The position numbers and the translations under genes are program-made. A stretch of DNA of 64,000 bases. Source: a virus. The stretch is from IMG/VR virus record IMGVR_UViG_3300004369_000002, positions 40,840 through 104,839 of that record; one strand, written 5' to 3'. Under the pieces are notes generated by a model that was not told the origin of the DNA, made no database searches, and saw nothing but the letters and a program-made list of their open reading frames with translations. The number at the start of each line of letters is the position of its first letter. Positions within the stretch are counted from its first letter, which is position 1. This document shows positions 1 to 64,000 of the stretch, piece by piece.

Positions 1-2
1 AT

Positions 3-650
3 GAGACCGAGCGAATGATCGCTGGCTTTGGCACTGCACTTGACCCGCTGGAACAAGGGATGGCCACATTCAATAACAATATCAACTTGTTGATTGCTGC
101 AGTCGGCGGCAACCCGAGCGGTTCTTCATCTAGCGCGACGACAACCAGCACATCGACGGCTAGGAACACTAGGACTGGACGGGGGCAAACAGATGGCGAT
201 ACATCATCGCCCCGATGGAATATCTTGCAGACACTTGGCAAACACTCGTCATTTGATATGGGTATCGCCGGAACGCGACAGATTTCATCTGGGCTGCGTA
301 ACTACAATCTTGGCTCCTTGTCCTCCGATCATGCCATGGGACGCGCCTATGACCTGACCGGACAAAACCTTGGCGCATACCAGTCAGCAGTGCGGGCAGC
401 AGGAGGCCTGGCCGAGTTCCATGGCCGAGGTGGAAGCCGTCATCTACACGTTGTTCCTGGCGCTGGCCCGGTCGGTGACAGTGCGACGCCATACATGGGA
501 GCGCCCTCGGGAGGCGGATCGATCACAACCAACGATTCATACAGCATTGTTGTGAATGCGACGCCAGGCATGGATGTCAAGCAGTTGGCAGATGAGGTCA
601 TGAGCCGCCTGGAACGCAAGCAGCGCGACATGTACGAGAGGCGGCAGTAA
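3..650 (+). CDS. C-terminal part of tape measure protein with M15/LAS-type Zn-peptidase-like domain (5'-truncated)
   Basis: Frame is open to the window edge. SDHAMGRAYD...HLHV fits the HxxGxAxD...HxH peptidase signature. C-terminus IVVNATPGMDVKQLADEV is typical of TMP ends. Directly upstream of baseplate genes. Confidence 0.75.
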   Translation, partial: ETERMIAGFGTALDPLEQGMATFNNNINLLIAAVGGNPSGSSSSATTTSTSTARNTRTGRGQTDGDTSSPRWNILQTLGKHSSFDMGIAGTRQISSGLRNYNLGSLSSDHAMGRAYDLTGQNLGAYQSAVRAAGGLAEFHGRGGSRHLHVVPGAGPVGDSATPYMGAPSGGGSITTNDSYSIVVNATPGMDVKQLADEVMSRLERKQRDMYERRQ

Positions 651-1372
651 TGGCTAGTCAGTCGTCAGATCTTCGTAAGATTCGTGTTACGCCGCAATTA
701 GCGCGAGTGAGCGCGGGCGTCCCATCTATTCGCACACGCAATAACTCAGTCGCTCAGAAAGCATTGATCAAGTACCCGCAGATGATCGCTGCAAAAACTC
801 AGGGTACAGAAGAAGAACTGGAGTTCACATTCCCGTTCCCTCCACAGTCTGTTTCGTATCGCGATTTAGCGCCGGAAATGTCGCAGATCGCGCGCCCTGG
901 ACGTACACCAATTGTTGCTTTTAGTCGTTACAAGGCACGCCAGGTGGATCTACAGTTTTTGGTTGCCGTGCCCACAGATGGTCTTTTTATCGATGTTGAA
1001 AACGACGTGCGGCTTTTGCAGTTTATGGCGGCAACCGGTCGTCCAGTTTGGTTTTACAACTTTGACAAGTTTCTTGGCAACACGTTCTCGGAAATTACAA
1101 TCGGACAGATCACGTTTTTTTGGACGATCACCGATCTGAACTTCACGTCAATTCGTCGTAATTCGGCGCAAAGAATTGTGCAGGCAGAAGTATCGATGAG
1201 TATTGTTGAAAATAACAATCCAAAAATTGTGGTTGCGCAGTTGCCGAAGATCACTTACGGGGAGAATCCTCCCGCTAGATCAAATCGTCCGAGCACCGCT
1301 CCGCCAGAGCAGGAGTTTGTGGAGTGGACTGACGTTTGGGAGACGGGCAACTCGCGAGCAGGATCCCCCTAA
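650..1372 (+). CDS. Tail tube initiator / baseplate-associated protein
   Basis: Lies between TMP and hub; FPFPPQSVSY...IARPGRTP and WTITDLNF...RIVQAEVSMSIVE resemble tube-initiator folds. Confidence 0.55.
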   Translation: MASQSSDLRKIRVTPQLARVSAGVPSIRTRNNSVAQKALIKYPQMIAAKTQGTEEELEFTFPFPPQSVSYRDLAPEMSQIARPGRTPIVAFSRYKARQVDLQFLVAVPTDGLFIDVENDVRLLQFMAATGRPVWFYNFDKFLGNTFSEITIGQITFFWTITDLNFTSIRRNSAQRIVQAEVSMSIVENNNPKIVVAQLPKITYGENPPARSNRPSTAPPEQEFVEWTDVWETGNSRAGSP

Positions 1373-1374
1373 AA

Positions 1375-2955
1375 ATGAGTTCGTTCATTCCGATCGATAA
1401 AGACTTGTTCCAGATTGGTGATATTGCCACCAATGTTATGAATGACATATCTGAATATGTTTCATCGTTTGATGTGTCGTTTAGTATGGATGGAACATCA
1501 GAATTGGCGATTGAGATAGTTGACCCGAACTTCCAGTTTGGAAACAATAATTATTTCCAGATTCGACGTGACATCTTGTACAACCGCAATATGTTTGAAA
1601 TTGCGGCAGTCGAAGTTCGTCAATCCGAGTCAGTTCATCCGGTGTACCGCATTCAGGCTAGGAATAAAGCGGTTCAGATGATGAAACGTGATAAGACGCC
1701 GGAAGCGTATCGCGGCACGTCAGCATCGGATTATGCCAGGACCGTAGCGAAACGGTTCAACATGGATGTCGTTATTGAGGAAACCGCCAAGAAGCAGTCC
1801 ATCGTGAAAGGGCGGAGCGGGAAAAATGACGAGTCGGTTTGGGACGTTCTTCAACGGTCAGCCGGTGATGCGCAGTTCGTGTGTTTTGAAGTGGACAACA
1901 TTCTCTTCTTTTGTTCTCAAACGTTCCTTCTGGGTAAATGGGGTGACCCTAAGTACAAGTGGGGTGATGGGACGTTTGTTCCTTATGGGTGGCCGAACCC
2001 AAACGAAGAAGCGTTTCCGGGAGCCACGGAAAAGTACATGTTGATCGACATGCCGACGGTTCGCCGTTCGGACGACAATCCAATGGATGCTGAAGGCATG
2101 ATAAATGTTGAGCGAACCAACGGGCGTTTGCTTCGTCCGGGTATGACGATCGTATTGACTGGCATCCCAGATTTTGAGGGTTTCTTTCTTATTGACTCGG
2201 TTGATTTTGCGGAAGGTAGCCCGGACCCGGTTCGGATTTCGTTTAGGACACCTGTCAAGCCGAAAGAGGATCAGAAGAGGAACACTGGAACATCGCAAAG
2301 TAGCCAGAACAGCGGTGGAGGTTTGGCTCCTACTGCTTTGCCGACAGATATTGCGAACAAGATTCGTGATTATGTTTCGCGAAATTATCCTCGGGCCGAG
2401 TTCACTACGCCTGATGGGTTTGCCCAAAAGATAATGGCCGCAGCCAATGAGGCGGTGGCGTGGGCAACGTTCATTTATGTCAACGGTAAGACTGTTGCTC
2501 AGCAGAACGAGTTGCTGGAGAAGTATGCGACTTCGCTGGCCGGAGGTAAGGGCAATATTCGATGGAGGGCAGTTGCGAGCGTGAAGTCGTTGTTAAGAGG
2601 GAGCACGATCAATGCGTTGGCTCAGGCTTATGCTTCGGCGTTGCCTTCGTCGGCGTACAACGGGATTGTTCGTTACTTTTCCAGTCAGGCAGTGGCGAGC
2701 GAACGAGACCGACTGGTTCAACTGGCCAGAATTGATGCGTACACTATTTACAAAGCGACTACCAAGTCAGAACAAGACAAACTTTTCACTAAGTTCAGAA
2801 ATCAATACGGCACTAACAGCCCCAGTTATCTCGTTCTTGTTAATATCAGAGGCACAATCTCACGAACCGGAACCACAAATCTGGACAATGCATTCCCACC
2901 AACCACGCTAGTGGGTTCCTCCAGAAGTGGTGGCGGCGGAATCTCTTACAGGTGA
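1375..2955 (+). CDS. Baseplate hub protein (gp27/XkdQ-like) with duplicated C-terminal helical extension
   Basis: ESVWDVLQRSA...FEVDNILFF and LRPGMTIVLTGIPDFEGFFLIDSV are hub-like motifs; gene order. ATG at 1375 preferred over the longer called ORF. Confidence 0.7.
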   Translation: MSSFIPIDKDLFQIGDIATNVMNDISEYVSSFDVSFSMDGTSELAIEIVDPNFQFGNNNYFQIRRDILYNRNMFEIAAVEVRQSESVHPVYRIQARNKAVQMMKRDKTPEAYRGTSASDYARTVAKRFNMDVVIEETAKKQSIVKGRSGKNDESVWDVLQRSAGDAQFVCFEVDNILFFCSQTFLLGKWGDPKYKWGDGTFVPYGWPNPNEEAFPGATEKYMLIDMPTVRRSDDNPMDAEGMINVERTNGRLLRPGMTIVLTGIPDFEGFFLIDSVDFAEGSPDPVRISFRTPVKPKEDQKRNTGTSQSSQNSGGGLAPTALPTDIANKIRDYVSRNYPRAEFTTPDGFAQKIMAAANEAVAWATFIYVNGKTVAQQNELLEKYATSLAGGKGNIRWRAVASVKSLLRGSTINALAQAYASALPSSAYNGIVRYFSSQAVASERDRLVQLARIDAYTIYKATTKSEQDKLFTKFRNQYGTNSPSYLVLVNIRGTISRTGTTNLDNAFPPTTLVGSSRSGGGGISYR

Positions 2956-3392
2956 CAATCGTGTACAACCTCATTTCCCCAGATAAAGCCGCTTCCGTTG
3001 AACTGGAGAAAAACGGCCTATTTGTCGGCACCGTTACCCTGGTTGAGGACAAGAAGGTGTACGTAGAGATTCCCCAGTTGACACCTGGGTTCAGTTACGG
3101 GCCCTGCATGGTGGTTGCCAACAACCTGAATGTGACGCTGACACGCGCTACGGCTGTAACCGAGACGGTTGAGACAACGGGAAGTGCGATCGTTTCGGTC
3201 TCGGGCGGGGGAACAAGTCCTGTGACGTCGACGTCATCGACTTTCGTCAAATCCGTAAGCGACAACACAAATGAGTTTGTCGTTCTGGTTGACATCGAAA
3301 TGGTTGTTCCGCCCGTAGGAAGTTTGGTTCTCTGCGGCTTCCTCAACAACAGCCTGGACGAAATAATCGTCCTCGGATCCATACTCTCATAG
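2952..3392 (+). CDS. Baseplate spike-like protein (gp5/gpV OB-fold)
   Basis: GLFVGTVT...VYVEIPQL...GP and PPVGSLVLCGF...IIVLG; follows the hub gene. Confidence 0.6.
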   Translation: MTIVYNLISPDKAASVELEKNGLFVGTVTLVEDKKVYVEIPQLTPGFSYGPCMVVANNLNVTLTRATAVTETVETTGSAIVSVSGGGTSPVTSTSSTFVKSVSDNTNEFVVLVDIEMVVPPVGSLVLCGFLNNSLDEIIVLGSILS

Positions 3393-3418
3393 CCCTCTGG
3401 GCGTGGCAAAATTAAAGA

Positions 3419-3715
3419 ATGGACACCTTGCGCATTCCACTTCGTTTTCGTAACGGTGAGGCAGAAAAACTCACCGAAGGCTCAGACGAATACTTTGCGC
3501 AACTCCTGGCCCTGACCGCCCAAATTTTGCCCGGTGAACTGCCCCTGAACCCCAACTACGGGGTAGACGACCCCACGTTCAGTGAAGCGGCCCGTCGATC
3601 TTTGGCTTTCGTAGCAGGGGCTTTTATCCCAGAAATCGTATTGGAAAACGTAGAAATTATTGACACAGACTCGGGCAGGTCACAAATTGACATTGCCTTC
3701 ACGGTAAGGACCTAA
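3419..3715 (+). CDS. gp25-like baseplate wedge / sheath initiator
   Basis: 98 aa; PGELPLNPNYGV matches the gp25 GE...P.YG motif; lies before baseplate J. Confidence 0.75.
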   Translation: MDTLRIPLRFRNGEAEKLTEGSDEYFAQLLALTAQILPGELPLNPNYGVDDPTFSEAARRSLAFVAGAFIPEIVLENVEIIDTDSGRSQIDIAFTVRT

Positions 3716-3716
3716 A

Positions 3717-5150
3717 ATGCCGTCTCCGGATTTCAGCGAATACATTGACCTCACCATCAACGACCTCCAACCGGAGGACGTTTACAACGGTGCCGTCGAA
3801 TACGCCAGGGAGGCACTGCCGGAATTTGATCCTCGGGCAGGGACCGTTGAAGATGCGCTGCTTCAGGCCATGTCATATGTGTCTGGCGAGGTTATGGGGG
3901 CTATCAACCGTTTGCCCAATGGTTTGATGGAAGGCATTTTGCGGTTGATGGGTTTTGCCCGCTCCGAAGACACCTTTGCAACTGGTGCTGTTATTTTCAC
4001 AACGATTGACGACACGGGATTGTCGATCCCCGCTGGAACCCAAGTCGCATTCACCGAAATCACAGCAACAGGCAGCATCCAGCACATCTTCGAAACAACC
4101 GAGAGTGCACAAATAAGTTTCGGATCCACCACCTCATCCGCCGTTCCCATGGTCGCAATTGATACAGGAGAAAAACCGGCAATTGCTGACGGAGATGGGA
4201 TGATCATCTTAACCGCCTCTAACAAACTGTTTTCAGCAGTATTTTCTGGTTCCCTTACGCAAGGAGCCGTCGGAGAATCAGATTCCGACTACTTCCAGAG
4301 AGGCGTACGTTACCTGCAGAGCCTTTCCAGCGCCCTCGCCACACCCACACAAATAGCCGCCTATGTCCTCACAAACTATTTAGAGGTATACAGGGCGAAC
4401 GCCATTGATTTAAGTGACCTTGATGAACTGACAGGAATCACCATCTTCGAAAGTGGAGGCCTAATTGGGGCATCTTTGACACCCAACGTGACCACGGTTG
4501 CCCCCGTAGTCAACCCAGGCGACCTGATTCGGATTTATGGGGCGACACCGGAATATTTCAATGGCATATTCGAAATTGACAGCGTTGACCCGTATCCGGG
4601 TTCGACAATCTATTTCAGTAACACCGTTGGAGCATCGTCCGGCGAAACACACAGCGGCACGTACACCTTGGAACTGTTGGAAGGCTTGAAGAAAACGACA
4701 GCAGACAATCTGGGGTCAGTGACAGTGGTGGTCAACAGCGTCGAAGCCGGAGACCTAACAAACACATATAGAAACACCATTAAGAGTGGCGTTTCTCAAA
4801 AAATTATTGGGGGAATAAGCCTAAAGGTAGTCAATGCCCTCATCCTTGATTTTGATGTCAATATTACGATTGGTCTCAGATCTGGCTATGCGGAACTTGA
4901 CGTGCGAACAGCAGTCGATACCGCAATCACCAACTACCTCTCCCCTCTACAGTGGGATTGGTCTGACGAAATCCGTTTGACGACATTAACCACTCTCATC
5001 GCCGAAATCGGAGGCGTTGACTACGTGGATAGTGTCTCCATGACGCTTCAAGCAGGAGAACTGCTTGCTCAGCAGTTGGTTAACGGAAACATCCAATTCC
5101 TATACCACGGCATGCTGCCTCGCGCATCTGTAACGGTAGGCGTGGTGTGA
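3717..5150 (+). CDS. Baseplate J-like protein
   Basis: ATGAVIFT...IPAGTQV...FET, GESDSDYFQR, and C-terminal IAEIGGVDYV. Confidence 0.85.
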   Translation: MPSPDFSEYIDLTINDLQPEDVYNGAVEYAREALPEFDPRAGTVEDALLQAMSYVSGEVMGAINRLPNGLMEGILRLMGFARSEDTFATGAVIFTTIDDTGLSIPAGTQVAFTEITATGSIQHIFETTESAQISFGSTTSSAVPMVAIDTGEKPAIADGDGMIILTASNKLFSAVFSGSLTQGAVGESDSDYFQRGVRYLQSLSSALATPTQIAAYVLTNYLEVYRANAIDLSDLDELTGITIFESGGLIGASLTPNVTTVAPVVNPGDLIRIYGATPEYFNGIFEIDSVDPYPGSTIYFSNTVGASSGETHSGTYTLELLEGLKKTTADNLGSVTVVVNSVEAGDLTNTYRNTIKSGVSQKIIGGISLKVVNALILDFDVNITIGLRSGYAELDVRTAVDTAITNYLSPLQWDWSDEIRLTTLTTLIAEIGGVDYVDSVSMTLQAGELLAQQLVNGNIQFLYHGMLPRASVTVGVV

Positions 5151-5151
5151 T

Positions 5152-6633
5152 ATGGCCCACGAACTTGATGACATCGTAGATGGACCGCTGACAAGCAACA
5201 AACTGTCGGGAGATAACGCGAGTTTTGTGACTTCAGTCGGAGGCTGGACTTCCACCAACTCCAACCTTGCACCAGAATTCGATTTCAAAAAATACGACAA
5301 CATCAACTCCCTGAAAATAACACCAACCGCATATGACCCAATCGTTCTTTCATTGAACGGCACAAACACTTCTCTCAGGGAAGCGAACGACAACATCGAC
5401 CTACATTTTTGGATGTGGTCCACTAATGACGTTCTGGTGACGGTGGATCTATCTCTTGGATCGGACGAGACTTCAACCATCTCCCAAACATACGCTGGGG
5501 GAATATGGAATGTCGTACGAGCAAACCCGATCGATGTTCCACTGTCCTCTGAAACATATCCGATAGGTATAACCATCACTCTAACTAATCATGGTGGCGG
5601 AGCCGTATGGCTTTCAAACCCGGTCTTATACCAAGAATATAATTTCACTAGAAATCGGTTCGTAAGAGAAACCGTACCTTTGATACCCCGCATTTTCACG
5701 GAACTGGACAAGATTCAAACTCGTCCCACGTTCCCCATGTATCGGATGATGGAAATTGGCTTGGCATACGCCGGAGTCGCATTCGAACAACAGGAACATT
5801 TCAGATATCGGGATGTGGCAGGAGGAAAAAAAACTGCCAACCGCGAGACGTTGAGTGGGTTGGTCGACCCAACAGTTGCTGATGTAGCCATTCTTCCGTG
5901 GCTTTCCCAGTTCACGGGAACTCAGTACATCGACCCCACTATCCGCACAACACCATGGGGCAACCTGCCCGAGACCTGGCTGCAAGTCATGCAGGACATC
6001 GACGAAGCAGTCGACATCGTTCTGAACGTCACCTCTTTGACCCGTACATCAAACGTAGTTTCAGCAGTTCTAGATGGCGACGTCACAGACTACGCGATCG
6101 GCCAAACAGTTCTTGTTAGCGGTGCTGGCACATTTGATGGGCAGTTCTTAATCACAGGACAAAATATTGGGACATCTACTATCGAATGGTCGCAGGACGG
6201 CTCAGATGACACCATTTTGACAGGCACAGTGTCTCTCGTTGATCAATCGTGGATTGAACTGGAATCGTTCCGAATTGACATCACGAACCGTGTTGAGTTC
6301 CTGCGTTGGCAGGTGGAAAACCAGTATTACGGGGTGAGGGCTGGAACTTTGGAGGCTTTGGCGGAGGCCACGAAGTTTTACCTGAGCGGCACTAAGACTG
6401 TCAACATTTTTCCGAAGCATCAAGGCGTACCGTTTTTGATCAAGATCTTCACGAAAACGTCGGAAACCCCCGGTGGTGTAGAAGGTGAAGAGTCCTTGGA
6501 ATTAGCCCAAGCCCTACAGAAAGCAAAGCCCGCAGGGTTTAAAATAGTCCATGAATGTAATAGCGATGGAACGGATTCGCTATTTGTTTTGGGTAGTTCA
6601 ACTGATGGACTTTTGTCTAGCAGTCTTCTGTAA
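5152..6633 (+). CDS. Baseplate wedge / tail protein I-like
   Basis: ILPWLSQFTG, RAGTLEAL and KPAGFKI motifs; follows J. Confidence 0.65.
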   Translation: MAHELDDIVDGPLTSNKLSGDNASFVTSVGGWTSTNSNLAPEFDFKKYDNINSLKITPTAYDPIVLSLNGTNTSLREANDNIDLHFWMWSTNDVLVTVDLSLGSDETSTISQTYAGGIWNVVRANPIDVPLSSETYPIGITITLTNHGGGAVWLSNPVLYQEYNFTRNRFVRETVPLIPRIFTELDKIQTRPTFPMYRMMEIGLAYAGVAFEQQEHFRYRDVAGGKKTANRETLSGLVDPTVADVAILPWLSQFTGTQYIDPTIRTTPWGNLPETWLQVMQDIDEAVDIVLNVTSLTRTSNVVSAVLDGDVTDYAIGQTVLVSGAGTFDGQFLITGQNIGTSTIEWSQDGSDDTILTGTVSLVDQSWIELESFRIDITNRVEFLRWQVENQYYGVRAGTLEALAEATKFYLSGTKTVNIFPKHQGVPFLIKIFTKTSETPGGVEGEESLELAQALQKAKPAGFKIVHECNSDGTDSLFVLGSSTDGLLSSSLL

Positions 6634-6642
6634 GGAGTAGTT

Positions 6643-7383
6643 ATGGCTGGTGCAGGTTTTCGAACATGGGTAGACGAGGAGCCTCTATATGCGGCTGATG
6701 TCGTTTCGTATCTCATGGAGCAGTCGGTTATGGTGTTTGCGTCCACGAGTGCCAGAGATGCCGCAATCTCTGTTCCGACGGAAGGAATGATCTCCTACAC
6801 CAAGGATGACAATGTGATCCGTTACTTCGATGGGACGTTGTGGAATGCCATTGGGGAGATCACTGGTGGCTCAGGTATTTCGGTTTCAGAGTCAACATCG
6901 TCGTTCACAATTTCGTTGAATGTTGATGCTAAGGGTGATTTGCTGGTTGGTACCGCCAACGACACGGTGGCTCGTATCCCTGTCGGTTCCGATGGTCAGG
7001 TTTTGACTGCCGCGTCAGGAGAGACAACTGGTGTGGCTTGGCAAGATGGCTTCACTTATGCGTCGCCTTTAACAACACAGACAAAGTCAGCGTCTTACAC
7101 GCTTAGTTCTGCTGATGCCGGAAAGTTGTCTTGGATTGATACAACCGCTGGTGATGTGATTATTACGCTCCCTGATGGCGCTACAGATCCTGGCTTGGAT
7201 GACGGTCACCAATTCATGTTTCTAAGTATCAGTTCTGCGAACGATGTTATTTTCCAGGGCAATGGCACATCAAATGTCGTTAGTAAAAATGCCTTTCTGA
7301 CCATGAAGGGCGCATATCATGCTGTAACAGCAGTATTCTACGCTACATCTGATACTTGGATTCTGGTAGGCGATCTGGGATAA
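6643..7383 (+). CDS. Tail fibre linker protein (AKGD repeat; C-terminal W.L.GDL domain)
   Basis: VDAKGDLLVGTANDTVARIPVG...GVAW; ends DTWILVGDLG. Confidence 0.65.
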   Translation: MAGAGFRTWVDEEPLYAADVVSYLMEQSVMVFASTSARDAAISVPTEGMISYTKDDNVIRYFDGTLWNAIGEITGGSGISVSESTSSFTISLNVDAKGDLLVGTANDTVARIPVGSDGQVLTAASGETTGVAWQDGFTYASPLTTQTKSASYTLSSADAGKLSWIDTTAGDVIITLPDGATDPGLDDGHQFMFLSISSANDVIFQGNGTSNVVSKNAFLTMKGAYHAVTAVFYATSDTWILVGDLG

Positions 7384-7385
7384 TC

Positions 7386-9014
7386 ATGCCTAACTTCTCC
7401 TATTATCTAGCGTCGCAGGCTGTTTCGGGTCGTGAAGTCAATGTGTATCTTCTCGTTCATCGACTTGATACGACTGGAACCAACAAATTAACGGATCTTG
7501 TCAATGTTGGCCCGTACGATGTAAATGGTCGCGATACCTATGATCAAGTGGCGCTAGGAATAAAAAATGATGGAGGTTTTGATTCTGATGGTCCATTTGA
7601 TTACTGGCATATTTACGCGCCCCATAGTCGTGGGGACTCATTCTGGGGTCCTCTAAGTCCAACTGCAAACTTCAACATCAGTGCACCGCAATACGACGGA
7701 GTTTACAGCGGTGGCGCAACATCATCAGAGCCAACAACAAGACTCACAGCGCTCAATCAAAACATGCATGTGTATCAGGCTCTGGCTCAAGAAGTTATTG
7801 CCAATAACGACTATGACATGGTTGTTCTGGCGTGGATGTACGACGACCTGGTTTTGGGGCCGCTTATTGGTGTGCCACTGTATCAATGGGGAAGAAAAAT
7901 TACTGCTGGTTCAGGGGACAGGTTTTTAAGTAATTTGTATTTTGACAATTGGAATACATACCTCTACTGGGGTTTGCACGGCACTACCACATCGCTAGGT
8001 CAGACATATATGTACCTGCGAAAGTACAACCAGTCTGGCACATTGATCTGGCATCGACGATTGCAGTCAACCGTAACATCGCCGACTCGTAATCAGATGG
8101 GAACCTTGGCGGGTTTTGACACTGGCCGAATAGTCGTGCCAATTACTGTTGCCGCCTCGTCCACGGAATACAAGTTTGGCCTTGCTTATTATGACGCGTC
8201 AGGCAACCTAGAGGCGAACTCTATTTACTACTCTTGGGACAGCCCTGCTGTGAGTGGCTATGCGAGTCCAGCATCATCAGTAGTTTCGTCGCGCCCAGCG
8301 TGGGATCGACAATATTTTGGTTGGCACTGGTATGACTTTGATTACACTCAGGCTCAAACAAATTTCATCGCGGCACTTGGAGCCAGTGTTGGCACATTCT
8401 TTTTCACGCAGACCACCGCACCAGGTTTGATGGTGTCTGGTGCCATTGAGACTCTTGGTTCTGATCCGGGCGATGCAATTTTCCTCTGCCTTAACGATGA
8501 AACAGGGTTTGCTGCCACATCGCTTGTTTTGATCAAATTGGATTTTGACGGTGATGTTATTTGGCAAAGAAAACTCACTGTAAGAGGGCAGTATGAAACT
8601 GGTGGCGCAGTCACCAGTGGAACAACAACGATTTCCCAAGCGAAAATTAACTGGCGTGACGAAGAGGGATTTTCCTTGGCCCTCACAGTGAAGGAAGAAT
8701 CCGGCTGGGGTGGGGATCCCGACTCTCCGGAAATTACCGCTTTCATGTCTTTCCCCTCTGATGGTTCGGGATTGACGGGAGAGTATGTCAAACTTGAATT
8801 TGATCAGGGATTCAACTCAAGCCTAAATCCTCTGGTGTCACTAGCGTATAAATATGAAGAATCAAACTTTGTGTTTAGTGAACCAGTATTGATCAGCGAG
8901 ACTCAAGTTGGGGCGACGAGCGCTACCACCAACCCGTTTAGCCAAACTAATGTCACATCTAGTCCAACGAAGACTGAGTTTTCGGTTGAATCGGCGAACG
9001 GAGTGTATCGATGA
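7386..9014 (+). CDS. Putative receptor-binding / beta-propeller-like structural protein
   Basis: Repeats LRKYNQSGTLIWHR and LIKLDFDGDVIWQRK resemble propeller blades. Confidence 0.5.
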   Translation: MPNFSYYLASQAVSGREVNVYLLVHRLDTTGTNKLTDLVNVGPYDVNGRDTYDQVALGIKNDGGFDSDGPFDYWHIYAPHSRGDSFWGPLSPTANFNISAPQYDGVYSGGATSSEPTTRLTALNQNMHVYQALAQEVIANNDYDMVVLAWMYDDLVLGPLIGVPLYQWGRKITAGSGDRFLSNLYFDNWNTYLYWGLHGTTTSLGQTYMYLRKYNQSGTLIWHRRLQSTVTSPTRNQMGTLAGFDTGRIVVPITVAASSTEYKFGLAYYDASGNLEANSIYYSWDSPAVSGYASPASSVVSSRPAWDRQYFGWHWYDFDYTQAQTNFIAALGASVGTFFFTQTTAPGLMVSGAIETLGSDPGDAIFLCLNDETGFAATSLVLIKLDFDGDVIWQRKLTVRGQYETGGAVTSGTTTISQAKINWRDEEGFSLALTVKEESGWGGDPDSPEITAFMSFPSDGSGLTGEYVKLEFDQGFNSSLNPLVSLAYKYEESNFVFSEPVLISETQVGATSATTNPFSQTNVTSSPTKTEFSVESANGVYR

Positions 9015-9331
9015 GTCTTTACATGGATCCGAATGGGAATTTTCCTCGTCATTCAGGTGATGTTCGTCTTGCTAATGGTCGTTGGAAGAAGGGTGATCCT
9101 CTGCCTGACGGTTGGAGGGAAGTTACCCAAACTCCCCCGCCACAGGTTCCAGGCAAGGTCGTCACATACGGCATTCCAGTTGAGGTTGATGGGGTACTCT
9201 CCACCACCTACGAACTCGTTGACATGAAGCCTAAGTCAATTGCGGATTTGAGCGATGACGAGATTCGTAAGGCATTGGGTCCGGAAGCCTATAGGGCTTA
9301 TCAGGAACACCTAGAATCTAAACTACAATAG
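9011..9331 (+). CDS. Small fibre-associated / chaperone-like protein
   Basis: Start overlaps upstream gene (ATGA); LPDGWREV...PP motif. Confidence 0.5.
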   Translation: MSLYMDPNGNFPRHSGDVRLANGRWKKGDPLPDGWREVTQTPPPQVPGKVVTYGIPVEVDGVLSTTYELVDMKPKSIADLSDDEIRKALGPEAYRAYQEHLESKLQ

Positions 9332-9351
9332 TTTCAGTGCAGGAGTAAAAA

Positions 9352-10368
9352 ATGACCGTTTCCCAGACAACCCGATTTGGTATCTACCGCTGGAGTGAAG
9401 ATACTGATGCCTTCACGCGTCAGCAAATGGACTCTAGCCACGACTCCATCGAATCAAAAGGGGCCATTTTTACCTCGGGGACAACAATCCCTGCACCAAA
9501 CCCCGAGCACGCCCGATCGTTCTTCTTCAAAACAGACACCCAAACGCTCTACTACTTCAACGGCACAGATAATACGGGGTCGTGGGTGGCTATCGGCCAG
9601 TTCGGAAACACAGGCCAAATGGCCACTCTCGCATACGGCCAATCGAACAGTGCAGGCGTCGTCGATGCTGTGGCCCGAATTGACCATGTCCACGAACTGC
9701 CCACGATTGACACGACGGCTCTGATCCCAAAAAATATTTTGACAAGCAAGGGCGATCTGATAGCCGGAGCAGGTCCCTCAACTCCAACAGTTCAGGGTGT
9801 GGGTGCGGACGGCCAGTTTCTGAAGGCTGACTCCTCATCGGCGACAGGTCTTTCTTGGGGAACCGTAGTAACGACTGGTTTTCTGTCATCGACCGTGGTC
9901 GACGCGAAGGGCGATTTGCTGGTTGGAACAGGAAACGACACGGTTGCTCGTCGTTCTGTTGGGACAAACGGCCAACTTCTTATTGCCGACTCATTTCAAT
10001 CAACCGGCTTGCGCTGGGGGAATGATCCTCAGTTCCAGAAGTACAGTGAAGGCTTGCTTTCAGTTGGCTCCTATTCTGGTTCCACTGTCGGCGATCAGGC
10101 CAACGTGTATTACATTGAATTGGGATCCAGTCAAACGTTGACCCTGTCTGCAGGTGTTGCGACAGCAAATACTGCGTATTCGCTGTCCCTGATCATCAAG
10201 AACACGGCAGCCAGCGTCACAATGACTTTTCCTGCTTCGGTGAAATGGCCCAACGGCACGCGACCGACAGAAGATACAGGTCTTAACAAGACGAACCTGT
10301 GGACACTGATCACTTACGATCAGGGCACTACCTGGCTTGGCTTTTTGGCAGGACGAGGGTTCTCGTGA
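9352..10368 (+). CDS. Tail fibre linker protein (two AKGD repeats; C-terminal FPASVKWP...TWLG domain)
   Basis: ARIDHVH motif; two KGD repeats; SD AGGAG. Confidence 0.65.
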   Translation: MTVSQTTRFGIYRWSEDTDAFTRQQMDSSHDSIESKGAIFTSGTTIPAPNPEHARSFFFKTDTQTLYYFNGTDNTGSWVAIGQFGNTGQMATLAYGQSNSAGVVDAVARIDHVHELPTIDTTALIPKNILTSKGDLIAGAGPSTPTVQGVGADGQFLKADSSSATGLSWGTVVTTGFLSSTVVDAKGDLLVGTGNDTVARRSVGTNGQLLIADSFQSTGLRWGNDPQFQKYSEGLLSVGSYSGSTVGDQANVYYIELGSSQTLTLSAGVATANTAYSLSLIIKNTAASVTMTFPASVKWPNGTRPTEDTGLNKTNLWTLITYDQGTTWLGFLAGRGFS

Positions 10369-11342
10369 GCCATTTTGGTGTTGGTGGTGCTGGCCGTTTT
10401 AGGCCAAACATTGGGTATTTGCAGCGAAACCCTACTGCGCTTGGTTCGGGTTCCTCCATTGGAGGGGACATCGAACAAAATGGTAGTGGGGCAGCAAACC
10501 CTTACATTAGAATTGGTTCAGGTTTTAGGCCAGGGAACTCCCTGACGCAAACAAGCAACAGTCACGCTTTGTGGAATGTGTACTCGCCAAACGCTGACAT
10601 TTCGTCCAACATGATTGTCCCTGATGGTAGCGGAATCTATTTCCGGTACAAAGACATCAATAGGATGTGGCGTTTGATTATGGGCGAATATCTGTATAAC
10701 TACTACACTGTTCCCGCTTTTTACCAAGAAGCGACATGCACGGGCTGCTATTTGACCAGTTACTCAACAACACAACAAGAATTCTCATACGAGTGCACGT
10801 CAATATACTCATACGGAACCGTATACACATCCAGCAACTACAGTTACTGTAGTTATGGCGGATACAGCCAACTATACGATTATAGTCGCGTTTGGAAATC
10901 GTATTGCGACTCATCTTGCGGATGCAACCCAACATACGCAAACCTATACGGCTGCGCAGGAAAATGCCAGGACTTTATTACCCGCACCTACTACCAGTGT
11001 ACGGGCGGAACATCGGGAACATACATCGCTGGTTCACAAACACCAAACTATCGTCCCCGGCTTTTCTTGCAATACCGGAATGGCTCTTCGACGTGGACCA
11101 ATCACGGAACAATCAATCTGACCGGTGCTGAGGTTGGCGGACTTAGGGTACGGCTCGTTGGTAACTCCATCGTTGTTTACAAGGGAACGTATGGTCAAAC
11201 ATCGGGGTGGACGCAAATCGGATCATATACGTCGTCTATTCACAATGACGGTCTCTTTCATGGGATTGGGATAGGCAGCGAGAACCCCCAAAACCGTGGA
11301 GTAAGCAGCGGTATAGGCGCATTTACCATCGAAGGAATCTGA
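10365..11342 (+). CDS. Lectin/ConA-like protein with Cys/Tyr-rich insertion
   Basis: GTG overlaps the upstream stop; GIYFRYKD...W and LRVRLVGNSIVVY...HGIG flank a 10-Cys insert. Confidence 0.55.
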   Translation: MSHFGVGGAGRFRPNIGYLQRNPTALGSGSSIGGDIEQNGSGAANPYIRIGSGFRPGNSLTQTSNSHALWNVYSPNADISSNMIVPDGSGIYFRYKDINRMWRLIMGEYLYNYYTVPAFYQEATCTGCYLTSYSTTQQEFSYECTSIYSYGTVYTSSNYSYCSYGGYSQLYDYSRVWKSYCDSSCGCNPTYANLYGCAGKCQDFITRTYYQCTGGTSGTYIAGSQTPNYRPRLFLQYRNGSSTWTNHGTINLTGAEVGGLRVRLVGNSIVVYKGTYGQTSGWTQIGSYTSSIHNDGLFHGIGIGSENPQNRGVSSGIGAFTIEGI

Positions 11343-11343
11343 G

Positions 11344-11589
11344 ATGGCTCAAATTTTTGAGATTTCGGACGAAACATTCCACGCAATAGCGGCCGGGGAA
11401 AAAAACGTGTACGCTATCAAAAAGTCGCGTTATAAAACGTTGGATGGGTGGGAAAAAGCGGGATCAAAAATCAGCATTTGTGTTGTCCGTGACGACTACA
11501 CTGTGCGAGAGGAACTTCGGATTCCTATTTCAAAAATTGAGTCAGCACACCAGAGGTTAAGTAATGGTGATGGTACAGAAGCGCAATGA
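11344..11589 (+). CDS. Hypothetical protein
   Basis: Tightly packed ORF in operon. Confidence 0.6.
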   Translation: MAQIFEISDETFHAIAAGEKNVYAIKKSRYKTLDGWEKAGSKISICVVRDDYTVREELRIPISKIESAHQRLSNGDGTEAQ

Positions 11590-11974
11590 CGTCCCTGAAA
11601 AAACGTTAATTGCCATTGTTTCTGATGTAACTTTGGTTCAATTAATGGAGATGGACCACGCTGCGGTCTATTGGGGTGTTATTACGGAAGATTTCCCGCG
11701 CGAGGAATGGAATCGTGTTTCCCGAGTTATGAACTTTGTTCAACTGGGAACATATGAAGAATTCGTTGTCGACGAGGAAGGTATTGTCACTTTTGGTTGG
11801 TCCGAAATTCGTATTATTTCAAACCGCCAGAATCTTCATTTGGATCGTCGGCTTTTGGAAGCGGACAATATTCCGACGATTTCAGCAAAACCGTCTACTA
11901 GCGAGGGTAAGCGCAAGTTCCGTTTGCCTGGGTTTATCAGAAAATCAAAACCCGATTGTGGATGTGGAGGTTGA
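11564..11974 (+). CDS. Hypothetical protein with C-terminal CGCGG
   Basis: Packed ORF; ends KPDCGCGG. Confidence 0.6.
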   Translation: MVMVQKRNDVPEKTLIAIVSDVTLVQLMEMDHAAVYWGVITEDFPREEWNRVSRVMNFVQLGTYEEFVVDEEGIVTFGWSEIRIISNRQNLHLDRRLLEADNIPTISAKPSTSEGKRKFRLPGFIRKSKPDCGCGG

Positions 11975-11976
11975 CA

Positions 11977-12216
11977 ATGGAGGGTGAACAGAACGAGGAA
12001 ATGGCCAAAATGGTTGACGATGCCTTTCCCGAAAGCATGGTCCTCAACTGGATTGTCATAGCCGAAACTGTCAACAGTGATGAAAGACATCTACAAATGG
12101 CGACAAGCGACGGCATGACAACATGGCTGGCGACCGGAATGCTAAACTGTGCCAACGAGATAGTGATCAATCAGCACTACACCAATCAAGAGGAGTTTGA
12201 CGATGGCGACAACTAA
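11977..12216 (+). CDS. Small acidic actinophage-type hypothetical protein
   Basis: SD GGAGG; WIVIAE...MTTWLATGML motif. Confidence 0.65.
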   Translation: MEGEQNEEMAKMVDDAFPESMVLNWIVIAETVNSDERHLQMATSDGMTTWLATGMLNCANEIVINQHYTNQEEFDDGDN

Positions 12217-12535
12217 GCGCAAGCGAGCCAAGAAGAGCCAGGTCGGAGACCAGATGGCAAAAGGCGGCATCATGGCGCTCGTGGTCTACTTTGCCAACAA
12301 GGGCGACATCGACCCGGAACTCGTTGCAATCTGCATGCCCCTGATCGCAGGAATCATGGCAGTGGTCTCAACAAAAATTGGAGACCCCGCAATCGCATCG
12401 TTCTTCGATGTGGGCAAGAAGGACGCCGCAATTCCGGCTCCTGCAGCAGCGGAAGCAGCCCCCAAGGCCGAAGAGGCAGCCGCACCCGCAAAGAAGTCCG
12501 CAGGGCGACCCAAGAAGGCCGCACCCAAGAAGTAA
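12203..12535 (+). CDS. Holin-like two-TM protein with Lys/Ala/Pro-rich tail
   Basis: Two hydrophobic segments; tail APAKKSAGRPKKAAPKK. Confidence 0.45.
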   Translation: MATTKRKRAKKSQVGDQMAKGGIMALVVYFANKGDIDPELVAICMPLIAGIMAVVSTKIGDPAIASFFDVGKKDAAIPAPAAAEAAPKAEEAAAPAKKSAGRPKKAAPKK

Positions 12536-12553
12536 ACCAATCTCCGACAAGGG

Positions 12554-12591
12554 ACGGTGGGCGAGGCAGGTTATCCTGCCTCGTTTGCCGT
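12554..12591 (+). terminator. Intrinsic terminator-like hairpin
   Basis: ACGGTGGGCGAGGCAGG-TTAT-CCTGCCTCGTTTGCCGT; 17-bp stem with G-U pairs on the + strand. Confidence 0.7.
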
Positions 12592-12659
12592 TATCGGCAC
12601 ACTAGAAGTGATCCTTCTTGGGCTAAAATTATGCCAGGTAAACAGTTGGAGGGCTAACT

Positions 12660-13007
12660 GTGATCGCTGGCGTCTATAACATCAATCTTGACCAGGGCGC
12701 TACGTTCGAACGCCTACTCACGGTAAAAGACGCTGCCGATGCCCTCTATGACTTTACTGACCATACGGCACGAATGCAGATTCGCGCCGAACTGGAAGAC
12801 ACTGATGTCCTGGCAGAACTGACGACCGAAAACGGCTACATAACGCTCGGGGGATCAGCGGGGACGATCAACCTCATGCTTCCACCCGTAGTGACGGCAA
12901 CACTGGATCGTGATTGCGTCTACGACCTGGAAATCATCGACGGTCTCGGTCGCGTCTATCGACTCCTTAAAGGAATTGTTCGTGTAGATGCCGAGGTCAC
13001 CAGATGA
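12660..13007 (+). CDS. BppU/LtfC-like Ig-fold virion adaptor protein
   Basis: IDQGATF-type start (NLDQGATF), ARMQIR and VYDLEI motifs. Confidence 0.6.
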   Translation: MIAGVYNINLDQGATFERLLTVKDAADALYDFTDHTARMQIRAELEDTDVLAELTTENGYITLGGSAGTINLMLPPVVTATLDRDCVYDLEIIDGLGRVYRLLKGIVRVDAEVTR

Positions 13008-13540
13008 GCAGCATTTCGGGATCAAAGATCGATGTAGAGGCACAAAATCTTCGCAACCGGGTCACGGTTGAAGAGCCGGAAGTTTCGGTAAATGTTGAGC
13101 AGATCAACAACATCATTTCCGTTACCGAAGAACCGACCGAAGTTCTAATCTCGCTTTTAGGGAGCCAAGGTCCTCGCGGTGGAACCATTTTGTATGGGAC
13201 GACTTCTCCGCCGTCAATACAGTTGGGTGTTCCCGGGGATATTTACTTCGACCAAAACCAGTACCAGTTCTGGGGACCAAAGTATGTGGATCCTGCTGAC
13301 GGCGCAGCAAAATGGCCCCAATTCCCATTTTTCACCATTTCGGTATCTCGGAGATATGTCCACACACAAACAACCCCCAGCAACACCTGGCTGATCAACC
13401 ACGACCTTGGTGGAGAACCTTCAATCTCAGTAGTGGATAGCGCAAAAACTATGGTCATCGGCGAGGTAAGATATATTAGTACAACGCAAATTGAGGTGCA
13501 ATTTACCTCACCGTTTTCAGGGTTCGCATACCTAACGTAA
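13004..13540 (+). CDS. Fibre-associated structural protein
   Basis: GSQGPRG, GVPGDIYFD and WLINHDLG..PSISVVD motifs. Confidence 0.6.
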   Translation: MSSISGSKIDVEAQNLRNRVTVEEPEVSVNVEQINNIISVTEEPTEVLISLLGSQGPRGGTILYGTTSPPSIQLGVPGDIYFDQNQYQFWGPKYVDPADGAAKWPQFPFFTISVSRRYVHTQTTPSNTWLINHDLGGEPSISVVDSAKTMVIGEVRYISTTQIEVQFTSPFSGFAYLT

Positions 13541-13556
13541 AGTGAGAGGGCGCTAA

Positions 13557-15056
13557 ATGGCGACTAGATTCGTAACAAATCTTGATCTGGTACAGAACCA
13601 GATCCTCAACGGACGCTTCGAAAGCGTTGCCAGCGACCCCAATACCGGCAACTTCGAAGGCCGGATGATCTATAACACCACCGAAGACACCATCAAGGTG
13701 TACTCGGGGTCCGCATGGCGGAAGATGCTGTGGGAAATCACCTCCGGAACCACAGCCCTCGTCCCCAGCGAAACCAACGGAAGCGTCGCCCTCACAATTG
13801 CCAATGTGACCAGCACCGTCGACGGCTTGATGTCCGCGACCGACAAGGTCAAACTGGATGCCTCCACCTCAAACAACACGGCCTCAACAATTGTTTTCCG
13901 AGATACCAACGGAGACTTCTCGGCTAATACCATCACTGCAGGAAAAGTAACTGGACTCAACGCCCCTAGCGCTGATACGGACGCAGCCAACAAGGCCTAT
14001 GTTGACGCTGCCAGGTCAGGGTTGGATGTCAAGGCATCCGTTCGCGTTGCAACGACAGGAGACATCTCCCTGTCCAACGCCACAACCACCGTCGACAACA
14101 TCACCCTAAATGACGGAGACCGAATCCTAGTCAAAGACCAGAACACAGGCTCCGAAAACGGCATCTACATCGTCTCCACCAGCGGAAACTGGTCACGAGC
14201 CACCGATGCCGATTCCAGCGCCGAAGTCACCTCCGGTTTGTTCACATTCGTTGCCGAAGGCGACGCCAACGCTGACTCCGGCTGGGTTTTGGCCACCAAC
14301 GACACAATCGTCCTGGACACCACCAACCTGGTCTTCAACAAGTTCTCGGGTGCTGGCCAGATTATCGCTGGTCTCGGCCTGTCCAAGAGCGGCGTTCAGT
14401 CTAACCAACTGGATGTGAATACCGATGGGACATCCATTGAAATCGACGGCAACGACGATGTTCGCATCGCTTCTGGGGCTGCTGGTGACGGCCTCGGTTG
14501 GAATACTGGTGTCCTGAGCATCAACATCGCCGCAACAGGTGGTTTGCAACTCACCTCGGACGAAATTGAAATCAAACTCAACTCTGGGGTGTCGGGTCTC
14601 AACACGACCGCCAACGGTCTTGCGCTTGACTCGTCAATGGCTGGAACCGGCCTCACCTTCACGACCGGAGTGCTGTCGGTCAACACGATTGACCTGACGA
14701 GCGCATCGGGTAACGGTGTTTCGGGTCTTCTACCCATCGCCAATGGTGGTACGAACGCTTCAACCGAGGCCGCCGCCCGAAGCACTCTTGCTTTTACCCC
14801 CGCTGGTTACAACACGAGCCAGGCAGTTCTTGCTCGTATCGCTGCGGTTGACTGCTCGGCTTCATCGGGAACCACCTCTGTCACTGCCGTGACACACAAT
14901 TTCAATACCGCTGATGTTGTTGTGCAGGTATACGACACAGTTACCAACGACACAGTTATTGCTGATGTTGTTCGTGCAAACGCCAATGCGGTCACGGTCA
15001 CAATCAATGGCTCGTTAATTGCCTCAGGTGACTACCGAATTGTTGTGACAGGCTAA
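13557..15056 (+). CDS. Phage tail fibre protein (COG5301-like)
   Basis: DAANKAYVD...KASVRVATT...GDRILVKDQ...ENGIY...WSRATDAD. Confidence 0.75.
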   Translation: MATRFVTNLDLVQNQILNGRFESVASDPNTGNFEGRMIYNTTEDTIKVYSGSAWRKMLWEITSGTTALVPSETNGSVALTIANVTSTVDGLMSATDKVKLDASTSNNTASTIVFRDTNGDFSANTITAGKVTGLNAPSADTDAANKAYVDAARSGLDVKASVRVATTGDISLSNATTTVDNITLNDGDRILVKDQNTGSENGIYIVSTSGNWSRATDADSSAEVTSGLFTFVAEGDANADSGWVLATNDTIVLDTTNLVFNKFSGAGQIIAGLGLSKSGVQSNQLDVNTDGTSIEIDGNDDVRIASGAAGDGLGWNTGVLSINIAATGGLQLTSDEIEIKLNSGVSGLNTTANGLALDSSMAGTGLTFTTGVLSVNTIDLTSASGNGVSGLLPIANGGTNASTEAAARSTLAFTPAGYNTSQAVLARIAAVDCSASSGTTSVTAVTHNFNTADVVVQVYDTVTNDTVIADVVRANANAVTVTINGSLIASGDYRIVVTG

Positions 15057-15108
15057 GATTTCCACATAGGGCTTGAGGGCCCACTAACAAAGAGAAACGG
15101 TTGAGGTC

Positions 15109-15561
15109 GTGGCTCAGAGATTCACAACGCCAATATCTATCGCGCAGTTATCTTCTGCGTCATCAGATGCTATCTCTGTGCTTGTCGACGGCGATGTCAG
15201 CCCTCGGGTCAAAGTAGAAGCAGGGGGACGCCTCACGTGGGGTGATGGAACATCTTCCGGCGATGTTGTTCTATATCGTGACTCTGCAAATCTCCTCAAA
15301 ACTGATGACACCTTTCAGGCCACTGGCGGTGTCGCCACTATTACGAACCCCGGTCCTCCCCCGAACGCTCTTGTTCGCCCAGTCGGAACACTTCTCGTTG
15401 ACTCAACCAACGACACCTTCTACTTCTATGGAACGCTCGGCTGGACGCAAATCGTCGGCGGAGAAGGCGGCGGTGGCGGTGGCGAACAAATCAATCTTGA
15501 CGGTGGCGACTCCGACGAAATTTTCGGTGGCATCGTAAGCATTGATGGAGGAACCGCCTGA
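15109..15561 (+). CDS. Fibre structural protein with C-terminal IDGG motif
   Basis: LYRDSANLLKTDD; ends LDGG...IDGGTA; precedes the Mtd_N gene. Confidence 0.55.
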   Translation: MAQRFTTPISIAQLSSASSDAISVLVDGDVSPRVKVEAGGRLTWGDGTSSGDVVLYRDSANLLKTDDTFQATGGVATITNPGPPPNALVRPVGTLLVDSTNDTFYFYGTLGWTQIVGGEGGGGGGEQINLDGGDSDEIFGGIVSIDGGTA

Positions 15562-17285
15562 TGGGTACCCGCATACAATTCCGTCGTGATTCATCGTCCA
15601 ACTGGACAATAAATAACCCCGTTCTGGCCGAAGGAGAAATGGGGCTAGAACTTGATACACGACGTATCAAAATCGGTAACGGTTTAGACAACTGGAACAA
15701 CCTGCCGTACGGCATTGCGACTATTGGCATTGACGAACTTGTTGATGTCACAATCACCGACCCGCAAGACGGCGAACTCATCGTTTACGACAGTGCAACT
15801 AGCACATGGGTCAATACATCAGCATCACTCGTAGCCGAACAAAATGACCTAACCGACACGGTCATCACCAACCCACAGCCGGGCCAATACCTTCAGTACG
15901 ACGGCACACAATGGGTTAACGGGGTCAGCCCGACCGGTGAACCCCTGGGCCACGAGGACAGAACCACCAGTCACATTGCATTCGACTCTGGAACTCTCAC
16001 GTTCTCCATTGAACCAAAGTTACCAGTAACAGAATTTGTGGTCTGGGTTGGTGGCATCAAATACACCTACACAACCACGCAAAGCGTCACAATCCCTGAT
16101 GTCACCGGCCTCTACTACTTCTACTTTAATTTGTCTGGTGCGCTGGCATACAAGACCACCTACTTTGACTGGCCCGTTGAAGCGCCGACTGCCTACCTAT
16201 ACTGGAACGCAACGACAAGCACCGCAACATTCTTTGCTGACGAACGGCATGGCATCGTCCTTGACTGGCAAACCCACGAATACCTCCATCGAACACGAGG
16301 TGCGGCATTCGCAGCAGGCTTCAACATTTCGGGCGTCATCACTAATGGCGACGGAACCCTTGACACCCATGTTGAGTTCAGCCTAAGCAACGGAACATTT
16401 TTTGACGAAGACCTACAGGTCGACATCGTCGATTCAGCAACACCAACAGTTGACACCTGGGAGCAAGACCTATCCCCAGCGTCAATTCCTCTCTACTACC
16501 TGGATGGTACAGAGTGGGTGCGCGATTCAGCCAGCACTAATCCCGTCAAAAAGGGAACGACCTTCGCTGTCTACAACGAACTTTCACTTGGCTCATGGCA
16601 ACTTACAGAAGTCGCCAACGGTGCTTACGTTATTTCTTGGATTGTCGCAACAAACCAACTCAACACCCCGGTTATCGCCATCATGGGACAAGGCGAATAC
16701 ACCAACATCGGGGACGCCGAGGACGAAATCTGGGAAACAGTCAACCTAGACGACTTCCCAGCCTTTGAATTCCGACCGCTGTACAAACTCATCTACCAGA
16801 CTGGCTCTTATGGAAATACCACAAACTCGCGGCTCAGGGGAGTCAATGACCTTCGTGGCGGAGGTACCTCAGGGAGTTCTGGGGCAGGGACAACCGACCA
16901 CGGACTCCTCACTGGGTTGGCAGACGACGACCACACCCAGTACCTCAACAATTCACGGCACAACAACCTTGACCATTCGGACGCACTGGCAACAGCCTCA
17001 CTGAGCGACCTGGGCGATGTCACTCTCGCTTCTATCAACACCGATGAACTTCTTCGGTGGAGTGGTACCGCCTGGGTGAACACCGATGGCATTACGATTG
17101 CGTCCACGGGTGCTGTCACCTTCAACGGCGTCAACACCTTCCCAACCGCCGCAGGTGGACTCGGCCAGTATCTGGCATCTGATGGTGCAGGGAATCTCGT
17201 TTGGACAAACGCAGGCTCAACAGCCGGTGGAATCATTAACAGTTCCTCATCAGGTGCTGTTCTCATCATGGAGATTGGACCGTAA
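15561..17285 (+). CDS. Tail fibre protein with Mtd/hyaluronidase-type N-terminal domain
   Basis: RIQFRRD...W...NPVLAEGEMGLELDT..IKIGNG...WNNLPY; DHGLLTGLADDDHTQY; L.DV.I repeats. Confidence 0.8.
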   Translation: MGTRIQFRRDSSSNWTINNPVLAEGEMGLELDTRRIKIGNGLDNWNNLPYGIATIGIDELVDVTITDPQDGELIVYDSATSTWVNTSASLVAEQNDLTDTVITNPQPGQYLQYDGTQWVNGVSPTGEPLGHEDRTTSHIAFDSGTLTFSIEPKLPVTEFVVWVGGIKYTYTTTQSVTIPDVTGLYYFYFNLSGALAYKTTYFDWPVEAPTAYLYWNATTSTATFFADERHGIVLDWQTHEYLHRTRGAAFAAGFNISGVITNGDGTLDTHVEFSLSNGTFFDEDLQVDIVDSATPTVDTWEQDLSPASIPLYYLDGTEWVRDSASTNPVKKGTTFAVYNELSLGSWQLTEVANGAYVISWIVATNQLNTPVIAIMGQGEYTNIGDAEDEIWETVNLDDFPAFEFRPLYKLIYQTGSYGNTTNSRLRGVNDLRGGGTSGSSGAGTTDHGLLTGLADDDHTQYLNNSRHNNLDHSDALATASLSDLGDVTLASINTDELLRWSGTAWVNTDGITIASTGAVTFNGVNTFPTAAGGLGQYLASDGAGNLVWTNAGSTAGGIINSSSSGAVLIMEIGP

Positions 17286-17617
17286 TGGCAGTAGGAGATC
17301 GTTCTGAACTCAGGTTGGCTGGACCGGCTGGTATCGGCACTACCACAACCACAATGATGACTGTTCCTGCGGGGAGCGTCTATGTGACCAAGCAGGTTCT
17401 GTTCACCAACACAAACGGTATTGATGCGTATATTACTGTCGCTATAGGCGACCCGGCTACGGCATCAAATTGTATTTTCTACAACCTTCCTATAGCGGGA
17501 TTTGATACAACCGTCTTTGACACGGCTTTGGTTATTGATACCGGCGAAACCATTCAGGCTTTTGCTGATCGTGCCGGTGTAAACATGACGATCACCGGTT
17601 GGGACAAGGAGGTCTAA
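17285..17617 (+). CDS. ~110-aa 'TVP' adaptor protein (copy 1)
   Basis: Paralog of the 19395 N-terminal domain and of 30261. Confidence 0.65.
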   Translation: MAVGDRSELRLAGPAGIGTTTTTMMTVPAGSVYVTKQVLFTNTNGIDAYITVAIGDPATASNCIFYNLPIAGFDTTVFDTALVIDTGETIQAFADRAGVNMTITGWDKEV

Positions 17618-18360
17618 TGCCTCTTGATTCCGCTTTGGGTTTGCCTGGACAACGTCCAGGAGTTGTCACTTCAGTTACCCGACCAGTTAATCCTTTTGTC
17701 GGTCAGATGATCGTAGAGACCGATACGGGTCGACTAATGGTTTATACCTCTTCCGGCGAATGGCGACAGGCGACAACCGGAACAGACGTCACCGCCACCC
17801 CGCCCGCAGGAGCCATCACAGGCGACTTGTGGTTTGATAACGAGTCCGCCGCCATGTACTGCTACTACGACGGCTTTTGGGTTGAAGTCACTGGGGTGGC
17901 ATCAACAGAGGTTGCGGATGGCCAGATCACTTCAGCAAAACTTGCATCTGATGTTACAACAACTCACTACGGAAAAGTTTTTTACGATTCATTCCCTGCG
18001 GTAGTTGACAACTCTTCTGGTACAGCGGCATATCAAACTCTCACTGATATGACAACTGCTTCTGGTGAAGGTTCAATGTCCTGGAACGCCACTAACGGCG
18101 AGTGGACAATTCCAGTAGACGGAGTTTATGCAGTTGAATTCATCACCAAAATGGGTGACGGAGCAACCTACGGTGACCTGAATGTGCGTGTGGATGTAAA
18201 TGGGACTCAGGCGGGTACGACACTCACTGGCTTTGAAACCAACGACACCGTTTCCGAGAAGTGGCTACTCCCCTTGAGCGCCAATGACCTGGTTTCATTT
18301 GTTTATCGTGGTCAGATGCTTTATCCGCGAGCCAACATATACAAGATTTCGGTTGGGTGA
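17617..18360 (+). CDS. Fibre protein with C1q-like C-terminal domain
   Basis: TRPVNPFVGQMIVETDT N-motif; WNATNGEWTIPVDGVY resembles the C1q signature. Confidence 0.6.
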   Translation: MPLDSALGLPGQRPGVVTSVTRPVNPFVGQMIVETDTGRLMVYTSSGEWRQATTGTDVTATPPAGAITGDLWFDNESAAMYCYYDGFWVEVTGVASTEVADGQITSAKLASDVTTTHYGKVFYDSFPAVVDNSSGTAAYQTLTDMTTASGEGSMSWNATNGEWTIPVDGVYAVEFITKMGDGATYGDLNVRVDVNGTQAGTTLTGFETNDTVSEKWLLPLSANDLVSFVYRGQMLYPRANIYKISVG

Positions 18361-18365
18361 TGTAA

Positions 18366-19391
18366 ATGGGCTTGAAATCAACCGTACCTAACTCCCTGGC
18401 CCAGCCTGGCGTCTGCACTTCGATCACCCGACCCCTCGCCCCCTACGAGGGTCAAATAATCTACGAAACCGACACCGACAACGCCATGGTCTGGAACGGA
18501 TCTGCGTGGATATTCATCCACGACGGAGCCTGGACAGCCAAAGGTGACCTGTTCGTCGGAACCGCCGACTCAGACGGAGACATCATTGGGGTTGGAGCCA
18601 ACAACACCCTACTGACCGCAGACAACTCCACCCCAACCGGCTTGGCGTGGAAATCAGACATCAACGTAACATCAGTTACAACGAATGTTTTGTCCGCAGC
18701 AGACATAACCGGAGCAATCAGCGGCCAGATCATTATCAACGCCGTCAACAACACTGCGTCCACGTTGACTAAAGGCTCCATTGTTTACATTTCTGGCGTC
18801 AACGCTTCGGCAACGCCAGAAGTAGAACTGTGTGACTACAACATTTCTTCAACCCTCCCGCCAGCAGGTTTAGTGTTCGCCGATATTACGGCTGGCCAAA
18901 TAGGTCATGTTGTCGTGTTCGGTTTAGTGAGCGGCTTGGATACATCAGCCTTTGCGGCAAATACGCAATTGTGGATGGATCCTGCTGGTGGACTTTCGGT
19001 AAACCAACCGATGGGCCCGGCAGAAGACATCTACACCATTGGTCGCGTGGTTGTTTCTGATGCCACAAATGGCTCAATTCTTGTCACAAGCGGAATACCC
19101 AAAACAATTACTCCGAACACAATTAGTGTTGACGGTCCAATAACTACAGCCCTGTCCATCACGTCGGATACAGCAAATGTGACGACGCATATATACGGTT
19201 TGGACATTACGGCCACGGGAACAATAACTGGGGCCAACCTTGCAGCAACCAATTCGCTCACCGTCAACTCGGTAGAAATCGACCCTACTGGCGCGGACAT
19301 CGATGAGGTGCTCGTGTTTAACGGAACAAAATTCGTACCAGCAAACATCGATACAGGCGGAAAAGCATTCGCCTACTTTATGGGAGCCTAA
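18366..19391 (+). CDS. Fibre linker protein (TRP..P..GQ motif, AKGD repeat, hydrophobic C-terminal peptide)
   Basis: Motifs visible in translation; ends GGKAFAYFMGA. Confidence 0.65.
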   Translation: MGLKSTVPNSLAQPGVCTSITRPLAPYEGQIIYETDTDNAMVWNGSAWIFIHDGAWTAKGDLFVGTADSDGDIIGVGANNTLLTADNSTPTGLAWKSDINVTSVTTNVLSAADITGAISGQIIINAVNNTASTLTKGSIVYISGVNASATPEVELCDYNISSTLPPAGLVFADITAGQIGHVVVFGLVSGLDTSAFAANTQLWMDPAGGLSVNQPMGPAEDIYTIGRVVVSDATNGSILVTSGIPKTITPNTISVDGPITTALSITSDTANVTTHIYGLDITATGTITGANLAATNSLTVNSVEIDPTGADIDEVLVFNGTKFVPANIDTGGKAFAYFMGA

Positions 19392-19394
19392 ACA

Positions 19395-20201
19395 ATGGCA
19401 GAAACATTCAAACTTCTCGGGTCGTTTGACTCTGCGAGCGACAACGTCTTAGATCCTTTTTATACGGTTCCGTCTGGGCGTTCGTTTGTTGGGCGCGTAT
19501 TCATAGCAAATAACTCACCGAGTGACGTGACAGTATCGCTCGCATTCAAGCCATCTAGTGGCGCACAGAAAACTGTTATTCCCAACGTCACAATCGCTGG
19601 ATATTCGGTGATGGATTTCAATGGTCTTGCCGGTACTGCTGGCGACGCCATTTACGCCGACACGACCGCTTCCAATGTCACCTACACGGTGTTCGGCACG
19701 GAGATGTACGCGTCATCGGGCGATGTTTCAGTTGGCGGGTCGATCCTGGATTCAATCGTTAACGCCAAGGGTGACCTGATTGTAGGATCTAGCGATAACG
19801 CTGTCGCTCGTTTCGGCGTAGGCGCTGACGGCTATGCCTTGGTGGCTGATGCTTCAACATTGTCGGGTCTTCGGTGGGATAACCTGCGCGCCCAAACGGT
19901 GTCCGTCAAGAGCACCGCGACGCACACTCTGGCCTTAGAGGATTCCAGTGAGATTTTGGAGTTCACGAACGCTGGCGGATGCCAAATCACCATCCCGACC
20001 AATGCGTCTGTCAACTTTCCAGTTGGTTCGCAAATCACGCTGGTTCAGGCGGCTGCTGGACCGATTGAAGTCATTGCTGCTGGTGGCGTGACCCTGAACT
20101 CCAAGCAGGGGTACCGGGTTTCTGCTTTCCAATGGGTTGGTCTCGTCTTGTACCAGCGTGAAGTTGATAATTGGGTGCTGTTGGGAGACTTGGTGCCGTG
20201 A
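19395..20201 (+). CDS. Three-module adaptor (TVP domain + AKGD repeat + W.L.GDL domain)
   Basis: FYTVPSG; VNAKGDLIVG; FPVGSQI...NWVLLGDLVP. Confidence 0.65.
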   Translation: MAETFKLLGSFDSASDNVLDPFYTVPSGRSFVGRVFIANNSPSDVTVSLAFKPSSGAQKTVIPNVTIAGYSVMDFNGLAGTAGDAIYADTTASNVTYTVFGTEMYASSGDVSVGGSILDSIVNAKGDLIVGSSDNAVARFGVGADGYALVADASTLSGLRWDNLRAQTVSVKSTATHTLALEDSSEILEFTNAGGCQITIPTNASVNFPVGSQITLVQAAAGPIEVIAAGGVTLNSKQGYRVSAFQWVGLVLYQREVDNWVLLGDLVP

Positions 20202-20764
20202 GTGTTTTTGCCGGGATTGTAAGTTCCAGCGGCACTGATGTGCCCGCCCAGGACTGGACGCTCATTGGAGAAGACCACATTGATGCGGGTACATCCAATG
20301 AACTTGCCGTGCTAGGTGGTGCGCTTTCCTATTCGTCAGTGAAGTTCATTGCTGACATTGATTCCTCGGCATCGCAGACTTTGACAATTCATTTCCCGGA
20401 TGACCCCAGCGATGCCAAATATTACGAGCAGACAATAACTGAATCAGGAATTTCAGAGGTTGGATGGGTCATCACAACAGTCTCAACACCTGGTGGTGGG
20501 CTTGCTTGCAATTTAGATTCAGCAGGTCGATATGTAATTTTTGGGGAAATAACACAATCCGACATTCCGGGCACTTATGGGCGGGTCGTCATAAATCTTC
20601 AGCGCACAAATAGTGCCAGTGATTATCAGATGACCACCATTGAGGGGTGGATGATGACTGCTGGGCCATGGTCAACTGCAAACTTCACGATGAGTGGTAC
20701 TACAGGCTTTAAAACTGGAAGTCGACTTTCCGTTTATTCATCACCTGCGAGCGTGACGGGATGA
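20198..20764 (+). CDS. Triplet-family beta protein T1a (N-terminal GIVSS peptide)
   Basis: GTG overlaps the upstream stop; C-terminal FKTGSRLSVY. Confidence 0.6.
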   Translation: MSVFAGIVSSSGTDVPAQDWTLIGEDHIDAGTSNELAVLGGALSYSSVKFIADIDSSASQTLTIHFPDDPSDAKYYEQTITESGISEVGWVITTVSTPGGGLACNLDSAGRYVIFGEITQSDIPGTYGRVVINLQRTNSASDYQMTTIEGWMMTAGPWSTANFTMSGTTGFKTGSRLSVYSSPASVTG

Positions 20765-21294
20765 GCGCAGTTCTTTTGGATGTTCTTGGGCCACCTGCGG
20801 CTGGCTGGGGCAACTGGGATATACCGTTGGATTATGTCGGTTTCAAACATATAGGAATCAAAGCATGTTTGAGGTCTAACGACCCAGAGGGAATTTCAAT
20901 TATATTTTTGAACAGCCTATTAGACCCAATTACCCAGGTGGAGTACGGGCAAATGTCTCGCACCAACCCTTCCTTTAATTTGCCAAACGGGATAAGCCTT
21001 GATTACCCTCCTCCAACGTTCTGTTACGTCGCTGGGTCAAGCGACCTATTTCCAACCTATCTTGATATAACAATTTATGATTTTTCAACCTCTGATACAT
21101 TTTCGTCAGCCACCTGCACTGCATTGACCCCATCGGTTGACTCTACAGAGGAAATTGTATCCGGACAGGCACAACTACTGACTACGGACCCAGTGTCATA
21201 CATTCGTTTACCTCACGCTAGTGAGTTTGGAGAGGGAGAAGTTCTGGGGTATGACGCACTCAGCGAAGTAAAAGTATTCGGTTACAGAGGTTAG
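20761..21294 (+). CDS. Triplet-family beta protein T1b
   Basis: FKHIGIKACLRS; ends SEVKVFGYRG. Confidence 0.6.
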   Translation: MSAVLLDVLGPPAAGWGNWDIPLDYVGFKHIGIKACLRSNDPEGISIIFLNSLLDPITQVEYGQMSRTNPSFNLPNGISLDYPPPTFCYVAGSSDLFPTYLDITIYDFSTSDTFSSATCTALTPSVDSTEEIVSGQAQLLTTDPVSYIRLPHASEFGEGEVLGYDALSEVKVFGYRG

Positions 21295-21296
21295 TT

Positions 21297-21842
21297 ATGT
21301 CTCTTACACTCATGCAAAAAGTAGACCTATCTTCGGATACAGCAGAAATCAACTTTAGCAATATTGGCGGTTTCTCTAATCTGATGATTATCGCGAGTCT
21401 ACGAAGCAACTACGCAACATCTAGTACAGATGGTATTGCAATCCGACTTAACCAAATAGCAACTGGATTCCAGTCAATTGACGTTAAATCTCAAGTAAGT
21501 TTTGACAGAGATCTTTTTGAGGACAACAGCACGTTCTATCAAAATGCTCCAATCATCACCAATGAAGCCGCTGGCGGTCGAACTGCAACAGCCTTAAGTA
21601 CATCAGGGGTCAAGGGAACATCTCAAATTCTCTTTCCGTCATACTCTGAATCTGGTTGGTTGAAGTGCATTATGGCTGAGTACAAGTTTTATGAATCGAC
21701 TAGCACAGACTTTGTGATGGGTAAAGTTGGAACAACCTGGAACAGCACTGTCCCCATCAACACCATCACCCTCTACCCAGCAGACGGCTCAGCCTGGGAA
21801 GCAGGTTCTGTCGCCACCCTCTACGGACTCCAAGCATCATAA
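21297..21842 (+). CDS. Triplet-family beta protein T1c
   Basis: LSSDTAEINFSNI...SLRS; PINTITLY...AGSVATLYGL. Confidence 0.65.
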   Translation: MSLTLMQKVDLSSDTAEINFSNIGGFSNLMIIASLRSNYATSSTDGIAIRLNQIATGFQSIDVKSQVSFDRDLFEDNSTFYQNAPIITNEAAGGRTATALSTSGVKGTSQILFPSYSESGWLKCIMAEYKFYESTSTDFVMGKVGTTWNSTVPINTITLYPADGSAWEAGSVATLYGLQAS

Positions 21843-21851
21843 GGATTCGCC

Positions 21852-23183
21852 ATGGCCATCAATGTCACCCCCCAACCAGAACTTCTCAGGGACACCTATC
21901 CGCTTCCGCTTTTTGGTGTCTGGTCAAACTACAACAACAACCCAGTGATGCATGTGTACGACTCCGACTTCGCTCCAGTGTCTATCAGTACAACACCAAC
22001 CTACGCTTACACATCCATGGAATTGTATTCGGCGTTCACCACCCAGAATTACACGCAGTCCCTGGTCGGCACAAACACCTCCAACTACACCATCGCCTCC
22101 TGCTTCAACAACAGTTTTGCCGGACACCAGTTCGTTAATGGTGGTGCGTCGGGAGCGTTCTCCCACCAACATGTTGACAACGTGGCTGCATCAATCTTGG
22201 ACGCCGGTAACACCCTTCATTCCGTTCCGGGCTATCGACCCGACTGGTACATCGCCCAGAACAACCTGACCCTTCAGATGCGGACACGAAACACACACGT
22301 GCCCCTAGACAGTCTGACGATCAGTTCGACGTATGCGACAGCACCCACCGGAACCTCCAGGGGCATGGTGTGCTACAACGACACAACCCGACGTTTGATT
22401 GCGATTACGGCCCTGGATACATCTAACAACTACCGGATGCATGTCTGGACAGCACCTAACGACCGGCTCACCGGCAAGGCAGGAGAACTCCATACTTTCC
22501 TCACCAATGCTAAAAACGAACTAAACGGAGGGTCGTACCAGTATCGCGACTTCTCGCATGCGACCACTGGCTCGGGTAACTATAACGAGTCGCGCTACCG
22601 GATGAGCGTCATCCTTGACGATTTGGGCAACGTGGGATTGGTGCGATTTACTCCATCGACAAATCTTAATTATGCGATCCTGCTCAAGGCTGGGGCGGGA
22701 TGGAATACTCCAGTCGTGTATGAAACCTTGGCTGCCACGACCTCCTACGGATATGAGCAAGGCAACCGGTATGGCATTCGAAGCAATATGACCTGGGATA
22801 ACAACTGGGTGGCCTCCTACGCTCCGTATTACTACTATGGCTCAGGTGTCAACGTTTTCTTCGTTGATTCCAGAAACTGTCAAAATTACTATCACTACTC
22901 AAATACCAGCACTTCAGTCGGCCACCAGTTTGCACCTGCCAAGGAATCTGGGTTTGTCATCGGAATCTCCAATAACGCTGACGGAACGGTGGGCATGAGG
23001 CACGATTTTGTTGACCTGCAAGCCATTCAGGATTCTGGTCGCTTGCCGAATGGGACGACAATTGCGAACGGAGAAACCCTGTCATCCATCTCTAACCGTC
23101 TGTACAGCATTGACACGGGTTACAACTCCACCAACTACCCGTGCATTATCACCATGGCATCATGGAGAACCTGGAAGTCATAA
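21852..23183 (+). CDS. Putative receptor-binding beta-rich virion protein
   Basis: 443 aa, Y/N/T/S-rich, within the fibre module. Confidence 0.5.
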   Translation: MAINVTPQPELLRDTYPLPLFGVWSNYNNNPVMHVYDSDFAPVSISTTPTYAYTSMELYSAFTTQNYTQSLVGTNTSNYTIASCFNNSFAGHQFVNGGASGAFSHQHVDNVAASILDAGNTLHSVPGYRPDWYIAQNNLTLQMRTRNTHVPLDSLTISSTYATAPTGTSRGMVCYNDTTRRLIAITALDTSNNYRMHVWTAPNDRLTGKAGELHTFLTNAKNELNGGSYQYRDFSHATTGSGNYNESRYRMSVILDDLGNVGLVRFTPSTNLNYAILLKAGAGWNTPVVYETLAATTSYGYEQGNRYGIRSNMTWDNNWVASYAPYYYYGSGVNVFFVDSRNCQNYYHYSNTSTSVGHQFAPAKESGFVIGISNNADGTVGMRHDFVDLQAIQDSGRLPNGTTIANGETLSSISNRLYSIDTGYNSTNYPCIITMASWRTWKS

Positions 23184-23434
23184 TGAGCGAAAAACTTTAC
23201 ACTCACGCCTTCTATGTAGGTGGGCAATTCTTGCTAACCGAAAATGGTGACATTGAACTCCCCACCCCCAGTGCCCTAGGACATAGATTCATCATGGGAG
23301 AATCCGGCGTTGAAGACCTCTACGGCGGGATTGACGACGATGCAGTACGACTCAAAGACTGGGAAGATGGGGTAGCAGCCGCTGAAGCCGCTGGCGAAGA
23401 ACCGCCCCCGGATTTCCGAATCCCCAGCGAATGA
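23183..23434 (+). CDS. Small acidic partner/chaperone protein
   Basis: TAATG coupling to the upstream gene. Confidence 0.55.
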   Translation: MSEKLYTHAFYVGGQFLLTENGDIELPTPSALGHRFIMGESGVEDLYGGIDDDAVRLKDWEDGVAAAEAAGEEPPPDFRIPSE

Positions 23435-23531
23435 CCAGATAAACGACCATTTCCCCCCATAAACCAACCCAAGATAAATAATGCCATTGTGGTATTATCA
23501 GACAGGGAGTTCTTCGGTTTGGAGAAACGTG

Positions 23532-23885
23532 ATGACAGTAAAAAATGACTACTCTCTTGTCTTCGACAAAGAAAGCAAAGAGGGTTTTCGCTGGATTTCC
23601 CCAACCGAAGATCCCGGCATTGACGCCAAGGGCGACCTCATGGTCGGAACCCATGACGACAACATGGCCCGCCTCCCCGTGGGGTCTAATGGATCACTAC
23701 TGGTGGCAGACTCATCCCATACAACCGGCATGAGATGGGACTCTTCAGTGGAAGTCACCGCCAGTACCTTCGACTTCGGTGGAAAAGCGTTGGGTGGGAT
23801 CAATGATCCCGTCCAGCCCAGTGATGTTTCAACAAAAAACTATGTCGACTTGACGGCGGCAGCATTAGCGATTGCATTGGGCTGA
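23532..23885 (+). CDS. Short linker protein (AKGD repeat, TKNYVD motif, C-terminal AIALG)
   Basis: SD GGAG before 23529/23532; TGGTATTAT extended -10 upstream. Confidence 0.6.
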   Translation: MTVKNDYSLVFDKESKEGFRWISPTEDPGIDAKGDLMVGTHDDNMARLPVGSNGSLLVADSSHTTGMRWDSSVEVTASTFDFGGKALGGINDPVQPSDVSTKNYVDLTAAALAIALG

Positions 23886-23893
23886 GGTTCTAA

Positions 23894-26800
23894 ATGGCAA
23901 AAGAATTAATTCACAACTATCGCTTTAATCCGGCGACAAACACCATTTACCTGCGTGGAAACATTACGCCCGAAAAGTTTTTGTTGATCACCAACATCAC
24001 ACGCAACGAACCCCTTTACCTCTTTAACTCGCCAGCATACGGATTTGTCACAGTAGTCTTCGACCAAGAAACCGAAGAGACAGAAGTCATTCTGGTCGCA
24101 GACTGCTCAGCAATGTCTGCAAGCGACAAACTTCAGGTTTTCGTTGAATCATACGCCCAAGAATTCAGACCCACCAAAGAATTCATCGACCCTGTTCAAA
24201 AACTCAGAGTTTCTAACCCAGAAAACCTGATCGACACAGACTTCGAATATGGACTGCAGTCAACCAAGTGGGAAACCCTCCAGACTGTCAATAACATCCC
24301 GACGGTCTATTCTTCCTCTGGCGACCTTCCCGTGGAAGCAATCACATCAGTAGAGTCAATTGCCGGTTCAAAGCAGATTCGTGTGTCTACAGGAAGCCCT
24401 CACGGCGTGTCTCTTGGAGACCCGATCTCGGTGCAGGGCCTGACCCAATATCAGGCAGAAGGATATTTCACTGTCTCTGGCGTCCCAGACCCTCTGACTT
24501 TCTTCTACGAACTGGATGTCCCCGCTACTACAACCGGCGACATCTCTGGCGGCTACACGACGATCATCCCCGCAAAGTTTTTTGACGGATCCGCCCTTCC
24601 AATCAATATTGAAGACGGAGCACTGTCAGACGAAAATAGCCCCTCTTTGTTGAGCGTCACCACGAACGAAACTCACGGATTTTCCGCCGGAACCAAAGTC
24701 TATCTACGCAACACCGTAGGGCCAAAAGACCTCATCATTGTCGACCCAACAGGCACAGCGCCAGACAATAGGCCATACATCGATACTCAGCCGTCGTTTT
24801 CCATTTCATTGTCAGTTGACAACACGGCCTCTACAGGACGTGGAACATTCCGTGAACCGCAAACCGTGTCATGGGACTGGGAATCCACTTACGTAAAGTA
24901 TCTTGCGACCAACGATTTCAACGGTGCAACCGACGAGGTGAACTGGCCCAACCATGGACTCCATGACCGGGCGTGCCTGTTGTTCAACACTCCGATTCAA
25001 GGCAATGACAATGGTGGCCTCACAGACGGATACGTGTACTACGTTAAAGTGGTTGATCAAGACAAAATTCAGTTGTGCACAGACTATGAGCAACTGCTCA
25101 ACGTGGTTCCTCTTTCGCTTTTGGACAACGACTTTGGTCCTTCGCGTCTAGGTCTTGTATACAAGGTTGAAAGAAACAGCGGCACTACAAGGTATACGGC
25201 GAGTAACACACGCGGCGTTTCTTCAACTCAGACTTACTTGTATCACTACGGAAATAACACCACGTACAACCATAATTTATCTCAATACACTGGCGGACAA
25301 AAGCCAGATTCGGTAAGAATCACCCAAGTTTATGGTTATAGCGGATATTATTGGGGCTATACATACCACTATATTGGAAGGAATGGTTCGGCAGGCACGA
25401 ACTTTGTTACTACATATCCGTACAGCGGAAGCGGGTACTGGTATGGCAATTATGACGCTACCAGTTGGCTTTGGCAGTCCGGAAACGTATGGTATATCAC
25501 GGGTCGTTCTTACTCTCCTTGGGGTTTTTATGGCTCGTCGTGGTTCAACACGACAGTTTCCTACACCGATCCAAATGGGGGCGCCGATCAGTCCGGCTAC
25601 GACCTACGAACAGCCGTTTTCGGCCTCGGTTCAGACGACCCTGACAGAATGATCGCGTTCCAGGGGCGCACACCAGGGTCTTACAGCGCCTCGTCTGAGA
25701 ACTTCTCGTATCTAGCCAACACGCGAACAAACGGTAGATATGGCGTTCTTGCCATCCCATACCAAAATGACGTAGTCTCAGCCTCAACCCTTGATGGAAC
25801 TTTCGTCAGCGACTACAACGACTCTGGTCTTGAAAGTTTCCCAACCAACTCGGAGATTTTCTACGGATTCGCCCGAACCCTGACTTCCGACCGAAATACC
25901 GTCTACTCACCCAACCACGGAATTGAAGAGCAAACAAACGCCACAATACAAGTCGACGCAACCGACTACTTGAATGGCGACCGATTTGCGTACGCCGATT
26001 CCCAGGGAACAATAACGACAATCAACAGCCAAACAATAAATATTCAAATTATTCCGGTAAACAACGATCTGTTTCGCATGCAGATTATTGGGGCACCAAA
26101 CACCGACAATATCGTTCGTTACCCTCGCCGGTACTCCGTCTCTTACATCCAGGCCAACGACTTCTACAACACCATTTATGTTAGCAACCATAAAGTTGTA
26201 GGTACTGAAGAAGCCGTCTACTCACACTCTGGGTACGATCCGGAACGAATCATCGAATACGCGGTTACCAATGACGGAGTGTCGGCCTACGTATTCACCT
26301 CTTCCGATACAAACATGGATGGATCGGCGCTAGTTACCGGTTCCAATCCAACACTTTCCCTCTACCGTGGAGTCACATACCATTTCACGTTAAATGCGCC
26401 CAGTCACCCTTTCTACATCAAAACATCCCCAACAACCGGGTCCGGAGATCAATACACAACAGGTGTTTCAGGTAACGGCAGTGATGTGGGCGTTGTTTTG
26501 TTTACCGTTCCGGCAGACGCCCCACCCACCCTGTATTACGCCTGTGGCGTCCACGCTGCTATGCAGGGAGAAATAACCATCACCGAAATGCCCAACAACA
26601 TCGGTGGACTTTCTTTCGGAGATACATACAACCTGAACCGAGTCAACGATTCGCGACTGGAAGTCATCGCAGCAATCAGTCAGGACGCATCTGCAACCAC
26701 ATCTGCCTACGGCTACCCGAATAATGCGACCCAAACTTTCTATGTGGATGTTGAAACTCCGCTAGGGATTGACCCTGCCGCCTGCACCATCGTCGGAATC

Positions 26801-29635
26801 GAATTCCGTGGCGACTTCAGCGACCGAAACGAATATTTGCTGTTGACATTTGATGATGGTGACCAGTATTTCGTGGGCGTCAACGGCTCCGACTCTGCCA
26901 TTTGGCAGCCCGAAACCGGTTTTGGCGTCAAGGACATCACTTCCCTACTTTCCGTTCAGGGAGGCAAGAAATCATTCCGTGTCACAGTCGACCCAACCAA
27001 CCAGGTGAACTTCTATTACCTCGGGCAGTGGAACGCTTCCAACCTGTGGGAAATCCGTTTCATTGTTTCTGGCGATACAGGCACAATCGGACTGTCTAGT
27101 GGAGGTGTCGGCGAGCAGAAGTTCTCCATCCCAACACTCCTTGGAGCATATGACGGCGTTTATGGGGTTACGGACGTAACTTCACAAAACACCTTCGACT
27201 TGCAAACGGACTTTACGATACCTCGCCGCAAGTACCTGTTCACATCATCTGATGTTGATAATGTCAGCAATACAATTACTTTTGCCAGCCCCCACAACCT
27301 GCTCACGGGCGAAGAAATTCAATACGATCCGAATGGAAATCAATCTATTTTCGATCAAATGTGGGATTCCCTCTACGCGATTGTAGTTGACGCCACGACA
27401 ATTAAAATAGCGGTCAGTTCATTGTCGGCGATCAACAATGATTCACTAAACATAACCCCGCAAAGTGGAGCGCACCTTTTTTACACCACCAACGTAATAA
27501 AAGGCAACACCGGGTCGGGAATTGTCACGACGGTGGCAGGCGAAAAGGAAGTAACTGGATCCGGAACACGCTTCCTGTCGACCTTCAAAAGATTTGACCC
27601 TATTTGGATTGTAGAGAATGGCGTATCCAACCGCTACACCGTTGACGTCATCACAACCGAAGAGGCGATGGTCCTATTTGAAGCAGTAGAAACATCTCAA
27701 GTCGACGTCAACTACTTCTTCTCCACGCAAATAATTCTAAGGCCTGACGGATTCTCTCTTCACAAACCATTCGACGGCGGAGTCGACATTACGGCTGGAA
27801 CCTCCCCCAATAGCAAGATTGTCCGCCAGTCACGCAAATACTTCCGTTACCAGTCCGGTAAAGGCATTCAAAACTCCTTTGCAATCAACCTCAACCCGCC
27901 GCGACTGGTCGGTCAGTTGTCTCACTCCGGTTCCGGTATTGCCCTAGTCGAAACACAAGAAATTCACAACCTGAAGGCGGGCAACCTTTTCGTCATGAAG
28001 GATGCCACGGTTACCTCTGGACAAAACCCGTACAACGGAGAATTCACCGTCCTTCAAGTTATTGACCCATTCACCTTTACCTACGATATGGGTGCCGTTC
28101 CCACACAAACCAAGGCCGGAGGATACCCAACCTATTATCGGCGTTCCTGGAATGATGCATACGTTCGGGCTGGAATGTTTGACGATCAAAACGGCTTCTT
28201 CTACGAGTACGACGGAAACAAGATTTACTGCGTTCGCCGTTCGTCGACTCAACAAATCGGCGGAACAGTCAACGTTACACGTGGTTCGCAGGTCATTACG
28301 GGCAACAGAACATCGTTCACAAGTCAACTAGGAGTTGGCAACAAGGTCGTAGTTCGCGGACAGTCTTATCTGATCGTAGAAATATCTTCTGACACTCGCA
28401 TGGTCGTACAGCCTGCATATCGTGGCGTTGACGCCCGAAACGTGAAGGCAACAATTACTGTCGATACCAGGGTCCCCCAAGAGGACTGGAGCATTGATCC
28501 CTGTGATGGGACAGGGCCTACCGGGTTTATTTTGAACGTCAACAAAATTCAAATGGGCTATGCCGATTACTCTTGGTACGGTGCCGGTAAGATCCGTTTT
28601 GGATGGAAAGATCAGAACGGTGAAGTTCGTTACGTTCACGAGTTCAAACACAACAACCGTTTAGACGAATCGTATTTCCGTACAGGTAACTTGCCTGGCC
28701 GCTACGAAATCGAAAACGGCTCCAACGCAAACCACGCGCCAACCTTGTTTCACTTTGGTACGTCGATCATTATGGACGGAACATTCGACGACGACAAGGC
28801 GTACCTATTCACAGCACAGTCAAAGCCGTTTGCTTTCACCAACGGTACCAGCATTTCGTTTAATACTAACGCTGGATCCTCTTATCAGTTGGTGACTCTG
28901 AACGGGCGGCGAGTCTGGGTGTATGCCCTTCCCGTACCTGAGGCTAACGCCCAGTCGGTGAGCACCGGTACTCTGATTCGGGATAACGGGAACGTAAGAT
29001 TGCCTGAGGGCACTTATGTGACTCAGGTCAAACTAGATGGAGCGAATTCGCTGATCTATACCTCGTATCCGGCGACGTCCACAGAACCTGGACCGCCCAC
29101 TTACACCGACATTCCCAGCAGCACAAGCATCATTGCTGGTGAAACGACTGCAATTGACTTGACGCGTCCTCTTCCGCTGATCTCAATTCGTTTGGCCCCA
29201 TCCGTGGACTCGTCTCTGACGGGAGCGATCGGCGAACGTGAAATCATTAATCGAATGCAGTTGCAGTTACGTCAGGCTGGTGTGACTGCGAACCAGGACA
29301 TTCTGGTGTTCTTGATTCTGAATGCCCTTCCGTCGTCGTTGCATTTCGACAAAGTCCAGCAGCCTTCCCTCTCCGAGTTGATTGAACATAATGCCGGAGA
29401 GACCCTTCTGAATGGTACGACCATCTATTCATTGAAGGCTTCGGCCGGTTCAACCGAGATCGACTTGAGCGAACTGCTAGAGATGGGTAACTCCATATTG
29501 GGTGGTGATGGAATCTTCCCATCTGGCCCAGACTTGTTGACTGTTGCTGTTCAACCCCAGAACACGGCGGGCATTTCGGGGTCTACTCCGTTCTTCGTGT
29601 CAGGGAAAATCTCGTGGTCGGAAAGCCAGGCATAG
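23894..29635 (+). CDS. Giant 1913-aa virion structural protein with HG-type beta repeats and a cupredoxin-like domain
   Basis: DPVQKLRVSNPENLIDTDFEYGLQSTKWE; RQSRKYFRYQSGKG; YSWYGAGKIRFG; HPF...YYACGVHAAM. Confidence 0.75.
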   Translation: MAKELIHNYRFNPATNTIYLRGNITPEKFLLITNITRNEPLYLFNSPAYGFVTVVFDQETEETEVILVADCSAMSASDKLQVFVESYAQEFRPTKEFIDPVQKLRVSNPENLIDTDFEYGLQSTKWETLQTVNNIPTVYSSSGDLPVEAITSVESIAGSKQIRVSTGSPHGVSLGDPISVQGLTQYQAEGYFTVSGVPDPLTFFYELDVPATTTGDISGGYTTIIPAKFFDGSALPINIEDGALSDENSPSLLSVTTNETHGFSAGTKVYLRNTVGPKDLIIVDPTGTAPDNRPYIDTQPSFSISLSVDNTASTGRGTFREPQTVSWDWESTYVKYLATNDFNGATDEVNWPNHGLHDRACLLFNTPIQGNDNGGLTDGYVYYVKVVDQDKIQLCTDYEQLLNVVPLSLLDNDFGPSRLGLVYKVERNSGTTRYTASNTRGVSSTQTYLYHYGNNTTYNHNLSQYTGGQKPDSVRITQVYGYSGYYWGYTYHYIGRNGSAGTNFVTTYPYSGSGYWYGNYDATSWLWQSGNVWYITGRSYSPWGFYGSSWFNTTVSYTDPNGGADQSGYDLRTAVFGLGSDDPDRMIAFQGRTPGSYSASSENFSYLANTRTNGRYGVLAIPYQNDVVSASTLDGTFVSDYNDSGLESFPTNSEIFYGFARTLTSDRNTVYSPNHGIEEQTNATIQVDATDYLNGDRFAYADSQGTITTINSQTINIQIIPVNNDLFRMQIIGAPNTDNIVRYPRRYSVSYIQANDFYNTIYVSNHKVVGTEEAVYSHSGYDPERIIEYAVTNDGVSAYVFTSSDTNMDGSALVTGSNPTLSLYRGVTYHFTLNAPSHPFYIKTSPTTGSGDQYTTGVSGNGSDVGVVLFTVPADAPPTLYYACGVHAAMQGEITITEMPNNIGGLSFGDTYNLNRVNDSRLEVIAAISQDASATTSAYGYPNNATQTFYVDVETPLGIDPAACTIVGIEFRGDFSDRNEYLLLTFDDGDQYFVGVNGSDSAIWQPETGFGVKDITSLLSVQGGKKSFRVTVDPTNQVNFYYLGQWNASNLWEIRFIVSGDTGTIGLSSGGVGEQKFSIPTLLGAYDGVYGVTDVTSQNTFDLQTDFTIPRRKYLFTSSDVDNVSNTITFASPHNLLTGEEIQYDPNGNQSIFDQMWDSLYAIVVDATTIKIAVSSLSAINNDSLNITPQSGAHLFYTTNVIKGNTGSGIVTTVAGEKEVTGSGTRFLSTFKRFDPIWIVENGVSNRYTVDVITTEEAMVLFEAVETSQVDVNYFFSTQIILRPDGFSLHKPFDGGVDITAGTSPNSKIVRQSRKYFRYQSGKGIQNSFAINLNPPRLVGQLSHSGSGIALVETQEIHNLKAGNLFVMKDATVTSGQNPYNGEFTVLQVIDPFTFTYDMGAVPTQTKAGGYPTYYRRSWNDAYVRAGMFDDQNGFFYEYDGNKIYCVRRSSTQQIGGTVNVTRGSQVITGNRTSFTSQLGVGNKVVVRGQSYLIVEISSDTRMVVQPAYRGVDARNVKATITVDTRVPQEDWSIDPCDGTGPTGFILNVNKIQMGYADYSWYGAGKIRFGWKDQNGEVRYVHEFKHNNRLDESYFRTGNLPGRYEIENGSNANHAPTLFHFGTSIIMDGTFDDDKAYLFTAQSKPFAFTNGTSISFNTNAGSSYQLVTLNGRRVWVYALPVPEANAQSVSTGTLIRDNGNVRLPEGTYVTQVKLDGANSLIYTSYPATSTEPGPPTYTDIPSSTSIIAGETTAIDLTRPLPLISIRLAPSVDSSLTGAIGEREIINRMQLQLRQAGVTANQDILVFLILNALPSSLHFDKVQQPSLSELIEHNAGETLLNGTTIYSLKASAGSTEIDLSELLEMGNSILGGDGIFPSGPDLLTVAVQPQNTAGISGSTPFFVSGKISWSESQA

Positions 29636-29638
29636 CCC

Positions 29639-30259
29639 ATGGGCGTCAATTCCAATAACCCGATGAATGTCAGTGCAGGTGTCTGCACGACTCTTACTAA
29701 GCCGACTAATCCTTATGAGGGTCAGATGGTGTATGTCACTGATCTTCAAGAGTTGCAGGTTTGGAATGGAACGGTCTGGTTTTCCATTTACAGTGATACA
29801 ACCCCTATTGAAACGGCCATTGCACAAAACACGTCAGATATCGCCTCCATAGAAGTAACTCTTACTGTTTATGGTTCAAATATTTCGGCAAATGCTTCCG
29901 CAATAGCCGAAATTGAAAGCGACCTAGTTCTTTTTGATTCACAAATCCAATCGAACGCTTCCACCATTGCTTCATTGCCCGTCTTGCCGAATGGAGGTGG
30001 GGCCAGCAGCGTATTGGTGAAAAACTCTTCGGTGGATTATGACGTGGCTTGGATTCCCATAGTCACCGATGGTGTCTCCAGAACTCTTGTCGATGCCAAG
30101 GGGGACATTTTGGTTGCATCGGCTAATGACAATGTTGTTCGTCTAGGGGTTGGCTCTGACGGACAAGCCCTAGTTGCTGACTCGTCCACGGCGACTGGCT
30201 TGAACTGGGCAGATATTGCCGACCCGATACCGTTGATTTTGGCGCTTGGAGGACTCTGA
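29639..30259 (+). CDS. Fibre linker (TKP..P..GQ motif, coiled coil, AKGD repeat, hydrophobic C-terminal peptide)
   Basis: N-x-x-x-I heptads; VDAKGDILV; ends PIPLILALGGL. Confidence 0.65.
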   Translation: MGVNSNNPMNVSAGVCTTLTKPTNPYEGQMVYVTDLQELQVWNGTVWFSIYSDTTPIETAIAQNTSDIASIEVTLTVYGSNISANASAIAEIESDLVLFDSQIQSNASTIASLPVLPNGGGASSVLVKNSSVDYDVAWIPIVTDGVSRTLVDAKGDILVASANDNVVRLGVGSDGQALVADSSTATGLNWADIADPIPLILALGGL

Positions 30260-30260
30260 A

Positions 30261-30581
30261 ATGGCTAATACCTTTACGAACACGCGCGCAGCGTTGACGG
30301 GGTCATCTGCGGTTGTTTACACCGTTCCGGTTGGGGCTACGGCCATCGTCCTTCTCGCTCAAGCAGCAAATGTCGATAACACTGGAGCGACTCCAGTAAC
30401 TTTGATTTGGAACAACGGAACCGACGATACTCACTTGACAAAAGAAGTTTCTATTCCTGCATACGCTGCCATCGGCTTACTGCAGGGCAAACTTGTTTTG
30501 AACCAGGGCAATAGCATTAAAGCGTACAGCGACGCCTCGTCTCGTGTGGAACTAACACTTTCGGTTCTGGAGATCACCTAA
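30261..30581 (+). CDS. ~106-aa 'TVP' adaptor protein (copy 3)
   Basis: MANTF...VYTVP...ANVD...KLVL...LSVLEIT. Confidence 0.7.
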   Translation: MANTFTNTRAALTGSSAVVYTVPVGATAIVLLAQAANVDNTGATPVTLIWNNGTDDTHLTKEVSIPAYAAIGLLQGKLVLNQGNSIKAYSDASSRVELTLSVLEIT

Positions 30582-31231
30582 TGTCTGGCTATATCGGTAC
30601 GGTGCCAGATCCGACCGACGTAGCCGCTCCAGGGGTTTGGTCTATCAATGATGTTGCTTCCGGGGAAGCGGAGTCGCTTTGGCCAACGAATGAATCGTAT
30701 GTTCACATTGCACGCACATTTGCCGGTGCTGGAGCCACCAGTTTGGTTCTAAATAATATCCCAGCAAATTTCACTGATTTGATGTTGTGTGGGACATTCA
30801 CCTTTCAGGCTGGTGCTTTTGGTGGTTCGCAGCCTGGAGATTTGTTTCTTCAGTTGAACTATACGACACCAGGTATCGCCTATAACTTTCTTCGTTTTTC
30901 GCAGGATCAGGCGGGTGTCATTTCTAATAGGGCATCCGGTTCACCCAACACAATTCAATTAAATAATCTCCCTCTTGCAATTGATTCACTTGTTGCAGTA
31001 ACCATCAATATCCACGATTATCGTTCTGGCACCCCAAGTATAAATATTTCTGGTGAAGTGAACGTTACAGATGTATCAAACTCAACTACAGAGGTAAATA
31101 TAATTAGCGCATGCGCCGAGGTCAGCGCATTGTCAAGCATCCAAATATATTCCGACTATTTGCTTTTCGCCAGCAACTACTCTATAACTAATACTGTTGA
31201 TTTGTATGGAACTAGACGGGTAACGCCATGA
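30581..31231 (+). CDS. Triplet-family beta protein T2a (N-terminal GYIG..GVW..WP peptide)
   Basis: NNIPANFTDL; ends TVDLYGTR. Confidence 0.65.
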   Translation: MSGYIGTVPDPTDVAAPGVWSINDVASGEAESLWPTNESYVHIARTFAGAGATSLVLNNIPANFTDLMLCGTFTFQAGAFGGSQPGDLFLQLNYTTPGIAYNFLRFSQDQAGVISNRASGSPNTIQLNNLPLAIDSLVAVTINIHDYRSGTPSINISGEVNVTDVSNSTTEVNIISACAEVSALSSIQIYSDYLLFASNYSITNTVDLYGTRRVTP

Positions 31232-31809
31232 CGTACGCGTACCAGCATATTCAAACATTTACTCTTGCTTCAGACACGGCGAGCGTTGCCATAGGAAACC
31301 TCGCAGACGCGATGGCCATACCTGAAGTCAAGTCTATAGAACTACGAATTGAAGGCATTTCTACAGCAACTTCCGGAGACTACGACTTCGTTTCTCATAC
31401 AATTGTAAGTTCAGGATCCGTTTGGGATTCAAGTTTTATCGCATGGGACGACTCCCTTTTCTTTATGCAGTCAAATGCGGCATACAATCAAACTGGTGGA
31501 ATCATAGGTCAGTTGCCAACCCAATTAACCAGCCCTCAGACGCCGGGTTCGATTGTCTGTTTGTACCCCCACGTATATCGGTACGACGATTCGTTCAACC
31601 CAGGTCAAATCGGCTACGGAATGCTTACCGGTTTATCCAAGTCAAATTACATGGAAACCAACCCGACTCGTCCGATTTTGGCTTACTCTAATATGAGTTA
31701 CACGACAACGGGCTACATGACATCGCTTTTCAATTCCTCGGCTAGATTCCAGTTACAAAACGGCTCTTTCAAAGCCGGAACAAAGTTCTCTTTTTACGGG
31801 TGGTGCTGA
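31228..31809 (+). CDS. Triplet-family beta protein T2b
   Basis: IQTFTLASDTASV; ends FKAGTKFSFYGWC. Confidence 0.65.
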   Translation: MTYAYQHIQTFTLASDTASVAIGNLADAMAIPEVKSIELRIEGISTATSGDYDFVSHTIVSSGSVWDSSFIAWDDSLFFMQSNAAYNQTGGIIGQLPTQLTSPQTPGSIVCLYPHVYRYDDSFNPGQIGYGMLTGLSKSNYMETNPTRPILAYSNMSYTTTGYMTSLFNSSARFQLQNGSFKAGTKFSFYGWC

Positions 31810-31810
31810 G

Positions 31811-32380
31811 ATGGGACAGCATGTTGAATTCATCGCCCAATTACGACCTGCTGGAACGACTGTGACCTCAATGGGGTGGGCTGATATTCCGCAGACCTAT
31901 GAAGATCTCGTGATTCACTACACCGCCAAATCCACGACAACGGTAACCCAACAAGGAGGGGCTCCCGCTCCGCAAGTTCGGGTTGATCTCATCAGTTCCC
32001 CTTTCCCTACCACGTTGCAGACTGAAGTTTTTCAACTAGATCAACCCGAGTACGACTACCTAAGTCAGGCTGTTCCTGATATCAACCTTTTAGCCACAGA
32101 CTCCAGATCCGCGCATTCGGTGGGCTGCGGGTGGATTAAAATATACAACTATTCTTTTGCTAACGGATCGCCCGTTTTTAAGGTGGAAGCATTTTCGGCA
32201 CTTCCAGAATTTGCGTCAAACACAAACGACAATAAGCCGAGTCTATACGTTCATGGGACAGGAAGCGCGGAGGGATTGCCGGTGACAGATATAAATTTTG
32301 TTATATCAACAGGCTATTTTTCTACTTCGGCATTCATGAACTCCACATTTCGTTTATACGGAATCATAAACCGATTTTAA
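31811..32380 (+). CDS. Triplet-family beta protein T2c
   Basis: DIPQTYEDLVI; ends NSTFRLYGI. Confidence 0.65.
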   Translation: MGQHVEFIAQLRPAGTTVTSMGWADIPQTYEDLVIHYTAKSTTTVTQQGGAPAPQVRVDLISSPFPTTLQTEVFQLDQPEYDYLSQAVPDINLLATDSRSAHSVGCGWIKIYNYSFANGSPVFKVEAFSALPEFASNTNDNKPSLYVHGTGSAEGLPVTDINFVISTGYFSTSAFMNSTFRLYGIINRF

Positions 32381-32393
32381 GTAAGGAGAAACA

Positions 32394-32696
32394 ATGGAAC
32401 AGTACCCCATGAAAACAATATTTGACATCAAGACGGGCCAAACGGAAACGGTTCCGTTTACCGCCGAAGAATATGCGGAACTTGAACAACGACGAGAAGC
32501 CGCTGATCTAAACATGAGCGGAATCCGATCTCGTCGAAACTCACTTTTGTCAGCATCCGACTGGACCCAACTGGCCGACTCCCCCTTGGACGATGACACC
32601 AAATCGGCATGGGCCACATACCGCCAGGAACTACGTGACCTGACAACAACATACTCGCGTGTTTCTGAAGTGGTCTGGCCAACTCCTCCGAGTTGA
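32394..32696 (+). CDS. Phage tail fibre assembly chaperone
   Basis: RSRRNSLLSASDWTQLADSP...WATYRQELRDL...WP. Confidence 0.85.
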   Translation: MEQYPMKTIFDIKTGQTETVPFTAEEYAELEQRREAADLNMSGIRSRRNSLLSASDWTQLADSPLDDDTKSAWATYRQELRDLTTTYSRVSEVVWPTPPS

Positions 32697-32704
32697 GGTG
32701 AATC

Positions 32705-33538
32705 ATGGGACAGGGTGGAGTAATAGGACAACCGAACCGACCTTCAACATCTGGGGATGTTGGGATTTGGCAAAACTGGAATCCGTCTTCCAATCTATTC
32801 ACTCAACAGTCATTTGACATAAGTTCAAGACATGCAAGTGGCGTGTGGGATCTTGCCTCTATGGCGCAATTCACCGGCAACAATCAGTGGCCGGTTCCCG
32901 TGGAATCCATGGTTCATCTATTCAACGCCAAGTCTAGTGTATTTTCTGGTATTTCGCTAAACCTCACAAATATTCCGCAAGACTACAATCATCTATATAT
33001 GTTAATTGACACCGTTGGTGATGCAGGAAGTTTTCACACAGACACCCAGTTTTGGTACCACCCATTAGCCCTTACTCTTTTCAACACGACTACTGCAACT
33101 GGAAGTTCTTTGACCGGTGGGCGTACGCGATTCTGGCTCCGATACTGGTCTAAAGAGGGAGGAAATTCTTACCAAGAGTTTTCGGACTTGAACACCACCC
33201 AAAACACTCATCCAATAGGAGTTATTGCACCAATCAATTGGGCGAACCAAATAGGATCACAGTTTGGTGGCTATAGCCTAACCTCACTAACTGAGTTATG
33301 GTTAATGAACTACTCAAAAACCGACTTTGACTCGGTGCGCAGTATTTTTAGCACATCTTTTGGAATCGGGTCTTATGCGGGCTGGCCCGAAAATGCTTAT
33401 CCCATATTTCATTCGACAACTTACGGAGACGCTGGATCATCATCAATACGATCCCTTGCTTTTCGGACATTTAATAATGGAGGAACAACCGGGAATGATC
33501 CAATAATGATAAGAGTTGCTGCGTTTGGGGTGAAATAA
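32705..33538 (+). CDS. Triplet-family beta protein T3a (N-terminal GGVIG..SGVW..WP peptide)
   Basis: NIPQDYNHL; SIRSLAF...AFGVK. Confidence 0.65.
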   Translation: MGQGGVIGQPNRPSTSGDVGIWQNWNPSSNLFTQQSFDISSRHASGVWDLASMAQFTGNNQWPVPVESMVHLFNAKSSVFSGISLNLTNIPQDYNHLYMLIDTVGDAGSFHTDTQFWYHPLALTLFNTTTATGSSLTGGRTRFWLRYWSKEGGNSYQEFSDLNTTQNTHPIGVIAPINWANQIGSQFGGYSLTSLTELWLMNYSKTDFDSVRSIFSTSFGIGSYAGWPENAYPIFHSTTYGDAGSSSIRSLAFRTFNNGGTTGNDPIMIRVAAFGVK

Positions 33539-34087
33539 ATGATCGGGTTTGAAAAAATTTCCTCTTGGCGTTCAACGTCTCAAATCATAAGCAGTTCTAT
33601 TACCATAAATAATCTGCCAAGTATTTATAAAAACTTTAGAATATTTTACTCATCCAACTACAACGGCGGAACTTCCAATAACCTTTTCATAATAAAGTTA
33701 GAAACTTCTGCCAATCCGATTTCTCGGCTCCGCAGTGGCGACATAGTCGGTTTTACCGGCGATTTTCAAAACTATAGTACGCAGAGTCTTCCAAATAGCG
33801 ACGACTACGTGACGATTGGTGAAGGCGGTAGCCGAGGTAAAATTGCCGCTCAAATTGATTTATCTTACGTAGGGGATAATGGGCCCTACACTGATCGCGT
33901 GCTTGTGTCTAGTCGATCTTTTTTTCACAATCTAAGCAACTTCTCAGTTTCCGGATTCAAGGCTAATGGCACGATAGAACTTGCATCGCCCTCTGATCGA
34001 ATAAGGAGCATAACAATTTCAGCGCCCGCTGACACTTTTGAAATAGATGTATACCAATACAGTTTTGAAATTTATGGAATGCGGTAG
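33539..34087 (+). CDS. Triplet-family beta protein T3b
   Basis: NNLPSIYKNFRI; RIRSITI...FEIYGMR; AT-rich with at least 10 ATA codons. Confidence 0.65.
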   Translation: MIGFEKISSWRSTSQIISSSITINNLPSIYKNFRIFYSSNYNGGTSNNLFIIKLETSANPISRLRSGDIVGFTGDFQNYSTQSLPNSDDYVTIGEGGSRGKIAAQIDLSYVGDNGPYTDRVLVSSRSFFHNLSNFSVSGFKANGTIELASPSDRIRSITISAPADTFEIDVYQYSFEIYGMR

Positions 34088-34089
34088 TT

Positions 34090-34617
34090 ATGGCATACAA
34101 ATTACTGGGCTCATCAGAACTAGCCTCCGATACATCTAATGTAACACTCTCCAATCTTTCATTTGACGGGCATACTATTGGCGTCAGGTATGACCTTACC
34201 GCGAGCCTGGCGGGTGCGAGCATTTTAACCGTAACCACCAATCAGGGTGTAAGTACAAGCAATTACAATTTTTATGGTTTTGGCGATGTGGAGGCAAATT
34301 CTTTTTATGATGACAACAACACGGTTTTGCAAACATTTTATTGCAGTTCTACAACCCTCCGAATGGTAGGCGATTTAACAATATACACATACGGACCAGA
34401 CGCCTCAGGCGGAAATTACACCAATGAAAGAAATGTAACAATACGCAATAAGTACAACTCCTTCGGTCCTGATAGTCTGCCAAACCCCAGCGATGAGTTC
34501 TACATTTATCGAAACCTCACATTCCAAACGCCGGACTCAGTCACAATATCAATACAAAAACAGCAAGGAACATTTGCGGCGGGCAGCAAATTCACCTTCT
34601 ACCAGATCACCAACTAA
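34090..34617 (+). CDS. Triplet-family beta protein T3c
   Basis: LASDTSNVTLSNL; ends FAAGSKFTFYQI. Confidence 0.65.
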   Translation: MAYKLLGSSELASDTSNVTLSNLSFDGHTIGVRYDLTASLAGASILTVTTNQGVSTSNYNFYGFGDVEANSFYDDNNTVLQTFYCSSTTLRMVGDLTIYTYGPDASGGNYTNERNVTIRNKYNSFGPDSLPNPSDEFYIYRNLTFQTPDSVTISIQKQQGTFAAGSKFTFYQITN

Positions 34618-34633
34618 AAGGTAAAATAGAACC

Positions 34634-35623
34634 ATGGCAGCAGTAGATTTCCCCGATACCCCCACGACAGGGCAGGTTTTCCAGGTTGGCACCCGACGCT
34701 GGGAATATGACGGCACCAAGTGGAAAGCCAAGCCGTTCGGCAATGAGCCATTCACCGCCAACACCGTCACAGCGACAACTGTCAACGCCACAACCCTAAA
34801 TGTTGACAGTACCGAGATTGACCTCACCGGCACAACAACCGGCGACACCCTCGTCTACGACGGAACCAAATACTCCCCAAGCGCCTTCAGCGCAAAAATC
34901 GATGCCTCCCTCTACAGCGCCAAAGGAAGCATACTCACCGCAGATGGCCTCCCCGCAATAACCGAATTGGCAGTCGGCGCAAACGGAACGGTACTCACAG
35001 CCGATAGCAGTACAGCCACCGGGCTGACCTGGGATGTCATCACCGATGACACAAAAATCGCCAAATCCACCCTACTCGCCAAGGGTTCCCTCATAACAGC
35101 CACCTCTTCGGGAACGCCCGTAAACTTTGGTGTCGGAACCGACGGAAACATTTTGCTTGCCGACTCCACCCAGGGTTCTGGTTTGCGTTGGGGAGCAATC
35201 TCCTCCTCTTCAATCGGCGACGACACCATAGATACAGCCAAAATAGTCGATCTTGCCGTAACAACAGGCAAACTGGCGGCCTACAGCGTAACGTCTGACA
35301 AAATGGGGCCCCTAACACTAAATTACGTTAGTTTGGCCTCTTACCTGCTAATTGGTGCAGACCGAAACAAAGTTATCATAATGAATAGCAGTGTATCCAA
35401 CCAAACTCTCACCATACCCGCAGACGCCTCAGTGTTCTTCGAAACCGGAACCCAAATAGCAGTAATCCGTGGAACAACCAACGAAGTAACCATCGCGGGT
35501 GACACCGGAGTAACCATCCGAAGCGACGGCAACAAAAAGCGAATCAGCCAAACTTGGACTTCAGTATCGTTGATCAAACTTGCGCCAGATGAGTGGTTTT
35601 TGGCAGGATCCGTCAAGACATGA
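34634..35623 (+). CDS. Fibre linker (DFP..P..GQ N-motif, two AKGS repeats, W.L.GS domain)
   Basis: AVTTGKLA repeats; FETGTQI...EWFLAGS. Confidence 0.65.
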   Translation: MAAVDFPDTPTTGQVFQVGTRRWEYDGTKWKAKPFGNEPFTANTVTATTVNATTLNVDSTEIDLTGTTTGDTLVYDGTKYSPSAFSAKIDASLYSAKGSILTADGLPAITELAVGANGTVLTADSSTATGLTWDVITDDTKIAKSTLLAKGSLITATSSGTPVNFGVGTDGNILLADSTQGSGLRWGAISSSSIGDDTIDTAKIVDLAVTTGKLAAYSVTSDKMGPLTLNYVSLASYLLIGADRNKVIIMNSSVSNQTLTIPADASVFFETGTQIAVIRGTTNEVTIAGDTGVTIRSDGNKKRISQTWTSVSLIKLAPDEWFLAGSVKT

Positions 35624-36390
35624 GACTTCTCAAATGGTTCGGAATTCTCTCTGGTGGCGGGCCCATCGAAGCCACCGGAGGCACAATAACCACCTCGGGG
35701 AACTATCGAATTCACTCATTCACCTCAACCTCCAACTTCGTCATCACGTCCGGAACGGGCATAGTTGAATATCTCATCGTTGGTGGTGGCGGAGGAGCAG
35801 GCAGCAACGGTGAACAGTCCGGAGGAGGCGGAGGCGGATCCGTCAGAACTGGCTCCTTTGAGATGTCATCCGGAACATATCTAGTCACAGTTGGAACATC
35901 GGTCGGAGCAAACAGCAACGGAAACGCCTCCGCACTTAACGGTATAACCGCCCCTGGTGGCGGACGAGGCTCATGGAGTTCTGGTCCACCCGGTAGTAGC
36001 GGAACTGGAGGCGGGGGATCTCCCTGGTATCCCGCTGGTGGTACTGGTAGCCCTGGCGGTAACGGCTATCAGTATGGCGACAACAGCGCAGGAGGTGGCG
36101 GCGGTGGTGCAGGAACCAGTGCCACCAGTCGAAACGGAGGTTCAGGGTTCCTCTCGGCTATCACCGGAACAAATACCTACTATGGCGGCGGCGGAGGCGG
36201 CGCTGGATGCTGCTATAACAAATGTTCTGGTGGAGGAAACTCTGGTGGAGCCGGAGGAGCCGGAGGCGGAGGTAACGGTTACCTAAACGGCGGCCCAACA
36301 AGCGGAACAAATGGCCTCGGAGGGGGTGGAGGCGCAGGCGGAGGCAACGGCGGATCTGGTATTGTCATCGTCAGATACCTAATCGAATAG
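35620..36390 (+). CDS. Glycine-rich fibre tip protein
   Basis: ATGG...HSFT...VEYLIVGGGGG...GGSGIVIVRY. Confidence 0.75.
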   Translation: MRLLKWFGILSGGGPIEATGGTITTSGNYRIHSFTSTSNFVITSGTGIVEYLIVGGGGGAGSNGEQSGGGGGGSVRTGSFEMSSGTYLVTVGTSVGANSNGNASALNGITAPGGGRGSWSSGPPGSSGTGGGGSPWYPAGGTGSPGGNGYQYGDNSAGGGGGGAGTSATSRNGGSGFLSAITGTNTYYGGGGGGAGCCYNKCSGGGNSGGAGGAGGGGNGYLNGGPTSGTNGLGGGGGAGGGNGGSGIVIVRYLIE

Positions 36391-36398
36391 GAAGCGCC

Positions 36399-37562
36399 AT
36401 GCCACTTTTCGCACAAATAGATAACACCCGAGTTGTTGCAACCCTGAGCACACCAGAGGATATTCCAACAGAAGATGCGCACACATTTCTTGGTGCCAAC
36501 TACGGGGAATCCTTTCTCTACGTTCCGATTGATGGCATAACGACAACCAACGGCACCACCATTGGCGACGACTGCACCTATAACGCAGCCAATGATGTTT
36601 TTATATCTGGACAACCATCAGGTGCCCATGCTCTTAACGAAAATTTTGAATGGGTGATCGCAAAGCCTATTGATGTTTCGCATCGTGGACTTCAGCATCT
36701 GCACCATCCGGTTTGGAATGAAGAGCACCAAAAATGGCACTTTGTCAACGTTACGACAGCCGCAAAGAAAGACTCAACAAATAGGCAAGGCATTTTTGTT
36801 TTGTGTAAAGCAACGCAACTTTTTGCCGGAGAAACTATTAAGACTATTTTTCCCTTAATGTCCTCTGATCCGCCAATTTGCTTCTTTGGGAATGGTCCTT
36901 ATAACAGTGATGGAACCGCCAAAGAGGACATGTGGGAAGTATGTGCTCCCGATTTTGAGCGTGGAACAACCCCGGAGATTTTCCAAGCAACGAATATTTT
37001 CCGTGACTATGGTGTTGACATCACAGACGCCGACGCTGACAACAATCATGGTTGGCATACGATCAATAAATTCCTTTACATTCTTGATGGTTCGCCATAC
37101 TTCTATGTTGTCCATTTGGAGTTATTGAATTTGCGTTCCGGACATCCCGAATATGACGGTGTCATGGAACACTCGGAGGCTTTTGAACAGGCGCTCAGGA
37201 GATTCCCTCCGGCGCGGATGGCCAACTCCATGGCCGAACTGATTCGACTAATAGCGGAATGGGACTGGGCGTATCACCATCTTGACAGTGTTGAACCAAT
37301 GGCGAAACTCTCGCACGACTTCTTTGCAACAGTCGATATGCCACAAGACGTTTACGATGCACTCATTGAGGGCGTAGACGAAAGCCCGCTTGCTCGCTGG
37401 CTTAACGGCGACACCGACGCATACGCCCTCCCAGATGAGCGCTCGCCTATTCCTTCGATTGTTCAAGAATGGATTGATGAAAAGGTTTGGGACTTGCGTC
37501 ATCGTATTGAACCCGCTCCTTTCAATGTGGCCACTTATAATGAGGAGCATTACCGGCTGTGA
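36399..37562 (+). CDS. Partner of glycine-rich protein with unknown C-terminal extension
   Basis: FAQID..V N-terminus and IG..YN...DVF motif. Confidence 0.55.
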   Translation: MPLFAQIDNTRVVATLSTPEDIPTEDAHTFLGANYGESFLYVPIDGITTTNGTTIGDDCTYNAANDVFISGQPSGAHALNENFEWVIAKPIDVSHRGLQHLHHPVWNEEHQKWHFVNVTTAAKKDSTNRQGIFVLCKATQLFAGETIKTIFPLMSSDPPICFFGNGPYNSDGTAKEDMWEVCAPDFERGTTPEIFQATNIFRDYGVDITDADADNNHGWHTINKFLYILDGSPYFYVVHLELLNLRSGHPEYDGVMEHSEAFEQALRRFPPARMANSMAELIRLIAEWDWAYHHLDSVEPMAKLSHDFFATVDMPQDVYDALIEGVDESPLARWLNGDTDAYALPDERSPIPSIVQEWIDEKVWDLRHRIEPAPFNVATYNEEHYRL

Positions 37563-37783
37563 GTAACGACGGCGAAAATATGGACATTGATCTCAAGGAA
37601 ATCATCAACGATATCCTTGAACAGAACAAGAATCTGACGCTGAATAACGCCATGCTTCGCACCGCCGTCAAGCAGTTGCAGGAGCAGAACCGCATTTTGG
37701 TTCAAGCGAACAAGCAAATCGAAAGGGAGACTGCGGTTCTTCTTGAAAAGAGTAGGCAGGCGAATGAGTCTGACTCTGAATGA
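37559..37783 (+). CDS. Short coiled-coil protein
   Basis: Heptad pattern, 74 aa. Confidence 0.6.
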   Translation: MSNDGENMDIDLKEIINDILEQNKNLTLNNAMLRTAVKQLQEQNRILVQANKQIERETAVLLEKSRQANESDSE

Positions 37784-38564
37784 CCTGACAGAACCAGCAC
37801 CCCCTGTTGGTCCACGAGACTGGAACGACGAAGGCGTCGTCATCATCAAAAACTTCTTTCCGGAAGACTTGATGGTTGCGTACGAGAACTGTTGGCGGGA
37901 AGCAAATAGCAAGAGACCCAACGGCTGGCCAGACCCAGTGCCCTACATGCGTCACCCGGAGTTGCGTGACATCCTTTGCTGGCAGCCACTCAACGACCTT
38001 CTGACCGACCTGATCGGTGAACCACCAGGACTTCATCTGAACCTGACCGGCTGGGTATCAACCGAACGCGACTGGCACCAAGACTCGTACCTTAACCCTC
38101 CGTGGGTGGGCGATTCGTATGCTGCCGTATGGATCGCCTTCGCCGACATTCACCCCGACTCCGGCCCTTTCCAATATGTTCCCGGATCACATCGATGGCC
38201 TCAGGTCACCCGACAAAAGATTCTTGACGTATTGGAACCCGATCAGCGCGATCACAGGTGGCCCAAATTTTCTGAACTCATTTTGACACCACTGTTTGAG
38301 CAAGAAATCATAAACCGAAACGCTGAAGTGGCGACGTATCTTCCGAAACGTGGGGACTTGCTTGTGTGGAACGGGCGCATTCTTCACCGTGGATCACGAG
38401 CAAAGGTGCGGGGGCTTGAGCGCCGTTCGTTAATTGCGCACTACTCCGGCATCCACCATCGACACGAAATGCCTGCACCCGAACAGCACCTTGGGCAAGG
38501 ATTTTACTTCCCAATCGAAACTGATCTGCAAATGTACTACGGACCCGAGGACGTTAACCACTGA
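37764..38564 (+). CDS. PhyH-family Fe(II)/2OG dioxygenase
   Basis: WHQD...VWIAF.D...SGP..YVPGSHRW...GDLLVW...LHRG. Confidence 0.85.
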   Translation: MSLTLNDLTEPAPPVGPRDWNDEGVVIIKNFFPEDLMVAYENCWREANSKRPNGWPDPVPYMRHPELRDILCWQPLNDLLTDLIGEPPGLHLNLTGWVSTERDWHQDSYLNPPWVGDSYAAVWIAFADIHPDSGPFQYVPGSHRWPQVTRQKILDVLEPDQRDHRWPKFSELILTPLFEQEIINRNAEVATYLPKRGDLLVWNGRILHRGSRAKVRGLERRSLIAHYSGIHHRHEMPAPEQHLGQGFYFPIETDLQMYYGPEDVNH

Positions 38565-39139
38565 TGATGCTTTTGAATGCAGGGTGTGGAACTCACTACG
38601 TAAAAGGTTGGGTGAACTGCGATGTGTGGGAGAGTGATACAACCAAACCCGACGTGAAAGTCACCGCCGGAGAACCGTACCCGTTCGACGATGATTACTT
38701 TGATGCGATCTACCTTGGGCACGTGTTGGAACATGTCGATTGGCGTGAAGTCCCATTGTTCCTTGATGACATGCACCGAATTGCCAAACCTGATGCTCCA
38801 ATGTTGATTGTTGGCCCAGACATCATCAAAACAATTCAACGCTGGTCGGACGGTGCCGAACCGTGGCACATGGTGATGTCCACGCTGGAACATCAGGATT
38901 TTAATTGGCAGCCCGGTCGACAAACCGAATTTTGGGATGGCGCAACACATCATTGGAATTGCCATCATGAACGGGTTTGGAACATTCTGAATGACATGGG
39001 CTTCAAGAATCTTGTCGACTACTTTGATCGGATTCCCAACTCCACTCAAATGACATCGTGGCACGATGAGACGACGGGGATCACCTGGCCTGTTGTCGCC
39101 AAATGGCATTGGCAGTTCGCCATCCACGCAACGTGCTGA
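38564..39139 (+). CDS. Class I SAM-dependent methyltransferase (type 11-like)
   Basis: LNAGCG...GWVNCD...PFDDDYFDAIY..HVLEH. Confidence 0.85.
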   Translation: MMLLNAGCGTHYVKGWVNCDVWESDTTKPDVKVTAGEPYPFDDDYFDAIYLGHVLEHVDWREVPLFLDDMHRIAKPDAPMLIVGPDIIKTIQRWSDGAEPWHMVMSTLEHQDFNWQPGRQTEFWDGATHHWNCHHERVWNILNDMGFKNLVDYFDRIPNSTQMTSWHDETTGITWPVVAKWHWQFAIHATC

Positions 39140-39251
39140 TGCCTCTGGCATAGATGTCCGGACACCTGATGTACCGTCTCTGACCAGGTGTGGTTACACG
39201 GGTGTACTGTCCTTCTGGCAAGCCACCCGTCGGCTTGGGAACAGGAGTGTT

Positions 39252-39770
39252 ATGGAAATTCAATCTGGTTACGACGACAACTTTTTTCGGAAAGAAGCCG
39301 AAATAGGCCAAACGTTTTCTGAAATAGTTGCCAAATATCTCAACTACAATGGGGTCAAGTGCCGAGCAACGGAACTTGAATTCGCCAAAGACGTTGCCGA
39401 CAGAGAACGCTTCAAAACCCACGAACAAGACATCATCTTCGACCTCATGCCAGGATGCCTGGAAGTCAAAAGTCGACGCCTTCAATTTTTCCCCGACCCA
39501 GAATCGTATCCCTACGGCACTGCATTCGTCGACACGGTGTCCGGATGGGACGCAAAAGCCGTTGTCCCTCTCGGTGTCGTCCTCATCTCGCAGATGACGT
39601 CGTGCATGCTGGTAGTTCCACCGTCCAGCCAAAACCTTTGGACCGAGTACAGTTCTTACGACAGATTCAGGCGGATCCACGAAACCTGGTATCAGTGCCC
39701 CAAATCGGCATTAAAGCACATCGATCTTCTCGTGGATTTCCTGGTAAAACGCCAGGCCCTGTACTCGTAG
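39252..39770 (+). CDS. PD-(D/E)XK nuclease-like protein
   Basis: E...DI...LEVKSR; SD AGGAG. Confidence 0.55.
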   Translation: MEIQSGYDDNFFRKEAEIGQTFSEIVAKYLNYNGVKCRATELEFAKDVADRERFKTHEQDIIFDLMPGCLEVKSRRLQFFPDPESYPYGTAFVDTVSGWDAKAVVPLGVVLISQMTSCMLVVPPSSQNLWTEYSSYDRFRRIHETWYQCPKSALKHIDLLVDFLVKRQALYS

Positions 39771-39811
39771 CCATTCACTATGTGGATCTAACGATCGTTA
39801 GGCTAATCCCC

Positions 39812-40624
39812 ATGAAACAGGTGAATATCGAACAGCCAGCCTGGATGAAGGATCTTCATGAACGAATGCTCCCCTACCCCACCCCAGCCTCACTGGATGA
39901 ACTCTCATCCGAACCGTACACAGATCCTATATTTTCTGAGATCGATCTTTGGCTCCGAACCAGTGCAAGCCGGTTCGGAAGCGTATACGGATACGCCCAA
40001 GAACAAAATGGGGCCACAGTGCAAAACCTGTTCCCCATACAGAAGGACGCGACCGAGCAAATATCATCGTCATCAGCGGTAACGCTGGAGATGCACACGG
40101 AAACCGCATTTCATCGATACAAGCCCACAACGTTCCTTTTGTTGTGCGTCCGTGAGGACGTCAACGCAGGTACGAATATTGCAAAACTGGCCGATATTCT
40201 TCCGAAACTAGATTCGCAAACAAAAACAGCGCTCAAAAAATACGATTTCATCACCGAGATCGACGCCAGTTTCCGGTCCGGGGACTGTCCGCAACAGCCA
40301 ATGATGATGCAGGTTCTCAACGAATCCGAAACAGCGATCACTTATGATCGTGCATTAATGGTCGGCACGACACCCGAGGCAGAACGAGCATTAAGCGCTC
40401 TGTCTGACGCAATCGACGCAGTGACAACGACCATTTATCTAAACACAGGCGACCTGCTAATAACGGACAACAAACGGATTATCCACGGTCGAACGCCGTT
40501 CACTGCCCGGTTTGACGGAACGGATCGATGGTTGAAGCGTGTGATGGTGACCACGGAAAACATCCCTGGCGATCAGGTCGAATACCGCCAGGGACGTTAC
40601 CGCGTGGTGACAACACCGCTCTAA
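39812..40624 (+). CDS. TauD/clavaminate synthase-like (AsnO/VioC-type) Fe(II)/2OG dioxygenase
   Basis: QISSSS..LEMHTETAFH...LLCVR...DN.R..HGR..F.ARFDG.DRWLKR; real start is the ATG at 39812. Confidence 0.85.
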   Translation: MKQVNIEQPAWMKDLHERMLPYPTPASLDELSSEPYTDPIFSEIDLWLRTSASRFGSVYGYAQEQNGATVQNLFPIQKDATEQISSSSAVTLEMHTETAFHRYKPTTFLLLCVREDVNAGTNIAKLADILPKLDSQTKTALKKYDFITEIDASFRSGDCPQQPMMMQVLNESETAITYDRALMVGTTPEAERALSALSDAIDAVTTTIYLNTGDLLITDNKRIIHGRTPFTARFDGTDRWLKRVMVTTENIPGDQVEYRQGRYRVVTTPL

Positions 40625-42549
40625 CGAATCGGGCACGCTCCGGTAGCGCACTCGCTCGGATCAAGTTCTGTGCCTGACGCATCCAGCACCAACGGAACCG
40701 AGAAGTCAACCTTCGCAACCATCTTCTTGTACTCGTCCTCAGTGATTTCCTCGTAGGGCGGTAGGGGGAAGTTGTGATCCGAGTGAAGTAGGAACGAGAC
40801 GCTCTTCACGCTGTCGGTGTAGTTCTTGCTCAACCATTCTTTGATCTCGGACAGTTCTTCCTTGCGGTAATAGACGGTGACCGAGACGGCATTATCTGCC
40901 CAGTCTGTCTGCATCCGCTTTACCCATTCCAACTGTTCCACCGCAGTCATATCCTTAGCAAGAACAGCACCTTCCGGTGATTCTGCCGGGAACTCCACGA
41001 CATAGCGAGTGTGATCCTCTCGCCCATCAAGACCAACATCCCACTTCACTACATAGCCTCGCCGACGACATGCTTCTACAAGCGGATCCGCCGCACCGAA
41101 CCGAACACGTCGAATGTAGTGACGAGCATATGCCGGATGGATTCCTGGCGTGTTGCCGGGCAGAAGAGACAGCGTTCCCGAAGGTTGAACCGTCGTCAGG
41201 CGAACGCTCACAGGGAAATTGTGTTCAGCGGAGTACTCAACATCAACATCATGCAAGTACTCATAAACCGGCGACAGCCACGACAGTTTCGTCGAATCAC
41301 ACTGAAGGACACCGGTAATCGACTGTCCCAAACGGGCGTTCTTCTGAACGATCTTGTTGGTCTTGTCGTACGGATAGTTCATCCGAGTGATGTGCTTCTG
41401 GGTCATGTACAAAAGCCGGGAAATGTCCTTGAACTGCTCCAACGATTCAATATTGGGGAGAAACACCGTGGCAAGGTTGCAGGACTCGCCATCACCCAAG
41501 GCAATCTCGGCGCACGGGTTGTAGCCCTCAATTGTAGGGTCGGGTCGCTTGTCTCCGAGGCGTCCATACTGACGGGCCAACTTGCGGTTTACCAGACCGT
41601 AGGGTTCGCCCGTTCCGTCGTAGCCCTTCCAAACATCTGGCATGATCTCGTCCCACGCATCAGCGTAAACGCTGTTGTTACTGTTAGCGCGCCACGCTGG
41701 AATTGTTCCGGTCGACCAGTTCTTCGCTCGCAAGAACAACATGTCGTCCGGGTCGCCGATAGCGATCTGGGCTGAGCGTCGGGACGAACCAGAAACAACG
41801 ATTCGACCAATGATGTTGCATATATCCAACACGTCAACTGAACGCAATTTCTTGCCTGCTCGGTTGTCCATCACCTTACAGATGTCATTTATTCCATCGA
41901 TCAGGGCACCAGGGCCTGATGCCGTTCCACCGAACGACTTCAATGGGGCACCAAACTCGCGTACCAGGATCGTGGAATAAGTAAAGGACTTGCCGGTGTG
42001 GAAGTACGACTTGAGGACCGAGTGGAGCATCCGGCTCCACCCTTGACGGGAATCGGGGACAATGATGTCGGCGTCATTGCTTCGTTCGTGCGAAATCTTC
42101 ACGCCAGTCTTCACTTTGGGAAGTTCGTGAATCTTCGCTCGTTCAACTGAAAACCCGACGCCTCCGCCGAGCATCAGATGGTCAAAAAGAAACTCAAAGT
42201 CTTCCACTGTTTCGATGTTGACGAAATAACAGTTATTCAGCGATGCCGCGTTGAATTTCTTCACCAAGGGCGTACCCAACTGCCACAGGGCCCGCCCCGA
42301 GTACGAGCACCGCAAGTTGAACATGTGATCAAAGAGCCGTTCGGCTTCGTCCTGGGTGTAGGGAACGCCAATTTCAATTGCTCCATTAATTACCCGCTGA
42401 ATTGTTTCGGGCCACATTTCATTGCGCCCAAGATGCTCCAGCGGTCGGCTGTAGGTGCGGAGATAAACAATCTCGCCCAGACCACCAAACCCCCAAGGAG
42501 CCTGTTTTGAGGCGTACTTAGCCACGAAATCATCTGTTATAAAAGTCAC
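40621..42549 (-). CDS. nrdJ: Class II (B12-dependent, monomeric RTPR-like) ribonucleotide reductase
   Basis: RTYSR, SGRALW, SLNNC, GGGVG, RRSA, NPCAEI, TTVQPSGT and C-terminal CATGACPIR; GTG start after SD. Confidence 0.92.
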   Translation of the reverse strand: MTFITDDFVAKYASKQAPWGFGGLGEIVYLRTYSRPLEHLGRNEMWPETIQRVINGAIEIGVPYTQDEAERLFDHMFNLRCSYSGRALWQLGTPLVKKFNAASLNNCYFVNIETVEDFEFLFDHLMLGGGVGFSVERAKIHELPKVKTGVKISHERSNDADIIVPDSRQGWSRMLHSVLKSYFHTGKSFTYSTILVREFGAPLKSFGGTASGPGALIDGINDICKVMDNRAGKKLRSVDVLDICNIIGRIVVSGSSRRSAQIAIGDPDDMLFLRAKNWSTGTIPAWRANSNNSVYADAWDEIMPDVWKGYDGTGEPYGLVNRKLARQYGRLGDKRPDPTIEGYNPCAEIALGDGESCNLATVFLPNIESLEQFKDISRLLYMTQKHITRMNYPYDKTNKIVQKNARLGQSITGVLQCDSTKLSWLSPVYEYLHDVDVEYSAEHNFPVSVRLTTVQPSGTLSLLPGNTPGIHPAYARHYIRRVRFGAADPLVEACRRRGYVVKWDVGLDGREDHTRYVVEFPAESPEGAVLAKDMTAVEQLEWVKRMQTDWADNAVSVTVYYRKEELSEIKEWLSKNYTDSVKSVSFLLHSDHNFPLPPYEEITEDEYKKMVAKVDFSVPLVLDASGTELDPSECATGACPIR

Positions 42550-42562
42550 AGGTTGCCCCTTA

Positions 42563-42883
42563 TTAGTTATTTTTGGTAAAAATGCCCAATTCTTTAGCCT
42601 GAGCCAATGGGATATGCCGACCAGCACGAACGACAAGAACACGCGCTTTCGTGAAAGGAGTTATCTGGCGTTCCTCCCAAATATCCTCTTCAACAAGCAC
42701 GGTTTGACTGTCCTCCATGGACGGAACGTCACCCAAGCCCCAGACGTGATGCGGAGGACCGGAATCCCCCTTGCAATCCCCCGTTGGATGCCCACATACC
42801 GGACAAGGCTGACGATCGGCAAGCGACACAATAACCTCACCTAAACGGACTTGTCCGGGGGAAAGGCCAAAATTTGTGCTCAT
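42563..42883 (-). CDS. Hypothetical protein with CPVCGH...C motif
   Basis: Co-oriented upstream of nrdJ. Confidence 0.6.
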   Translation of the reverse strand: MSTNFGLSPGQVRLGEVIVSLADRQPCPVCGHPTGDCKGDSGPPHHVWGLGDVPSMEDSQTVLVEEDIWEERQITPFTKARVLVVRAGRHIPLAQAKELGIFTKNN

Positions 42884-42934
42884 CTGTCGATGGTACATCA
42901 ATTTGGGTGCGCCGACAGCAACTCCATAAAAGGA

Positions 42935-42958
42935 AAAAGGCCCCCGAAGGGGCCTTTT
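42935..42958. terminator. Bidirectional intrinsic terminator
   Basis: AAAAGGCCCC-CGAA-GGGGCCTTTT. Confidence 0.8.
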
Positions 42959-42977
42959 ACCAGGACTTTTGCGTTTG

Positions 42978-43232
42978 TCAGATGGCGTCCGAGTAACGCG
43001 GATCCTTGTTCTTGAGGTTTTGCAATTCCTGCTGGAAAGTCTCGTTGAATTCGTTCTCGTAGCGGTACTGGAGAACCAGGTAGGCGCGGCGACGAGCCTC
43101 GTTGCGAAGACGGTTCTTGGCGTTCTGCGCCTTCTTCCGCTCTTCCTTCTGCTCGGGCGTCAACACGCTGGGTCGGCCACGTCGGGCTCCGCCAAGACGC
43201 ATCTCCTGGATGCGCTCAAACTCCGTTGTCAT
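42978..43232 (-). CDS. Small basic DNA-binding protein with AT-hook
   Basis: RRGRP followed by a basic helix; SD AAGGAG. Confidence 0.65.
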   Translation of the reverse strand: MTTEFERIQEMRLGGARRGRPSVLTPEQKEERKKAQNAKNRLRNEARRRAYLVLQYRYENEFNETFQQELQNLKNKDPRYSDAI

Positions 43233-43380
43233 TATTGTCTCCTTGTTAGAGGTCAGTAACTGTGCCCGTAAAGGCAGAAGCGACTGTAGCGCCACACCTT
43301 GACCCAAAGCAACCTCACCTTTAAAAAAAAATCGCTGATGCATCCCCAGCAGACAGCATGTCGGATTTTATGATCGAACT

Positions 43381-43656
43381 ATGTCCGAAAACGAACGACA
43401 AAATGCTTACTCAATGTTGCAAGAAGCAATCGACTGCGCTAATGGAGGAAACGGCGAACGGGCCCGAACCCTCGCCCTAATTTCCATAGCGGCCTCACTC
43501 CTCGGTAACCAGAACAACCACTCCCACGCGCCGCACATCGACTCGGTCATCGCCGACCTCGCCGACACCTTCTTTAACGCTCCTGAAGAAACAACTTTTG
43601 CCAACCTTCAGTTAGCACTAAATAGCCGGAAAAATATTTCCGGAGGAAATGCTTGA
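43381..43656 (+). CDS. Hypothetical protein
   Basis: TATGAT -10 ends 6 nt before the ATG (leaderless). Confidence 0.6.
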   Translation: MSENERQNAYSMLQEAIDCANGGNGERARTLALISIAASLLGNQNNHSHAPHIDSVIADLADTFFNAPEETTFANLQLALNSRKNISGGNA

Positions 43657-43717
43657 CTCCCGTTTGCGAAACCGATACAAAGGACCATTCGTATTCCTAC
43701 GATGGACCGGAGGGGCA

Positions 43718-44077
43718 ATGACAGAAGTGTTTAACTGGGAAGAAGAATTCCGACCGTTGGATGATGACGCAGTTGATTCGTTGATGCATATCGCCCACGA
43801 ATTGCGTTCTTTTAAGGAAAACAAGTGGGTTTCGGACGAAGATCACGAAACATTTGAGATCGCCGCACATCAACTGGAACGGTTGACCGCAATGACCGTT
43901 GGTGGCTTCGCTTTGTACATACAATCGTTCGAACACGCTGAAGCGTTATCTGCTGAAGTCGAACGCTTGATGGAACTGTGCAATAAGGCCGACATCGATG
44001 AGTTTCAATCGTGGTCGATTGCGAACGAAGCATTCAAGGTGTTCAAGAAGGAACTGAACTTGAATGATGATGAATGA
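43718..44077 (+). CDS. Hypothetical acidic protein
   Basis: SD GGAGG before the ATG at 43718. Confidence 0.6.
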   Translation: MTEVFNWEEEFRPLDDDAVDSLMHIAHELRSFKENKWVSDEDHETFEIAAHQLERLTAMTVGGFALYIQSFEHAEALSAEVERLMELCNKADIDEFQSWSIANEAFKVFKKELNLNDDE

Positions 44078-44294
44078 TCTTTTCGAATCGGACATTGTGG
44101 ACGAACTCCATGATCTTTACGGCGTAAGCGGAGACCCACTGATCGGTCGCGCTGCTACCGAGTATGCGATTGTTCGCTCTATCAGCAAACAGTTGTATGA
44201 GTCGCTCCTTGACTTGTCATCACGTTGCGGTGTTGACGTGGAAAACAACGATGGGATCTTTTGGTTTGAGTACTTCTTCGGCAAAACGGTGTGA
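44064..44294 (+). CDS. Hypothetical protein
   Basis: Coupled ORF. Confidence 0.55.
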   Translation: MMMNDLFESDIVDELHDLYGVSGDPLIGRAATEYAIVRSISKQLYESLLDLSSRCGVDVENNDGIFWFEYFFGKTV

Positions 44295-44371
44295 GTGATT
44301 TTTAAATCTGCCTATAAAATGATCGCTACCACTGAATGTGGGGCTCGTATAAATGAAAGGAGGACGAGCAC

Positions 44372-44851
44372 ATGACACCCGAACAAATCACAGCAATCCA
44401 AACCAGAAACGAATCACAATTCAAAGAACTCATCGACGCCGAGTACAAGACCAACTTTCACAACGACCCAACCCGTCGTGAATACCACACAGAAGTTCAC
44501 CGCGCCAAATGGGTCCTCTTCATCAACCCAACCGAAGACTGGGGCAAAAGCCTCCGACGCAACGCCATCGCCAGAAGCATCATCGAAGAACTGACCGGAC
44601 AAGAAGTCGTTATAGAAAAAAAGGAACGACGAACCGACAAGTATCAAAAACTCATTGAATGGTGCAAAGAAAACCACCTTCGCCAATTCACAGCGCAAGA
44701 CCTCTGCGAAGTAGCGGATATCTCATACCCAACCGCACTCAAATTCACAAAAGATCGCCCAGACCTGGTCCACAAGATCAAAAAGGGTCTGTACGAAGCG
44801 CGTGACCCAGAAATCATGCGCAAAGAAGAAAAAGATCGTCAAAACAAATAA
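44372..44851 (+). CDS. Putative winged-HTH DNA-binding protein
   Basis: FTAQDLCEVADISYPTALKF...KIKKGLYE; SD AAAGGAGG. Confidence 0.6.
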   Translation: MTPEQITAIQTRNESQFKELIDAEYKTNFHNDPTRREYHTEVHRAKWVLFINPTEDWGKSLRRNAIARSIIEELTGQEVVIEKKERRTDKYQKLIEWCKENHLRQFTAQDLCEVADISYPTALKFTKDRPDLVHKIKKGLYEARDPEIMRKEEKDRQNK

Positions 44852-44868
44852 AACATAACGGAGGGGAC

Positions 44869-45222
44869 GTGACGACAAAACAAAAAATCGATATGGAATG
44901 GATCGAACAAGGTGCATGCCGAGATCAGCCCACTATCAATTTTTTTGCTGAAAACACATCTGCCAGGGGGCGCCTAGAGCAAAAAGCAGCAATATCGCTT
45001 TGCCAAAACTGCCCGGTTCTCTACTCGTGCCGAGAGTACGCACTGAAATACGAGCGATTCGGCGTTTGGGGCGGACTAACCGAAATCCAACGAACCAAAG
45101 AGCGTCGACGCCTCAAGATCAAACCCGAACTTGATCGCTTCAACATGCAAATGTTCCTACCCCGAGCAAACCGTCCAGACAACAAGGTGAAAGGAAACAT
45201 GGGTGAACGACATCAATTCTGA
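44869..45222 (+). CDS. whiB: WhiB-family Fe-S transcription factor
   Basis: W...GAC...FF...C..CPV...C..YAL....GVWGG.TE..R. Confidence 0.93.
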   Translation: MTTKQKIDMEWIEQGACRDQPTINFFAENTSARGRLEQKAAISLCQNCPVLYSCREYALKYERFGVWGGLTEIQRTKERRRLKIKPELDRFNMQMFLPRANRPDNKVKGNMGERHQF

Positions 45223-45919
45223 CAACCCCCGAACACACTCCACGTTCCGCTCCGGGCCATGGGGCTACGTGATTCTGGATGCCCGAATGGCTGACGACCT
45301 TTCCGTAGTAAACAGCGCTCGCGTTTCCTTCGATCGCCACTCGGACGATCTGGGACCCCGAGAACTCGGATTAATCGCATTCCTAATGCGTGAGCAACAC
45401 GGAACACCATTCGAACATAACTCGTTCCGCTTCATCGCCAAAACGCCGATTTTTGTTGCCCGGGAATGGTTCCGCCATCGCGTCGGCTGGTCGTACAACG
45501 AGTTCTCCGCCAGATATTCAGAGATGAAAGAAGAATGGTACGTGCCCGAACTGTCAGCGGTTCGCACCCAAGTCGGCAAACCTGGCTCGTATTCATTTGA
45601 ACCAATCGTCAGACCGCAGTCAGAGGAAATCCTTGAAACCATTGACGAAGCGCAGTCGCAGGCGTTTCGTACCTACTCTTGGCTACTATCGCAAGGATGC
45701 GCAAAAGAACTCGCCCGAACGGTATTGCCCGTTGGCATGTTCACGAAGTTTTACGCAACCTGCAACGCTCGGTCGCTCATGCATTTCGTTGCGCTTCGTA
45801 ACCACCCGAACGCCCAATACGAGATTCGCCAAGCAGCGAACGCAGTAGAAGAAATCTTCGCAGAAATCATGCCCCACACATACACGGCATTTTTGAACAA
45901 TGAGAGGACAGCACCATGA
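45203..45919 (+). CDS. thyX: Flavin-dependent thymidylate synthase
   Basis: ARVSF, HGTPFEH, REWFRHR..SYNEFSARY, ELARTVLP and AQYEIR. Confidence 0.95.
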   Translation: MNDINSDNPRTHSTFRSGPWGYVILDARMADDLSVVNSARVSFDRHSDDLGPRELGLIAFLMREQHGTPFEHNSFRFIAKTPIFVAREWFRHRVGWSYNEFSARYSEMKEEWYVPELSAVRTQVGKPGSYSFEPIVRPQSEEILETIDEAQSQAFRTYSWLLSQGCAKELARTVLPVGMFTKFYATCNARSLMHFVALRNHPNAQYEIRQAANAVEEIFAEIMPHTYTAFLNNERTAP

Positions 45920-46059
45920 GTGCCGACCGTAGCCGCACCTACGAAAAAAACGCTTTCACTCCACTGGAACTGATGAAAGCGCGAGGCGCAAGCGACGCTG
46001 AAATTCGTGCATATTTGAAAAAGCGCGAACAAGGCATTTGGAAGACGAAAGCCAAGTAA
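45916..46059 (+). CDS. 47-aa basic hypothetical protein (not in ORF track)
   Basis: MSADRSRTYEKNAFTPLELMKARG...; ATGA overlap with thyX; fills the gap to the primase. Confidence 0.55.
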   Translation: MSADRSRTYEKNAFTPLELMKARGASDAEIRAYLKKREQGIWKTKAK

Positions 46060-46062
46060 CGC

Positions 46063-47808
46063 GTGACTCAACAGCCCCAGTCCGAACAAGTAGCACGGTT
46101 CCTCGGGAGACTCCAAGGCGTTCGATCTAACGGCGCTGGATGGTCGGCCCGATGCCCTTGCCGGAACGACGACCAAAATCCTTCGCTGTCCATTGGCCAA
46201 GGAAACGATGGCCGTGTTCTCGTCACCTGTCATCGTGGAATACCATGTTCCGTCGATCAAATTTGCAGTTCGGTTGGAATAACGGTCACAGACCTTATGC
46301 CACCGCGTGACAAATCCGAATACACAGCGAATAAGTCTTCGACCACCAATTGGACGCACACATACGACTATCGCGACGAGAACGGAACGCTGATCTATCA
46401 AAAACAGCGTGGCATTCGTGACGGAAAAAAGACATTCCGAATACGCAGACCTGACGGTCAAGGTGGCTACGAGTACAACGCCAACGGCGTTCAGAAAATC
46501 CTTTACAACTTACCGATGGTTGTTCGCGCTGTCGCAGACAAAAACACGGTGTTCGTTGTCGAAGGAGAAAAAGATGCCGACACTCTGATTGAAGCCGGAT
46601 TCATCGCAACGACCGTTCCCTTTGGTGCAGGACCAGGAAAATGGATTCCCGAGTACACCGCACCTCTCGCCGGATCTGATGTCGTTGTTATCGCCGACAA
46701 AGACGACTCGGGCCGTGAGTTCGCCACGGAAATTCGTGACTGTCTTGTGGAAGCGGGATGCTCCGTCGAACTTTTGATTGCCCCAGGACCTGATAATGAC
46801 GGAATCAAGGACGTCACCGACCTGCTGACTGCCGGACGAAGCCTTACCGAACTTGTGCCGTTCGACGGCTCATACAAATCCGATCCTCTTGAAGAAAAAG
46901 TCGACGAGATCACCCCGATTCTCAGCAAAATCAGGGAAATTCTGGAACGTGACGACCTTGACAATCTCAACAAGGTCACTCGCGCCGAAATCGCCCTTAA
47001 TGGCCTCCTTCCACAAACGGGCGCTCGCCCGGAAGGTCGTCTCGTCAAGTGGGACGAATTTGTCAATGAGGACGATGACGATTCTTATGACTGGGTGATT
47101 CCGAACGTCCTGGAACGCCAAGAGCGACTTATGGTTGTCGCCAGCGAAGGTGTCGGCAAAACGTTCCTTGCCCGCCAGGTGGCACTCTTGTCAGCCGCCG
47201 GAATTCACCCATTCACCCTGGAAAGAATCAAACCGATTCGAACCCTGACGGTCGACCTAGAGAACCCTCCCCGGATTATTCGTCGAACATCACGAAACAT
47301 CCAGCGAACAGCCAACGAATACGGATTCTGTTCCCAGCCTGAGGCCCATCTGCTGATCAAACCCGATGGTTTGGACTTGATGAAAACAGGAGATCGGGCG
47401 TTCCTGGAAGAAGCGATCGAATCGACCAAGCCCGACATCTTGTTTTTGGGGCCCATCTACAAATCTTTCATTGACCCTGGGGGACGCACTAGCGAATCCA
47501 TCGCTATCGAAATAGCCAAATACTTTGATAGCCTCAGAACGTTCTACAACATGGCAATGTGGTTCGAACACCACGCACCCCTCGGAAACAGCATGTCCTC
47601 CCGAGACCTCCGCCCATTCGGATCCGCAGTTTGGTCACGATGGCCCGAATTTGGCCTCAGCCTCCAACCCGACCCCACAGCCACCGAAGGATACGTCTAC
47701 GAGGTCAAACATTTCCGAGGTGCCCGTGACAGACGCCAATTCCCAACTAAAATAAAACGAGGCACTCTTTTCCCGTTTGAAGTGCTGGAATTCGCCCGAA
47801 TGGACTAA
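46063..47808 (+). CDS. Primase-helicase (Zn finger + TOPRIM + RepA/AAA_25 helicase)
   Basis: ARCPCRND.NPSL...CH..C; VVEGEKDAD; DKDDSG; EGVGKT Walker A. Confidence 0.88.
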   Translation: MTQQPQSEQVARFLGRLQGVRSNGAGWSARCPCRNDDQNPSLSIGQGNDGRVLVTCHRGIPCSVDQICSSVGITVTDLMPPRDKSEYTANKSSTTNWTHTYDYRDENGTLIYQKQRGIRDGKKTFRIRRPDGQGGYEYNANGVQKILYNLPMVVRAVADKNTVFVVEGEKDADTLIEAGFIATTVPFGAGPGKWIPEYTAPLAGSDVVVIADKDDSGREFATEIRDCLVEAGCSVELLIAPGPDNDGIKDVTDLLTAGRSLTELVPFDGSYKSDPLEEKVDEITPILSKIREILERDDLDNLNKVTRAEIALNGLLPQTGARPEGRLVKWDEFVNEDDDDSYDWVIPNVLERQERLMVVASEGVGKTFLARQVALLSAAGIHPFTLERIKPIRTLTVDLENPPRIIRRTSRNIQRTANEYGFCSQPEAHLLIKPDGLDLMKTGDRAFLEEAIESTKPDILFLGPIYKSFIDPGGRTSESIAIEIAKYFDSLRTFYNMAMWFEHHAPLGNSMSSRDLRPFGSAVWSRWPEFGLSLQPDPTATEGYVYEVKHFRGARDRRQFPTKIKRGTLFPFEVLEFARMD

Positions 47809-47811
47809 CAA

Positions 47812-48459
47812 ATGAGCAATCAAAAAGGGCTCACACGAGAATTCTTAGCCGAACGCGACCTCCGTATTTTTAAAATGCGTCAGGCAGGCGTACCTCCGGC
47901 AGAAATCGGCCGCAGATTCTCAATGTCAACAGCGGCGGTCAATACCGCCATACGTCGGCAACTAGAAAAACTCAACCGAGAAGCACTCATGGCGTACCCG
48001 GAAGTTCTCCGCATGGAACTGGAACGCCTGGACGCACTACAGCAATCAATCTGGCCCCTCACCCAACACCGGAAAGTCAAAATGGACGACGGAAGCGAAG
48101 TCCAACTAGAACCCGACCTAAAAGCAATCCAACAGGTTCTCGCAATCATGGACCGCCGATCCCGCCTCCTCGGCATGGAACAAACAACAGTCAGCCTCCA
48201 GGTCGAACAGGTCGAACCACAACGAGCGGTGCTCGCAGGTGCCAACAACAACCAGGCCGCCGACGTCAACGCATTCAACCCCGAAACCGAAGCCCGTCAA
48301 CTCATGCAAATCATGCGCGACGCCGGAGTGCTCCCTCAAGAAGTCATCGACCAAATCCTGGCCGACAACGAACAAGCCGCACTACCACCAGGCACGCCCA
48401 ACGATCTACCAATAATCGACATCGAAGAGACAGAGGAAGTAGAAATCCGCTATGGATGA
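47812..48459 (+). CDS. Terminase small subunit-like HTH protein
   Basis: N-terminal HTH; ELERLDAL...W...D.KAI..VL.IMDRRSRLLG. Confidence 0.55.
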   Translation: MSNQKGLTREFLAERDLRIFKMRQAGVPPAEIGRRFSMSTAAVNTAIRRQLEKLNREALMAYPEVLRMELERLDALQQSIWPLTQHRKVKMDDGSEVQLEPDLKAIQQVLAIMDRRSRLLGMEQTTVSLQVEQVEPQRAVLAGANNNQAADVNAFNPETEARQLMQIMRDAGVLPQEVIDQILADNEQAALPPGTPNDLPIIDIEETEEVEIRYG

Positions 48460-48766
48460 CAAACAAGACAACATCGAAGCCGCAATGAACAAAGTTGCCG
48501 AGGACATAAAACCCACTCGCCCAGCCAACACAAACACCGCAGACGGCGAAACAACCAATAAACAAGTCCTCATCCGTGCCACCGAACTAGACCAGTCGCG
48601 ATGGAAAGCCGCAGCAGCCAAAAAAGACATTTCCATGAGCGAATTCATCAGAAATGCTTGTAACGCAGCCGCAGCCGAACTACTTGACTGCCAGCACCCA
48701 GAACACATGCGACGCACATACCCCTGGTCGGATACCTGTCTCAAATGCGGAACAAGGTTGAAGTGA
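48452..48766 (+). CDS. Ribbon-helix-helix protein with C-terminal Zn-binding motif
   Basis: QVLIRA...WKAAA...SMSEFIR; CQH...CLKCG. Confidence 0.65.
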   Translation: MDDKQDNIEAAMNKVAEDIKPTRPANTNTADGETTNKQVLIRATELDQSRWKAAAAKKDISMSEFIRNACNAAAAELLDCQHPEHMRRTYPWSDTCLKCGTRLK

Positions 48767-48767
48767 C

Positions 48768-51305
48768 ATGGCAGTCGGCCGATTTCGCTTACGCGTAGAA
48801 CCATACGACCCAGACGCAATCGACGCCGACAACGACGGCATCGTCCAAGAAGGCACAGCCTGGGAACGCCCAGGAGGAACTCGCATCGTCGACAGTCTTC
48901 TGAACGAAATACGCCGTGGAATGACGTCCACGAACCGGTCAAGTCAATTCCGAGTTGTTGACCGAAGCGGCAAACCGGTTAGTTACACCCCGACCTATAT
49001 GAGGGGTGCTGGACCACAAGCAGTTGCCCCAGAATCCGGCAAGCCGCTATCTGCACTCGGAGCCACTCTGCGCGAGCGGGGTTTGCGCCCTATCGGTGAA
49101 GGCAGAACGCTCAAAGACCGATTTGATGCGGCACAAGCCGCTGCTGCCGCCTCTAGATCAGTGGACGCTGGCGAACAAGAACGACGCGAAATCTTTGTGG
49201 CCGCACAAAGCGCAACCCAATCCCTATCGCTTCGTCGCGCCACAATGCTCGCTGACGTCATGACACCAGAGGAAGCACGCTTCCACGCTCAACTGGATCT
49301 TCAAGCCCAACAACTGCTCAATGCTGAACCCATCCCTGCAGTAGATCGTGCTGCTGCCCAAACACTCGTCCTCGCAGGAACATATTGGGCCACCTACCTT
49401 TTTGGCGGAGGAGAACTCGGCGGCGTTCTCAACGACATTGCGACAGGTGTTGGTGATGCTGGAATTCAAGAACAATTGGATGTTCTTTCCAGCATGTTCG
49501 TCATCGGTGGTGCAATCGGATTGAAAGCGGCTTTGGGCGGACTCACCGAACGTTACGGAACATCCAAAGAAAAAATCAGCGAGTTCGTTGACCGTTTTGC
49601 CGAAAGAATGCGCGCTCAGGGCGTGAAGTTCCAGGAGATGCGCGAAGACGTCGCCGAATCAATTCGTAACGTGATGAGGCAACTCGGAGCGTTGATGCGT
49701 CTCGGACCGAACCGTGATAGCAACAAGCCAGCAGCCGAAGAGATCGCCGAAGCAGCAGAACGTGCCGCCGAAGTGTCCGCAGACGCCCAACGAATTCTGG
49801 ACCGAAACGCTGAGATTGCCGACCGTATCGCTGAACTCGGCGGATCTCTCACCAACGACATCGACGACGCGTTCATCGAAAAAAACGGACCGTTTTCGGG
49901 GGCCGCTGCACTTGAACCAAAATCGCAAGCATTCGATCGTCGCCGTCGACGAATGGCAGCCGACTTCGACGCAGTTCGACGAGCAATTAGCAATGGTGGA
50001 ATTGTTGAAGACAACTCGCCAAACGTCAGGACGATAGAAGACCGGTTGGGGCATGGCAAGACAACACCAAAACTTAGTCAATTTCAATTTGATGGGATCA
50101 GCCCAGAAGTTAAGGAACTCATTGCAACAAAAACCGACGAAGAACTTTTTGAAATTATGGAACGTCGCGCCCTTGAATTCAATCAAGGATTAGATAAACG
50201 AGTTCGTGTCCGAGCCAGCCACGGCACCCTCCTCCGACTCGCCGAAGATGGGCGATATAAAACAACCCATGAAGCAAAAAGCCAACACAGCGGAGCAGCC
50301 ATCCGAGCAGGTTACGAAGTCCACCTTGGAATACCATACGAAGCCGAGGCCGAACTTCGGCCCGCCTCCGGCTATGTTCTTCACCCCGACTGGGAACGAA
50401 CACAGGCTGATCACCTGCGTCCAAACCTACGCAACATGTCCGACGAAGACATCAACAAGTTTTTATTTCCAGACGTAAGCAAAAATCCCGCCGGAAACGT
50501 CGCTATTTACGGGGAGACGGAAATTGTGTTAAAACCCGAGGTTTCCGGTCGCACGCAATATGGGCGTGGTGACTCCCTCACATCAAACCTTCGGCCCACA
50601 CAAATGGAATCCGACAATCCAGAAGACATTATGCATGCGTTGAACTGGTCCGGAGGACAGACAGACAGCGAGAGTGTCAAATATGCCACCAACCTTCTCC
50701 AAACGGAAGTTGATGGGCATTTTGGCAACCTCAACCTCTACCACCCTAAATACAATCCAGATGGAACGCGCAACACCGAAAACCTTCAACGCGGATATTT
50801 CGAAGCGTTGATTGGCGGATCATTCAGTGTCGACGACATCGAAAAAGTTCGGGTCAGCGTAAAAGACATGGACTCAATGACCAAAGGTGACGACGACTTG
50901 AGCGATGAAGGTTTTGTAGACGCGATCGCCAACCCCGACCGCCTGCGGGGCCTCGGTTTTAGCGACGAAGAGATCGCCTACATCATGGCCAATAAAGGTG
51001 CATATAACTTTTCGTCATGGTTCCAGGACTACAGGAATTTCAAACGACGCGAACGTGCTAAAGAAACACTGGACAACTTGGGATTTCCCGTGGAATACAT
51101 CCAGGATCTTCCCGGTGGTAAAGACCCATTCGACCTGGACTCTTACCGAGGGCGAGAAGAATACTCTTCAATTGAAGACCTTCTGGTAGCACGATCGCGA
51201 GAGAACGTGCTACAGGCAATGGAACAAGAGCGGCAGCGGGCGGAACGTCAAGCGTTGATCGATACCGGAATGCTTGTTGAGGATGAAGAGGAGAGTGTCG
51301 CGTGA
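48768..51305 (+). CDS. Large protein with DxDxDG N-motif, hydrophobic hairpin and DUF3626-like C-terminal domain
   Basis: DGRYKT.HE...R..YE...RP.SGY...YG...L...V..RT....GDSL...YFEA.I.G....DIEKV. Confidence 0.55.
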   Translation: MAVGRFRLRVEPYDPDAIDADNDGIVQEGTAWERPGGTRIVDSLLNEIRRGMTSTNRSSQFRVVDRSGKPVSYTPTYMRGAGPQAVAPESGKPLSALGATLRERGLRPIGEGRTLKDRFDAAQAAAAASRSVDAGEQERREIFVAAQSATQSLSLRRATMLADVMTPEEARFHAQLDLQAQQLLNAEPIPAVDRAAAQTLVLAGTYWATYLFGGGELGGVLNDIATGVGDAGIQEQLDVLSSMFVIGGAIGLKAALGGLTERYGTSKEKISEFVDRFAERMRAQGVKFQEMREDVAESIRNVMRQLGALMRLGPNRDSNKPAAEEIAEAAERAAEVSADAQRILDRNAEIADRIAELGGSLTNDIDDAFIEKNGPFSGAAALEPKSQAFDRRRRRMAADFDAVRRAISNGGIVEDNSPNVRTIEDRLGHGKTTPKLSQFQFDGISPEVKELIATKTDEELFEIMERRALEFNQGLDKRVRVRASHGTLLRLAEDGRYKTTHEAKSQHSGAAIRAGYEVHLGIPYEAEAELRPASGYVLHPDWERTQADHLRPNLRNMSDEDINKFLFPDVSKNPAGNVAIYGETEIVLKPEVSGRTQYGRGDSLTSNLRPTQMESDNPEDIMHALNWSGGQTDSESVKYATNLLQTEVDGHFGNLNLYHPKYNPDGTRNTENLQRGYFEALIGGSFSVDDIEKVRVSVKDMDSMTKGDDDLSDEGFVDAIANPDRLRGLGFSDEEIAYIMANKGAYNFSSWFQDYRNFKRRERAKETLDNLGFPVEYIQDLPGGKDPFDLDSYRGREEYSSIEDLLVARSRENVLQAMEQERQRAERQALIDTGMLVEDEEESVA

Positions 51306-51577
51306 GTGACAAGGTATTGGCCTGTCGAATCGAAGGTCAAGATGTTTATTTCATTAAACGTCCGAAGCCAGGAGAACAAAACGGATTCATTCGCAAAGAG
51401 TTCGGGGATCGCCCCATCGATTTCTGGTCATTCATCAGTCGATTCCCCGATATCGAAATCATCGACAACAGCGACTATCTGAAAGAACTGTGGTTCGGCG
51501 ACACCCAAACACGGGAGTGGGAAGCCGAATACCTCTACCACGGCAACCCACCCTCTGAGAATGTAGACAATAAGTGA
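51302..51577 (+). CDS. Small protein translationally coupled to the DUF3626-like gene
   Basis: GTGA overlap; 91 aa, acidic and aromatic. Confidence 0.6.
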   Translation: MSDKVLACRIEGQDVYFIKRPKPGEQNGFIRKEFGDRPIDFWSFISRFPDIEIIDNSDYLKELWFGDTQTREWEAEYLYHGNPPSENVDNK

Positions 51578-51648
51578 TGAATGCGCTATATTTATTGCCC
51601 CTACCGTTTTTGCTGATCCTAATCATGGTCCTCACTAACTGGGAATAA
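51577..51648 (+). CDS. 23-aa hydrophobic membrane peptide
   Basis: MNALYLLPLPFLLILIMVLTNWE; TGATG coupling. Confidence 0.4.
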   Translation: MNALYLLPLPFLLILIMVLTNWE

Positions 51649-51677
51649 AATCAGCAAATTACCCAAAATCAATCATT

Positions 51678-52007
51678 ATGGATATTTCTAAACAACTTCG
51701 CTATGAAGCGACAGGTGAAAACGGTGTGCTCCCCCCGCCCAGATATATCCCCCTAATGCTCAGTGCCGCCAACGAAATCGACGACCTCAACCACCAACTC
51801 CAAAAAAGTGACTCTGAATACGTCGACAACGCCCTCCGAGCACTCCAACAACTAGACGAAGAAACACGCAACGCCGACCGCCTCGCCGACGCCCTACATT
51901 TGCTCGCTGGTGCCAAAGGAGTACCCGCCCATCTGGTAGACATAGTTTTCGACGCCATCGAAAATTACGACAATTTGCGCCAAATTCGCCCAATATCAGA
52001 CACCTAG
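51678..52007 (+). CDS. Hypothetical coiled-coil protein
   Basis: AANEIDDL motif. Confidence 0.6.
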   Translation: MDISKQLRYEATGENGVLPPPRYIPLMLSAANEIDDLNHQLQKSDSEYVDNALRALQQLDEETRNADRLADALHLLAGAKGVPAHLVDIVFDAIENYDNLRQIRPISDT

Positions 52008-52017
52008 AAGGATAATC

Positions 52018-52488
52018 ATGAAAATGCGTTTACTAGCCGCCGCAACAGTCTCCGGACTACTCGGTTTGACCGCCTGCGGAGGAACCGAGACCGTCTACAT
52101 CGTTAGCGAAACCGCACCAGCCAGCGAAACAAAAGCGCCGGAAACAACTGTCGCCCGAACCACAACGACCCGCCCAGTAGAAACACGACCGCCCGCAAAC
52201 GTACCGTCCTACTCAGGCGATTACGACCCTGAAATGTACGACGATTTCCTGTGGACAAGCGTTAATGACTTCTGGTGGCTGTTCAGCAAAGATCAACTCC
52301 TGACGATGGGACTGCTCGTCTGTGAAGCCTTCGATTCGGGAGCCACGCTAGACGACGTCACCAATGAACTGCTCAGCGCAATGGCCAACACAAGCACCAT
52401 CTACCTGATGGAAGGACTCGCCGCCGTCACCGCTGGAGCAGTCACCTTCCTCTGTCCGGAACACGCCTGGTGGCTCAACACCATCTAA
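52018..52488 (+). CDS. Lipoprotein with DUF732-like domain
   Basis: Lipobox LTAC; T/P linker; G..VC..FD.G...AV..LCPEH. Confidence 0.75.
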   Translation: MKMRLLAAATVSGLLGLTACGGTETVYIVSETAPASETKAPETTVARTTTTRPVETRPPANVPSYSGDYDPEMYDDFLWTSVNDFWWLFSKDQLLTMGLLVCEAFDSGATLDDVTNELLSAMANTSTIYLMEGLAAVTAGAVTFLCPEHAWWLNTI

Positions 52489-52515
52489 CAACTATCTAGA
52501 TAAATCTATCCGCAC

Positions 52516-52797
52516 ATGAACGATATTCAAAAATACTTGGACCGAACACTTCGAACCTCTGTCGAAGCAGCCCAACTCACGCGCCTCAACGCGTCACGAC
52601 TCGCATCCTGGGCCCAAGCACACCAAATCCCCCACATGCACACCCAAGACACCCTCACTACACCAATCTCACTCCACATCTACGGGCGAACAAAAATGCT
52701 CATCGCCCGAGAGGGCGACTGGATCATTAAACACCCCACCCGCGGCTACGACGTCCTACCCGCCCCCATCTTCACCCACAACTACACAACAACATGA
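52516..52797 (+). CDS. Hypothetical protein (GDWIIK motif)
   Basis: IAREGDWIIKH..GY.V. Confidence 0.6.
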   Translation: MNDIQKYLDRTLRTSVEAAQLTRLNASRLASWAQAHQIPHMHTQDTLTTPISLHIYGRTKMLIAREGDWIIKHPTRGYDVLPAPIFTHNYTTT

Positions 52798-53051
52798 TCT
52801 CCTACTTCAAACGACGCAAACTCAAACACCAACCAATCGTCGACCTCACCACCTACAACATCTACGAAGACGTCATCACCGAATACCAATGGCTACACCG
52901 CCAATACCGGTACATCTCCGCCCGAGCCATCGCCCAACTGGAATGCAACCCCACCTGCGCCTGCGACGAAACCCTCCCCATCACCGGAATCCAATGCGAA
53001 ACCTGCCAAATCATCGAAGACTACGAAAGACTCACCAAATATGACAAGTAA
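52794..53051 (+). CDS. Hypothetical Cys-containing protein
   Basis: C...CAC...C..C; ATGA overlap. Confidence 0.55.
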   Translation: MISYFKRRKLKHQPIVDLTTYNIYEDVITEYQWLHRQYRYISARAIAQLECNPTCACDETLPITGIQCETCQIIEDYERLTKYDK

Positions 53052-53313
53052 CGAAACCGCCGACTACCAATACTTCTACAGTGACAGCACCTACAGCCTG
53101 ATGCGTCTCTCCGAACACAACCACGGGCTCAGAGAAAAAAATGCGGCCCTTTACAACGCCCTCGTCGGGCTACGAGACGCCGTCACCAACCACAACGAAC
53201 CCAACAAAACGCTCAAACAAACACTCGGGCGACACCGAAGCGAATGGCCCTACCTGTGGGACCAAATCGACCGAGCGTTAGACACCCTCAACGATTATGA
53301 ACAAAATTTTTGA
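53041..53313 (+). CDS. Hypothetical protein
   Basis: HRSEWPYLW motif; coupled. Confidence 0.6.
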   Translation: MTSNETADYQYFYSDSTYSLMRLSEHNHGLREKNAALYNALVGLRDAVTNHNEPNKTLKQTLGRHRSEWPYLWDQIDRALDTLNDYEQNF

Positions 53314-53401
53314 CATCATCCTGACTAGCGTCGCAATCGGCGCCTTCATCGCGTTCTGCTTCGCTCTCGCCAAAGCAGTCACCAGCCAAGATGACTTTTG
53401 A
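53297..53401 (+). CDS. 34-aa single-TM peptide
   Basis: MNKIFDIILTSVAIGAFIAFCFALAKAVTSQDDF. Confidence 0.5.
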   Translation: MNKIFDIILTSVAIGAFIAFCFALAKAVTSQDDF

Positions 53402-53480
53402 TACTTTCCTCACCGCAGCGTTGACAACCTACTTCATTTGCGGCATACTGATCGCCCTATGGAGCACACGACGCAAATAA
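53391..53480 (+). CDS. 29-aa single-TM peptide
   Basis: MTFDTFLTAALTTYFICGILIALWSTRRK. Confidence 0.5.
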   Translation: MTFDTFLTAALTTYFICGILIALWSTRRK

Positions 53481-53593
53481 GCAACGTGTTCGACCTCAGC
53501 GAATACCGCAACAAAAAAAATCGGGGCATCGAACAAGCAAAACAACAACACCCCACCAACCACAATCCAGATAAATCTAACCGCACCAAATGA
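53459..53593 (+). CDS. 44-aa peptide
   Basis: SNVFDLSEYRNKK...QHPT; ATGA overlap with the next gene. Confidence 0.45.
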   Translation: MEHTTQISNVFDLSEYRNKKNRGIEQAKQQHPTNHNPDKSNRTK

Positions 53594-54078
53594 TCACAAT
53601 AGAACTAGAACCCTGGGAATACGAACACGCCAGCAACGTCGGCATCCGCCGATACACAGCCAACTGGACCAAACCAGACGCCCCCCACTACAAAAAACAA
53701 CTCATGGAAGACGACCGCACCGCCCAAGTCGCAGCAGCCATCTGCGAACTCGCAGTCGCCAAACACACCAACCGCTACTGGCACGCCCACATCTGGCACC
53801 ACACCGAACACAACAAATACCGCGATCTCCCCGACGTCGGAAAAAACATCGAAGTCCGCCGCATCAGAACACAAAAACAAGCCGCAATCCGCAAACACCA
53901 ACTCGGCAAAAACCTCGTCATCTGGGTCGCCGAAACCATCCCACCCGAACTACGCCAAGTCAAACTCCACGGCTGGCTCAAACACGACGACGCCTGGGAA
54001 CAAGGAACCCCATCCACCTACTCCCCAGAAACCACACGAGTCATCTCAACCCAACAACTCAACCCCCCACAAATCTAA
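53590..54078 (+). CDS. PD-(D/E)XK-like phage protein
   Basis: CELAVAK...PDVG.NIEVR. Confidence 0.55.
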   Translation: MITIELEPWEYEHASNVGIRRYTANWTKPDAPHYKKQLMEDDRTAQVAAAICELAVAKHTNRYWHAHIWHHTEHNKYRDLPDVGKNIEVRRIRTQKQAAIRKHQLGKNLVIWVAETIPPELRQVKLHGWLKHDDAWEQGTPSTYSPETTRVISTQQLNPPQI

Positions 54079-54095
54079 CCAAAAAGGAACACGCC

Positions 54096-54374
54096 ATCAA
54101 AAAATACACCCCCACCCCCAAAAACGAAATCATCCAACACCTCAACAACACCGAACAAACCACCATCACCTACGACAACCTAGACGAAGCCCTCATCGGC
54201 ATCGGAAGCCAACACACCAAACCCCCCATCGCCATCTACTCACACCAACTCATCATCGAAACACTCATCAAACAAGGCATGACACCCGACGAAGCCATCG
54301 AATACACCGACTACAACATCATCGGACAATGGATCGGCGACCAAACCCCCATCATCCTCTACGACCACCACTAA
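54096..54374 (+). CDS. Conserved phage protein, apparent ATC start (not in ORF track)
   Basis: DNLDEALIG...AIYS...GMTPDEAIEY..YNIIG.WIG.QTPI; SD AAGGA 7 nt before the in-frame ATC. Confidence 0.65.
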   Translation: MKKYTPTPKNEIIQHLNNTEQTTITYDNLDEALIGIGSQHTKPPIAIYSHQLIIETLIKQGMTPDEAIEYTDYNIIGQWIGDQTPIILYDHH

Positions 54375-54483
54375 CCAATCAGATAAATCCAACCAAAACA
54401 TCGGACAGAAAAATATGGCACAGCACCGCCGCCGGTTTTGGGGTGCGCTCCGAAAGTCCCGCAGGGGTAGGGGGGTGGGGTGG

Positions 54484-54514
54484 TCGAACGTGTGTTCGTC
54501 GAACGTGTGTTCGG
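54484..54514. promoter_or_regulatory. Two tandem actinobacterial LexA (SOS) box-like sites
   Basis: TCGAAC-GTGT-GTTCGT and TCGAAC-GTGT-GTTCGG (15-bp direct repeat) against consensus TCGAAC-N4-GTTCGA. Confidence 0.6.
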
Positions 54515-54518
54515 TTGG

Positions 54519-54580
54519 TTGTCCACAGGGTTTTCCACTGTTTTCACAGGGTTGGGGGGTGGTTTTGGGGTTTGTCCACA
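54519..54580 (+). promoter_or_regulatory. DnaA-box cluster
   Basis: TTGTCCACA at 54519 and 54572; degenerate TTTTCCACT at 54531 and GTTTTCACA at 54540. Confidence 0.55.
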
Positions 54581-54600
54581 GGTTTTTGGTGTAGGTGGGG

Positions 54601-54629
54601 TTGCGTTTAGGCTTGTTTGTTGATAGGGT
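54601..54629 (+). promoter_or_regulatory. Sigma-A-type promoter
   Basis: TTGCGT-17-TAGGGT upstream of the metallophosphoesterase. Confidence 0.5.
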
Positions 54630-54672
54630 TGTGTTTGTTATTGTTATCTGATTCTTTTGGAAGGAGTTTGTT

Positions 54673-55425
54673 ATGCGTATCTTGTTTTGTGGTGACATTC
54701 ATGGGAATGCCACTCAGTTGCGTTTCGTGTACAAGACCGCCGAGGCGCATGGTTGCGAGTTGATCTGGTCGTGTGGTGACTTTGGGTATTGGCCTCACAT
54801 GGATAGGGGCCGATCGTTTTTGGACACCGTGGACGTACTGGAGGAGATGACGGGTATCCCGTTGTATTGGACTGACGGCAACCATGAGAACCACGATCTG
54901 TTAGATCGTTTGTTGTTGGAGCATGGCGATAGTGCGCCTATTGCGACGAGTGAGGGGTCGTCGTGGGTTCCTCGTGGATGTGTGGTGACCCTGGATGGGG
55001 TGACGTTCATGTCGTATGGGGGCGGGTATTCGGTGGACTGGCAACGACGCACGGAGGGGGTGTCGTGGTGGCGTCAGGAGTTGGTGGATGAGGGTCATGT
55101 GTTGGATGTGTCTGATTCACCCGTGGATGTTCTTGTGACGCATGACACGCCTTTGGGTAAGAGGTTGTCGTACAAGGATTCGATCCCGGAGTCCGTGGAT
55201 CAACGTCGAATCTTGACCGAGTTGGTGGATCGTGTTCAGCCTCGCCTCGTGTTCTCCGGCCATCATCACGTACGTGAGACGTTCCGTACTGCGACCCCTA
55301 AGGGGTGGGATGCGACTGTGCGTGTGTTGGGTCGTGATGGGATGGGTCGTGACAGTGTGTATGTGTTTGACACGAAACATTTGTTTAGGGATTCTTCTGA
55401 CATGGAGTTGACTTTTTCTGAGTGA
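54673..55425 (+). CDS. Calcineurin-like metallophosphoesterase
   Basis: GDIHG, CGDFG, DGNHE, VTHD and SGHHH; SD AAGGAG. Confidence 0.92.
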   Translation: MRILFCGDIHGNATQLRFVYKTAEAHGCELIWSCGDFGYWPHMDRGRSFLDTVDVLEEMTGIPLYWTDGNHENHDLLDRLLLEHGDSAPIATSEGSSWVPRGCVVTLDGVTFMSYGGGYSVDWQRRTEGVSWWRQELVDEGHVLDVSDSPVDVLVTHDTPLGKRLSYKDSIPESVDQRRILTELVDRVQPRLVFSGHHHVRETFRTATPKGWDATVRVLGRDGMGRDSVYVFDTKHLFRDSSDMELTFSE

Positions 55426-55436
55426 GGCATTACACT
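55408..55436 (+). promoter_or_regulatory. Leaderless sigma-A-type promoter
   Basis: TTGACT-17-TACACT; ATG 7 nt downstream. Confidence 0.7.
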
Positions 55437-55443
55437 CACACCT

Positions 55444-55650
55444 ATGAGCAATACACCTAACAATGAAAGGAACATCGACATGGACAAGCACCAGGAAGCA
55501 GGCATGGACCTGCGAGACCCCGCCCGAGACCACGCCCTCCGATTCGTCCAAGCATGGGTCGACCGAACCGGCGGAGACCCCCACGGACCCGACGCCGAAG
55601 CGATCTTCGAACAGGCCTACATCGACGCCATCATCGGAATGGAACTGTGA
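55444..55650 (+). CDS. Hypothetical protein
   Basis: Follows the promoter; alternative start at 55480 with SD AAAGGA. Confidence 0.6.
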   Translation: MSNTPNNERNIDMDKHQEAGMDLRDPARDHALRFVQAWVDRTGGDPHGPDAEAIFEQAYIDAIIGMEL

Positions 55651-55814
55651 TGAGATACGACATCAAACACAACCACATCACCGGCAAGTACCAAGTCGTC
55701 GACACAGCCAACCGCAACGCCCCACTATGGGGTGAAGAGTTCTACCTTCGGGCGCAAGCCAACCTACGAGCCGACGAACTAAACGGACGTCGACGCAAGC
55801 AGGCAACCCGATGA
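55650..55814 (+). CDS. Hypothetical 54-aa protein
   Basis: YQVVDT...A...ADELN motif; TGATG coupling. Confidence 0.6.
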   Translation: MRYDIKHNHITGKYQVVDTANRNAPLWGEEFYLRAQANLRADELNGRRRKQATR

Positions 55815-56227
55815 TCGGACGAAACATCCCCCACTTCGGCCTCACCAAAGAGAGCGACTGGACAAGCACAGCGTCAGCAGTTGGCCTATTCTTCTACCGG
55901 CTATCTGTCTCTATCGACTCAGCGTTCCACTACCGGCATACAGGAGAACTTATCACCGACGACGGCGTCAACCACATCGTGTGCGACGAACTGGGCCTCA
56001 ACATCGACCAGTTCGAAGAACTGTTCGCCAAGGGAGCCAACATCATCGAACACGACGAAGATCTTGCCGAGTTCTACGAGGACTTCACTCGCCGTTGCGG
56101 ACAAATGCTCTCAGCCCTCGGATTCACAGAAGAAGAAATCGACATGATCGCCGACAAAGTCGACGAAACCGACAACACCGTCGACCTCCTCAACGAACTG
56201 TGGAACCTCCCAGAAGCCGACGCCTGA
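55811..56227 (+). CDS. Acidic hypothetical protein
   Basis: ATGA overlap; D/E-rich. Confidence 0.65.
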   Translation: MIGRNIPHFGLTKESDWTSTASAVGLFFYRLSVSIDSAFHYRHTGELITDDGVNHIVCDELGLNIDQFEELFAKGANIIEHDEDLAEFYEDFTRRCGQMLSALGFTEEEIDMIADKVDETDNTVDLLNELWNLPEADA

Positions 56228-56240
56228 TACACTGGCCAAG

Positions 56241-56279
56241 TCATAAGGCAACACGCCAGGGCCAGCACACACTAGCCAT
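56241..56279 (-). CDS. 12-aa minigene MASVCWPWRVAL
   Basis: Perfect SD AAAGGAGG (56288-56295, minus strand) 8 nt upstream of the ATG. Confidence 0.4.
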   Translation of the reverse strand: MASVCWPWRVAL

Positions 56280-56372
56280 CTAGGTGGCCTCCTTTCAGTG
56301 CGAGGGTTGTCCTCCCACCTGCGCCTTACTTTCGGGTTGGGTTGCTAAGGCGAGTTGGGTGACACCTGGCAA

Positions 56373-56401
56373 CGAACCCCCCAGCCTCCACTGGGGGGTT
56401 C
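56373..56401. terminator. Terminator-like hairpin
   Basis: GAACCCCCCAG-CCTCCA-CTGGGGGGTTC between convergent units. Confidence 0.7.
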
Positions 56402-56657
56402 ACTTATGTACGGCCTTCTCCACCCGACGCAACACATCCCACCTGGCAGGAAGCCACCTAAACAGGTGAGCAGTCAGATAACCCCACACGCAAAACAACC
56501 ACACTCTCCGTCGAACCCGCGTGGACGCCTGATAGAACGCCGACGACAACGTCTGACCTCCAAGACCCAAAGCCAACACATCGAACAACACCACATACCC
56601 CACAAGCCCCAGCCAACCAAACGAGCCAGACCTCGCAGGGCGGGACTCACCAGTCAT
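56400..56657 (-). CDS. Small membrane protein
   Basis: GWLGLVGYVVLFD...TLSSAF...YLTAHL. Confidence 0.65.
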   Translation of the reverse strand: MTGESRPARSGSFGWLGLVGYVVLFDVLALGLGGQTLSSAFYQASTRVRRRVWLFCVWGYLTAHLFRWLPARWDVLRRVEKAVHK

Positions 56658-56827
56658 CGACCCGTCGGACCGTGGATGTCATGCGTTCGAAGCGGATGCC
56701 CGCCCGGAAGCAACACCCTCTTCTTCCCGGCCTTTGTTCCAGAAACCTGCTCCACTTCACCGGTCAGCGGGTTGACCCGAGTGCGCCCCTGGCCTGAACC
56801 GCCTCCGCCTTTTTTGCTTTTACCCAT
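56654..56827 (-). CDS. 57-aa basic Gly/Lys-rich protein
   Basis: MGKSKKGGGG...; the longer called ORF runs through the tRNA, so the start is set at 56827. Confidence 0.6.
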   Translation of the reverse strand: MGKSKKGGGGSGQGRTRVNPLTGEVEQVSGTKAGKKRVLLPGGHPLRTHDIHGPTGR

Positions 56828-56872
56828 CACACCAGAATGACAGACCATTGACATTTTTTGGGGAAGGCAACG

Positions 56873-56946
56873 TGCCGGGTACGGGAATCGAACCCGTCTA
56901 CGGGTATTTATAAGATACCTTGCGTCAACCGGACGCATCACCCGGC
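56873..56946 (-). tRNA. tRNA-Ile (anticodon UAU), no encoded CCA
   Basis: Acceptor GCCGGGT/ACCCGGC-A; D stem TGCG/CGCA; anticodon arm GGTAT-CTTATAA-ATACC; T arm ACGGG-TTCGATT-CCCGT; atypical G8. Confidence 0.85.
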
Positions 56947-56960
56947 CTGGGCAACCCCGA

Positions 56961-57593
56961 TCATAGATCGTACTGGAGATAGAAACCGGCCTCCTCCGAC
57001 AAGCCAGTCGCCAAAGCCAAATAAAACGTGTCCGCATCCTCCGGCGCATCCATCGGCTCAACCTCATTCGCCAACATCATCATCGCCACATACGCCGAGT
57101 TCCTCAAAGTGTCCGTGGAATCCGACCTCAACAACGGCCCCCACTCAATTTCCTTACGCATCCGAATCCGGAACGGCACAGCACACACATCCAACGTGTC
57201 AGCCACATGATCCACATGAATAATGCTCAAACACTCAGTCACCCGCTGGCCCGTGTCCTGGACAAACGCCTCCAACAAGTCTTTGTCCTTACTGAACGCC
57301 GGGTCACGACTCACATAGCCCTCCGCCAGAAGCGTGAACGAGTCGCATCCCCAGCCCCGCCTCATCACAACCACAGCATCCGACACCCGACTGGCCTTGT
57401 CTTCCTCCCCGTAGTCCGGCCACGCCAAATCCATCTGGGCGACACACCTCAACTCCGGCCCCACCCAACCCATGATGTTCATTGCGAGTTCCTCGCCCAC
57501 CCCGTAGTCGTGAACCAACTGGGTTTTTGCGACCTTGCCAACGGAAAACGCCAAACTCACCTTTGACACAGGATCCGGATAGACGCTTTCCAC
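56961..57593 (-). CDS. Hypothetical protein
   Basis: Leaderless GTG 7 nt after TAGAGT -10. Confidence 0.65.
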   Translation of the reverse strand: MESVYPDPVSKVSLAFSVGKVAKTQLVHDYGVGEELAMNIMGWVGPELRCVAQMDLAWPDYGEEDKASRVSDAVVVMRRGWGCDSFTLLAEGYVSRDPAFSKDKDLLEAFVQDTGQRVTECLSIIHVDHVADTLDVCAVPFRIRMRKEIEWGPLLRSDSTDTLRNSAYVAMMMLANEVEPMDAPEDADTFYLALATGLSEEAGFYLQYDL

Positions 57594-57744
57594 GCAAATT
57601 ACTCTAATGTGGGGTTTCTGTATGGCGGGGAACCCCACAACTAAACTGCGTCAATGGCGGAACCCAAAAAGAAAAAAGCAAAACGTTCCCCCAAAGTCAT
57701 TCGGGTCAACGACGTCAAAGACCCCAACCTCAGAAAACGGATGC

Positions 57745-58191
57745 TCAAATGGTTTGAGTCGCCAGAATCGCCTTGATCTCCTGCGCCGACAACAACACCA
57801 CCCCGTACTGAAGCCTCAACACGCCGTCATCATCATGCTCCAAAGCGACGTCAACCGCCTCCAGCGGGACTCCAAAGTGAGCGACAAGAGCCGCACGCAC
57901 CTGCGCAGTCCGGGTCTCCGTCATCGCCAACTCAGACCCAAGTTCATCCAGAATGTCGTCATCGTTTCTGGACGAAACACTTGACTTTTCCATCTCCTTC
58001 TGATGGGTTTCAGCCAAAACACAGTTCGGACACGCCAAAACTGGGGTAGCGGCAGCCCGTTTACGCACCTCAATGTGGCCGCACTCCAAATAATGGTGGT
58101 ATTCGACCCGCCCCCACGAGCCAACCCGTTCAGTTCGAACAACTTTTTGGCGGGGAGCAGCCTTGCGGCTTACTGGTTCTCGGCCAGCCAC
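57745..58191 (-). CDS. Zn-ribbon protein
   Basis: LECGH...CPNC. Confidence 0.6.
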   Translation of the reverse strand: MAGREPVSRKAAPRQKVVRTERVGSWGRVEYHHYLECGHIEVRKRAAATPVLACPNCVLAETHQKEMEKSSVSSRNDDDILDELGSELAMTETRTAQVRAALVAHFGVPLEAVDVALEHDDDGVLRLQYGVVLLSAQEIKAILATQTI

Positions 58192-58520
58192 GCCTTGCCT
58201 TCTCGCACAGCGTCCGCTAGTCCCGCCGACCACCTAGCCCCCAAGTAGATCGCCCACTGAGACCCAACCCAACCGGGAAAACTGTCGGCAGACATTTCCG
58301 GCAAAGCCTTCGACACGGCCATCCCCTCCTCATACACCTTGTTCTGTTCCCCCACCCAGGAGATCAGAAAGTCTGAGGGTTCGCCCCCTTCGGCTGCCAG
58401 TTGGTTCACTTCGGCAACCACCTCGTCAGGAGGGAGCAGCAGTTGCCCTTCCTCCGAGTTAGGATCCAACCCCAAACCGCAAAGGCCTACGAGTTCATTG
58501 GGAATAATCGTTTCGCTCAT
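58170..58520 (-). CDS. Hypothetical acidic protein
   Basis: TAATCT -10 7 nt upstream (leaderless). Confidence 0.65.
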   Translation of the reverse strand: MSETIIPNELVGLCGLGLDPNSEEGQLLLPPDEVVAEVNQLAAEGGEPSDFLISWVGEQNKVYEEGMAVSKALPEMSADSFPGWVGSQWAIYLGARWSAGLADAVREGKAWLAENQ

Positions 58521-58557
58521 ACCGGAAAGATTAGCCGAAAAAAGTTCGTGGAAATGC

Positions 58558-58586
58558 TTGACTCAACCCCCCAAAGTTCATACGTT
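58558..58586 (+). promoter_or_regulatory. Leaderless sigma-A-type promoter
   Basis: TTGACT-17-TACGTT; ATG at 58593. Confidence 0.65.
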
Positions 58587-58592
58587 GAGGCC

Positions 58593-58853
58593 ATGACCTA
58601 CTACCGCAAACCACACCCTCCGATCTACTACAAGATTCGAACAGTTGTTCGGGTCGGATTCTGGGGATCTGTCGCCGTCGGCGTCACGTCGTTCGCCTCA
58701 TGGTTCGCCCAGTTGGACGACAAGCCGGAATGTCCGATCACTCTCAACAGCGACTTCACCTACGACACCCACAGCGAGTTCGACCCAACCAAGTGTTCGG
58801 CAGGCCACAACGTCACCCTCATCGACGACCATCATTGGGGTTGGACAGACTGA
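58593..58853 (+). CDS. Single-TM protein with small Cys-pair ectodomain
   Basis: Basic N-terminus, TM segment, two Cys. Confidence 0.6.
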   Translation: MTYYRKPHPPIYYKIRTVVRVGFWGSVAVGVTSFASWFAQLDDKPECPITLNSDFTYDTHSEFDPTKCSAGHNVTLIDDHHWGWTD

Positions 58854-58914
58854 AAAGTTGCGGTTCCTTGATAGTGAACGTATAATAGGGTTAGCCCTAC
58901 TACGAAAGGAACCT

Positions 58915-59076
58915 ATGACCGAGCAATTGGTCGACCTAAACAGCGAAGCAAAACGCCTCATCGACGACGCCCTCGCCGAGATCGCCAACGTCAACTTCGT
59001 CGAAGCCCCCAAAATGACAGACCTTCTGTTGGACATTCGACTTGCCCTGGGAGTAGCCGATGAAAGTGAAGCCTGA
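58915..59076 (+). CDS. 53-aa hypothetical protein
   Basis: TTGCGG-17-TATAAT promoter (58858-58886); SD AAAGGA; DLLLDIR motif. Confidence 0.65.
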   Translation: MTEQLVDLNSEAKRLIDDALAEIANVNFVEAPKMTDLLLDIRLALGVADESEA

Positions 59077-59290
59077 CCTCACCTTCGACAAGTTCGTTAG
59101 CGAGGTCCAGGCATACCACAGCAAACTGAAAGCCGAAGACTGGACGATCAGATACGGACAAACATTGTTCCAATGCGTGTGGGACGTCCGCCCTGACATC
59201 GCCGACGAGTTACGAGGACACCTCCTTGACCCGTTCCACAAAGAAAAGGTCAGTGATGAAACCTACGAGTTCATCAAAGATCGCTGGTAA
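59060..59290 (+). CDS. Conserved small phage protein
   Basis: RYGQ..F......RPDIA..L.G...DPFH. Confidence 0.7.
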   Translation: MKVKPDLTFDKFVSEVQAYHSKLKAEDWTIRYGQTLFQCVWDVRPDIADELRGHLLDPFHKEKVSDETYEFIKDRW

Positions 59291-59311
59291 GTAGTAGGGC
59301 ATACCCAGCAA

Positions 59312-59347
59312 GCAAAGAACCCCGACCGCAAAGGCCGGGGTTCTTTG
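59312..59347. terminator. Bidirectional terminator
   Basis: CAAAGAACCCCG..CC-GCAA-AGG..CGGGGTTCTTTG between convergent genes. Confidence 0.8.
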
Positions 59348-59373
59348 TTATCTCCGACAAGAGAGAAAACAGA

Positions 59374-59841
59374 TCAGAACGGTTCGTCTTCCTCAACGAC
59401 CATCGTCGCCTGCCCAGTCGTCCGACCAGCAGACTGGCGGGACTTCTGCGAACGAGCAGCCGCTGACGACGAAGAACCTTCCGCCGAACGCTGCTTGCGG
59501 GTCACCGACTCCAAACCACGAGCCGCCAAAGCGATCTCGTCGGCAACCAACTCAACGATCGAACGGTTCTGTCCGTCCTTATCTTCGTAAGTGCGCTGCT
59601 CAAGGCGACCCACCACGACGATCCGCATCCCCTTCTCCAACACGTTGGCTGCGTCTTCGGCCAGATTTCGCCACGCAACCACATTAAAGAACGAGGTCTT
59701 CTCCTGCTTCTCGCCGGACTGATCAGTCCAATAGTGCGAGCAGGCAACTCCGAGCGACAACTTGGCTGCGCCGCCCCCTGTGAACATCAACTTGGGTTCC
59801 TGAGTGATGTTCCCAACAAAATATGCTGGTGATGCTGACAT
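59374..59841 (-). CDS. ssb: Single-stranded DNA-binding protein
   Basis: VGNITQEP...TSFFNVVAWRNLAE...KGMRIVVVGRLEQR..YE; C-terminal DEPF. Confidence 0.95.
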   Translation of the reverse strand: MSASPAYFVGNITQEPKLMFTGGGAAKLSLGVACSHYWTDQSGEKQEKTSFFNVVAWRNLAEDAANVLEKGMRIVVVGRLEQRTYEDKDGQNRSIVELVADEIALAARGLESVTRKQRSAEGSSSSAAARSQKSRQSAGRTTGQATMVVEEDEPF

Positions 59842-59907
59842 TGTTCGTATCCTCCTCTGCTAGGCGGGACTTCTCCGCCTTGCGCCCGACAGCATAGTGG
59901 ATCGGCT

Positions 59908-60147
59908 ATGGTTCCGCAGGTGAGTGACGCTTCTTTTTCTGATGAACGCCTCCTGGTGATCGGGCGGATCGCCCAGACTTTGCTGGAACTTGCCGTTGAT
60001 GTCGACCGGGTTGCCCCCTCCGAGGTGGAGAACCTGTTGGATCAGTTCAAATCTGTCGCAACTTTGATTGTCAACGACCTGAACTTCGAAATTTCTCGTG
60101 TTGATGGGCCAGAACTTGAGTGCCGGGTCATTCCCCGTTTGCCCTGA
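59908..60147 (+). CDS. Hypothetical protein
   Basis: ORF divergent from ssb. Confidence 0.5.
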   Translation: MVPQVSDASFSDERLLVIGRIAQTLLELAVDVDRVAPSEVENLLDQFKSVATLIVNDLNFEISRVDGPELECRVIPRLP

Positions 60148-60185
60148 ATGCGGAGGTCAGTACGACCCCGCCGAGGAGACGCACA

Positions 60186-60578
60186 TTATTCTTGAGGGCC
60201 GTCCACTCCAACGATGCCTTCGGCTTTCAACACCTCATCGCAGGCCTTTGCCGCCGCCAGTCCCGAGCGATGAACCACATCGTTGAGAAAGTCGTTCCAA
60301 CTTTCGGTCATCTGCGCTTTGACGTACATCGAATCGTCGAACACCCCGTAGTTGCTGAACACATAGTCGTCGACTTCGTTGCGCTCCATGACCACAACTG
60401 ACGTGAACCGATCCATGTTGTCGATCGCAATCAGTATGTCAACCAAAGCCATGTCGCCGAAACGCTTGTAAAACTCCCGAACCATTGACTTCGCAGCCAT
60501 CCGCCGGAAATGCGCCTCAGGGTTGATCGCCGAGGACACCAAACTCTGAACATCCTCAGGGAGTTCATCTTCATCCAC
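60186..60578 (-). CDS. Hypothetical protein
   Basis: 130-aa ORF with plausible composition. Confidence 0.6.
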   Translation of the reverse strand: MDEDELPEDVQSLVSSAINPEAHFRRMAAKSMVREFYKRFGDMALVDILIAIDNMDRFTSVVVMERNEVDDYVFSNYGVFDDSMYVKAQMTESWNDFLNDVVHRSGLAAAKACDEVLKAEGIVGVDGPQE

Positions 60579-60592
60579 GACAGGCCCCTAAC

Positions 60593-60624
60593 GACTTGTG
60601 GGGAGGTTTCCCTCCCCACAAGTC
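60593..60624. terminator. Perfect 14-bp hairpin
   Basis: GACTTGTGGGGAGG-TTTC-CCTCCCCACAAGTC downstream of the DUF932 gene. Confidence 0.75.
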
Positions 60625-60644
60625 TACTTGATGTTGTTGTCAGA

Positions 60645-61673
60645 TCAGACGAGAGACAGGACTGCCTGCTGAGCCTCAATCTTTGTACGAGTCACCCAAC
60701 TGTTGTCGTCCAGCGACGCCATAGCCCGATCCTTCGGGTCGGCCTCCCGGTGGTGATCCAGGTATTCGCCGATGGCGTTGTAGATCGCCCAACCGTTGTA
60801 GCCGAAACCTCCGCCATTCTTGTCCGAATCGTAGATCGCACGAATCGTCATGTTCTGACGCTCCCGATTGTTGCGTTGACGCTCTGTCTCGCTACCTTTT
60901 TCCGGGAACACCGAGTTGAGGACCTTGTCCAACTGGCGAGACGAACGAGGCACAGACACGTTGAGCATCTGCTCCGCCATCCGCTGAAACTCCTTCGCCC
61001 AATCCGTGGAAATCTCCAACACCCGCTGAGCATCTTCGAACACCGAGTCAATGTTCTTGGTGTGGCGTGCTACGAACACCCGTTCGGCGTTGCTGAGACC
61101 GAGGCGAACTGTGTTGTTACACACCGCCCGAATGTCGGTATTGGCGTACCGGACAGGCCAGACTCCGTCGTGACCCGTGGAAACAACCAAGTAGCGGGCG
61201 ATCCGATCGTTCACGCCCGTCGGGTCAATGACCAGGGGTCCGAGGTTGATCGTCATGAAGAACCGCTTGCCGTCCAACAGGACACCAGCCGTATCGACGA
61301 CCGCATCTCCTCGTGATGCACCCACGACAGCGAGTGCTCGCTCGGCAACCTCAATGTTCTGCTTGACCGTGTATCGGGTTCCAACTGTGGCCAAACCATC
61401 GTACGAGCCGTCGTCGTTGGCTCGGATTGTTGCCCGGCTGTCTTCGATCACCACGGGAGTCCCGTCTGGGTTCCTGAGGACGTTGCCGTCGTCGTCGATA
61501 GCAACAACTTTGACAAGGCGTACCTCATAGTTGGCTTCGGCGGCTTCTAGCATCTGGTCAACTGTGGCAAGGCCAGCGAGGGGGACGCCCAGGCGATGCC
61601 AGGGTGCTCCTCCGGTGGATGCGTAGGCGAACTTGGCTGTGCCGTCCGCCTTGATTTCTAACTCGTGTGCCAT
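60645..61673 (-). CDS. DUF932/DUF945 (LGT_TIGR03299-like) phage/plasmid protein
   Basis: MAHELE...PWHRLG...VG.RY...QN...TAG.L..G...GHDG...IRAVCNNT...RHT. Confidence 0.88.
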   Translation of the reverse strand: MAHELEIKADGTAKFAYASTGGAPWHRLGVPLAGLATVDQMLEAAEANYEVRLVKVVAIDDDGNVLRNPDGTPVVIEDSRATIRANDDGSYDGLATVGTRYTVKQNIEVAERALAVVGASRGDAVVDTAGVLLDGKRFFMTINLGPLVIDPTGVNDRIARYLVVSTGHDGVWPVRYANTDIRAVCNNTVRLGLSNAERVFVARHTKNIDSVFEDAQRVLEISTDWAKEFQRMAEQMLNVSVPRSSRQLDKVLNSVFPEKGSETERQRNNRERQNMTIRAIYDSDKNGGGFGYNGWAIYNAIGEYLDHHREADPKDRAMASLDDNSWVTRTKIEAQQAVLSLV

Positions 61674-61772
61674 CGGTTTGTATCTCCTCTCATGATGGCT
61701 GGATTTGTCGGAAACCACACTAGCCGATGGTTCTGTACAAATCCAACCTAAATCAGAAAAATCTCTGGGTGG

Positions 61773-61801
61773 TTGACATTTCAGATAAATCCCCTTACAA
61801 T
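61773..61801 (+). promoter_or_regulatory. Leaderless near-consensus promoter
   Basis: TTGACA-17-TACAAT; ATG at 61809. Confidence 0.8.
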
Positions 61802-61808
61802 CAAAGTC

Positions 61809-62978
61809 ATGCCCAACCTGACCTACAACCTGAGCACCGCACTACAGGCTCACGAACAACGCCGTAGCGCACTCAAACAAGTCCAACAGGACGTCCAAGC
61901 AGGCCGAGAGCGCACCAACCGCAACGTCTGGCAGTCCGCCCGCCTCATGACCTGTATCTACCCTGACGCCACCGGCAGGACCGAGGCCCGCCTCACCAAC
62001 GGAGCAACAGTCTCAACAGTCCAAGACCGAGAACCCAACAACACTCATTTCAGTCTGGCCATCGGCAACCTCGCCAAAGAGCAACGCCTCCTCAACGAAC
62101 ACCCGATCACTTACGTCGGCCCGGAAGTCATGGATCTGCTCAACATCGCCATCGCCAAGATGGATTCCGATGTCATTCACCCCACCGACCTCACCGCCCC
62201 ATCCGGCTTCATCTACCTGAGCAAGCCCATCTACCTCCCTGACTTTCACCCCGAAACAGGTGAATACGACGAACGGGCCCAGTACGGCGTCCGAGCCATC
62301 TCCTGGCACATCGAACGAATCGGGAAAGCATACGGGACTGATGATGTCGGCCCAGGAGTGATCCTCAACCTGTACACGGACGCCGGGATCACCAAAGAGG
62401 TCATCGAACCCGGACTTCGACAGATTTGGGAGGACGAAAAGGACACCCCGTACCCTGGTATCGAACTGGACGCCCCCCACCACATGATGTTCCCCGGTGA
62501 TCAGCACGCTTGGGGTTTCGGTATGCCGTGGATCGTCAACTCTGACCTCACGGCCACGAAGATCACTGCGCTCGGCGACTCCACGGTGACCCCCATACCC
62601 GTTGCCAACGTTCGCAAGTGGTTCCTGGCTTTCATGCGGTTCTGTTGGCAGGAGATCATCATTCCTCGCCAGCCTTCCAATAGCGACATTCCTCGTCAGC
62701 AACGCCGGTCGTTTGAGCGAACAACGACGGTCGCTAACCCGATCAACGTCGTGTACCTACGACGCACCCGTGAGGACGGTGACACGGAGCCGACAGAGGG
62801 CTATTCGCTTGCTTATCGGGTTCTTGTCCGAGGGCATTGGCGTAACCAGTGGTATCCGTCGCTTGGGCCGGTTGATGACCCGATGTCGCATCGTCGCATC
62901 TGGATCGATCCCCATGTCAAGGGACCAGATCATGCCCCATTTAGGGATACTGTCAAGGTGACTGCGGTGGTCCGCTGA
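61809..62978 (+). CDS. Conserved phage protein of the VRGHWR-motif family
   Basis: VRGHWRNQWYPS...HRRIWIDPHVKGP..AP. Confidence 0.7.
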   Translation: MPNLTYNLSTALQAHEQRRSALKQVQQDVQAGRERTNRNVWQSARLMTCIYPDATGRTEARLTNGATVSTVQDREPNNTHFSLAIGNLAKEQRLLNEHPITYVGPEVMDLLNIAIAKMDSDVIHPTDLTAPSGFIYLSKPIYLPDFHPETGEYDERAQYGVRAISWHIERIGKAYGTDDVGPGVILNLYTDAGITKEVIEPGLRQIWEDEKDTPYPGIELDAPHHMMFPGDQHAWGFGMPWIVNSDLTATKITALGDSTVTPIPVANVRKWFLAFMRFCWQEIIIPRQPSNSDIPRQQRRSFERTTTVANPINVVYLRRTREDGDTEPTEGYSLAYRVLVRGHWRNQWYPSLGPVDDPMSHRRIWIDPHVKGPDHAPFRDTVKVTAVVR

Positions 62979-63040
62979 GCAGGGTCATTCGCTGATACAG
63001 TTCGTGTTGCCGTGCTCGTCGCGGTTATCCCCACCACCAG

Positions 63041-63076
63041 CAAACCTCCGATGTCGATGATGGCGTCGGAGGTTTG
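63041..63076 (+). terminator. Terminator hairpin
   Basis: CAAACCTCCGATGTC...GGCGTCGGAGGTTTG, extendable with CCCCACCACCA/TGGTTGTGGGG. Confidence 0.7.
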
Positions 63077-63120
63077 TCGTTATTGGTTGTGGGGTTGTAA
63101 CGAAAGTCTCACAAATCTAG

Positions 63121-63149
63121 TTGACATTCTTGGTTAGCCTCCTTATAAT
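63121..63149 (+). promoter_or_regulatory. Leaderless consensus promoter
   Basis: TTGACA-17-TATAAT; ATG at 63156. Confidence 0.85.
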
Positions 63150-63155
63150 GTCGCT

Positions 63156-63434
63156 ATGTTCATTATCGGAGTTCGGTTGATCGCCGACAACATCGGTATC
63201 GACCCGTGGGACGTTGACCTCACCAAGGTTCGCCTATTCGCTCGCAAGAACGAAAAAGCCCCCACCAGTCGATTCTGGTTCGGTTCGCCGTGTCGTTTCG
63301 TCAGGAACATCGACTTCATCGTCCATGTCCTACTCCCCGAAATGATCGCCGAAAAGCACCCGACATGGGCCACCTACCTTCGTAGCACTAGCCCCCGATG
63401 GGGACGCTCATGGAGAACCTGGGAGGTGAACTAA
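63156..63434 (+). CDS. Hypothetical protein
   Basis: Follows the consensus promoter. Confidence 0.65.
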   Translation: MFIIGVRLIADNIGIDPWDVDLTKVRLFARKNEKAPTSRFWFGSPCRFVRNIDFIVHVLLPEMIAEKHPTWATYLRSTSPRWGRSWRTWEVN

Positions 63435-63544
63435 TGGGAGACATCATCTCAGCATTCATGGTTGTCGTCGGCATCATGACTGGCGGTTTCATCTTCATCA
63501 AAGCGTTGATTATGACCGCCGATAAGATCGCCGGAGATCTGTGA
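63434..63544 (+). CDS. 36-aa single-TM peptide
   Basis: SD GGAGGTGA; MGDIISAFMVVVGIMTGGFIFIKALIM... Confidence 0.6.
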   Translation: MGDIISAFMVVVGIMTGGFIFIKALIMTADKIAGDL

Positions 63545-63668
63545 GGCTGTCGGCCTGTCAAGCCGGGAGTCAAATGAGGCAAGTAACAAAGGGGTGAGGC
63601 GAGCCGAGCGAGGGGACATTCCCGAGCGATGAAGCCAGCCACCTCGGAGCGAAAAGCCAAACCTCACA
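63540..63668 (+). ncRNA. Candidate structured RNA
   Basis: Closed by TGTGAGG/CCTCACA; internal stems; purine-rich loops; followed by a terminator. Confidence 0.35.
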
Positions 63669-63673
63669 AAAGC

Positions 63674-63714
63674 AAGAACCCCGCCGAAAGAGGAAACGGG
63701 TCGGCGGGGTTCTT
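63674..63714. terminator. Bidirectional terminator
   Basis: AAGAACCCCGCCGA...TCGGCGGGGTTCTT. Confidence 0.8.
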
Positions 63715-63736
63715 CGCTATCTGCGGGACTATCGAA

Positions 63737-64000
63737 TCAGGGATGTGGCTGAATCTTTGTGTACTTGTCGCAGGGTGTCGCCCACGGGCCACGCCATCCG
63801 CACCCATGCTTTGCTTCCCCATACATCCAGATCGCCAACCCCGCTCGGAGGTTGATCACCGGATCGTACAGGTCGTCGCACTCCGAAAGGATCCCTTGAT
63901 CCTGCAACCAGCCTGCCTTCGAATACTTCGTCGGCTTACACCAATAGCCGTTGATCTGCATCAGACCACGACTGCCCGACATCGGATCGGTCTTGTTGTG
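63737..64000 (-). CDS. Lytic transglycosylase (SLT-like), 5' part outside the window
   Basis: SRGLMQIN...L.DP..N.RA...IW....GW..PW. Confidence 0.8.
   Translation of the reverse strand, partial: HNKTDPMSGSRGLMQINGYWCKPTKYSKAGWLQDQGILSECDDLYDPVINLRAGLAIWMYGEAKHGCGWRGPWATPCDKYTKIQPHP

Follow-up and report, generated by a model that had tools for sequence, protein, structure and literature searches.

Gene organization of the host-recognition region

The window analysed here, a stretch of 64,000 nucleotides, belongs to a phage genome of 104,839 bp (about 105 kb), and its positions 6643-36390 are the host-recognition arsenal of this phage. Baseplate genes (hub-like and Baseplate_J) are located upstream of this region. 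The following features were recognized, and each gene is referred to below by its first position.

6643-7383, + strand: fibre protein, 246 aa; weak N-terminal motif, KGD repeat at aa 97-133, W.L.G knob at about 7060-7380
7386-9014, + strand: protein of 542 aa downstream of the W knob, with the N-terminus MPNFSYYLASQA and without a family match
9352-10368, + strand: 338-aa fibre protein with the N-terminal motif, two KGD repeats and a W-like C-terminal domain of reduced length
10365-11342, + strand: Cys-rich protein, 325 aa, starting VSHFGVGG; GTGA overlap with 9352
15561-17285, + strand: fibre, 574 aa; Mtd_N N-terminus, divergent tag AVLIMEIGP at 17256-17282
17285-17617, + strand: stand-alone TVP jellyroll protein, 110 aa, detected by the TVP HMM
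17617-18360, + strand: tip protein, 247 aa; P..P..GQ..DT..W N-terminal motif, weak BclA_C/C1q-like C-terminal domain
18366-19391, + strand: 341-aa fibre with the N-terminal motif, a KGD repeat and a shaft; its tag KAFAYFMGA (19362-19388) is divergent
19395-20201, + strand: fusion protein; TVP at 19398-19709, KGD repeat at 19767-19877, W.L.G knob at about 19884-20192
20198-21842, + strand: first triplet of beta-rich proteins of about 180 aa (20198, 20761, 21297)
23481-23885, + strand: small fibre or adaptor, 134 aa; KGD repeat, canonical tag ALAIALG at 23862-23882
23894-29635, + strand: virion structural protein, 1913 aa; GN domain (N-terminal about 125 aa) at 23894-24268
29639-30259, + strand: 206-aa fibre with the N-terminal motif and a KGD repeat; its tag PLILALGGL (30230-30256) is of cyanophage type
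30261-30581, + strand: TVP protein of 106 aa, standing alone; of the genome's three TVPs it is the most canonical one
30581-32380, + strand: second triplet (30581, 31228, 31811); 30581 starts MSGYIGTVP
32394-32696, + strand: tail assembly chaperone (PF16778 Phage_tail_APC, E 9.7e-21)
32705-34617, + strand: third triplet (32705, 33539, 34090), weak paralogues of the second triplet
34634-35623, + strand: fibre, 329 aa; variant of the N-terminal motif, two KGD repeats, W.L.G knob at about 35297-35620
35620-36390, + strand: glycine-rich protein (PF21722 Gly_rich_2, E 1e-15), starting MRLLKWFGILSGG

At least eight fibre units appear to be encoded, each probably assembled from shuffled modules, and several fibres may consist of separate polypeptides with head-to-tail joints. 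The Mtd_N domain (PF18454) of 15561 was identified at aa 5-41 with 49.9 bits against the Pfam cut-off of 26.3, and the C-terminal domain of 9352 matches the C-termini of PHROG tail fibres. The motif T.P..P..GQ, which the initial annotation had placed at the start of three proteins, with variants in 6643 and 13557, was found by regular expression in 17617, 18366 and 29639 and as a variant in 13557. The variant proposed for 6643 proved weak: the expression misses it, and a PHROG match alone covers residues 17-74. As had been read initially, 19395 is a fusion of TVP (aa 2-105), a linker with the KGD repeat (aa 125-161) and the W domain (aa 166-266). The repeat itself, KGDLLVG..VARLPVG.DGQVL.AD...TGL.W, is the commonest recurring module and was absent from the initial list; nine copies were observed across seven genes. 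Gene spacing was 4 nt or less at 29 of the 43 junctions of the fibre operon, indicating that tight spacing is the norm there. The 0-4 nt spacing noted initially after the W.L.G genes is ordinary.

Pairing of a C-terminal tag with TVP or GN

Four hydrophobic C-termini were present as originally quoted, three preceding TVP and the fourth (ALAIALG) preceding the 1913-aa protein. This tag comprises 7-9 residues of the form x-Φ-x-Φ-x-Φ-G plus 0-2 residues, with the consensus D[DE]xxA[LF]AIALG. When all six-frame ORFs of at least 40 aa in the 104,839-bp genome were searched, the tag expression gave exactly four matches. The TVP HMM detected exactly three places on the genome (17285, the N-terminus of 19395, and 30261), each located 0-4 nt downstream of a tagged gene (3/3), and the remaining tagged gene is directly upstream of the only GN copy. 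Four tags and three TVPs plus one GN are therefore all adjacent in pairs.

Conservation of these adjacencies was then found in both directions, in unrelated phages and in hundreds of marine contigs. In a blind scan, viral contigs were searched for A[LF]AIALG-TAA, and the downstream ORF matched the TVP HMM at 65 of the 70 loci where it could be reached. The TVPs at these loci showed a median pairwise identity of 41%, while the tagged upstream proteins ranged from 41 to 1191 aa and carried several N-terminal types. In the opposite direction, a tagged upstream gene was observed in every locus retrieved via TVP (S-CAM9, HTVC010P, S-T4, CRP-9, S-SCSM1, L005-L008 and L219-L228). The tag type tracks the TVP clade, TPFILALG[DE] accompanying cyanomyovirus TVPs and ALAIALG accompanying MANTFK-type TVPs. 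In two close relatives (L133 and L134), the junctions were kept, whereas the tip of the 17617 homologue was swapped, a different C-terminal tip being present there.

TVP is a predicted jellyroll of about 105 aa (pLDDT above 90), and the folds closest to it are those of oligomeric capping or turret proteins. The family includes at least 3,648 clusters and is represented by no Pfam or NCBIfam model. By profile search, E values of 8.5e-38, 3.9e-33 (aa 2-105) and 8.4e-46 were obtained for 17285, 19395 and 30261, respectively; an HMM made from alignment A3 gave 1.5e-8, 6.3e-8 and 1.2e-39, and 30261 also matches phrog_1276 (E 2.3e-12). TVP stands alone or at the N-terminus, directly after the tagged gene, here in three of three cases and also in other phages, and in none of the best 150 family members was it located behind a long fibre. 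In other phages, the equivalents of 17617 are fused behind TVP: three proteins (P0054, P0125 and P0138), consisting of TVP, N-terminal motif and tip, are equivalent to 17285 and 17617 joined.

The 1913-aa protein matches phrog_5838 (E 6.4e-177), a giant virion structural protein of cyanophage type, and contains a gp10-like region (phrog_677) at aa 783-898. The same N-terminal 120 aa were found in 441 proteins, and homologues in cyanomyoviruses carry the annotation virion structural protein. Upstream of GN homologues, the tag was detected in 36 of 43 distinct C-termini, against 1 of 144 background ORFs. In a podovirus (L136), a T7 gp17-like fibre ends in AVAYAIALGG, 5 nt upstream of the giant homologue. 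As the tag before the giant is here borne by a tail-binding fibre, the order of assembly would run from proximal to distal. No sequence homology between GN and TVP was detected (hhalign probability 0.4%).

The W.L.G domain and its downstream genes

The C-terminal domain shared by 6643, 19395 and 34634 was confirmed by alignment and BLASTP (E 2.5e-12 and 4.7e-14), the homology extending over about 105 aa. The next genes do carry the N-termini quoted for them: 7386 begins 2 nt after the stop codon, 20198 (VSVFAGIVSSSG) begins at a GTGA overlap and 35620 at an ATGA overlap, and the start of 20198, the first gene of its triplet, is kept in relative L133. The predicted model (pLDDT above 90) gave a fold match over the whole domain, located at the fibre C-terminus, to the knob of Pa223 gp52 (9ny6_C; Z 14.9, rmsd 1.6 Å over 95 residues). 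This match identifies the W.L.G domain as a distal knob of TNF-like fold. The domain also aligns to residues 80-180 of TSP4, corresponding to XD1 (Z 9.0). Further matches were CpaA and StcE, both relatives of XD1, and, weakly, T4 gp9; XD2 and XD3 were not among the structural matches listed.

Alternative models of the junctions

The grammar proposed initially includes both TVP and W.L.G as sockets, the N-terminal hydrophobic/Ser peptides as plugs, and one branched tree of many tips. In this full form we regard it as unlikely. The peptides do recur: [YFWH][ILVMFA]G is present within the first 12 residues of 4 of the 44 window genes, all four directly after a knob or TVP gene. In other phages, 45 of 59 genes following TVP had [YF][ILVM]G starts, compared with 29 of 497 background ORFs, and the MSGYIGTVP start of 30581 is of this type. 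The W-knob genes of the PinkBerry phage and of Sinorhizobium phage Phosso are followed by proteins starting MNIFMKYGVLASQGG and MRHFGHSIG, and gp10-type proteins, to which the giant protein is related by its gp10-like region, are branching hubs. However, the former motif was widened after the window had been seen, [YF]IG is in many cases the start of a T7 gp17-like tail-binding N-domain, and the genes following Gordonia phage W-knob proteins lack the N-terminal motif. The capsid spike of Pa223 has a free distal knob, with nothing reported bound there, and the W domain can be overlaid on that knob almost exactly. The gp10-type module among its structural matches listed was XD1, a spacer with no assigned docking role, the docking modules being XD2 and XD3. 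The proposal of a W.L.G socket, for which the evidence is adjacency, was thus not supported. The same applies to the branched tree, since nothing observed favours a tree over several linear chains in parallel. What stands of the gene-order grammar is the pairing of tag with TVP and of tag with GN.

It is improbable, in our estimate, that TVP and GN are fibre-specific assembly chaperones or folding caps, recognizing the tag during trimerization and forming no permanent joint. A small gene directly downstream of a fibre gene is in the classic chaperone position, as for the tail fibre assembly proteins encoded after the fibre genes of P2, Mu and lambda. The tag is also at the C-terminus, where many fibres begin folding (T4 gp37/gp38 and Mu/P2 Tfa), and some chaperones, such as gp38 of T2 and S16 type, remain on the fibre as adhesins. 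Against this model, TVP is fused N-terminally to tip proteins and, in 19395, to its own shaft repeat and knob, and GN forms the N-terminal part of a structural protein of 1913 aa. A Pfam search with the TVP proteins (E 0.01 or less) gave no chaperone family and no other family except a chance-level match to pectinesterase, while a clear Phage_tail_APC chaperone is encoded by 32394 of the same operon. Furthermore, two cultured phages, HTVC010P and S-SCSM1 (ORF27), have TVP homologues with a virion protein annotation. The S-SCSM1 paper reports mass spectrometry on CsCl-purified virions, although the label for ORF27 was not confirmed from one of its supplementary files.

A low probability is likewise given to an autonomous tag, that is, a C-terminal trimerization or capping peptide making no contact with TVP or GN, the adjacency being old gene order. 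The two domains that follow this one class of tag share no detectable homology, which would also fit a partner-independent role, and four tagged genes elsewhere have neither TVP nor GN downstream of them. Linked genes can co-diversify without interaction; as neighbours in one operon share ancestry, co-occurrence and co-diversification are no proof of contact. On the other hand, the upstream proteins are very diverse, and all that stays constant from myo- to podo- and other phages is the tag with its neighbour. Inherited order alone can hardly account for mosaic shuffling of this kind about a fixed junction, and the genome-wide one-to-one match of four tags to four partner domains also argues against it.

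That the junction is a DNA-level recombination linker for module exchange is highly improbable, even though tips are swapped beside conserved junctions in close relatives, because across 80 loci the tag is encoded by 72 distinct 24-mers, every codon for Ala, Leu and Ile being in use, and this free synonymous variation indicates selection at the protein level.

Proposed assembly of multi-polypeptide fibres

These observations altogether give strong support to the view that, for both the tag-TVP and the tag-giant pairs, the terminal peptide and the domain of its neighbour form a cognate pair, gene order mirroring assembly order. The joints of tag with TVP or GN probably link the multi-polypeptide fibres of the host-recognition region. 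In the model that we favour, a proximal fibre protein would end in the 7-9-residue hydrophobic tag, and the next gene would open with a small partner domain, either the TVP jellyroll of about 105 aa or the GN domain of about 125 aa found at the N-terminus of the giant structural protein. A trimeric shaft would end in three tags, and these may bind a trimer of TVP or GN. TVP would serve as a stand-alone adaptor or would anchor a tip protein from the N-terminal side, as in 19395 and the fusions of other phages. Shaft and tip could then be exchanged independently, and the three mutually divergent tag/TVP pairs of one genome would stop the chains from mixing. AlphaFold2 models of read-through fusions, which are monomers and of low information, gave the tag as a helix (pLDDT about 75) for a canonical pair and as a strand (pLDDT about 35) for the window's own pair. 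The two models thus disagree on tag structure.

As the pairing recurs in hundreds of marine contigs, it looks like a widespread and undescribed end-to-end fibre joint, in which docking would take place between tag and partner. More tentatively, and with some doubt, marine and freshwater tailed phages might share a general fibre code readable from sequence, in which the C-terminal AxAIALG-type tag of the proximal protein enters an N-terminal TVP or GN socket of the distal one, an N-terminal aromatic-Φ-Gly peptide attaches to terminal knobs, and divergent pairs are orthogonal connectors in a single virion. If so, gene order would spell out how receptor-binding fibres of several segments, possibly with branches, are put together.

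Comparison with known systems

Like the Caudo_TAP and Phage_tail_APC chaperones, TVP is encoded by a small gene directly after a fibre gene; unlike them, it is annotated as a virion protein and is fused to tips, it has no match to these families, and the true APC (32394) is separate. The best Foldseek match of TVP was the subunit of the Bacillus endospore appendage (Ena; E 7.4e-5). Ena subunits are chained via short terminal connector peptides. The likeness is that of a small jellyroll and at generic level only (Z 9.2, TM 0.49); TVP lacks Cys-based connectors, and its context is unrelated.

The W.L.G knob resembles that of Pa223 gp52 in being C-terminal and following a beta-rich trimeric shaft, but no sequence similarity was detected between them, and gp52 is a head spike with nothing described on its knob. 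CBA120 TSP1-4 and G7C gp63.1/gp66 form branched complexes on XD domains of T4 gp10 type, and small trimeric beta-sandwich or jellyroll modules near termini are platforms for trimeric receptor-binding proteins (PMC8825819). The window likewise encodes a giant protein with a gp10-like region and a W domain with the XD1 fold. The docking modules XD2 and XD3 of CBA120 and G7C are N-terminal, whereas the W domain is C-terminal and of XD1 type, and TVP has no specific match to these XD modules.

The closest parallels in organization are fibres built from several proteins. In the long tail fibre of T4 (gp34-gp35-gp36-gp37), several polypeptides come from consecutive genes whose order is that of assembly, and in gp37/gp38 of T2/S16 type a small, separate and exchangeable protein is located at the C-terminal end of the shaft. 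The present system would share with these a multi-polypeptide fibre in gene order and a small separate protein at the shaft end. No T4 fibre protein was among its family or solved-structure matches, and TVP may also be continued by another fibre. In contrast to T4, the proposed joint here is a conserved tag of 7-9 residues together with a jellyroll of about 105 aa, found in both myo- and podoviruses.

Organization of the Fibre Operon

The window covers the final 64 kb of one contig of 104,839 bp, for which a DNA similarity search against known phages gave no near match. A metagenome scan recovered three short contigs only. Individual proteins have most of their relatives among phages of the sea and of fresh water, above all in myoviruses of Synechococcus and Prochlorococcus, in pelagiphage podoviruses, and in one roseophage. 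A baseplate block, recognized by a weak match to a gp44-like hub and by Baseplate_J (PF04865, E 1.8e-9), precedes the fibre genes, all of which lie on the + strand in a single tight operon. Genes are named by their start positions.

Fibre genes of the window with the modules under study (all + strand)
6643: C-terminal W.L.G domain (knob)
15561: hydrophobic C-terminus (tag, 7-9 residues)
17285: TVP domain (about 105 aa)
17617-18360: N-terminal motif P..P..GQ..DT..W
18366: same N-terminal motif; tag
19395: fusion of TVP, KGD repeat, and W domain
23481-23885: tag
23894-29635: 1913-aa giant protein with N-terminal GN domain (about 125 aa)
29639: same N-terminal motif; tag
30261: TVP domain
34634: C-terminal W domain

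The four hydrophobic C-termini, the three TVP domains, the composition of 19395, and the N-terminal motif, which is also present in 13557, were all confirmed as described in the initial annotation. The C-terminal regions of about 105 aa of 6643, 19395, and 34634 were likewise homologous (E 2.5e-12, 4.7e-14). The short spacing of 0-4 nt between these genes was also present but carries no information, because a gap of at most 4 nt is found at 29 of the operon's 43 junctions.

Conservation of the Tag-TVP Junction

Among all six-frame ORFs of the genome, the tag expression matched four ORFs and the TVP profile three places, each TVP starting 0-4 nt past a tagged gene. The three TVP domains are only about 20-30% identical to one another, and their tags differ correspondingly. 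The conservation of this adjacency across phages was examined in both directions, and was found to hold. Starting from TVP, a homologue of which is present in 94 phage records, a fibre ending in a tag was found upstream at every locus opened.

C-termini of the proteins encoded upstream of TVP
S-CAM9: TPLIIALED
HTVC010P: PTALAIALG
S-T4: TPFILALGD
CRP-9: ALALAIALG
S-SCSM1: TPFILALGGN
IMG/VR loci L005-L008 and L219-L228: tags of the same kind

For the opposite direction, IMG/VR was scanned for the tag alone (A-[LF]-A-I-A-L-G and then a TAA stop, whatever the codons used), giving at least 120 stretches, of which 80 loci were read. The TVP HMM, built solely from the window and its close relatives, matched 65 of the 70 reachable downstream ORFs; these TVPs had a median pairwise identity of 41% and fell into 30 clusters at 70%. 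The tagged proteins upstream ranged from 41 to 1191 aa, and the extended consensus of the tag was D[DE]x[TIV]A[LF]AIALG. A linker for DNA recombination is ruled out as an explanation, since the tag was encoded by 72 different 24-mers in the 80 loci with every synonymous codon in use; the tag is thus conserved at the protein level. Very small tagged proteins of 63-134 aa were common (L013, L025, L032, L067, L006, and window 23481-23885), and consist of little beyond the tag and either an Mtd_N-like or a KGD element, as if they were pure adaptors.

The type of tag follows the clade of TVP: TPFILALG[DE] goes with cyanomyovirus TVPs lacking the MANTFK start, and ALAIALG with MANTFK-type TVPs. This match, together with the three divergent pairs within one genome, gives indirect support from sequence for a putative docking of tag onto TVP. 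Such docking was also modelled with AlphaFold2 by joining natural in-frame neighbours through the stop codon as one chain. For the canonical pair of L047, a short helix was predicted for the tag (pLDDT about 75), adjoining a confident TVP; in the 18366-19395 pair the tag was predicted as a strand beside the N-terminal strand of TVP, a placement that is unreliable (pLDDT about 35, shallow alignment).

Size and Domain Arrangement of the TVP Family

Searched against 1.84 billion representatives, the TVP profile matched at least 3,648 clusters at 50% identity (E 1e-3 or better). Most members are stand-alone proteins of 101-117 aa, some are tandem doubles, and in others TVP forms the N-terminal part of a protein of 268-324 aa. 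TVP was never found behind a long fibre among the best 150 members of these clusters, and a word-indexed search, which is weak evidence, gave no longer forms of this arrangement. In three of the longer members (P0054, P0125, P0138), TVP is followed by ITTAKIADDAVT-like repeats, the N-terminal motif (TRPxSPxxGQxIYETDT...W), and a beta-rich tip, corresponding to window genes 17285 and 17617 in a single chain. Tandem TVP-TVP proteins of 213-307 aa were also present in metagenomes (P0016, P0038, P0081), hinting that TVP may work as an oligomer with fusible copies.

Pfam and NCBIfam hold no model for TVP or the W domain, the ESM Atlas gave hypothetical viral clusters only, and a sequence search of PDB gave no relatives for TVP, 19395, the W-domain profile, 9352, or the giant protein. 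Two homologues are annotated as virion components. ORF27 of S-SCSM1, located between two tail fibre genes, is a 'virion protein', and the paper of this record reports mass spectrometry of CsCl-purified virions; the HTVC010P copy is a 'virion structural protein'.

A Probable Second Partner Domain of the Tag

Gene 23481 bears the canonical ALAIALG, and the next gene encodes the 1913-aa protein, of which the N-terminus is not TVP-like. The idea that this N-terminus is a diverged TVP was dropped, the hhalign probability being 0.06% with the single sequence and 0.4% with profiles. In L136, a 39.9-kb podovirus, a tail fibre that is T7 gp17-like at its N-terminus has the C-terminus AVAYAIALGG, 5 nt ahead of a 1736-aa homologue sharing the N-terminal domain of the giant. 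Using the GN alignment, 80 IMG/VR loci were fetched and the upstream gene was scored in 79. The tag was present in 36 of 43 distinct C-termini upstream of GN versus 1 of 144 background ORFs of the same loci (Fisher p 2.5e-30), and five of the seven untagged C-termini were its near variants. The window genome carries only one GN domain. Since the adjacency of 23481 and the giant is also conserved, the tag appears to have two alternative partner domains, TVP and GN, both of which open the protein encoded by the following gene. The tagged protein would be tail-proximal and the GN protein distal, because the tagged fibre of L136 holds the tail-binding N-domain.

The family of the giant (23894-29635) includes 441 proteins of 1052-3348 aa from cyanomyoviruses, a freshwater podovirus, and an actinobacterial phage, with the N-terminal 120 residues in common at about 50% identity. 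A gp10-like stretch is located at aa 783-898 of the giant; no similarity was detected between this region and the W domain.

The W.L.G Knob Junction

Phages of the Gordonia, PinkBerry, and Sinorhizobium sets also have a C-terminal W domain followed by a gene on the same strand, the downstream proteins being mutually unrelated; close viral relatives were not found with the W-domain query. A MAFFT alignment of TVP with the W domain around an IP.NAS-like stretch was rejected as an artefact because hhalign gave 2.4%.

An aromatic-hydrophobic-Gly triplet within the first 12 residues was observed in 4 of 44 window genes (10365, 20198, 30581, and 35620, with HFG, FAG, YIG, and WFG), all directly after a knob or TVP gene. 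In Phosso (L010), the gene after a 737-aa W-knob protein starts with MRHFGHSIG. Outside the window, the start [YF][ILVM]G was seen in 45 of 59 genes that follow TVP, compared with 29 of 497 background ORFs. As the motif was widened after the window had been inspected, the loci are phylogenetically non-independent, and many of these starts belong to T7-type tail-binding domains, such starts are taken only as a lead.

Other Modules of the Fibre Genes

The commonest module, overlooked in the initial annotation, is a repeat of about 37 aa (KGDLLVG..VARLPVG.DGQVL.AD...TGL.W), with nine copies in seven genes, located just ahead of W knobs or tags. It matched only PHROGs 33513, 3030, and 32934 of unknown function, and no solved structure.

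KGD repeat copies (window 6643-35623, + strand)
One copy: 6643, 18366, 19395, 23481, 29639
Two copies: 9352, 34634

The 'fibre' gene 13557-15056 matched the head-decoration PHROG phrog_2647 (E 4.6e-44) and the solved capsid decoration protein 9nx3_A (E 1.1e-8), and judging from these matches may encode a head fibre instead of a tail fibre. A clear Phage_tail_APC chaperone (32394-32696; PF16778, E 9.7e-21), the sole recognizable assembly chaperone in the region, lies directly ahead of the third beta-protein triplet. Small proteins starting with MAH(Y/F)ALLD.., MNNYFAKL.., and MPLFAQID.. recur after glycine-rich fibre proteins.

Small proteins after glycine-rich fibre proteins
L005: 78-533, 4479-4859, 6764-7225
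Window: 36399-37562

Pairing of Consecutive Fibre Genes

Altogether, a conserved pairing of tag and N-terminal domain links consecutive fibre genes, and most likely forms a head-to-tail joint. No description of this pairing was found in open-access text. The initial annotation had proposed that terminal peptides dock into socket domains of the neighbours to build a branched tree; the pairing stands, but the W domain as a socket and the branched tree are not supported as such and remain conjecture. In related contigs at 83-87% identity, the termini at the 18366-19395-20198 junctions are identical to the letter. The 17617 homologue in one such contig (L134, 239-850), where neighbouring genes are 83-87% identical, keeps the first 60 or so residues and carries a different and shorter C-terminal tip. 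This resembles a recent tip swap, and such exchange is the modular swapping expected at joints of this kind.

Host range is decided by fibres, and fibre genes of cyanophages, pelagiphages, and roseophages are mostly annotated as 'hypothetical' or 'structural'. If the joint is real, sequence alone would tell which proteins share a fibre and in what order. Such a joint would account for the independent swapping of shafts and tips, and would offer a defined junction for laboratory host-range work on phages of marine bacteria. Thousands of viral contigs would be better annotated if the TVP family, which is large and has no curated model, were described.

Comparison with Known Systems

The 'chain-like fibre' of phage A1002 represents another system. 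For TVP, AlphaFold2 with a deep alignment predicted a beta-sandwich of nine strands with confidence (pLDDT above 90). Small oligomeric jellyrolls come closest to it in fold, all at a generic Z of about 9: the trimeric cement protein of phage KHP40, the STIV turret, Bacillus Ena subunits, and TNF/C1q. The W domain was also predicted to fold confidently (pLDDT above 90). In structure comparison it came closest to the C-terminal knob of gp52, the capsid spike of Pa223 (Z 14.9, rmsd 1.6 Å, 95 residues), which its authors describe as a distal knob with the TNF fold on a spike that may bind receptors. The next matches were a KP1 baseplate protein (Z 10.7) and residues 80-180 of CBA120 TSP4 (Z 9.0). 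This TSP4 segment is XD1, a spacer without known function according to its authors, while the docking platforms are XD2 and XD3 (PMC8825819).

What the first reader, a model, noticed from the sequence alone, without database searches (positions are those of the whole stretch)
20198..34617. Nine paralogous ~180-aa beta proteins in three triplets, with an anchor peptide on only one member: candidate heterotrimeric receptor-binding heads
Seen: three runs of exactly three tightly coupled genes (20198-21842, 30581-32380, 32705-34617). They share an N-terminal pattern (L.SDT..[IV].[FL].N[IL]P..[YF].[DHN]L) and a C-terminal pattern ([IV].SI....F.AGS.F.LYG) but diverge strongly in the middle. In each triplet only the first gene has an extra N-terminal peptide: MSVFAGIVSSSG in T1a, and G.IG..P....GVW...WP in T2a and T3a. 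The other two start directly at the shared domain. Known: characterised phage RBP heads are mostly homotrimers. Inference: each triplet forms an A/B/C heterotrimer tethered through the first subunit's peptide. That would give asymmetric, combinatorially variable binding surfaces, an architecture I do not know to be described.
Basis: partly seen in the sequence, partly recalled or inferred. Interest (0 to 1): 0.85.

Follow-up and report, generated by a model that had tools for sequence, protein, structure and literature searches.

The report
Three-gene cassettes for mixed phage fibre heads
A cyanophage carries three cassettes of three small sister genes that most likely build three-part (A-B-C) binding knobs, and the same ordered three-gene cassette turns out to be widespread in uncultured phages, pointing to an unnamed class of asymmetric receptor-binding heads.

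Summary
The nine ORFs are real, tightly coupled, and form one very divergent family of about 170-aa jelly-roll proteins. No Pfam, NCBIfam or PDB sequence match was found.

An HMM built only from outside homologs ranks these nine as the top 9 of 762 ORFs in the 104.8-kb virus record.

In 110 loci from other viral contigs, free-standing family genes occur as an ordered p1-p2-p3 triplet:
- 86 loci carry one triplet, 3 carry two and 1 carries three.
- 10 loci are cut by a contig end.
- 8 loci carry a whole triplet plus 1-2 weak extra members.
- 2 loci show a lone p1.

Only the first gene carries an N-terminal peptide (median 16 aa, against 1 and 0).

A complex prediction for T2a/T2b/T2c passed (score 0.73, best control 0.01) with ring-like contacts. 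It cannot separate ABC from AAA assemblies.

Best reading (about 0.6): each cassette makes a 1:1:1 TNF/C1q-like heterotrimeric head, tethered through subunit A.

The idea is not wholly new. A heterotrimeric tip made from three consecutive paralogs was shown in virophage DSLV2 (PMC12724248), in a different fold.

The scan has noted triplet C1q/TNF-like cassettes on other DNA (e1-5900541, e1-213572), but no sequence look-alikes of this family.

The parts
20198..20764 (+). T1a, first subunit of cassette 1 (188 aa). Its N-terminal peptide MSVFAGIVSSSG... resembles the p1 anchor peptide M.IPLGI.A of outside triplets. The rest is a divergent jelly-roll.
   Evidence: AF2 with its own 3-sequence alignment gives pLDDT 73.8; residues 1-18 are disordered and 21-183 form a beta sandwich. 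BFVD hits are the same family set as for T1c, at E 1e-10. hhalign is in register, E 1.7e-4. 9 of 1000 shuffles reach its score. The first 20 aa are 15/20 identical to the L165 homolog, against 45/158 for the rest.
20761..21294 (+). T1b, second subunit of cassette 1 (177 aa), with no N-terminal extension. It is the fastest-evolving member.
   Evidence: The L165 homolog hits the outside-only HMM at 7.5e-7 over positions 16-171. hhalign E 6.7e-5 in register. 0 of 1000 shuffles reach its score. It is 33% and 25% identical to its L164 and L165 homologs.
21297..21842 (+). T1c, third subunit of cassette 1 (181 aa), the most canonical member.
   Evidence: Outside-only HMM 2e-26. AF2 pLDDT 92.6, a jelly-roll of 12 strands. 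136 BFVD matches at E<=1e-3.
30581..31231 (+). T2a, first subunit of cassette 2 (216 aa). A 36-aa N-terminal peptide carrying G.IG..P and GVW..WP is followed by the jelly-roll.
   Evidence: Outside-only HMM 2e-14, domain at residues 39-212. It is chain 1 of the predicted trimer. ESM Atlas look-alikes reach TM 0.8.
31228..31809 (+). T2b, second subunit of cassette 2 (193 aa).
   Evidence: Outside-only HMM 1e-5 over its full length. hhalign 96.9% probability. Similar to T3c (E 2.8e-6) and T1c.
31811..32380 (+). T2c, third subunit of cassette 2 (189 aa).
   Evidence: Outside-only HMM 9e-13. It is the scored partner in the predicted trimer and touches both other chains.
32705..33538 (+). T3a, first subunit of cassette 3 (277 aa). 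A 64-aa N-terminal peptide carries two GxW motifs and WP. The jelly-roll is enlarged by insertions.
   Evidence: Outside-only HMM 1.5e-4 (N-terminal block). 0 of 1000 shuffles reach its score. BLAST to T2a gives E 1.6e-4 across the peptide and first strands.
33539..34087 (+). T3b, second subunit of cassette 3 (182 aa).
   Evidence: Outside-only HMM E 0.01. 2 of 1000 shuffles reach its score. hhalign against p1 aligns 128 columns, 18-182 to 33-187, E 9e-4. This is the weakest sequence support after T1a, and no fold was made for it.
34090..34617 (+). T3c, third subunit of cassette 3 (175 aa).
   Evidence: Outside-only HMM 1.5e-5 over its full length. hhalign 94% probability.
19395..20201 (+). 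268-aa fibre/adaptor protein directly upstream of T1a, and a candidate docking partner. It has an N-terminal 110-aa domain (phrog_1276-like), a fibre motif, and a C-terminal phrog_8780-type domain.
   Evidence: phrog_8780 1.3e-15. Its C-terminal domain is homologous to the gene that sits directly upstream of p1 in outside triplet loci (BLAST 9.6e-11). Its N-terminal domain is homologous to L095 u1 (1.2e-6).
30246..30581 (+). 111-aa phrog_1276-type protein directly upstream of T2a (1-nt overlap).
   Evidence: phrog_1276 2.2e-12. The same type sits upstream of triplets in some outside loci.
32394..32696 (+). Tail-fibre assembly chaperone-like gene directly upstream of T3a.
   Evidence: Pfam Phage_tail_APC PF16778, 9.7e-21.
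34634..35623 (+). 329-aa fibre protein directly downstream of T3c, with the same C-terminal phrog_8780-type domain.
   Evidence: phrog_8780 8e-10 and phrog_21510 4.8e-13. BLAST to outside u1 genes gives 6.7e-6 and 9.6e-7.

Best explanation
Each of the three cassettes (T1abc, T2abc, T3abc) encodes three divergent paralogs of one unnamed phage jelly-roll (TNF/C1q-like) domain.

The three genes are translationally coupled, so they should be made in equal amounts. They pack around a pseudo-threefold axis into one A-B-C head.

Only subunit A has an N-terminal peptide. That peptide most likely docks the stalkless head onto a fibre or adaptor protein encoded next door: the phrog_8780-type or phrog_1276-type neighbour.

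The conserved sequence blocks (IP..Y.DL, I.DY..T.K, ...LYG) form the core and the subunit interfaces. The hypervariable middle forms exposed loops, giving an asymmetric binding surface.

The phage, a T4-like cyanomyovirus, would thus display three different heterotrimeric tips among its many fibres.

Shown here:
- the genes and their family membership;
- the fold;
- the conserved ordered triplet, and the first-gene-only peptide, across many phages.

Inferred:
- 1:1:1 assembly;
- tethering through the peptide;
- receptor binding.
For: Family and fold:
- T1c folds as a jelly-roll, pLDDT 92.6.
- The nearest solved folds include trimeric heads: Pgp3 C-domain, C1q-family globular domains, BclA C-domain, and the HFTV1 tail-fibre head. 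Z is 5-7, which is not specific.
- BFVD matches include C-terminal heads of collagen-repeat and Stf-repeat fibre proteins.

Unit of three:
- Pattern counts over 110 outside loci are 123 x86, 123123 x3, 123123123 x1, edge-cut x10, triplet plus extras x8, lone p1 x2.
- p1 orthologs are only about 42% identical (51 clusters at 70% identity), and paralogs within a triplet about 34%. The cassette has therefore been kept over deep divergence.
- The 102 representative singles split p1 26 / p2 30 / p3 28 / unassigned 18.
- The T1a-T1b-T1c order is kept in two relatives, L164 and L165.

One tether:
- N-terminal extension is a median 16 aa against 1 and 0.
- Some p1 domains sit at the end of 250-300-aa N-terminal parts, while p2 and p3 stay bare.
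- The T1a peptide is 75% conserved against 28% for the rest of the protein.

Coupling: junctions are mostly -1, +2 or -4 nt.

Conserved neighbour: the gene upstream of outside triplets is homologous to the genes flanking T1 and T3.

Solo copies occur where the domain has its own stalk, as in Streptomyces phage Crosby gp30.

Complex prediction for T2a-core+T2b+T2c:
- Score 0.73, best of 3 controls 0.01.
- That mark was reached by 58 of 80 solved complexes and 2 of 110 mismatched pairs. The counts hold only roughly because own alignments and three chains were used.
- The runs agree in at least 17% of contacts, and the partner's pLDDT is at least 68.
- Contacts are cyclic: chain 2 residues 40/42 touch chain 3 residues 112/113, and chain 3 residues 36/38 touch chain 1 residues 109/110.
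- The contacts fall on the family's conserved blocks.
Against: - No ABC-versus-AAA comparison was possible.
- The predictor passes close cousins of true partners. TNF/C1q-like trimers are solved, so the pass may reflect likeness only.
- Agreement between runs was low (17% of contacts).
- The domain can evidently work as a homo-oligomer when fused to a stalk.
- The window's nine do not map cleanly onto the p1/p2/p3 subfamilies. T2b resembles T3c and T1c rather than T3b, so order is not conserved between the window's own cassettes.
- The outside loci share synteny, so they are not independent events.
- 8 loci have one or two extra weak members.
- There is no evidence here that the proteins are in the virion or bind a receptor.
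- T3b has only weak sequence support and was not folded.
Confidence: 0.6

Rival explanations
1. Each paralog forms its own homotrimeric head (A3, B3, C3). The cassette is then a co-inherited set of three alternative or stacked heads, not one mixed head.
For: The domain occurs singly at the C-terminus of proteins with their own stalk, which are expected to be homotrimers: Crosby gp30 and collagen-repeat or Stf-repeat fibres in BFVD. The complex predictor cannot tell cognate from paralogous partners. In DSLV2 one of the three proteins also gave a fairly stable homotrimer in simulation.
Against: B and C have no N-terminal extension at all in 61 outside triplets or in the window, so two of the three heads would have no tether. 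Alternative heads would be expected to vary in number, yet intact loci hold 3, 6 or 9 in fixed p1-p2-p3 order. Tight translational coupling fits equimolar subunits.
Confidence: 0.2
2. The three proteins form a linear or stacked hetero-assembly. A docks on the fibre, B on A and C on B, or three layers form, rather than a closed pseudo-threefold ring.
For: Tandem fusions with two or three family domains in one chain exist: P0050 with 3 domains, P0046 with 3, and several with 2. These could be beads on a string. Only 17% of contacts agree between prediction runs.
Against: The best run shows cyclic head-to-tail contacts, with all three N-termini meeting (1:4 with 3:5, 2:5 with 3:5). The linkers in tandem fusions are only about 8-12 aa. 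The fold's nearest solved relatives include closed trimers.
Confidence: 0.1
3. They are monomeric lectin-like beta-sandwich accessory proteins (carbohydrate-binding modules, decoration proteins or assembly factors). They do not oligomerise with each other.
For: The top structural matches by Z are monomeric sandwich domains: the GH32 C-terminal domain at Z 7.5, galectins and CBMs. A tail-fibre chaperone gene lies beside T3.
Against: A strict three-gene unit with position-specific subfamilies is not explained by this reading. The family's conserved blocks coincide with the predicted inter-subunit contacts rather than with a sugar site. The same fold heads collagen-type fibres in viruses.
Confidence: 0.1

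Closest known systems
Complement C1q globular head (gC1q A/B/C heterotrimer) and the C1q/TNF superfamily
   Same: Both have about 130-170-aa jelly-roll subunits. Both use three paralogous chains encoded by neighbouring genes to form one asymmetric trimeric head. C1q-family domains are among the structural matches (Caprin-2, Cbln1, collagen VIII NC1, C1q head; Z 5.4-5.8). The next-ranked ORF after the nine for the family HMM is the window's own C1q/BclA_C-like head at 17599-18360.
   Different: The nine give no Pfam C1q or BclA_C hit at E<=1. Z scores are in the non-specific range. There is no collagen stalk on the subunits; here two of the three subunits have no stalk at all. The heterotrimer is predicted, not shown. 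That C1q is an A/B/C heterotrimer encoded by clustered genes is from general knowledge.
Tripartite tail proteins of virophage DSLV2 (Chu et al., J Virol 2025, PMC12724248)
   Same: Three consecutive, co-oriented paralogous genes of about 200 aa, with conserved positional order across relatives. The proteins are proposed, and there biochemically supported (co-purification, native PAGE), to form one heterotrimeric receptor-binding tip. There is also a link to Synechococcus phages.
   Different: The fold and family differ: T4 gp37-tip-like needle with the tail-collar domain PF07484 there, a jelly-roll here with no PF07484 hit. In DSLV2 all three chains are similar in length, and no single-subunit anchor peptide is described.
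Homotrimeric TNF/C1q-like knobs of phage and spore fibres (BclA C-domain PF18573; HFTV1 tail-fibre head, PDB 9h5b; knob-type RBP heads)
   Same: A jelly-roll head at the distal end of a trimeric fibre with a presumed receptor-binding role. Structural matches are BclA at Z 5.2 and HFTV1 at Z 6.1. The HFTV1 fibre is a gp42 homotrimer with base, beta-helix, stalk and head.
   Different: Those heads are covalently joined to their own stalk and are homotrimers of one gene. Here the head subunits are free-standing genes in threes.
phiKZ hetero-hexameric tail fibres built from gp131 paralogs (PMC13250141)
   Same: Paralogous fibre genes in a row combine into one hetero-oligomeric fibre.
   Different: The assembly is a hexamer joined by N-terminal domains and a helix bundle, with propeller heads. 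It is not a jelly-roll trimer.

Membership tests
Unnamed phage jelly-roll head family (p1/p2/p3 triplet family; consensus ..SVTFSSIPQTYKHLQIR .. FNGDT..NY .. I.DILDY..T.KNKT .. W..TSAITSI .. GSRFSLYGIKG) | Significant match to a profile built from outside members only | tested here: met
   E-values are T1c 2e-26, T2a 2e-14, T2c 9e-13, T2b 1e-5, T3c 1.5e-5, T3a 1.5e-4 and T3b 0.01. T1a and T1b rank 8th and 9th of 762 ORFs. Shuffle tests give P<=0.01 for all nine.
Unnamed phage jelly-roll head family (p1/p2/p3 triplet family) | Shared jelly-roll fold of about 165-190 aa | tested here: met
   The T1c and T1a models hit the same BFVD set at TM 0.6-0.86. ESM Atlas gives T2a TM 0.80 and T1c TM 0.88 to viral clusters. 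The other six were not folded separately.
Unnamed phage jelly-roll head family (p1/p2/p3 triplet family) | Free-standing genes occur as an ordered, tightly coupled triplet | tested here: met
   The window has three runs of three with junctions of -4 to +2 nt. Outside, 90 of 110 loci hold only whole triplets.
Unnamed phage jelly-roll head family (p1/p2/p3 triplet family) | Assignment of each member to the position-specific subfamilies p1, p2 and p3 in order | tested here: not met
   The window's members lie outside the three clades on long branches. Best models are T1c p3, T2a p2 and T2c p3; the others are weak. T2b pairs with T3c. The window's cassettes are therefore a divergent branch, not canonical p1-p2-p3.
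Unnamed phage jelly-roll head family (p1/p2/p3 triplet family) | N-terminal extension on the first gene only | tested here: met
   Extensions are about 12-20 aa in T1a, 36 in T2a and 64 in T3a, and none in the b and c genes. Outside medians are 16, 1 and 0. The T1a peptide resembles the p1 peptide type.
C1q / TNF superfamily (Pfam C1q PF00386, BclA_C PF18573, TNF PF00229) | Match to the Pfam models | tested here: not met
   None of the nine gives such a hit at E<=1. The neighbour at 17599-18360 does hit BclA_C, at 1.8e-5.
C1q / TNF superfamily | Ten-strand jelly-roll that superposes on gC1q/TNF domains | tested here: inconclusive
   Z is 5.2-5.8 with rmsd 3.3-3.9 over about 104-106 residues. 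This is within the range of non-specific sandwich matches, and GH32 C-domains score higher, at 7.5.
C1q / TNF superfamily | Closed trimer about a threefold axis | tested here: inconclusive
   A trimer with cyclic contacts is predicted: score 0.73 against best control 0.01, with 17% contact agreement between runs. This is a model, not a measurement.
DSLV2-type tripartite tail proteins | Phage tail collar domain PF07484 / gp37-tip-like needle | tested here: not met
   There is no PF07484 hit, and the fold is a jelly-roll.
DSLV2-type tripartite tail proteins | Heterotrimer shown by co-purification | not testable with these tools
   This needs co-expression. Only a prediction is available.
Gly_rich_2 (PF21722) proteins | Glycine-rich C-terminal domain | tested here: not met
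   The domain is absent from the nine. In other phages the family domain is fused N-terminal to Gly_rich_2 (P0042). In the window a separate Gly_rich_2 gene lies at 35593-36390.

The most novel reading that the evidence does not exclude
Tailed phages have a widespread, so far unnamed class of stalkless, asymmetric heterotrimeric receptor-binding heads, a viral counterpart of the C1q A/B/C head. Each head is encoded by an ordered three-gene cassette. It is clipped onto fibres through a short peptide on one subunit only, so that whole heads, or single subunits, can be swapped to change host range. This cyanophage carries three such heads.
Probability: 0.5. Interest if true: 0.85.

Novelty: new variant of a known kind. 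Interest (0 to 1): 0.78.

Why it matters
Characterised phage receptor-binding heads are, to my knowledge, almost all homotrimers, so their binding surfaces are threefold symmetric.

A head built from three different chains would offer an asymmetric surface that can vary combinatorially. A head that clips on through one short peptide would be an easily exchangeable host-range module.

The cassette is not a curiosity of one genome.

The hypothesis can be tested directly by co-expressing one cassette. If true, it would:
- give a name and a function to hundreds of 'hypothetical proteins' in marine and freshwater viromes;
- improve host prediction for those viromes;
- offer a compact scaffold for engineering phage specificity.

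Tried and rejected
Searches that found nothing:
- Megablast of 20000-35000 against 50,697 phage records: no match.
- tblastn of T2b against the same records: no match.
- Word-index search of T3c in 5.8 billion proteins: only itself.
- phmmer and a nine-sequence HMM against + strand ORFs of 80 related cyanophage loci (L004-L083): no homolog of any of the nine. Nearly every gene between 15 and 40 kb also lacks a homolog there, apart from the 1913-aa protein. The close-relative route therefore failed.
- The search for related loci with P0008 and P0005 in viral contigs: nothing.
- Pfam and PHROGs for the nine: nothing meaningful. NCBIfam, tried on T1c, T2a and five outside members: nothing. PDB by sequence with the outside-family profile A3: nothing.
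- Foldseek against PDB: no match at E<=1e-3.
- Paper searches for C1q-like phage heterotrimers: none beyond the virophage paper.
- The scan's own index holds no sequence look-alikes.

Ideas considered and dropped:
- That T1a holds only a truncated domain at residues 105-188, suggested by a single-sequence hhalign hit. The AF2 model shows a full sandwich from residue 21 to 183.
- That the window's cassettes are simple copies of the canonical p1-p2-p3. The tree and the position HMMs do not support this.
- That the GVW..WP peptide is a common module. It was found only in T2a and T3a.

Full report
**Setting.** The window is the last 64 kb of a 104,839-base IMG/VR virus record, estimated 71% complete. 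A 1913-aa virion protein (23894-29635) matches structural proteins of T4-like Synechococcus and Prochlorococcus phages, so this is a divergent T4-like cyanomyovirus. The stretch from about 9 to 36 kb is one long co-directional array of fibre-type genes. It includes an Mtd_N fibre (15561-17285), a C1q/BclA_C-like headed fibre (17599-18360), several proteins sharing N-terminal adaptor and 'GDL.VG...RL.VG.DG..L.ADS...GL.W' motifs, a tail-fibre chaperone (32394-32696) and a Gly_rich_2 protein (35593-36390). Apart from the giant protein, almost none of these genes has a homolog in 80 related cyanophage contigs. The region is a hypervariable island.

**The observation.** Direct pairwise similarity is weak: 10-18% identity, with only T1c-T2b-T3c and the N-terminal part of T2a-T3a significant. 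On its own, this would not prove nine paralogs.

A profile of the nine recovers 252 proteins at E<=1e-3 from 1.84 billion representatives. Most are 155-200 aa and match end to end. They share a clear consensus..SVTFSSIPQTYKHLQIR.., FNGDT..NY, I.DILDY..T.KNKT, W..TSAITSI, GSRFSLYGIKG.

An HMM built from 102 of these outside proteins alone detects seven of the nine, at E from 2e-26 to 0.01. With filters off it ranks exactly the nine as the top 9 of 762 ORFs in the genome. Every one of the nine beats at least 99% of its own shuffles.

The two weakest members were checked further. Two metagenome contigs, L164 and L165, keep the T1a-T1b-T1c order. The L165 counterpart of T1b hits the outside HMM at 7.5e-7. 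Three-sequence profiles of T1a and T1b align in register with the family, at E 1.7e-4 and 6.7e-5. T1a, folded with only its own three sequences, gives a beta sandwich from residue 21 to 183 with a disordered N-terminal 18 residues (pLDDT 73.8). That model retrieves the same viral fold set as T1c. I therefore accept nine paralogs. T3b has only sequence-level support.

**Fold.** With a 110-sequence alignment, T1c folds as a jelly-roll sandwich (pLDDT 92.6). Foldseek finds nothing at E<=1e-3 in the PDB. VIA-align gives Z 5-7.5 to GH32 C-terminal sandwiches, the TNF-like C-domain of chlamydial Pgp3, C1q-family heads, the BclA C-domain, galectins and the head of the HFTV1 tail fibre. These values are in the non-specific range, so I claim fold class, not membership.

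In the viral library there are 136 matches. They include about 170-aa orphans, the N-terminal part of Gly_rich_2 proteins, and the C-terminal ends of proteins annotated with collagen triple-helix or lambda Stf repeats, or as tail fibre. In viruses this fold thus often heads proteins annotated as collagen-repeat, Stf-repeat or tail-fibre proteins. The family has no Pfam or NCBIfam model and no solved relative by sequence, and appears in PHROGs only inside longer families.

**The rule of three.** This is the central result. I fetched 110 loci from viral contigs with three different family queries, plus one GenBank record. I scored all ORFs with position-specific HMMs made from 61 clean triplets. 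The patterns were:
- 86 loci read p1-p2-p3 once, 3 twice and 1 three times. That last one, L132, has nine genes, the same number as in the window.
- 10 loci are cut by a contig end.
- 8 loci have a whole triplet plus one or two weak extra members.
- 2 loci show only p1.

The three positions are separate clades. The 102 representative singles split 26/30/28, with 18 unassigned. The loci share synteny, so they are not independent origins. They are old, though: p1 orthologs are about 42% identical, forming 51 clusters at 70% identity, and paralogs within a triplet are about 34% identical.

Where the domain has its own N-terminal stalk it occurs singly, as in Streptomyces phage Crosby gp30, downstream of the minor tail genes. 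Fusions with two or three domains in one chain also exist.

**One tether.** In the outside triplets, position 1 has a median 16-residue N-terminal extension (M.IPLGI.A...). Positions 2 and 3 have 1 and 0 residues. In several loci the p1 domain ends a 250-300-residue N-terminal part while p2 and p3 stay bare. The window shows the same pattern.

T1a's peptide (MSVFAGIVSSSG) is of the p1 type. It is 15/20 identical to its L165 counterpart, against 45/158 for the rest of the protein. T2a and T3a use a different peptide, with G.IG..P and GVW..WP. That peptide occurs nowhere else in about 5,600 ORFs examined.

**Conserved neighbour.** The gene directly upstream of outside triplets (about 130-170 aa, phrog_8780/21978 type) is homologous to the C-terminal domain of the window's 19395-20201, directly upstream of T1a. 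It is also homologous to that of 34634-35623, directly downstream of T3c. Some outside loci instead have a phrog_1276-type 110-aa gene, like the window's 30246-30581 upstream of T2a and the N-terminal domain of 19395-20201. These are the obvious candidates for the docking site of the A peptide. That link is inference.

**Complex prediction.** T2a-core, T2b and T2c, each given with a family alignment, were folded together:
- Score 0.73, best of 3 controls 0.01.
- The mark was reached by 58 of 80 solved complexes and 2 of 110 mismatched pairs. These counts hold only roughly, because own alignments and three chains were used.
- The runs agree in at least 17% of contacts, and the partner's pLDDT is at least 68.

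T2c touches both other chains through different faces, and the pattern is cyclic. The three N-termini meet. The contact residues fall on the conserved family blocks: ..FTDL.., ..IHDY.., ..LYG... This fits a closed pseudo-threefold ring in which the conserved blocks are core and interface and the variable middle is exposed. It does not separate ABC from homotrimers, since paralogs of a trimer-forming family would also pass, and solved TNF/C1q trimers could be remembered by the model.

**Reading.** The genomic pattern is hard to explain unless the three products act as one unit in equal amounts. That pattern consists of an exact unit of three, fixed order, one tether, tight coupling and solo copies only when a stalk is attached. 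The simplest such unit for a trimer-type jelly-roll is an A-B-C head.

I put this at about 0.6. Three separate homotrimers get about 0.2. A linear or stacked hetero-assembly and monomeric lectin-like accessory proteins get about 0.1 each.

The window's cassettes are a divergent branch. They do not map onto p1/p2/p3, and T2b pairs with T3c and T1c rather than with T3b. Within T1 the subunits evolve at very different rates: against L164, T1c is 78% identical, T1a 56% and T1b 33%. This would fit one subunit carrying most of the specificity.

**What is known.** C1q is the textbook heterotrimeric jelly-roll head (general knowledge). A 2025 paper shows that three consecutive paralogs of virophage DSLV2 co-purify as a heterotrimeric tip. 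Such triplets keep their positional order in 44 virophages, but those proteins have the tail-collar, gp37-tip fold. phiKZ fibres are hetero-hexamers of paralogs. The principle is therefore described, while this family and its stalkless, single-tether layout are not, as far as the searches reached.

Earlier notes of this scan describe triplet C1q/TNF-like cassettes on other genomes. The scan's index holds no sequence look-alike of this family, and I did not test whether those cassettes are related.

**Verdict.** I class it as a new variant of a known kind. Interest is high, because the cassette is widespread, unnamed and directly testable.

Noticed in passing
window 29639-30259, 23481-23885, 18366-19391 (C-terminal ends): Several fibre proteins end in short hydrophobic, glycine-rich tails (..PIPLILALGGL, ..AAALAIALG, ..FAYFMGA). 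They look like the N-terminal M.IPLGI.A.. peptide of first-position family members in other phages. This may be a shared docking peptide used at either end of a protein.
   Followed up: no
window 9352-10368, 18366-19391, 19395-20201, 23481-23885, 29639-30259, 34634-35623: Six proteins share a 40-55-aa motif (GDL.VG....V.RL.VG.DG..L.ADS...GL.W), at 40-60% identity and sometimes twice per protein. An outside family member (P0044) has this motif fused directly to the jelly-roll domain.
   Followed up: partly
window 17285-17617, 30246-30581 and residues 1-105 of 19395-20201: These look like three copies of a 110-aa beta domain. 30246-30581 hits phrog_1276 and the N-terminus of 19395-20201 matches a phrog_1276-type gene, L095 u1. 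17285-17617 resembles them only by eye: it gave no PHROG hit and no BLAST match to the other two. Each sits just before a head-bearing fibre gene or a triplet. Function unknown.
   Followed up: partly
window 17599-18360: This 253-aa fibre protein has a C-terminal BclA_C/C1q-like head (Pfam 1.8e-5). It is the next-ranked ORF after the nine for the family HMM, a hint that the family is a distant branch of C1q/TNF-like heads.
   Followed up: partly
window 35593-36390: A Gly_rich_2 (PF21722) protein whose GTG-started ORF overlaps the end of the preceding fibre gene by 31 nt. In other phages the jelly-roll family domain is fused N-terminal to this glycine-rich domain (for example P0042, 462 aa).
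   Followed up: partly
window about 15000-40600: Almost no gene in this stretch has a homolog in 80 contigs of related cyanophages. The exceptions are the 1913-aa virion protein, present in all 80 loci, and a few genes with hits in only 1-11 loci. Those contigs share that giant protein at 46-73% identity. The stretch is a lineage-specific fibre island around a conserved giant gene.
   Followed up: partly
L164 and L165 against window 20198-21842: The three T1 subunits diverge at very different rates between the same two genomes: T1c is 78% identical, T1a 56% and T1b 33%. The middle subunit may carry most of the specificity.
   Followed up: no
L185 (Streptomyces phage Crosby, gene 30): A cultured actinophage has a single copy of the family domain at the C-terminus of a 398-aa hypothetical protein, just after the minor tail genes. 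It is a tractable system for testing the stalk-fused, presumably homotrimeric form.
   Followed up: partly
L187-L189, L191, L192, L196: Some triplet loci carry one or two additional, weakly scoring family members just before or after the triplet. These may be remnants or very divergent second cassettes, as T1a and T1b would appear if scored alone.
   Followed up: no
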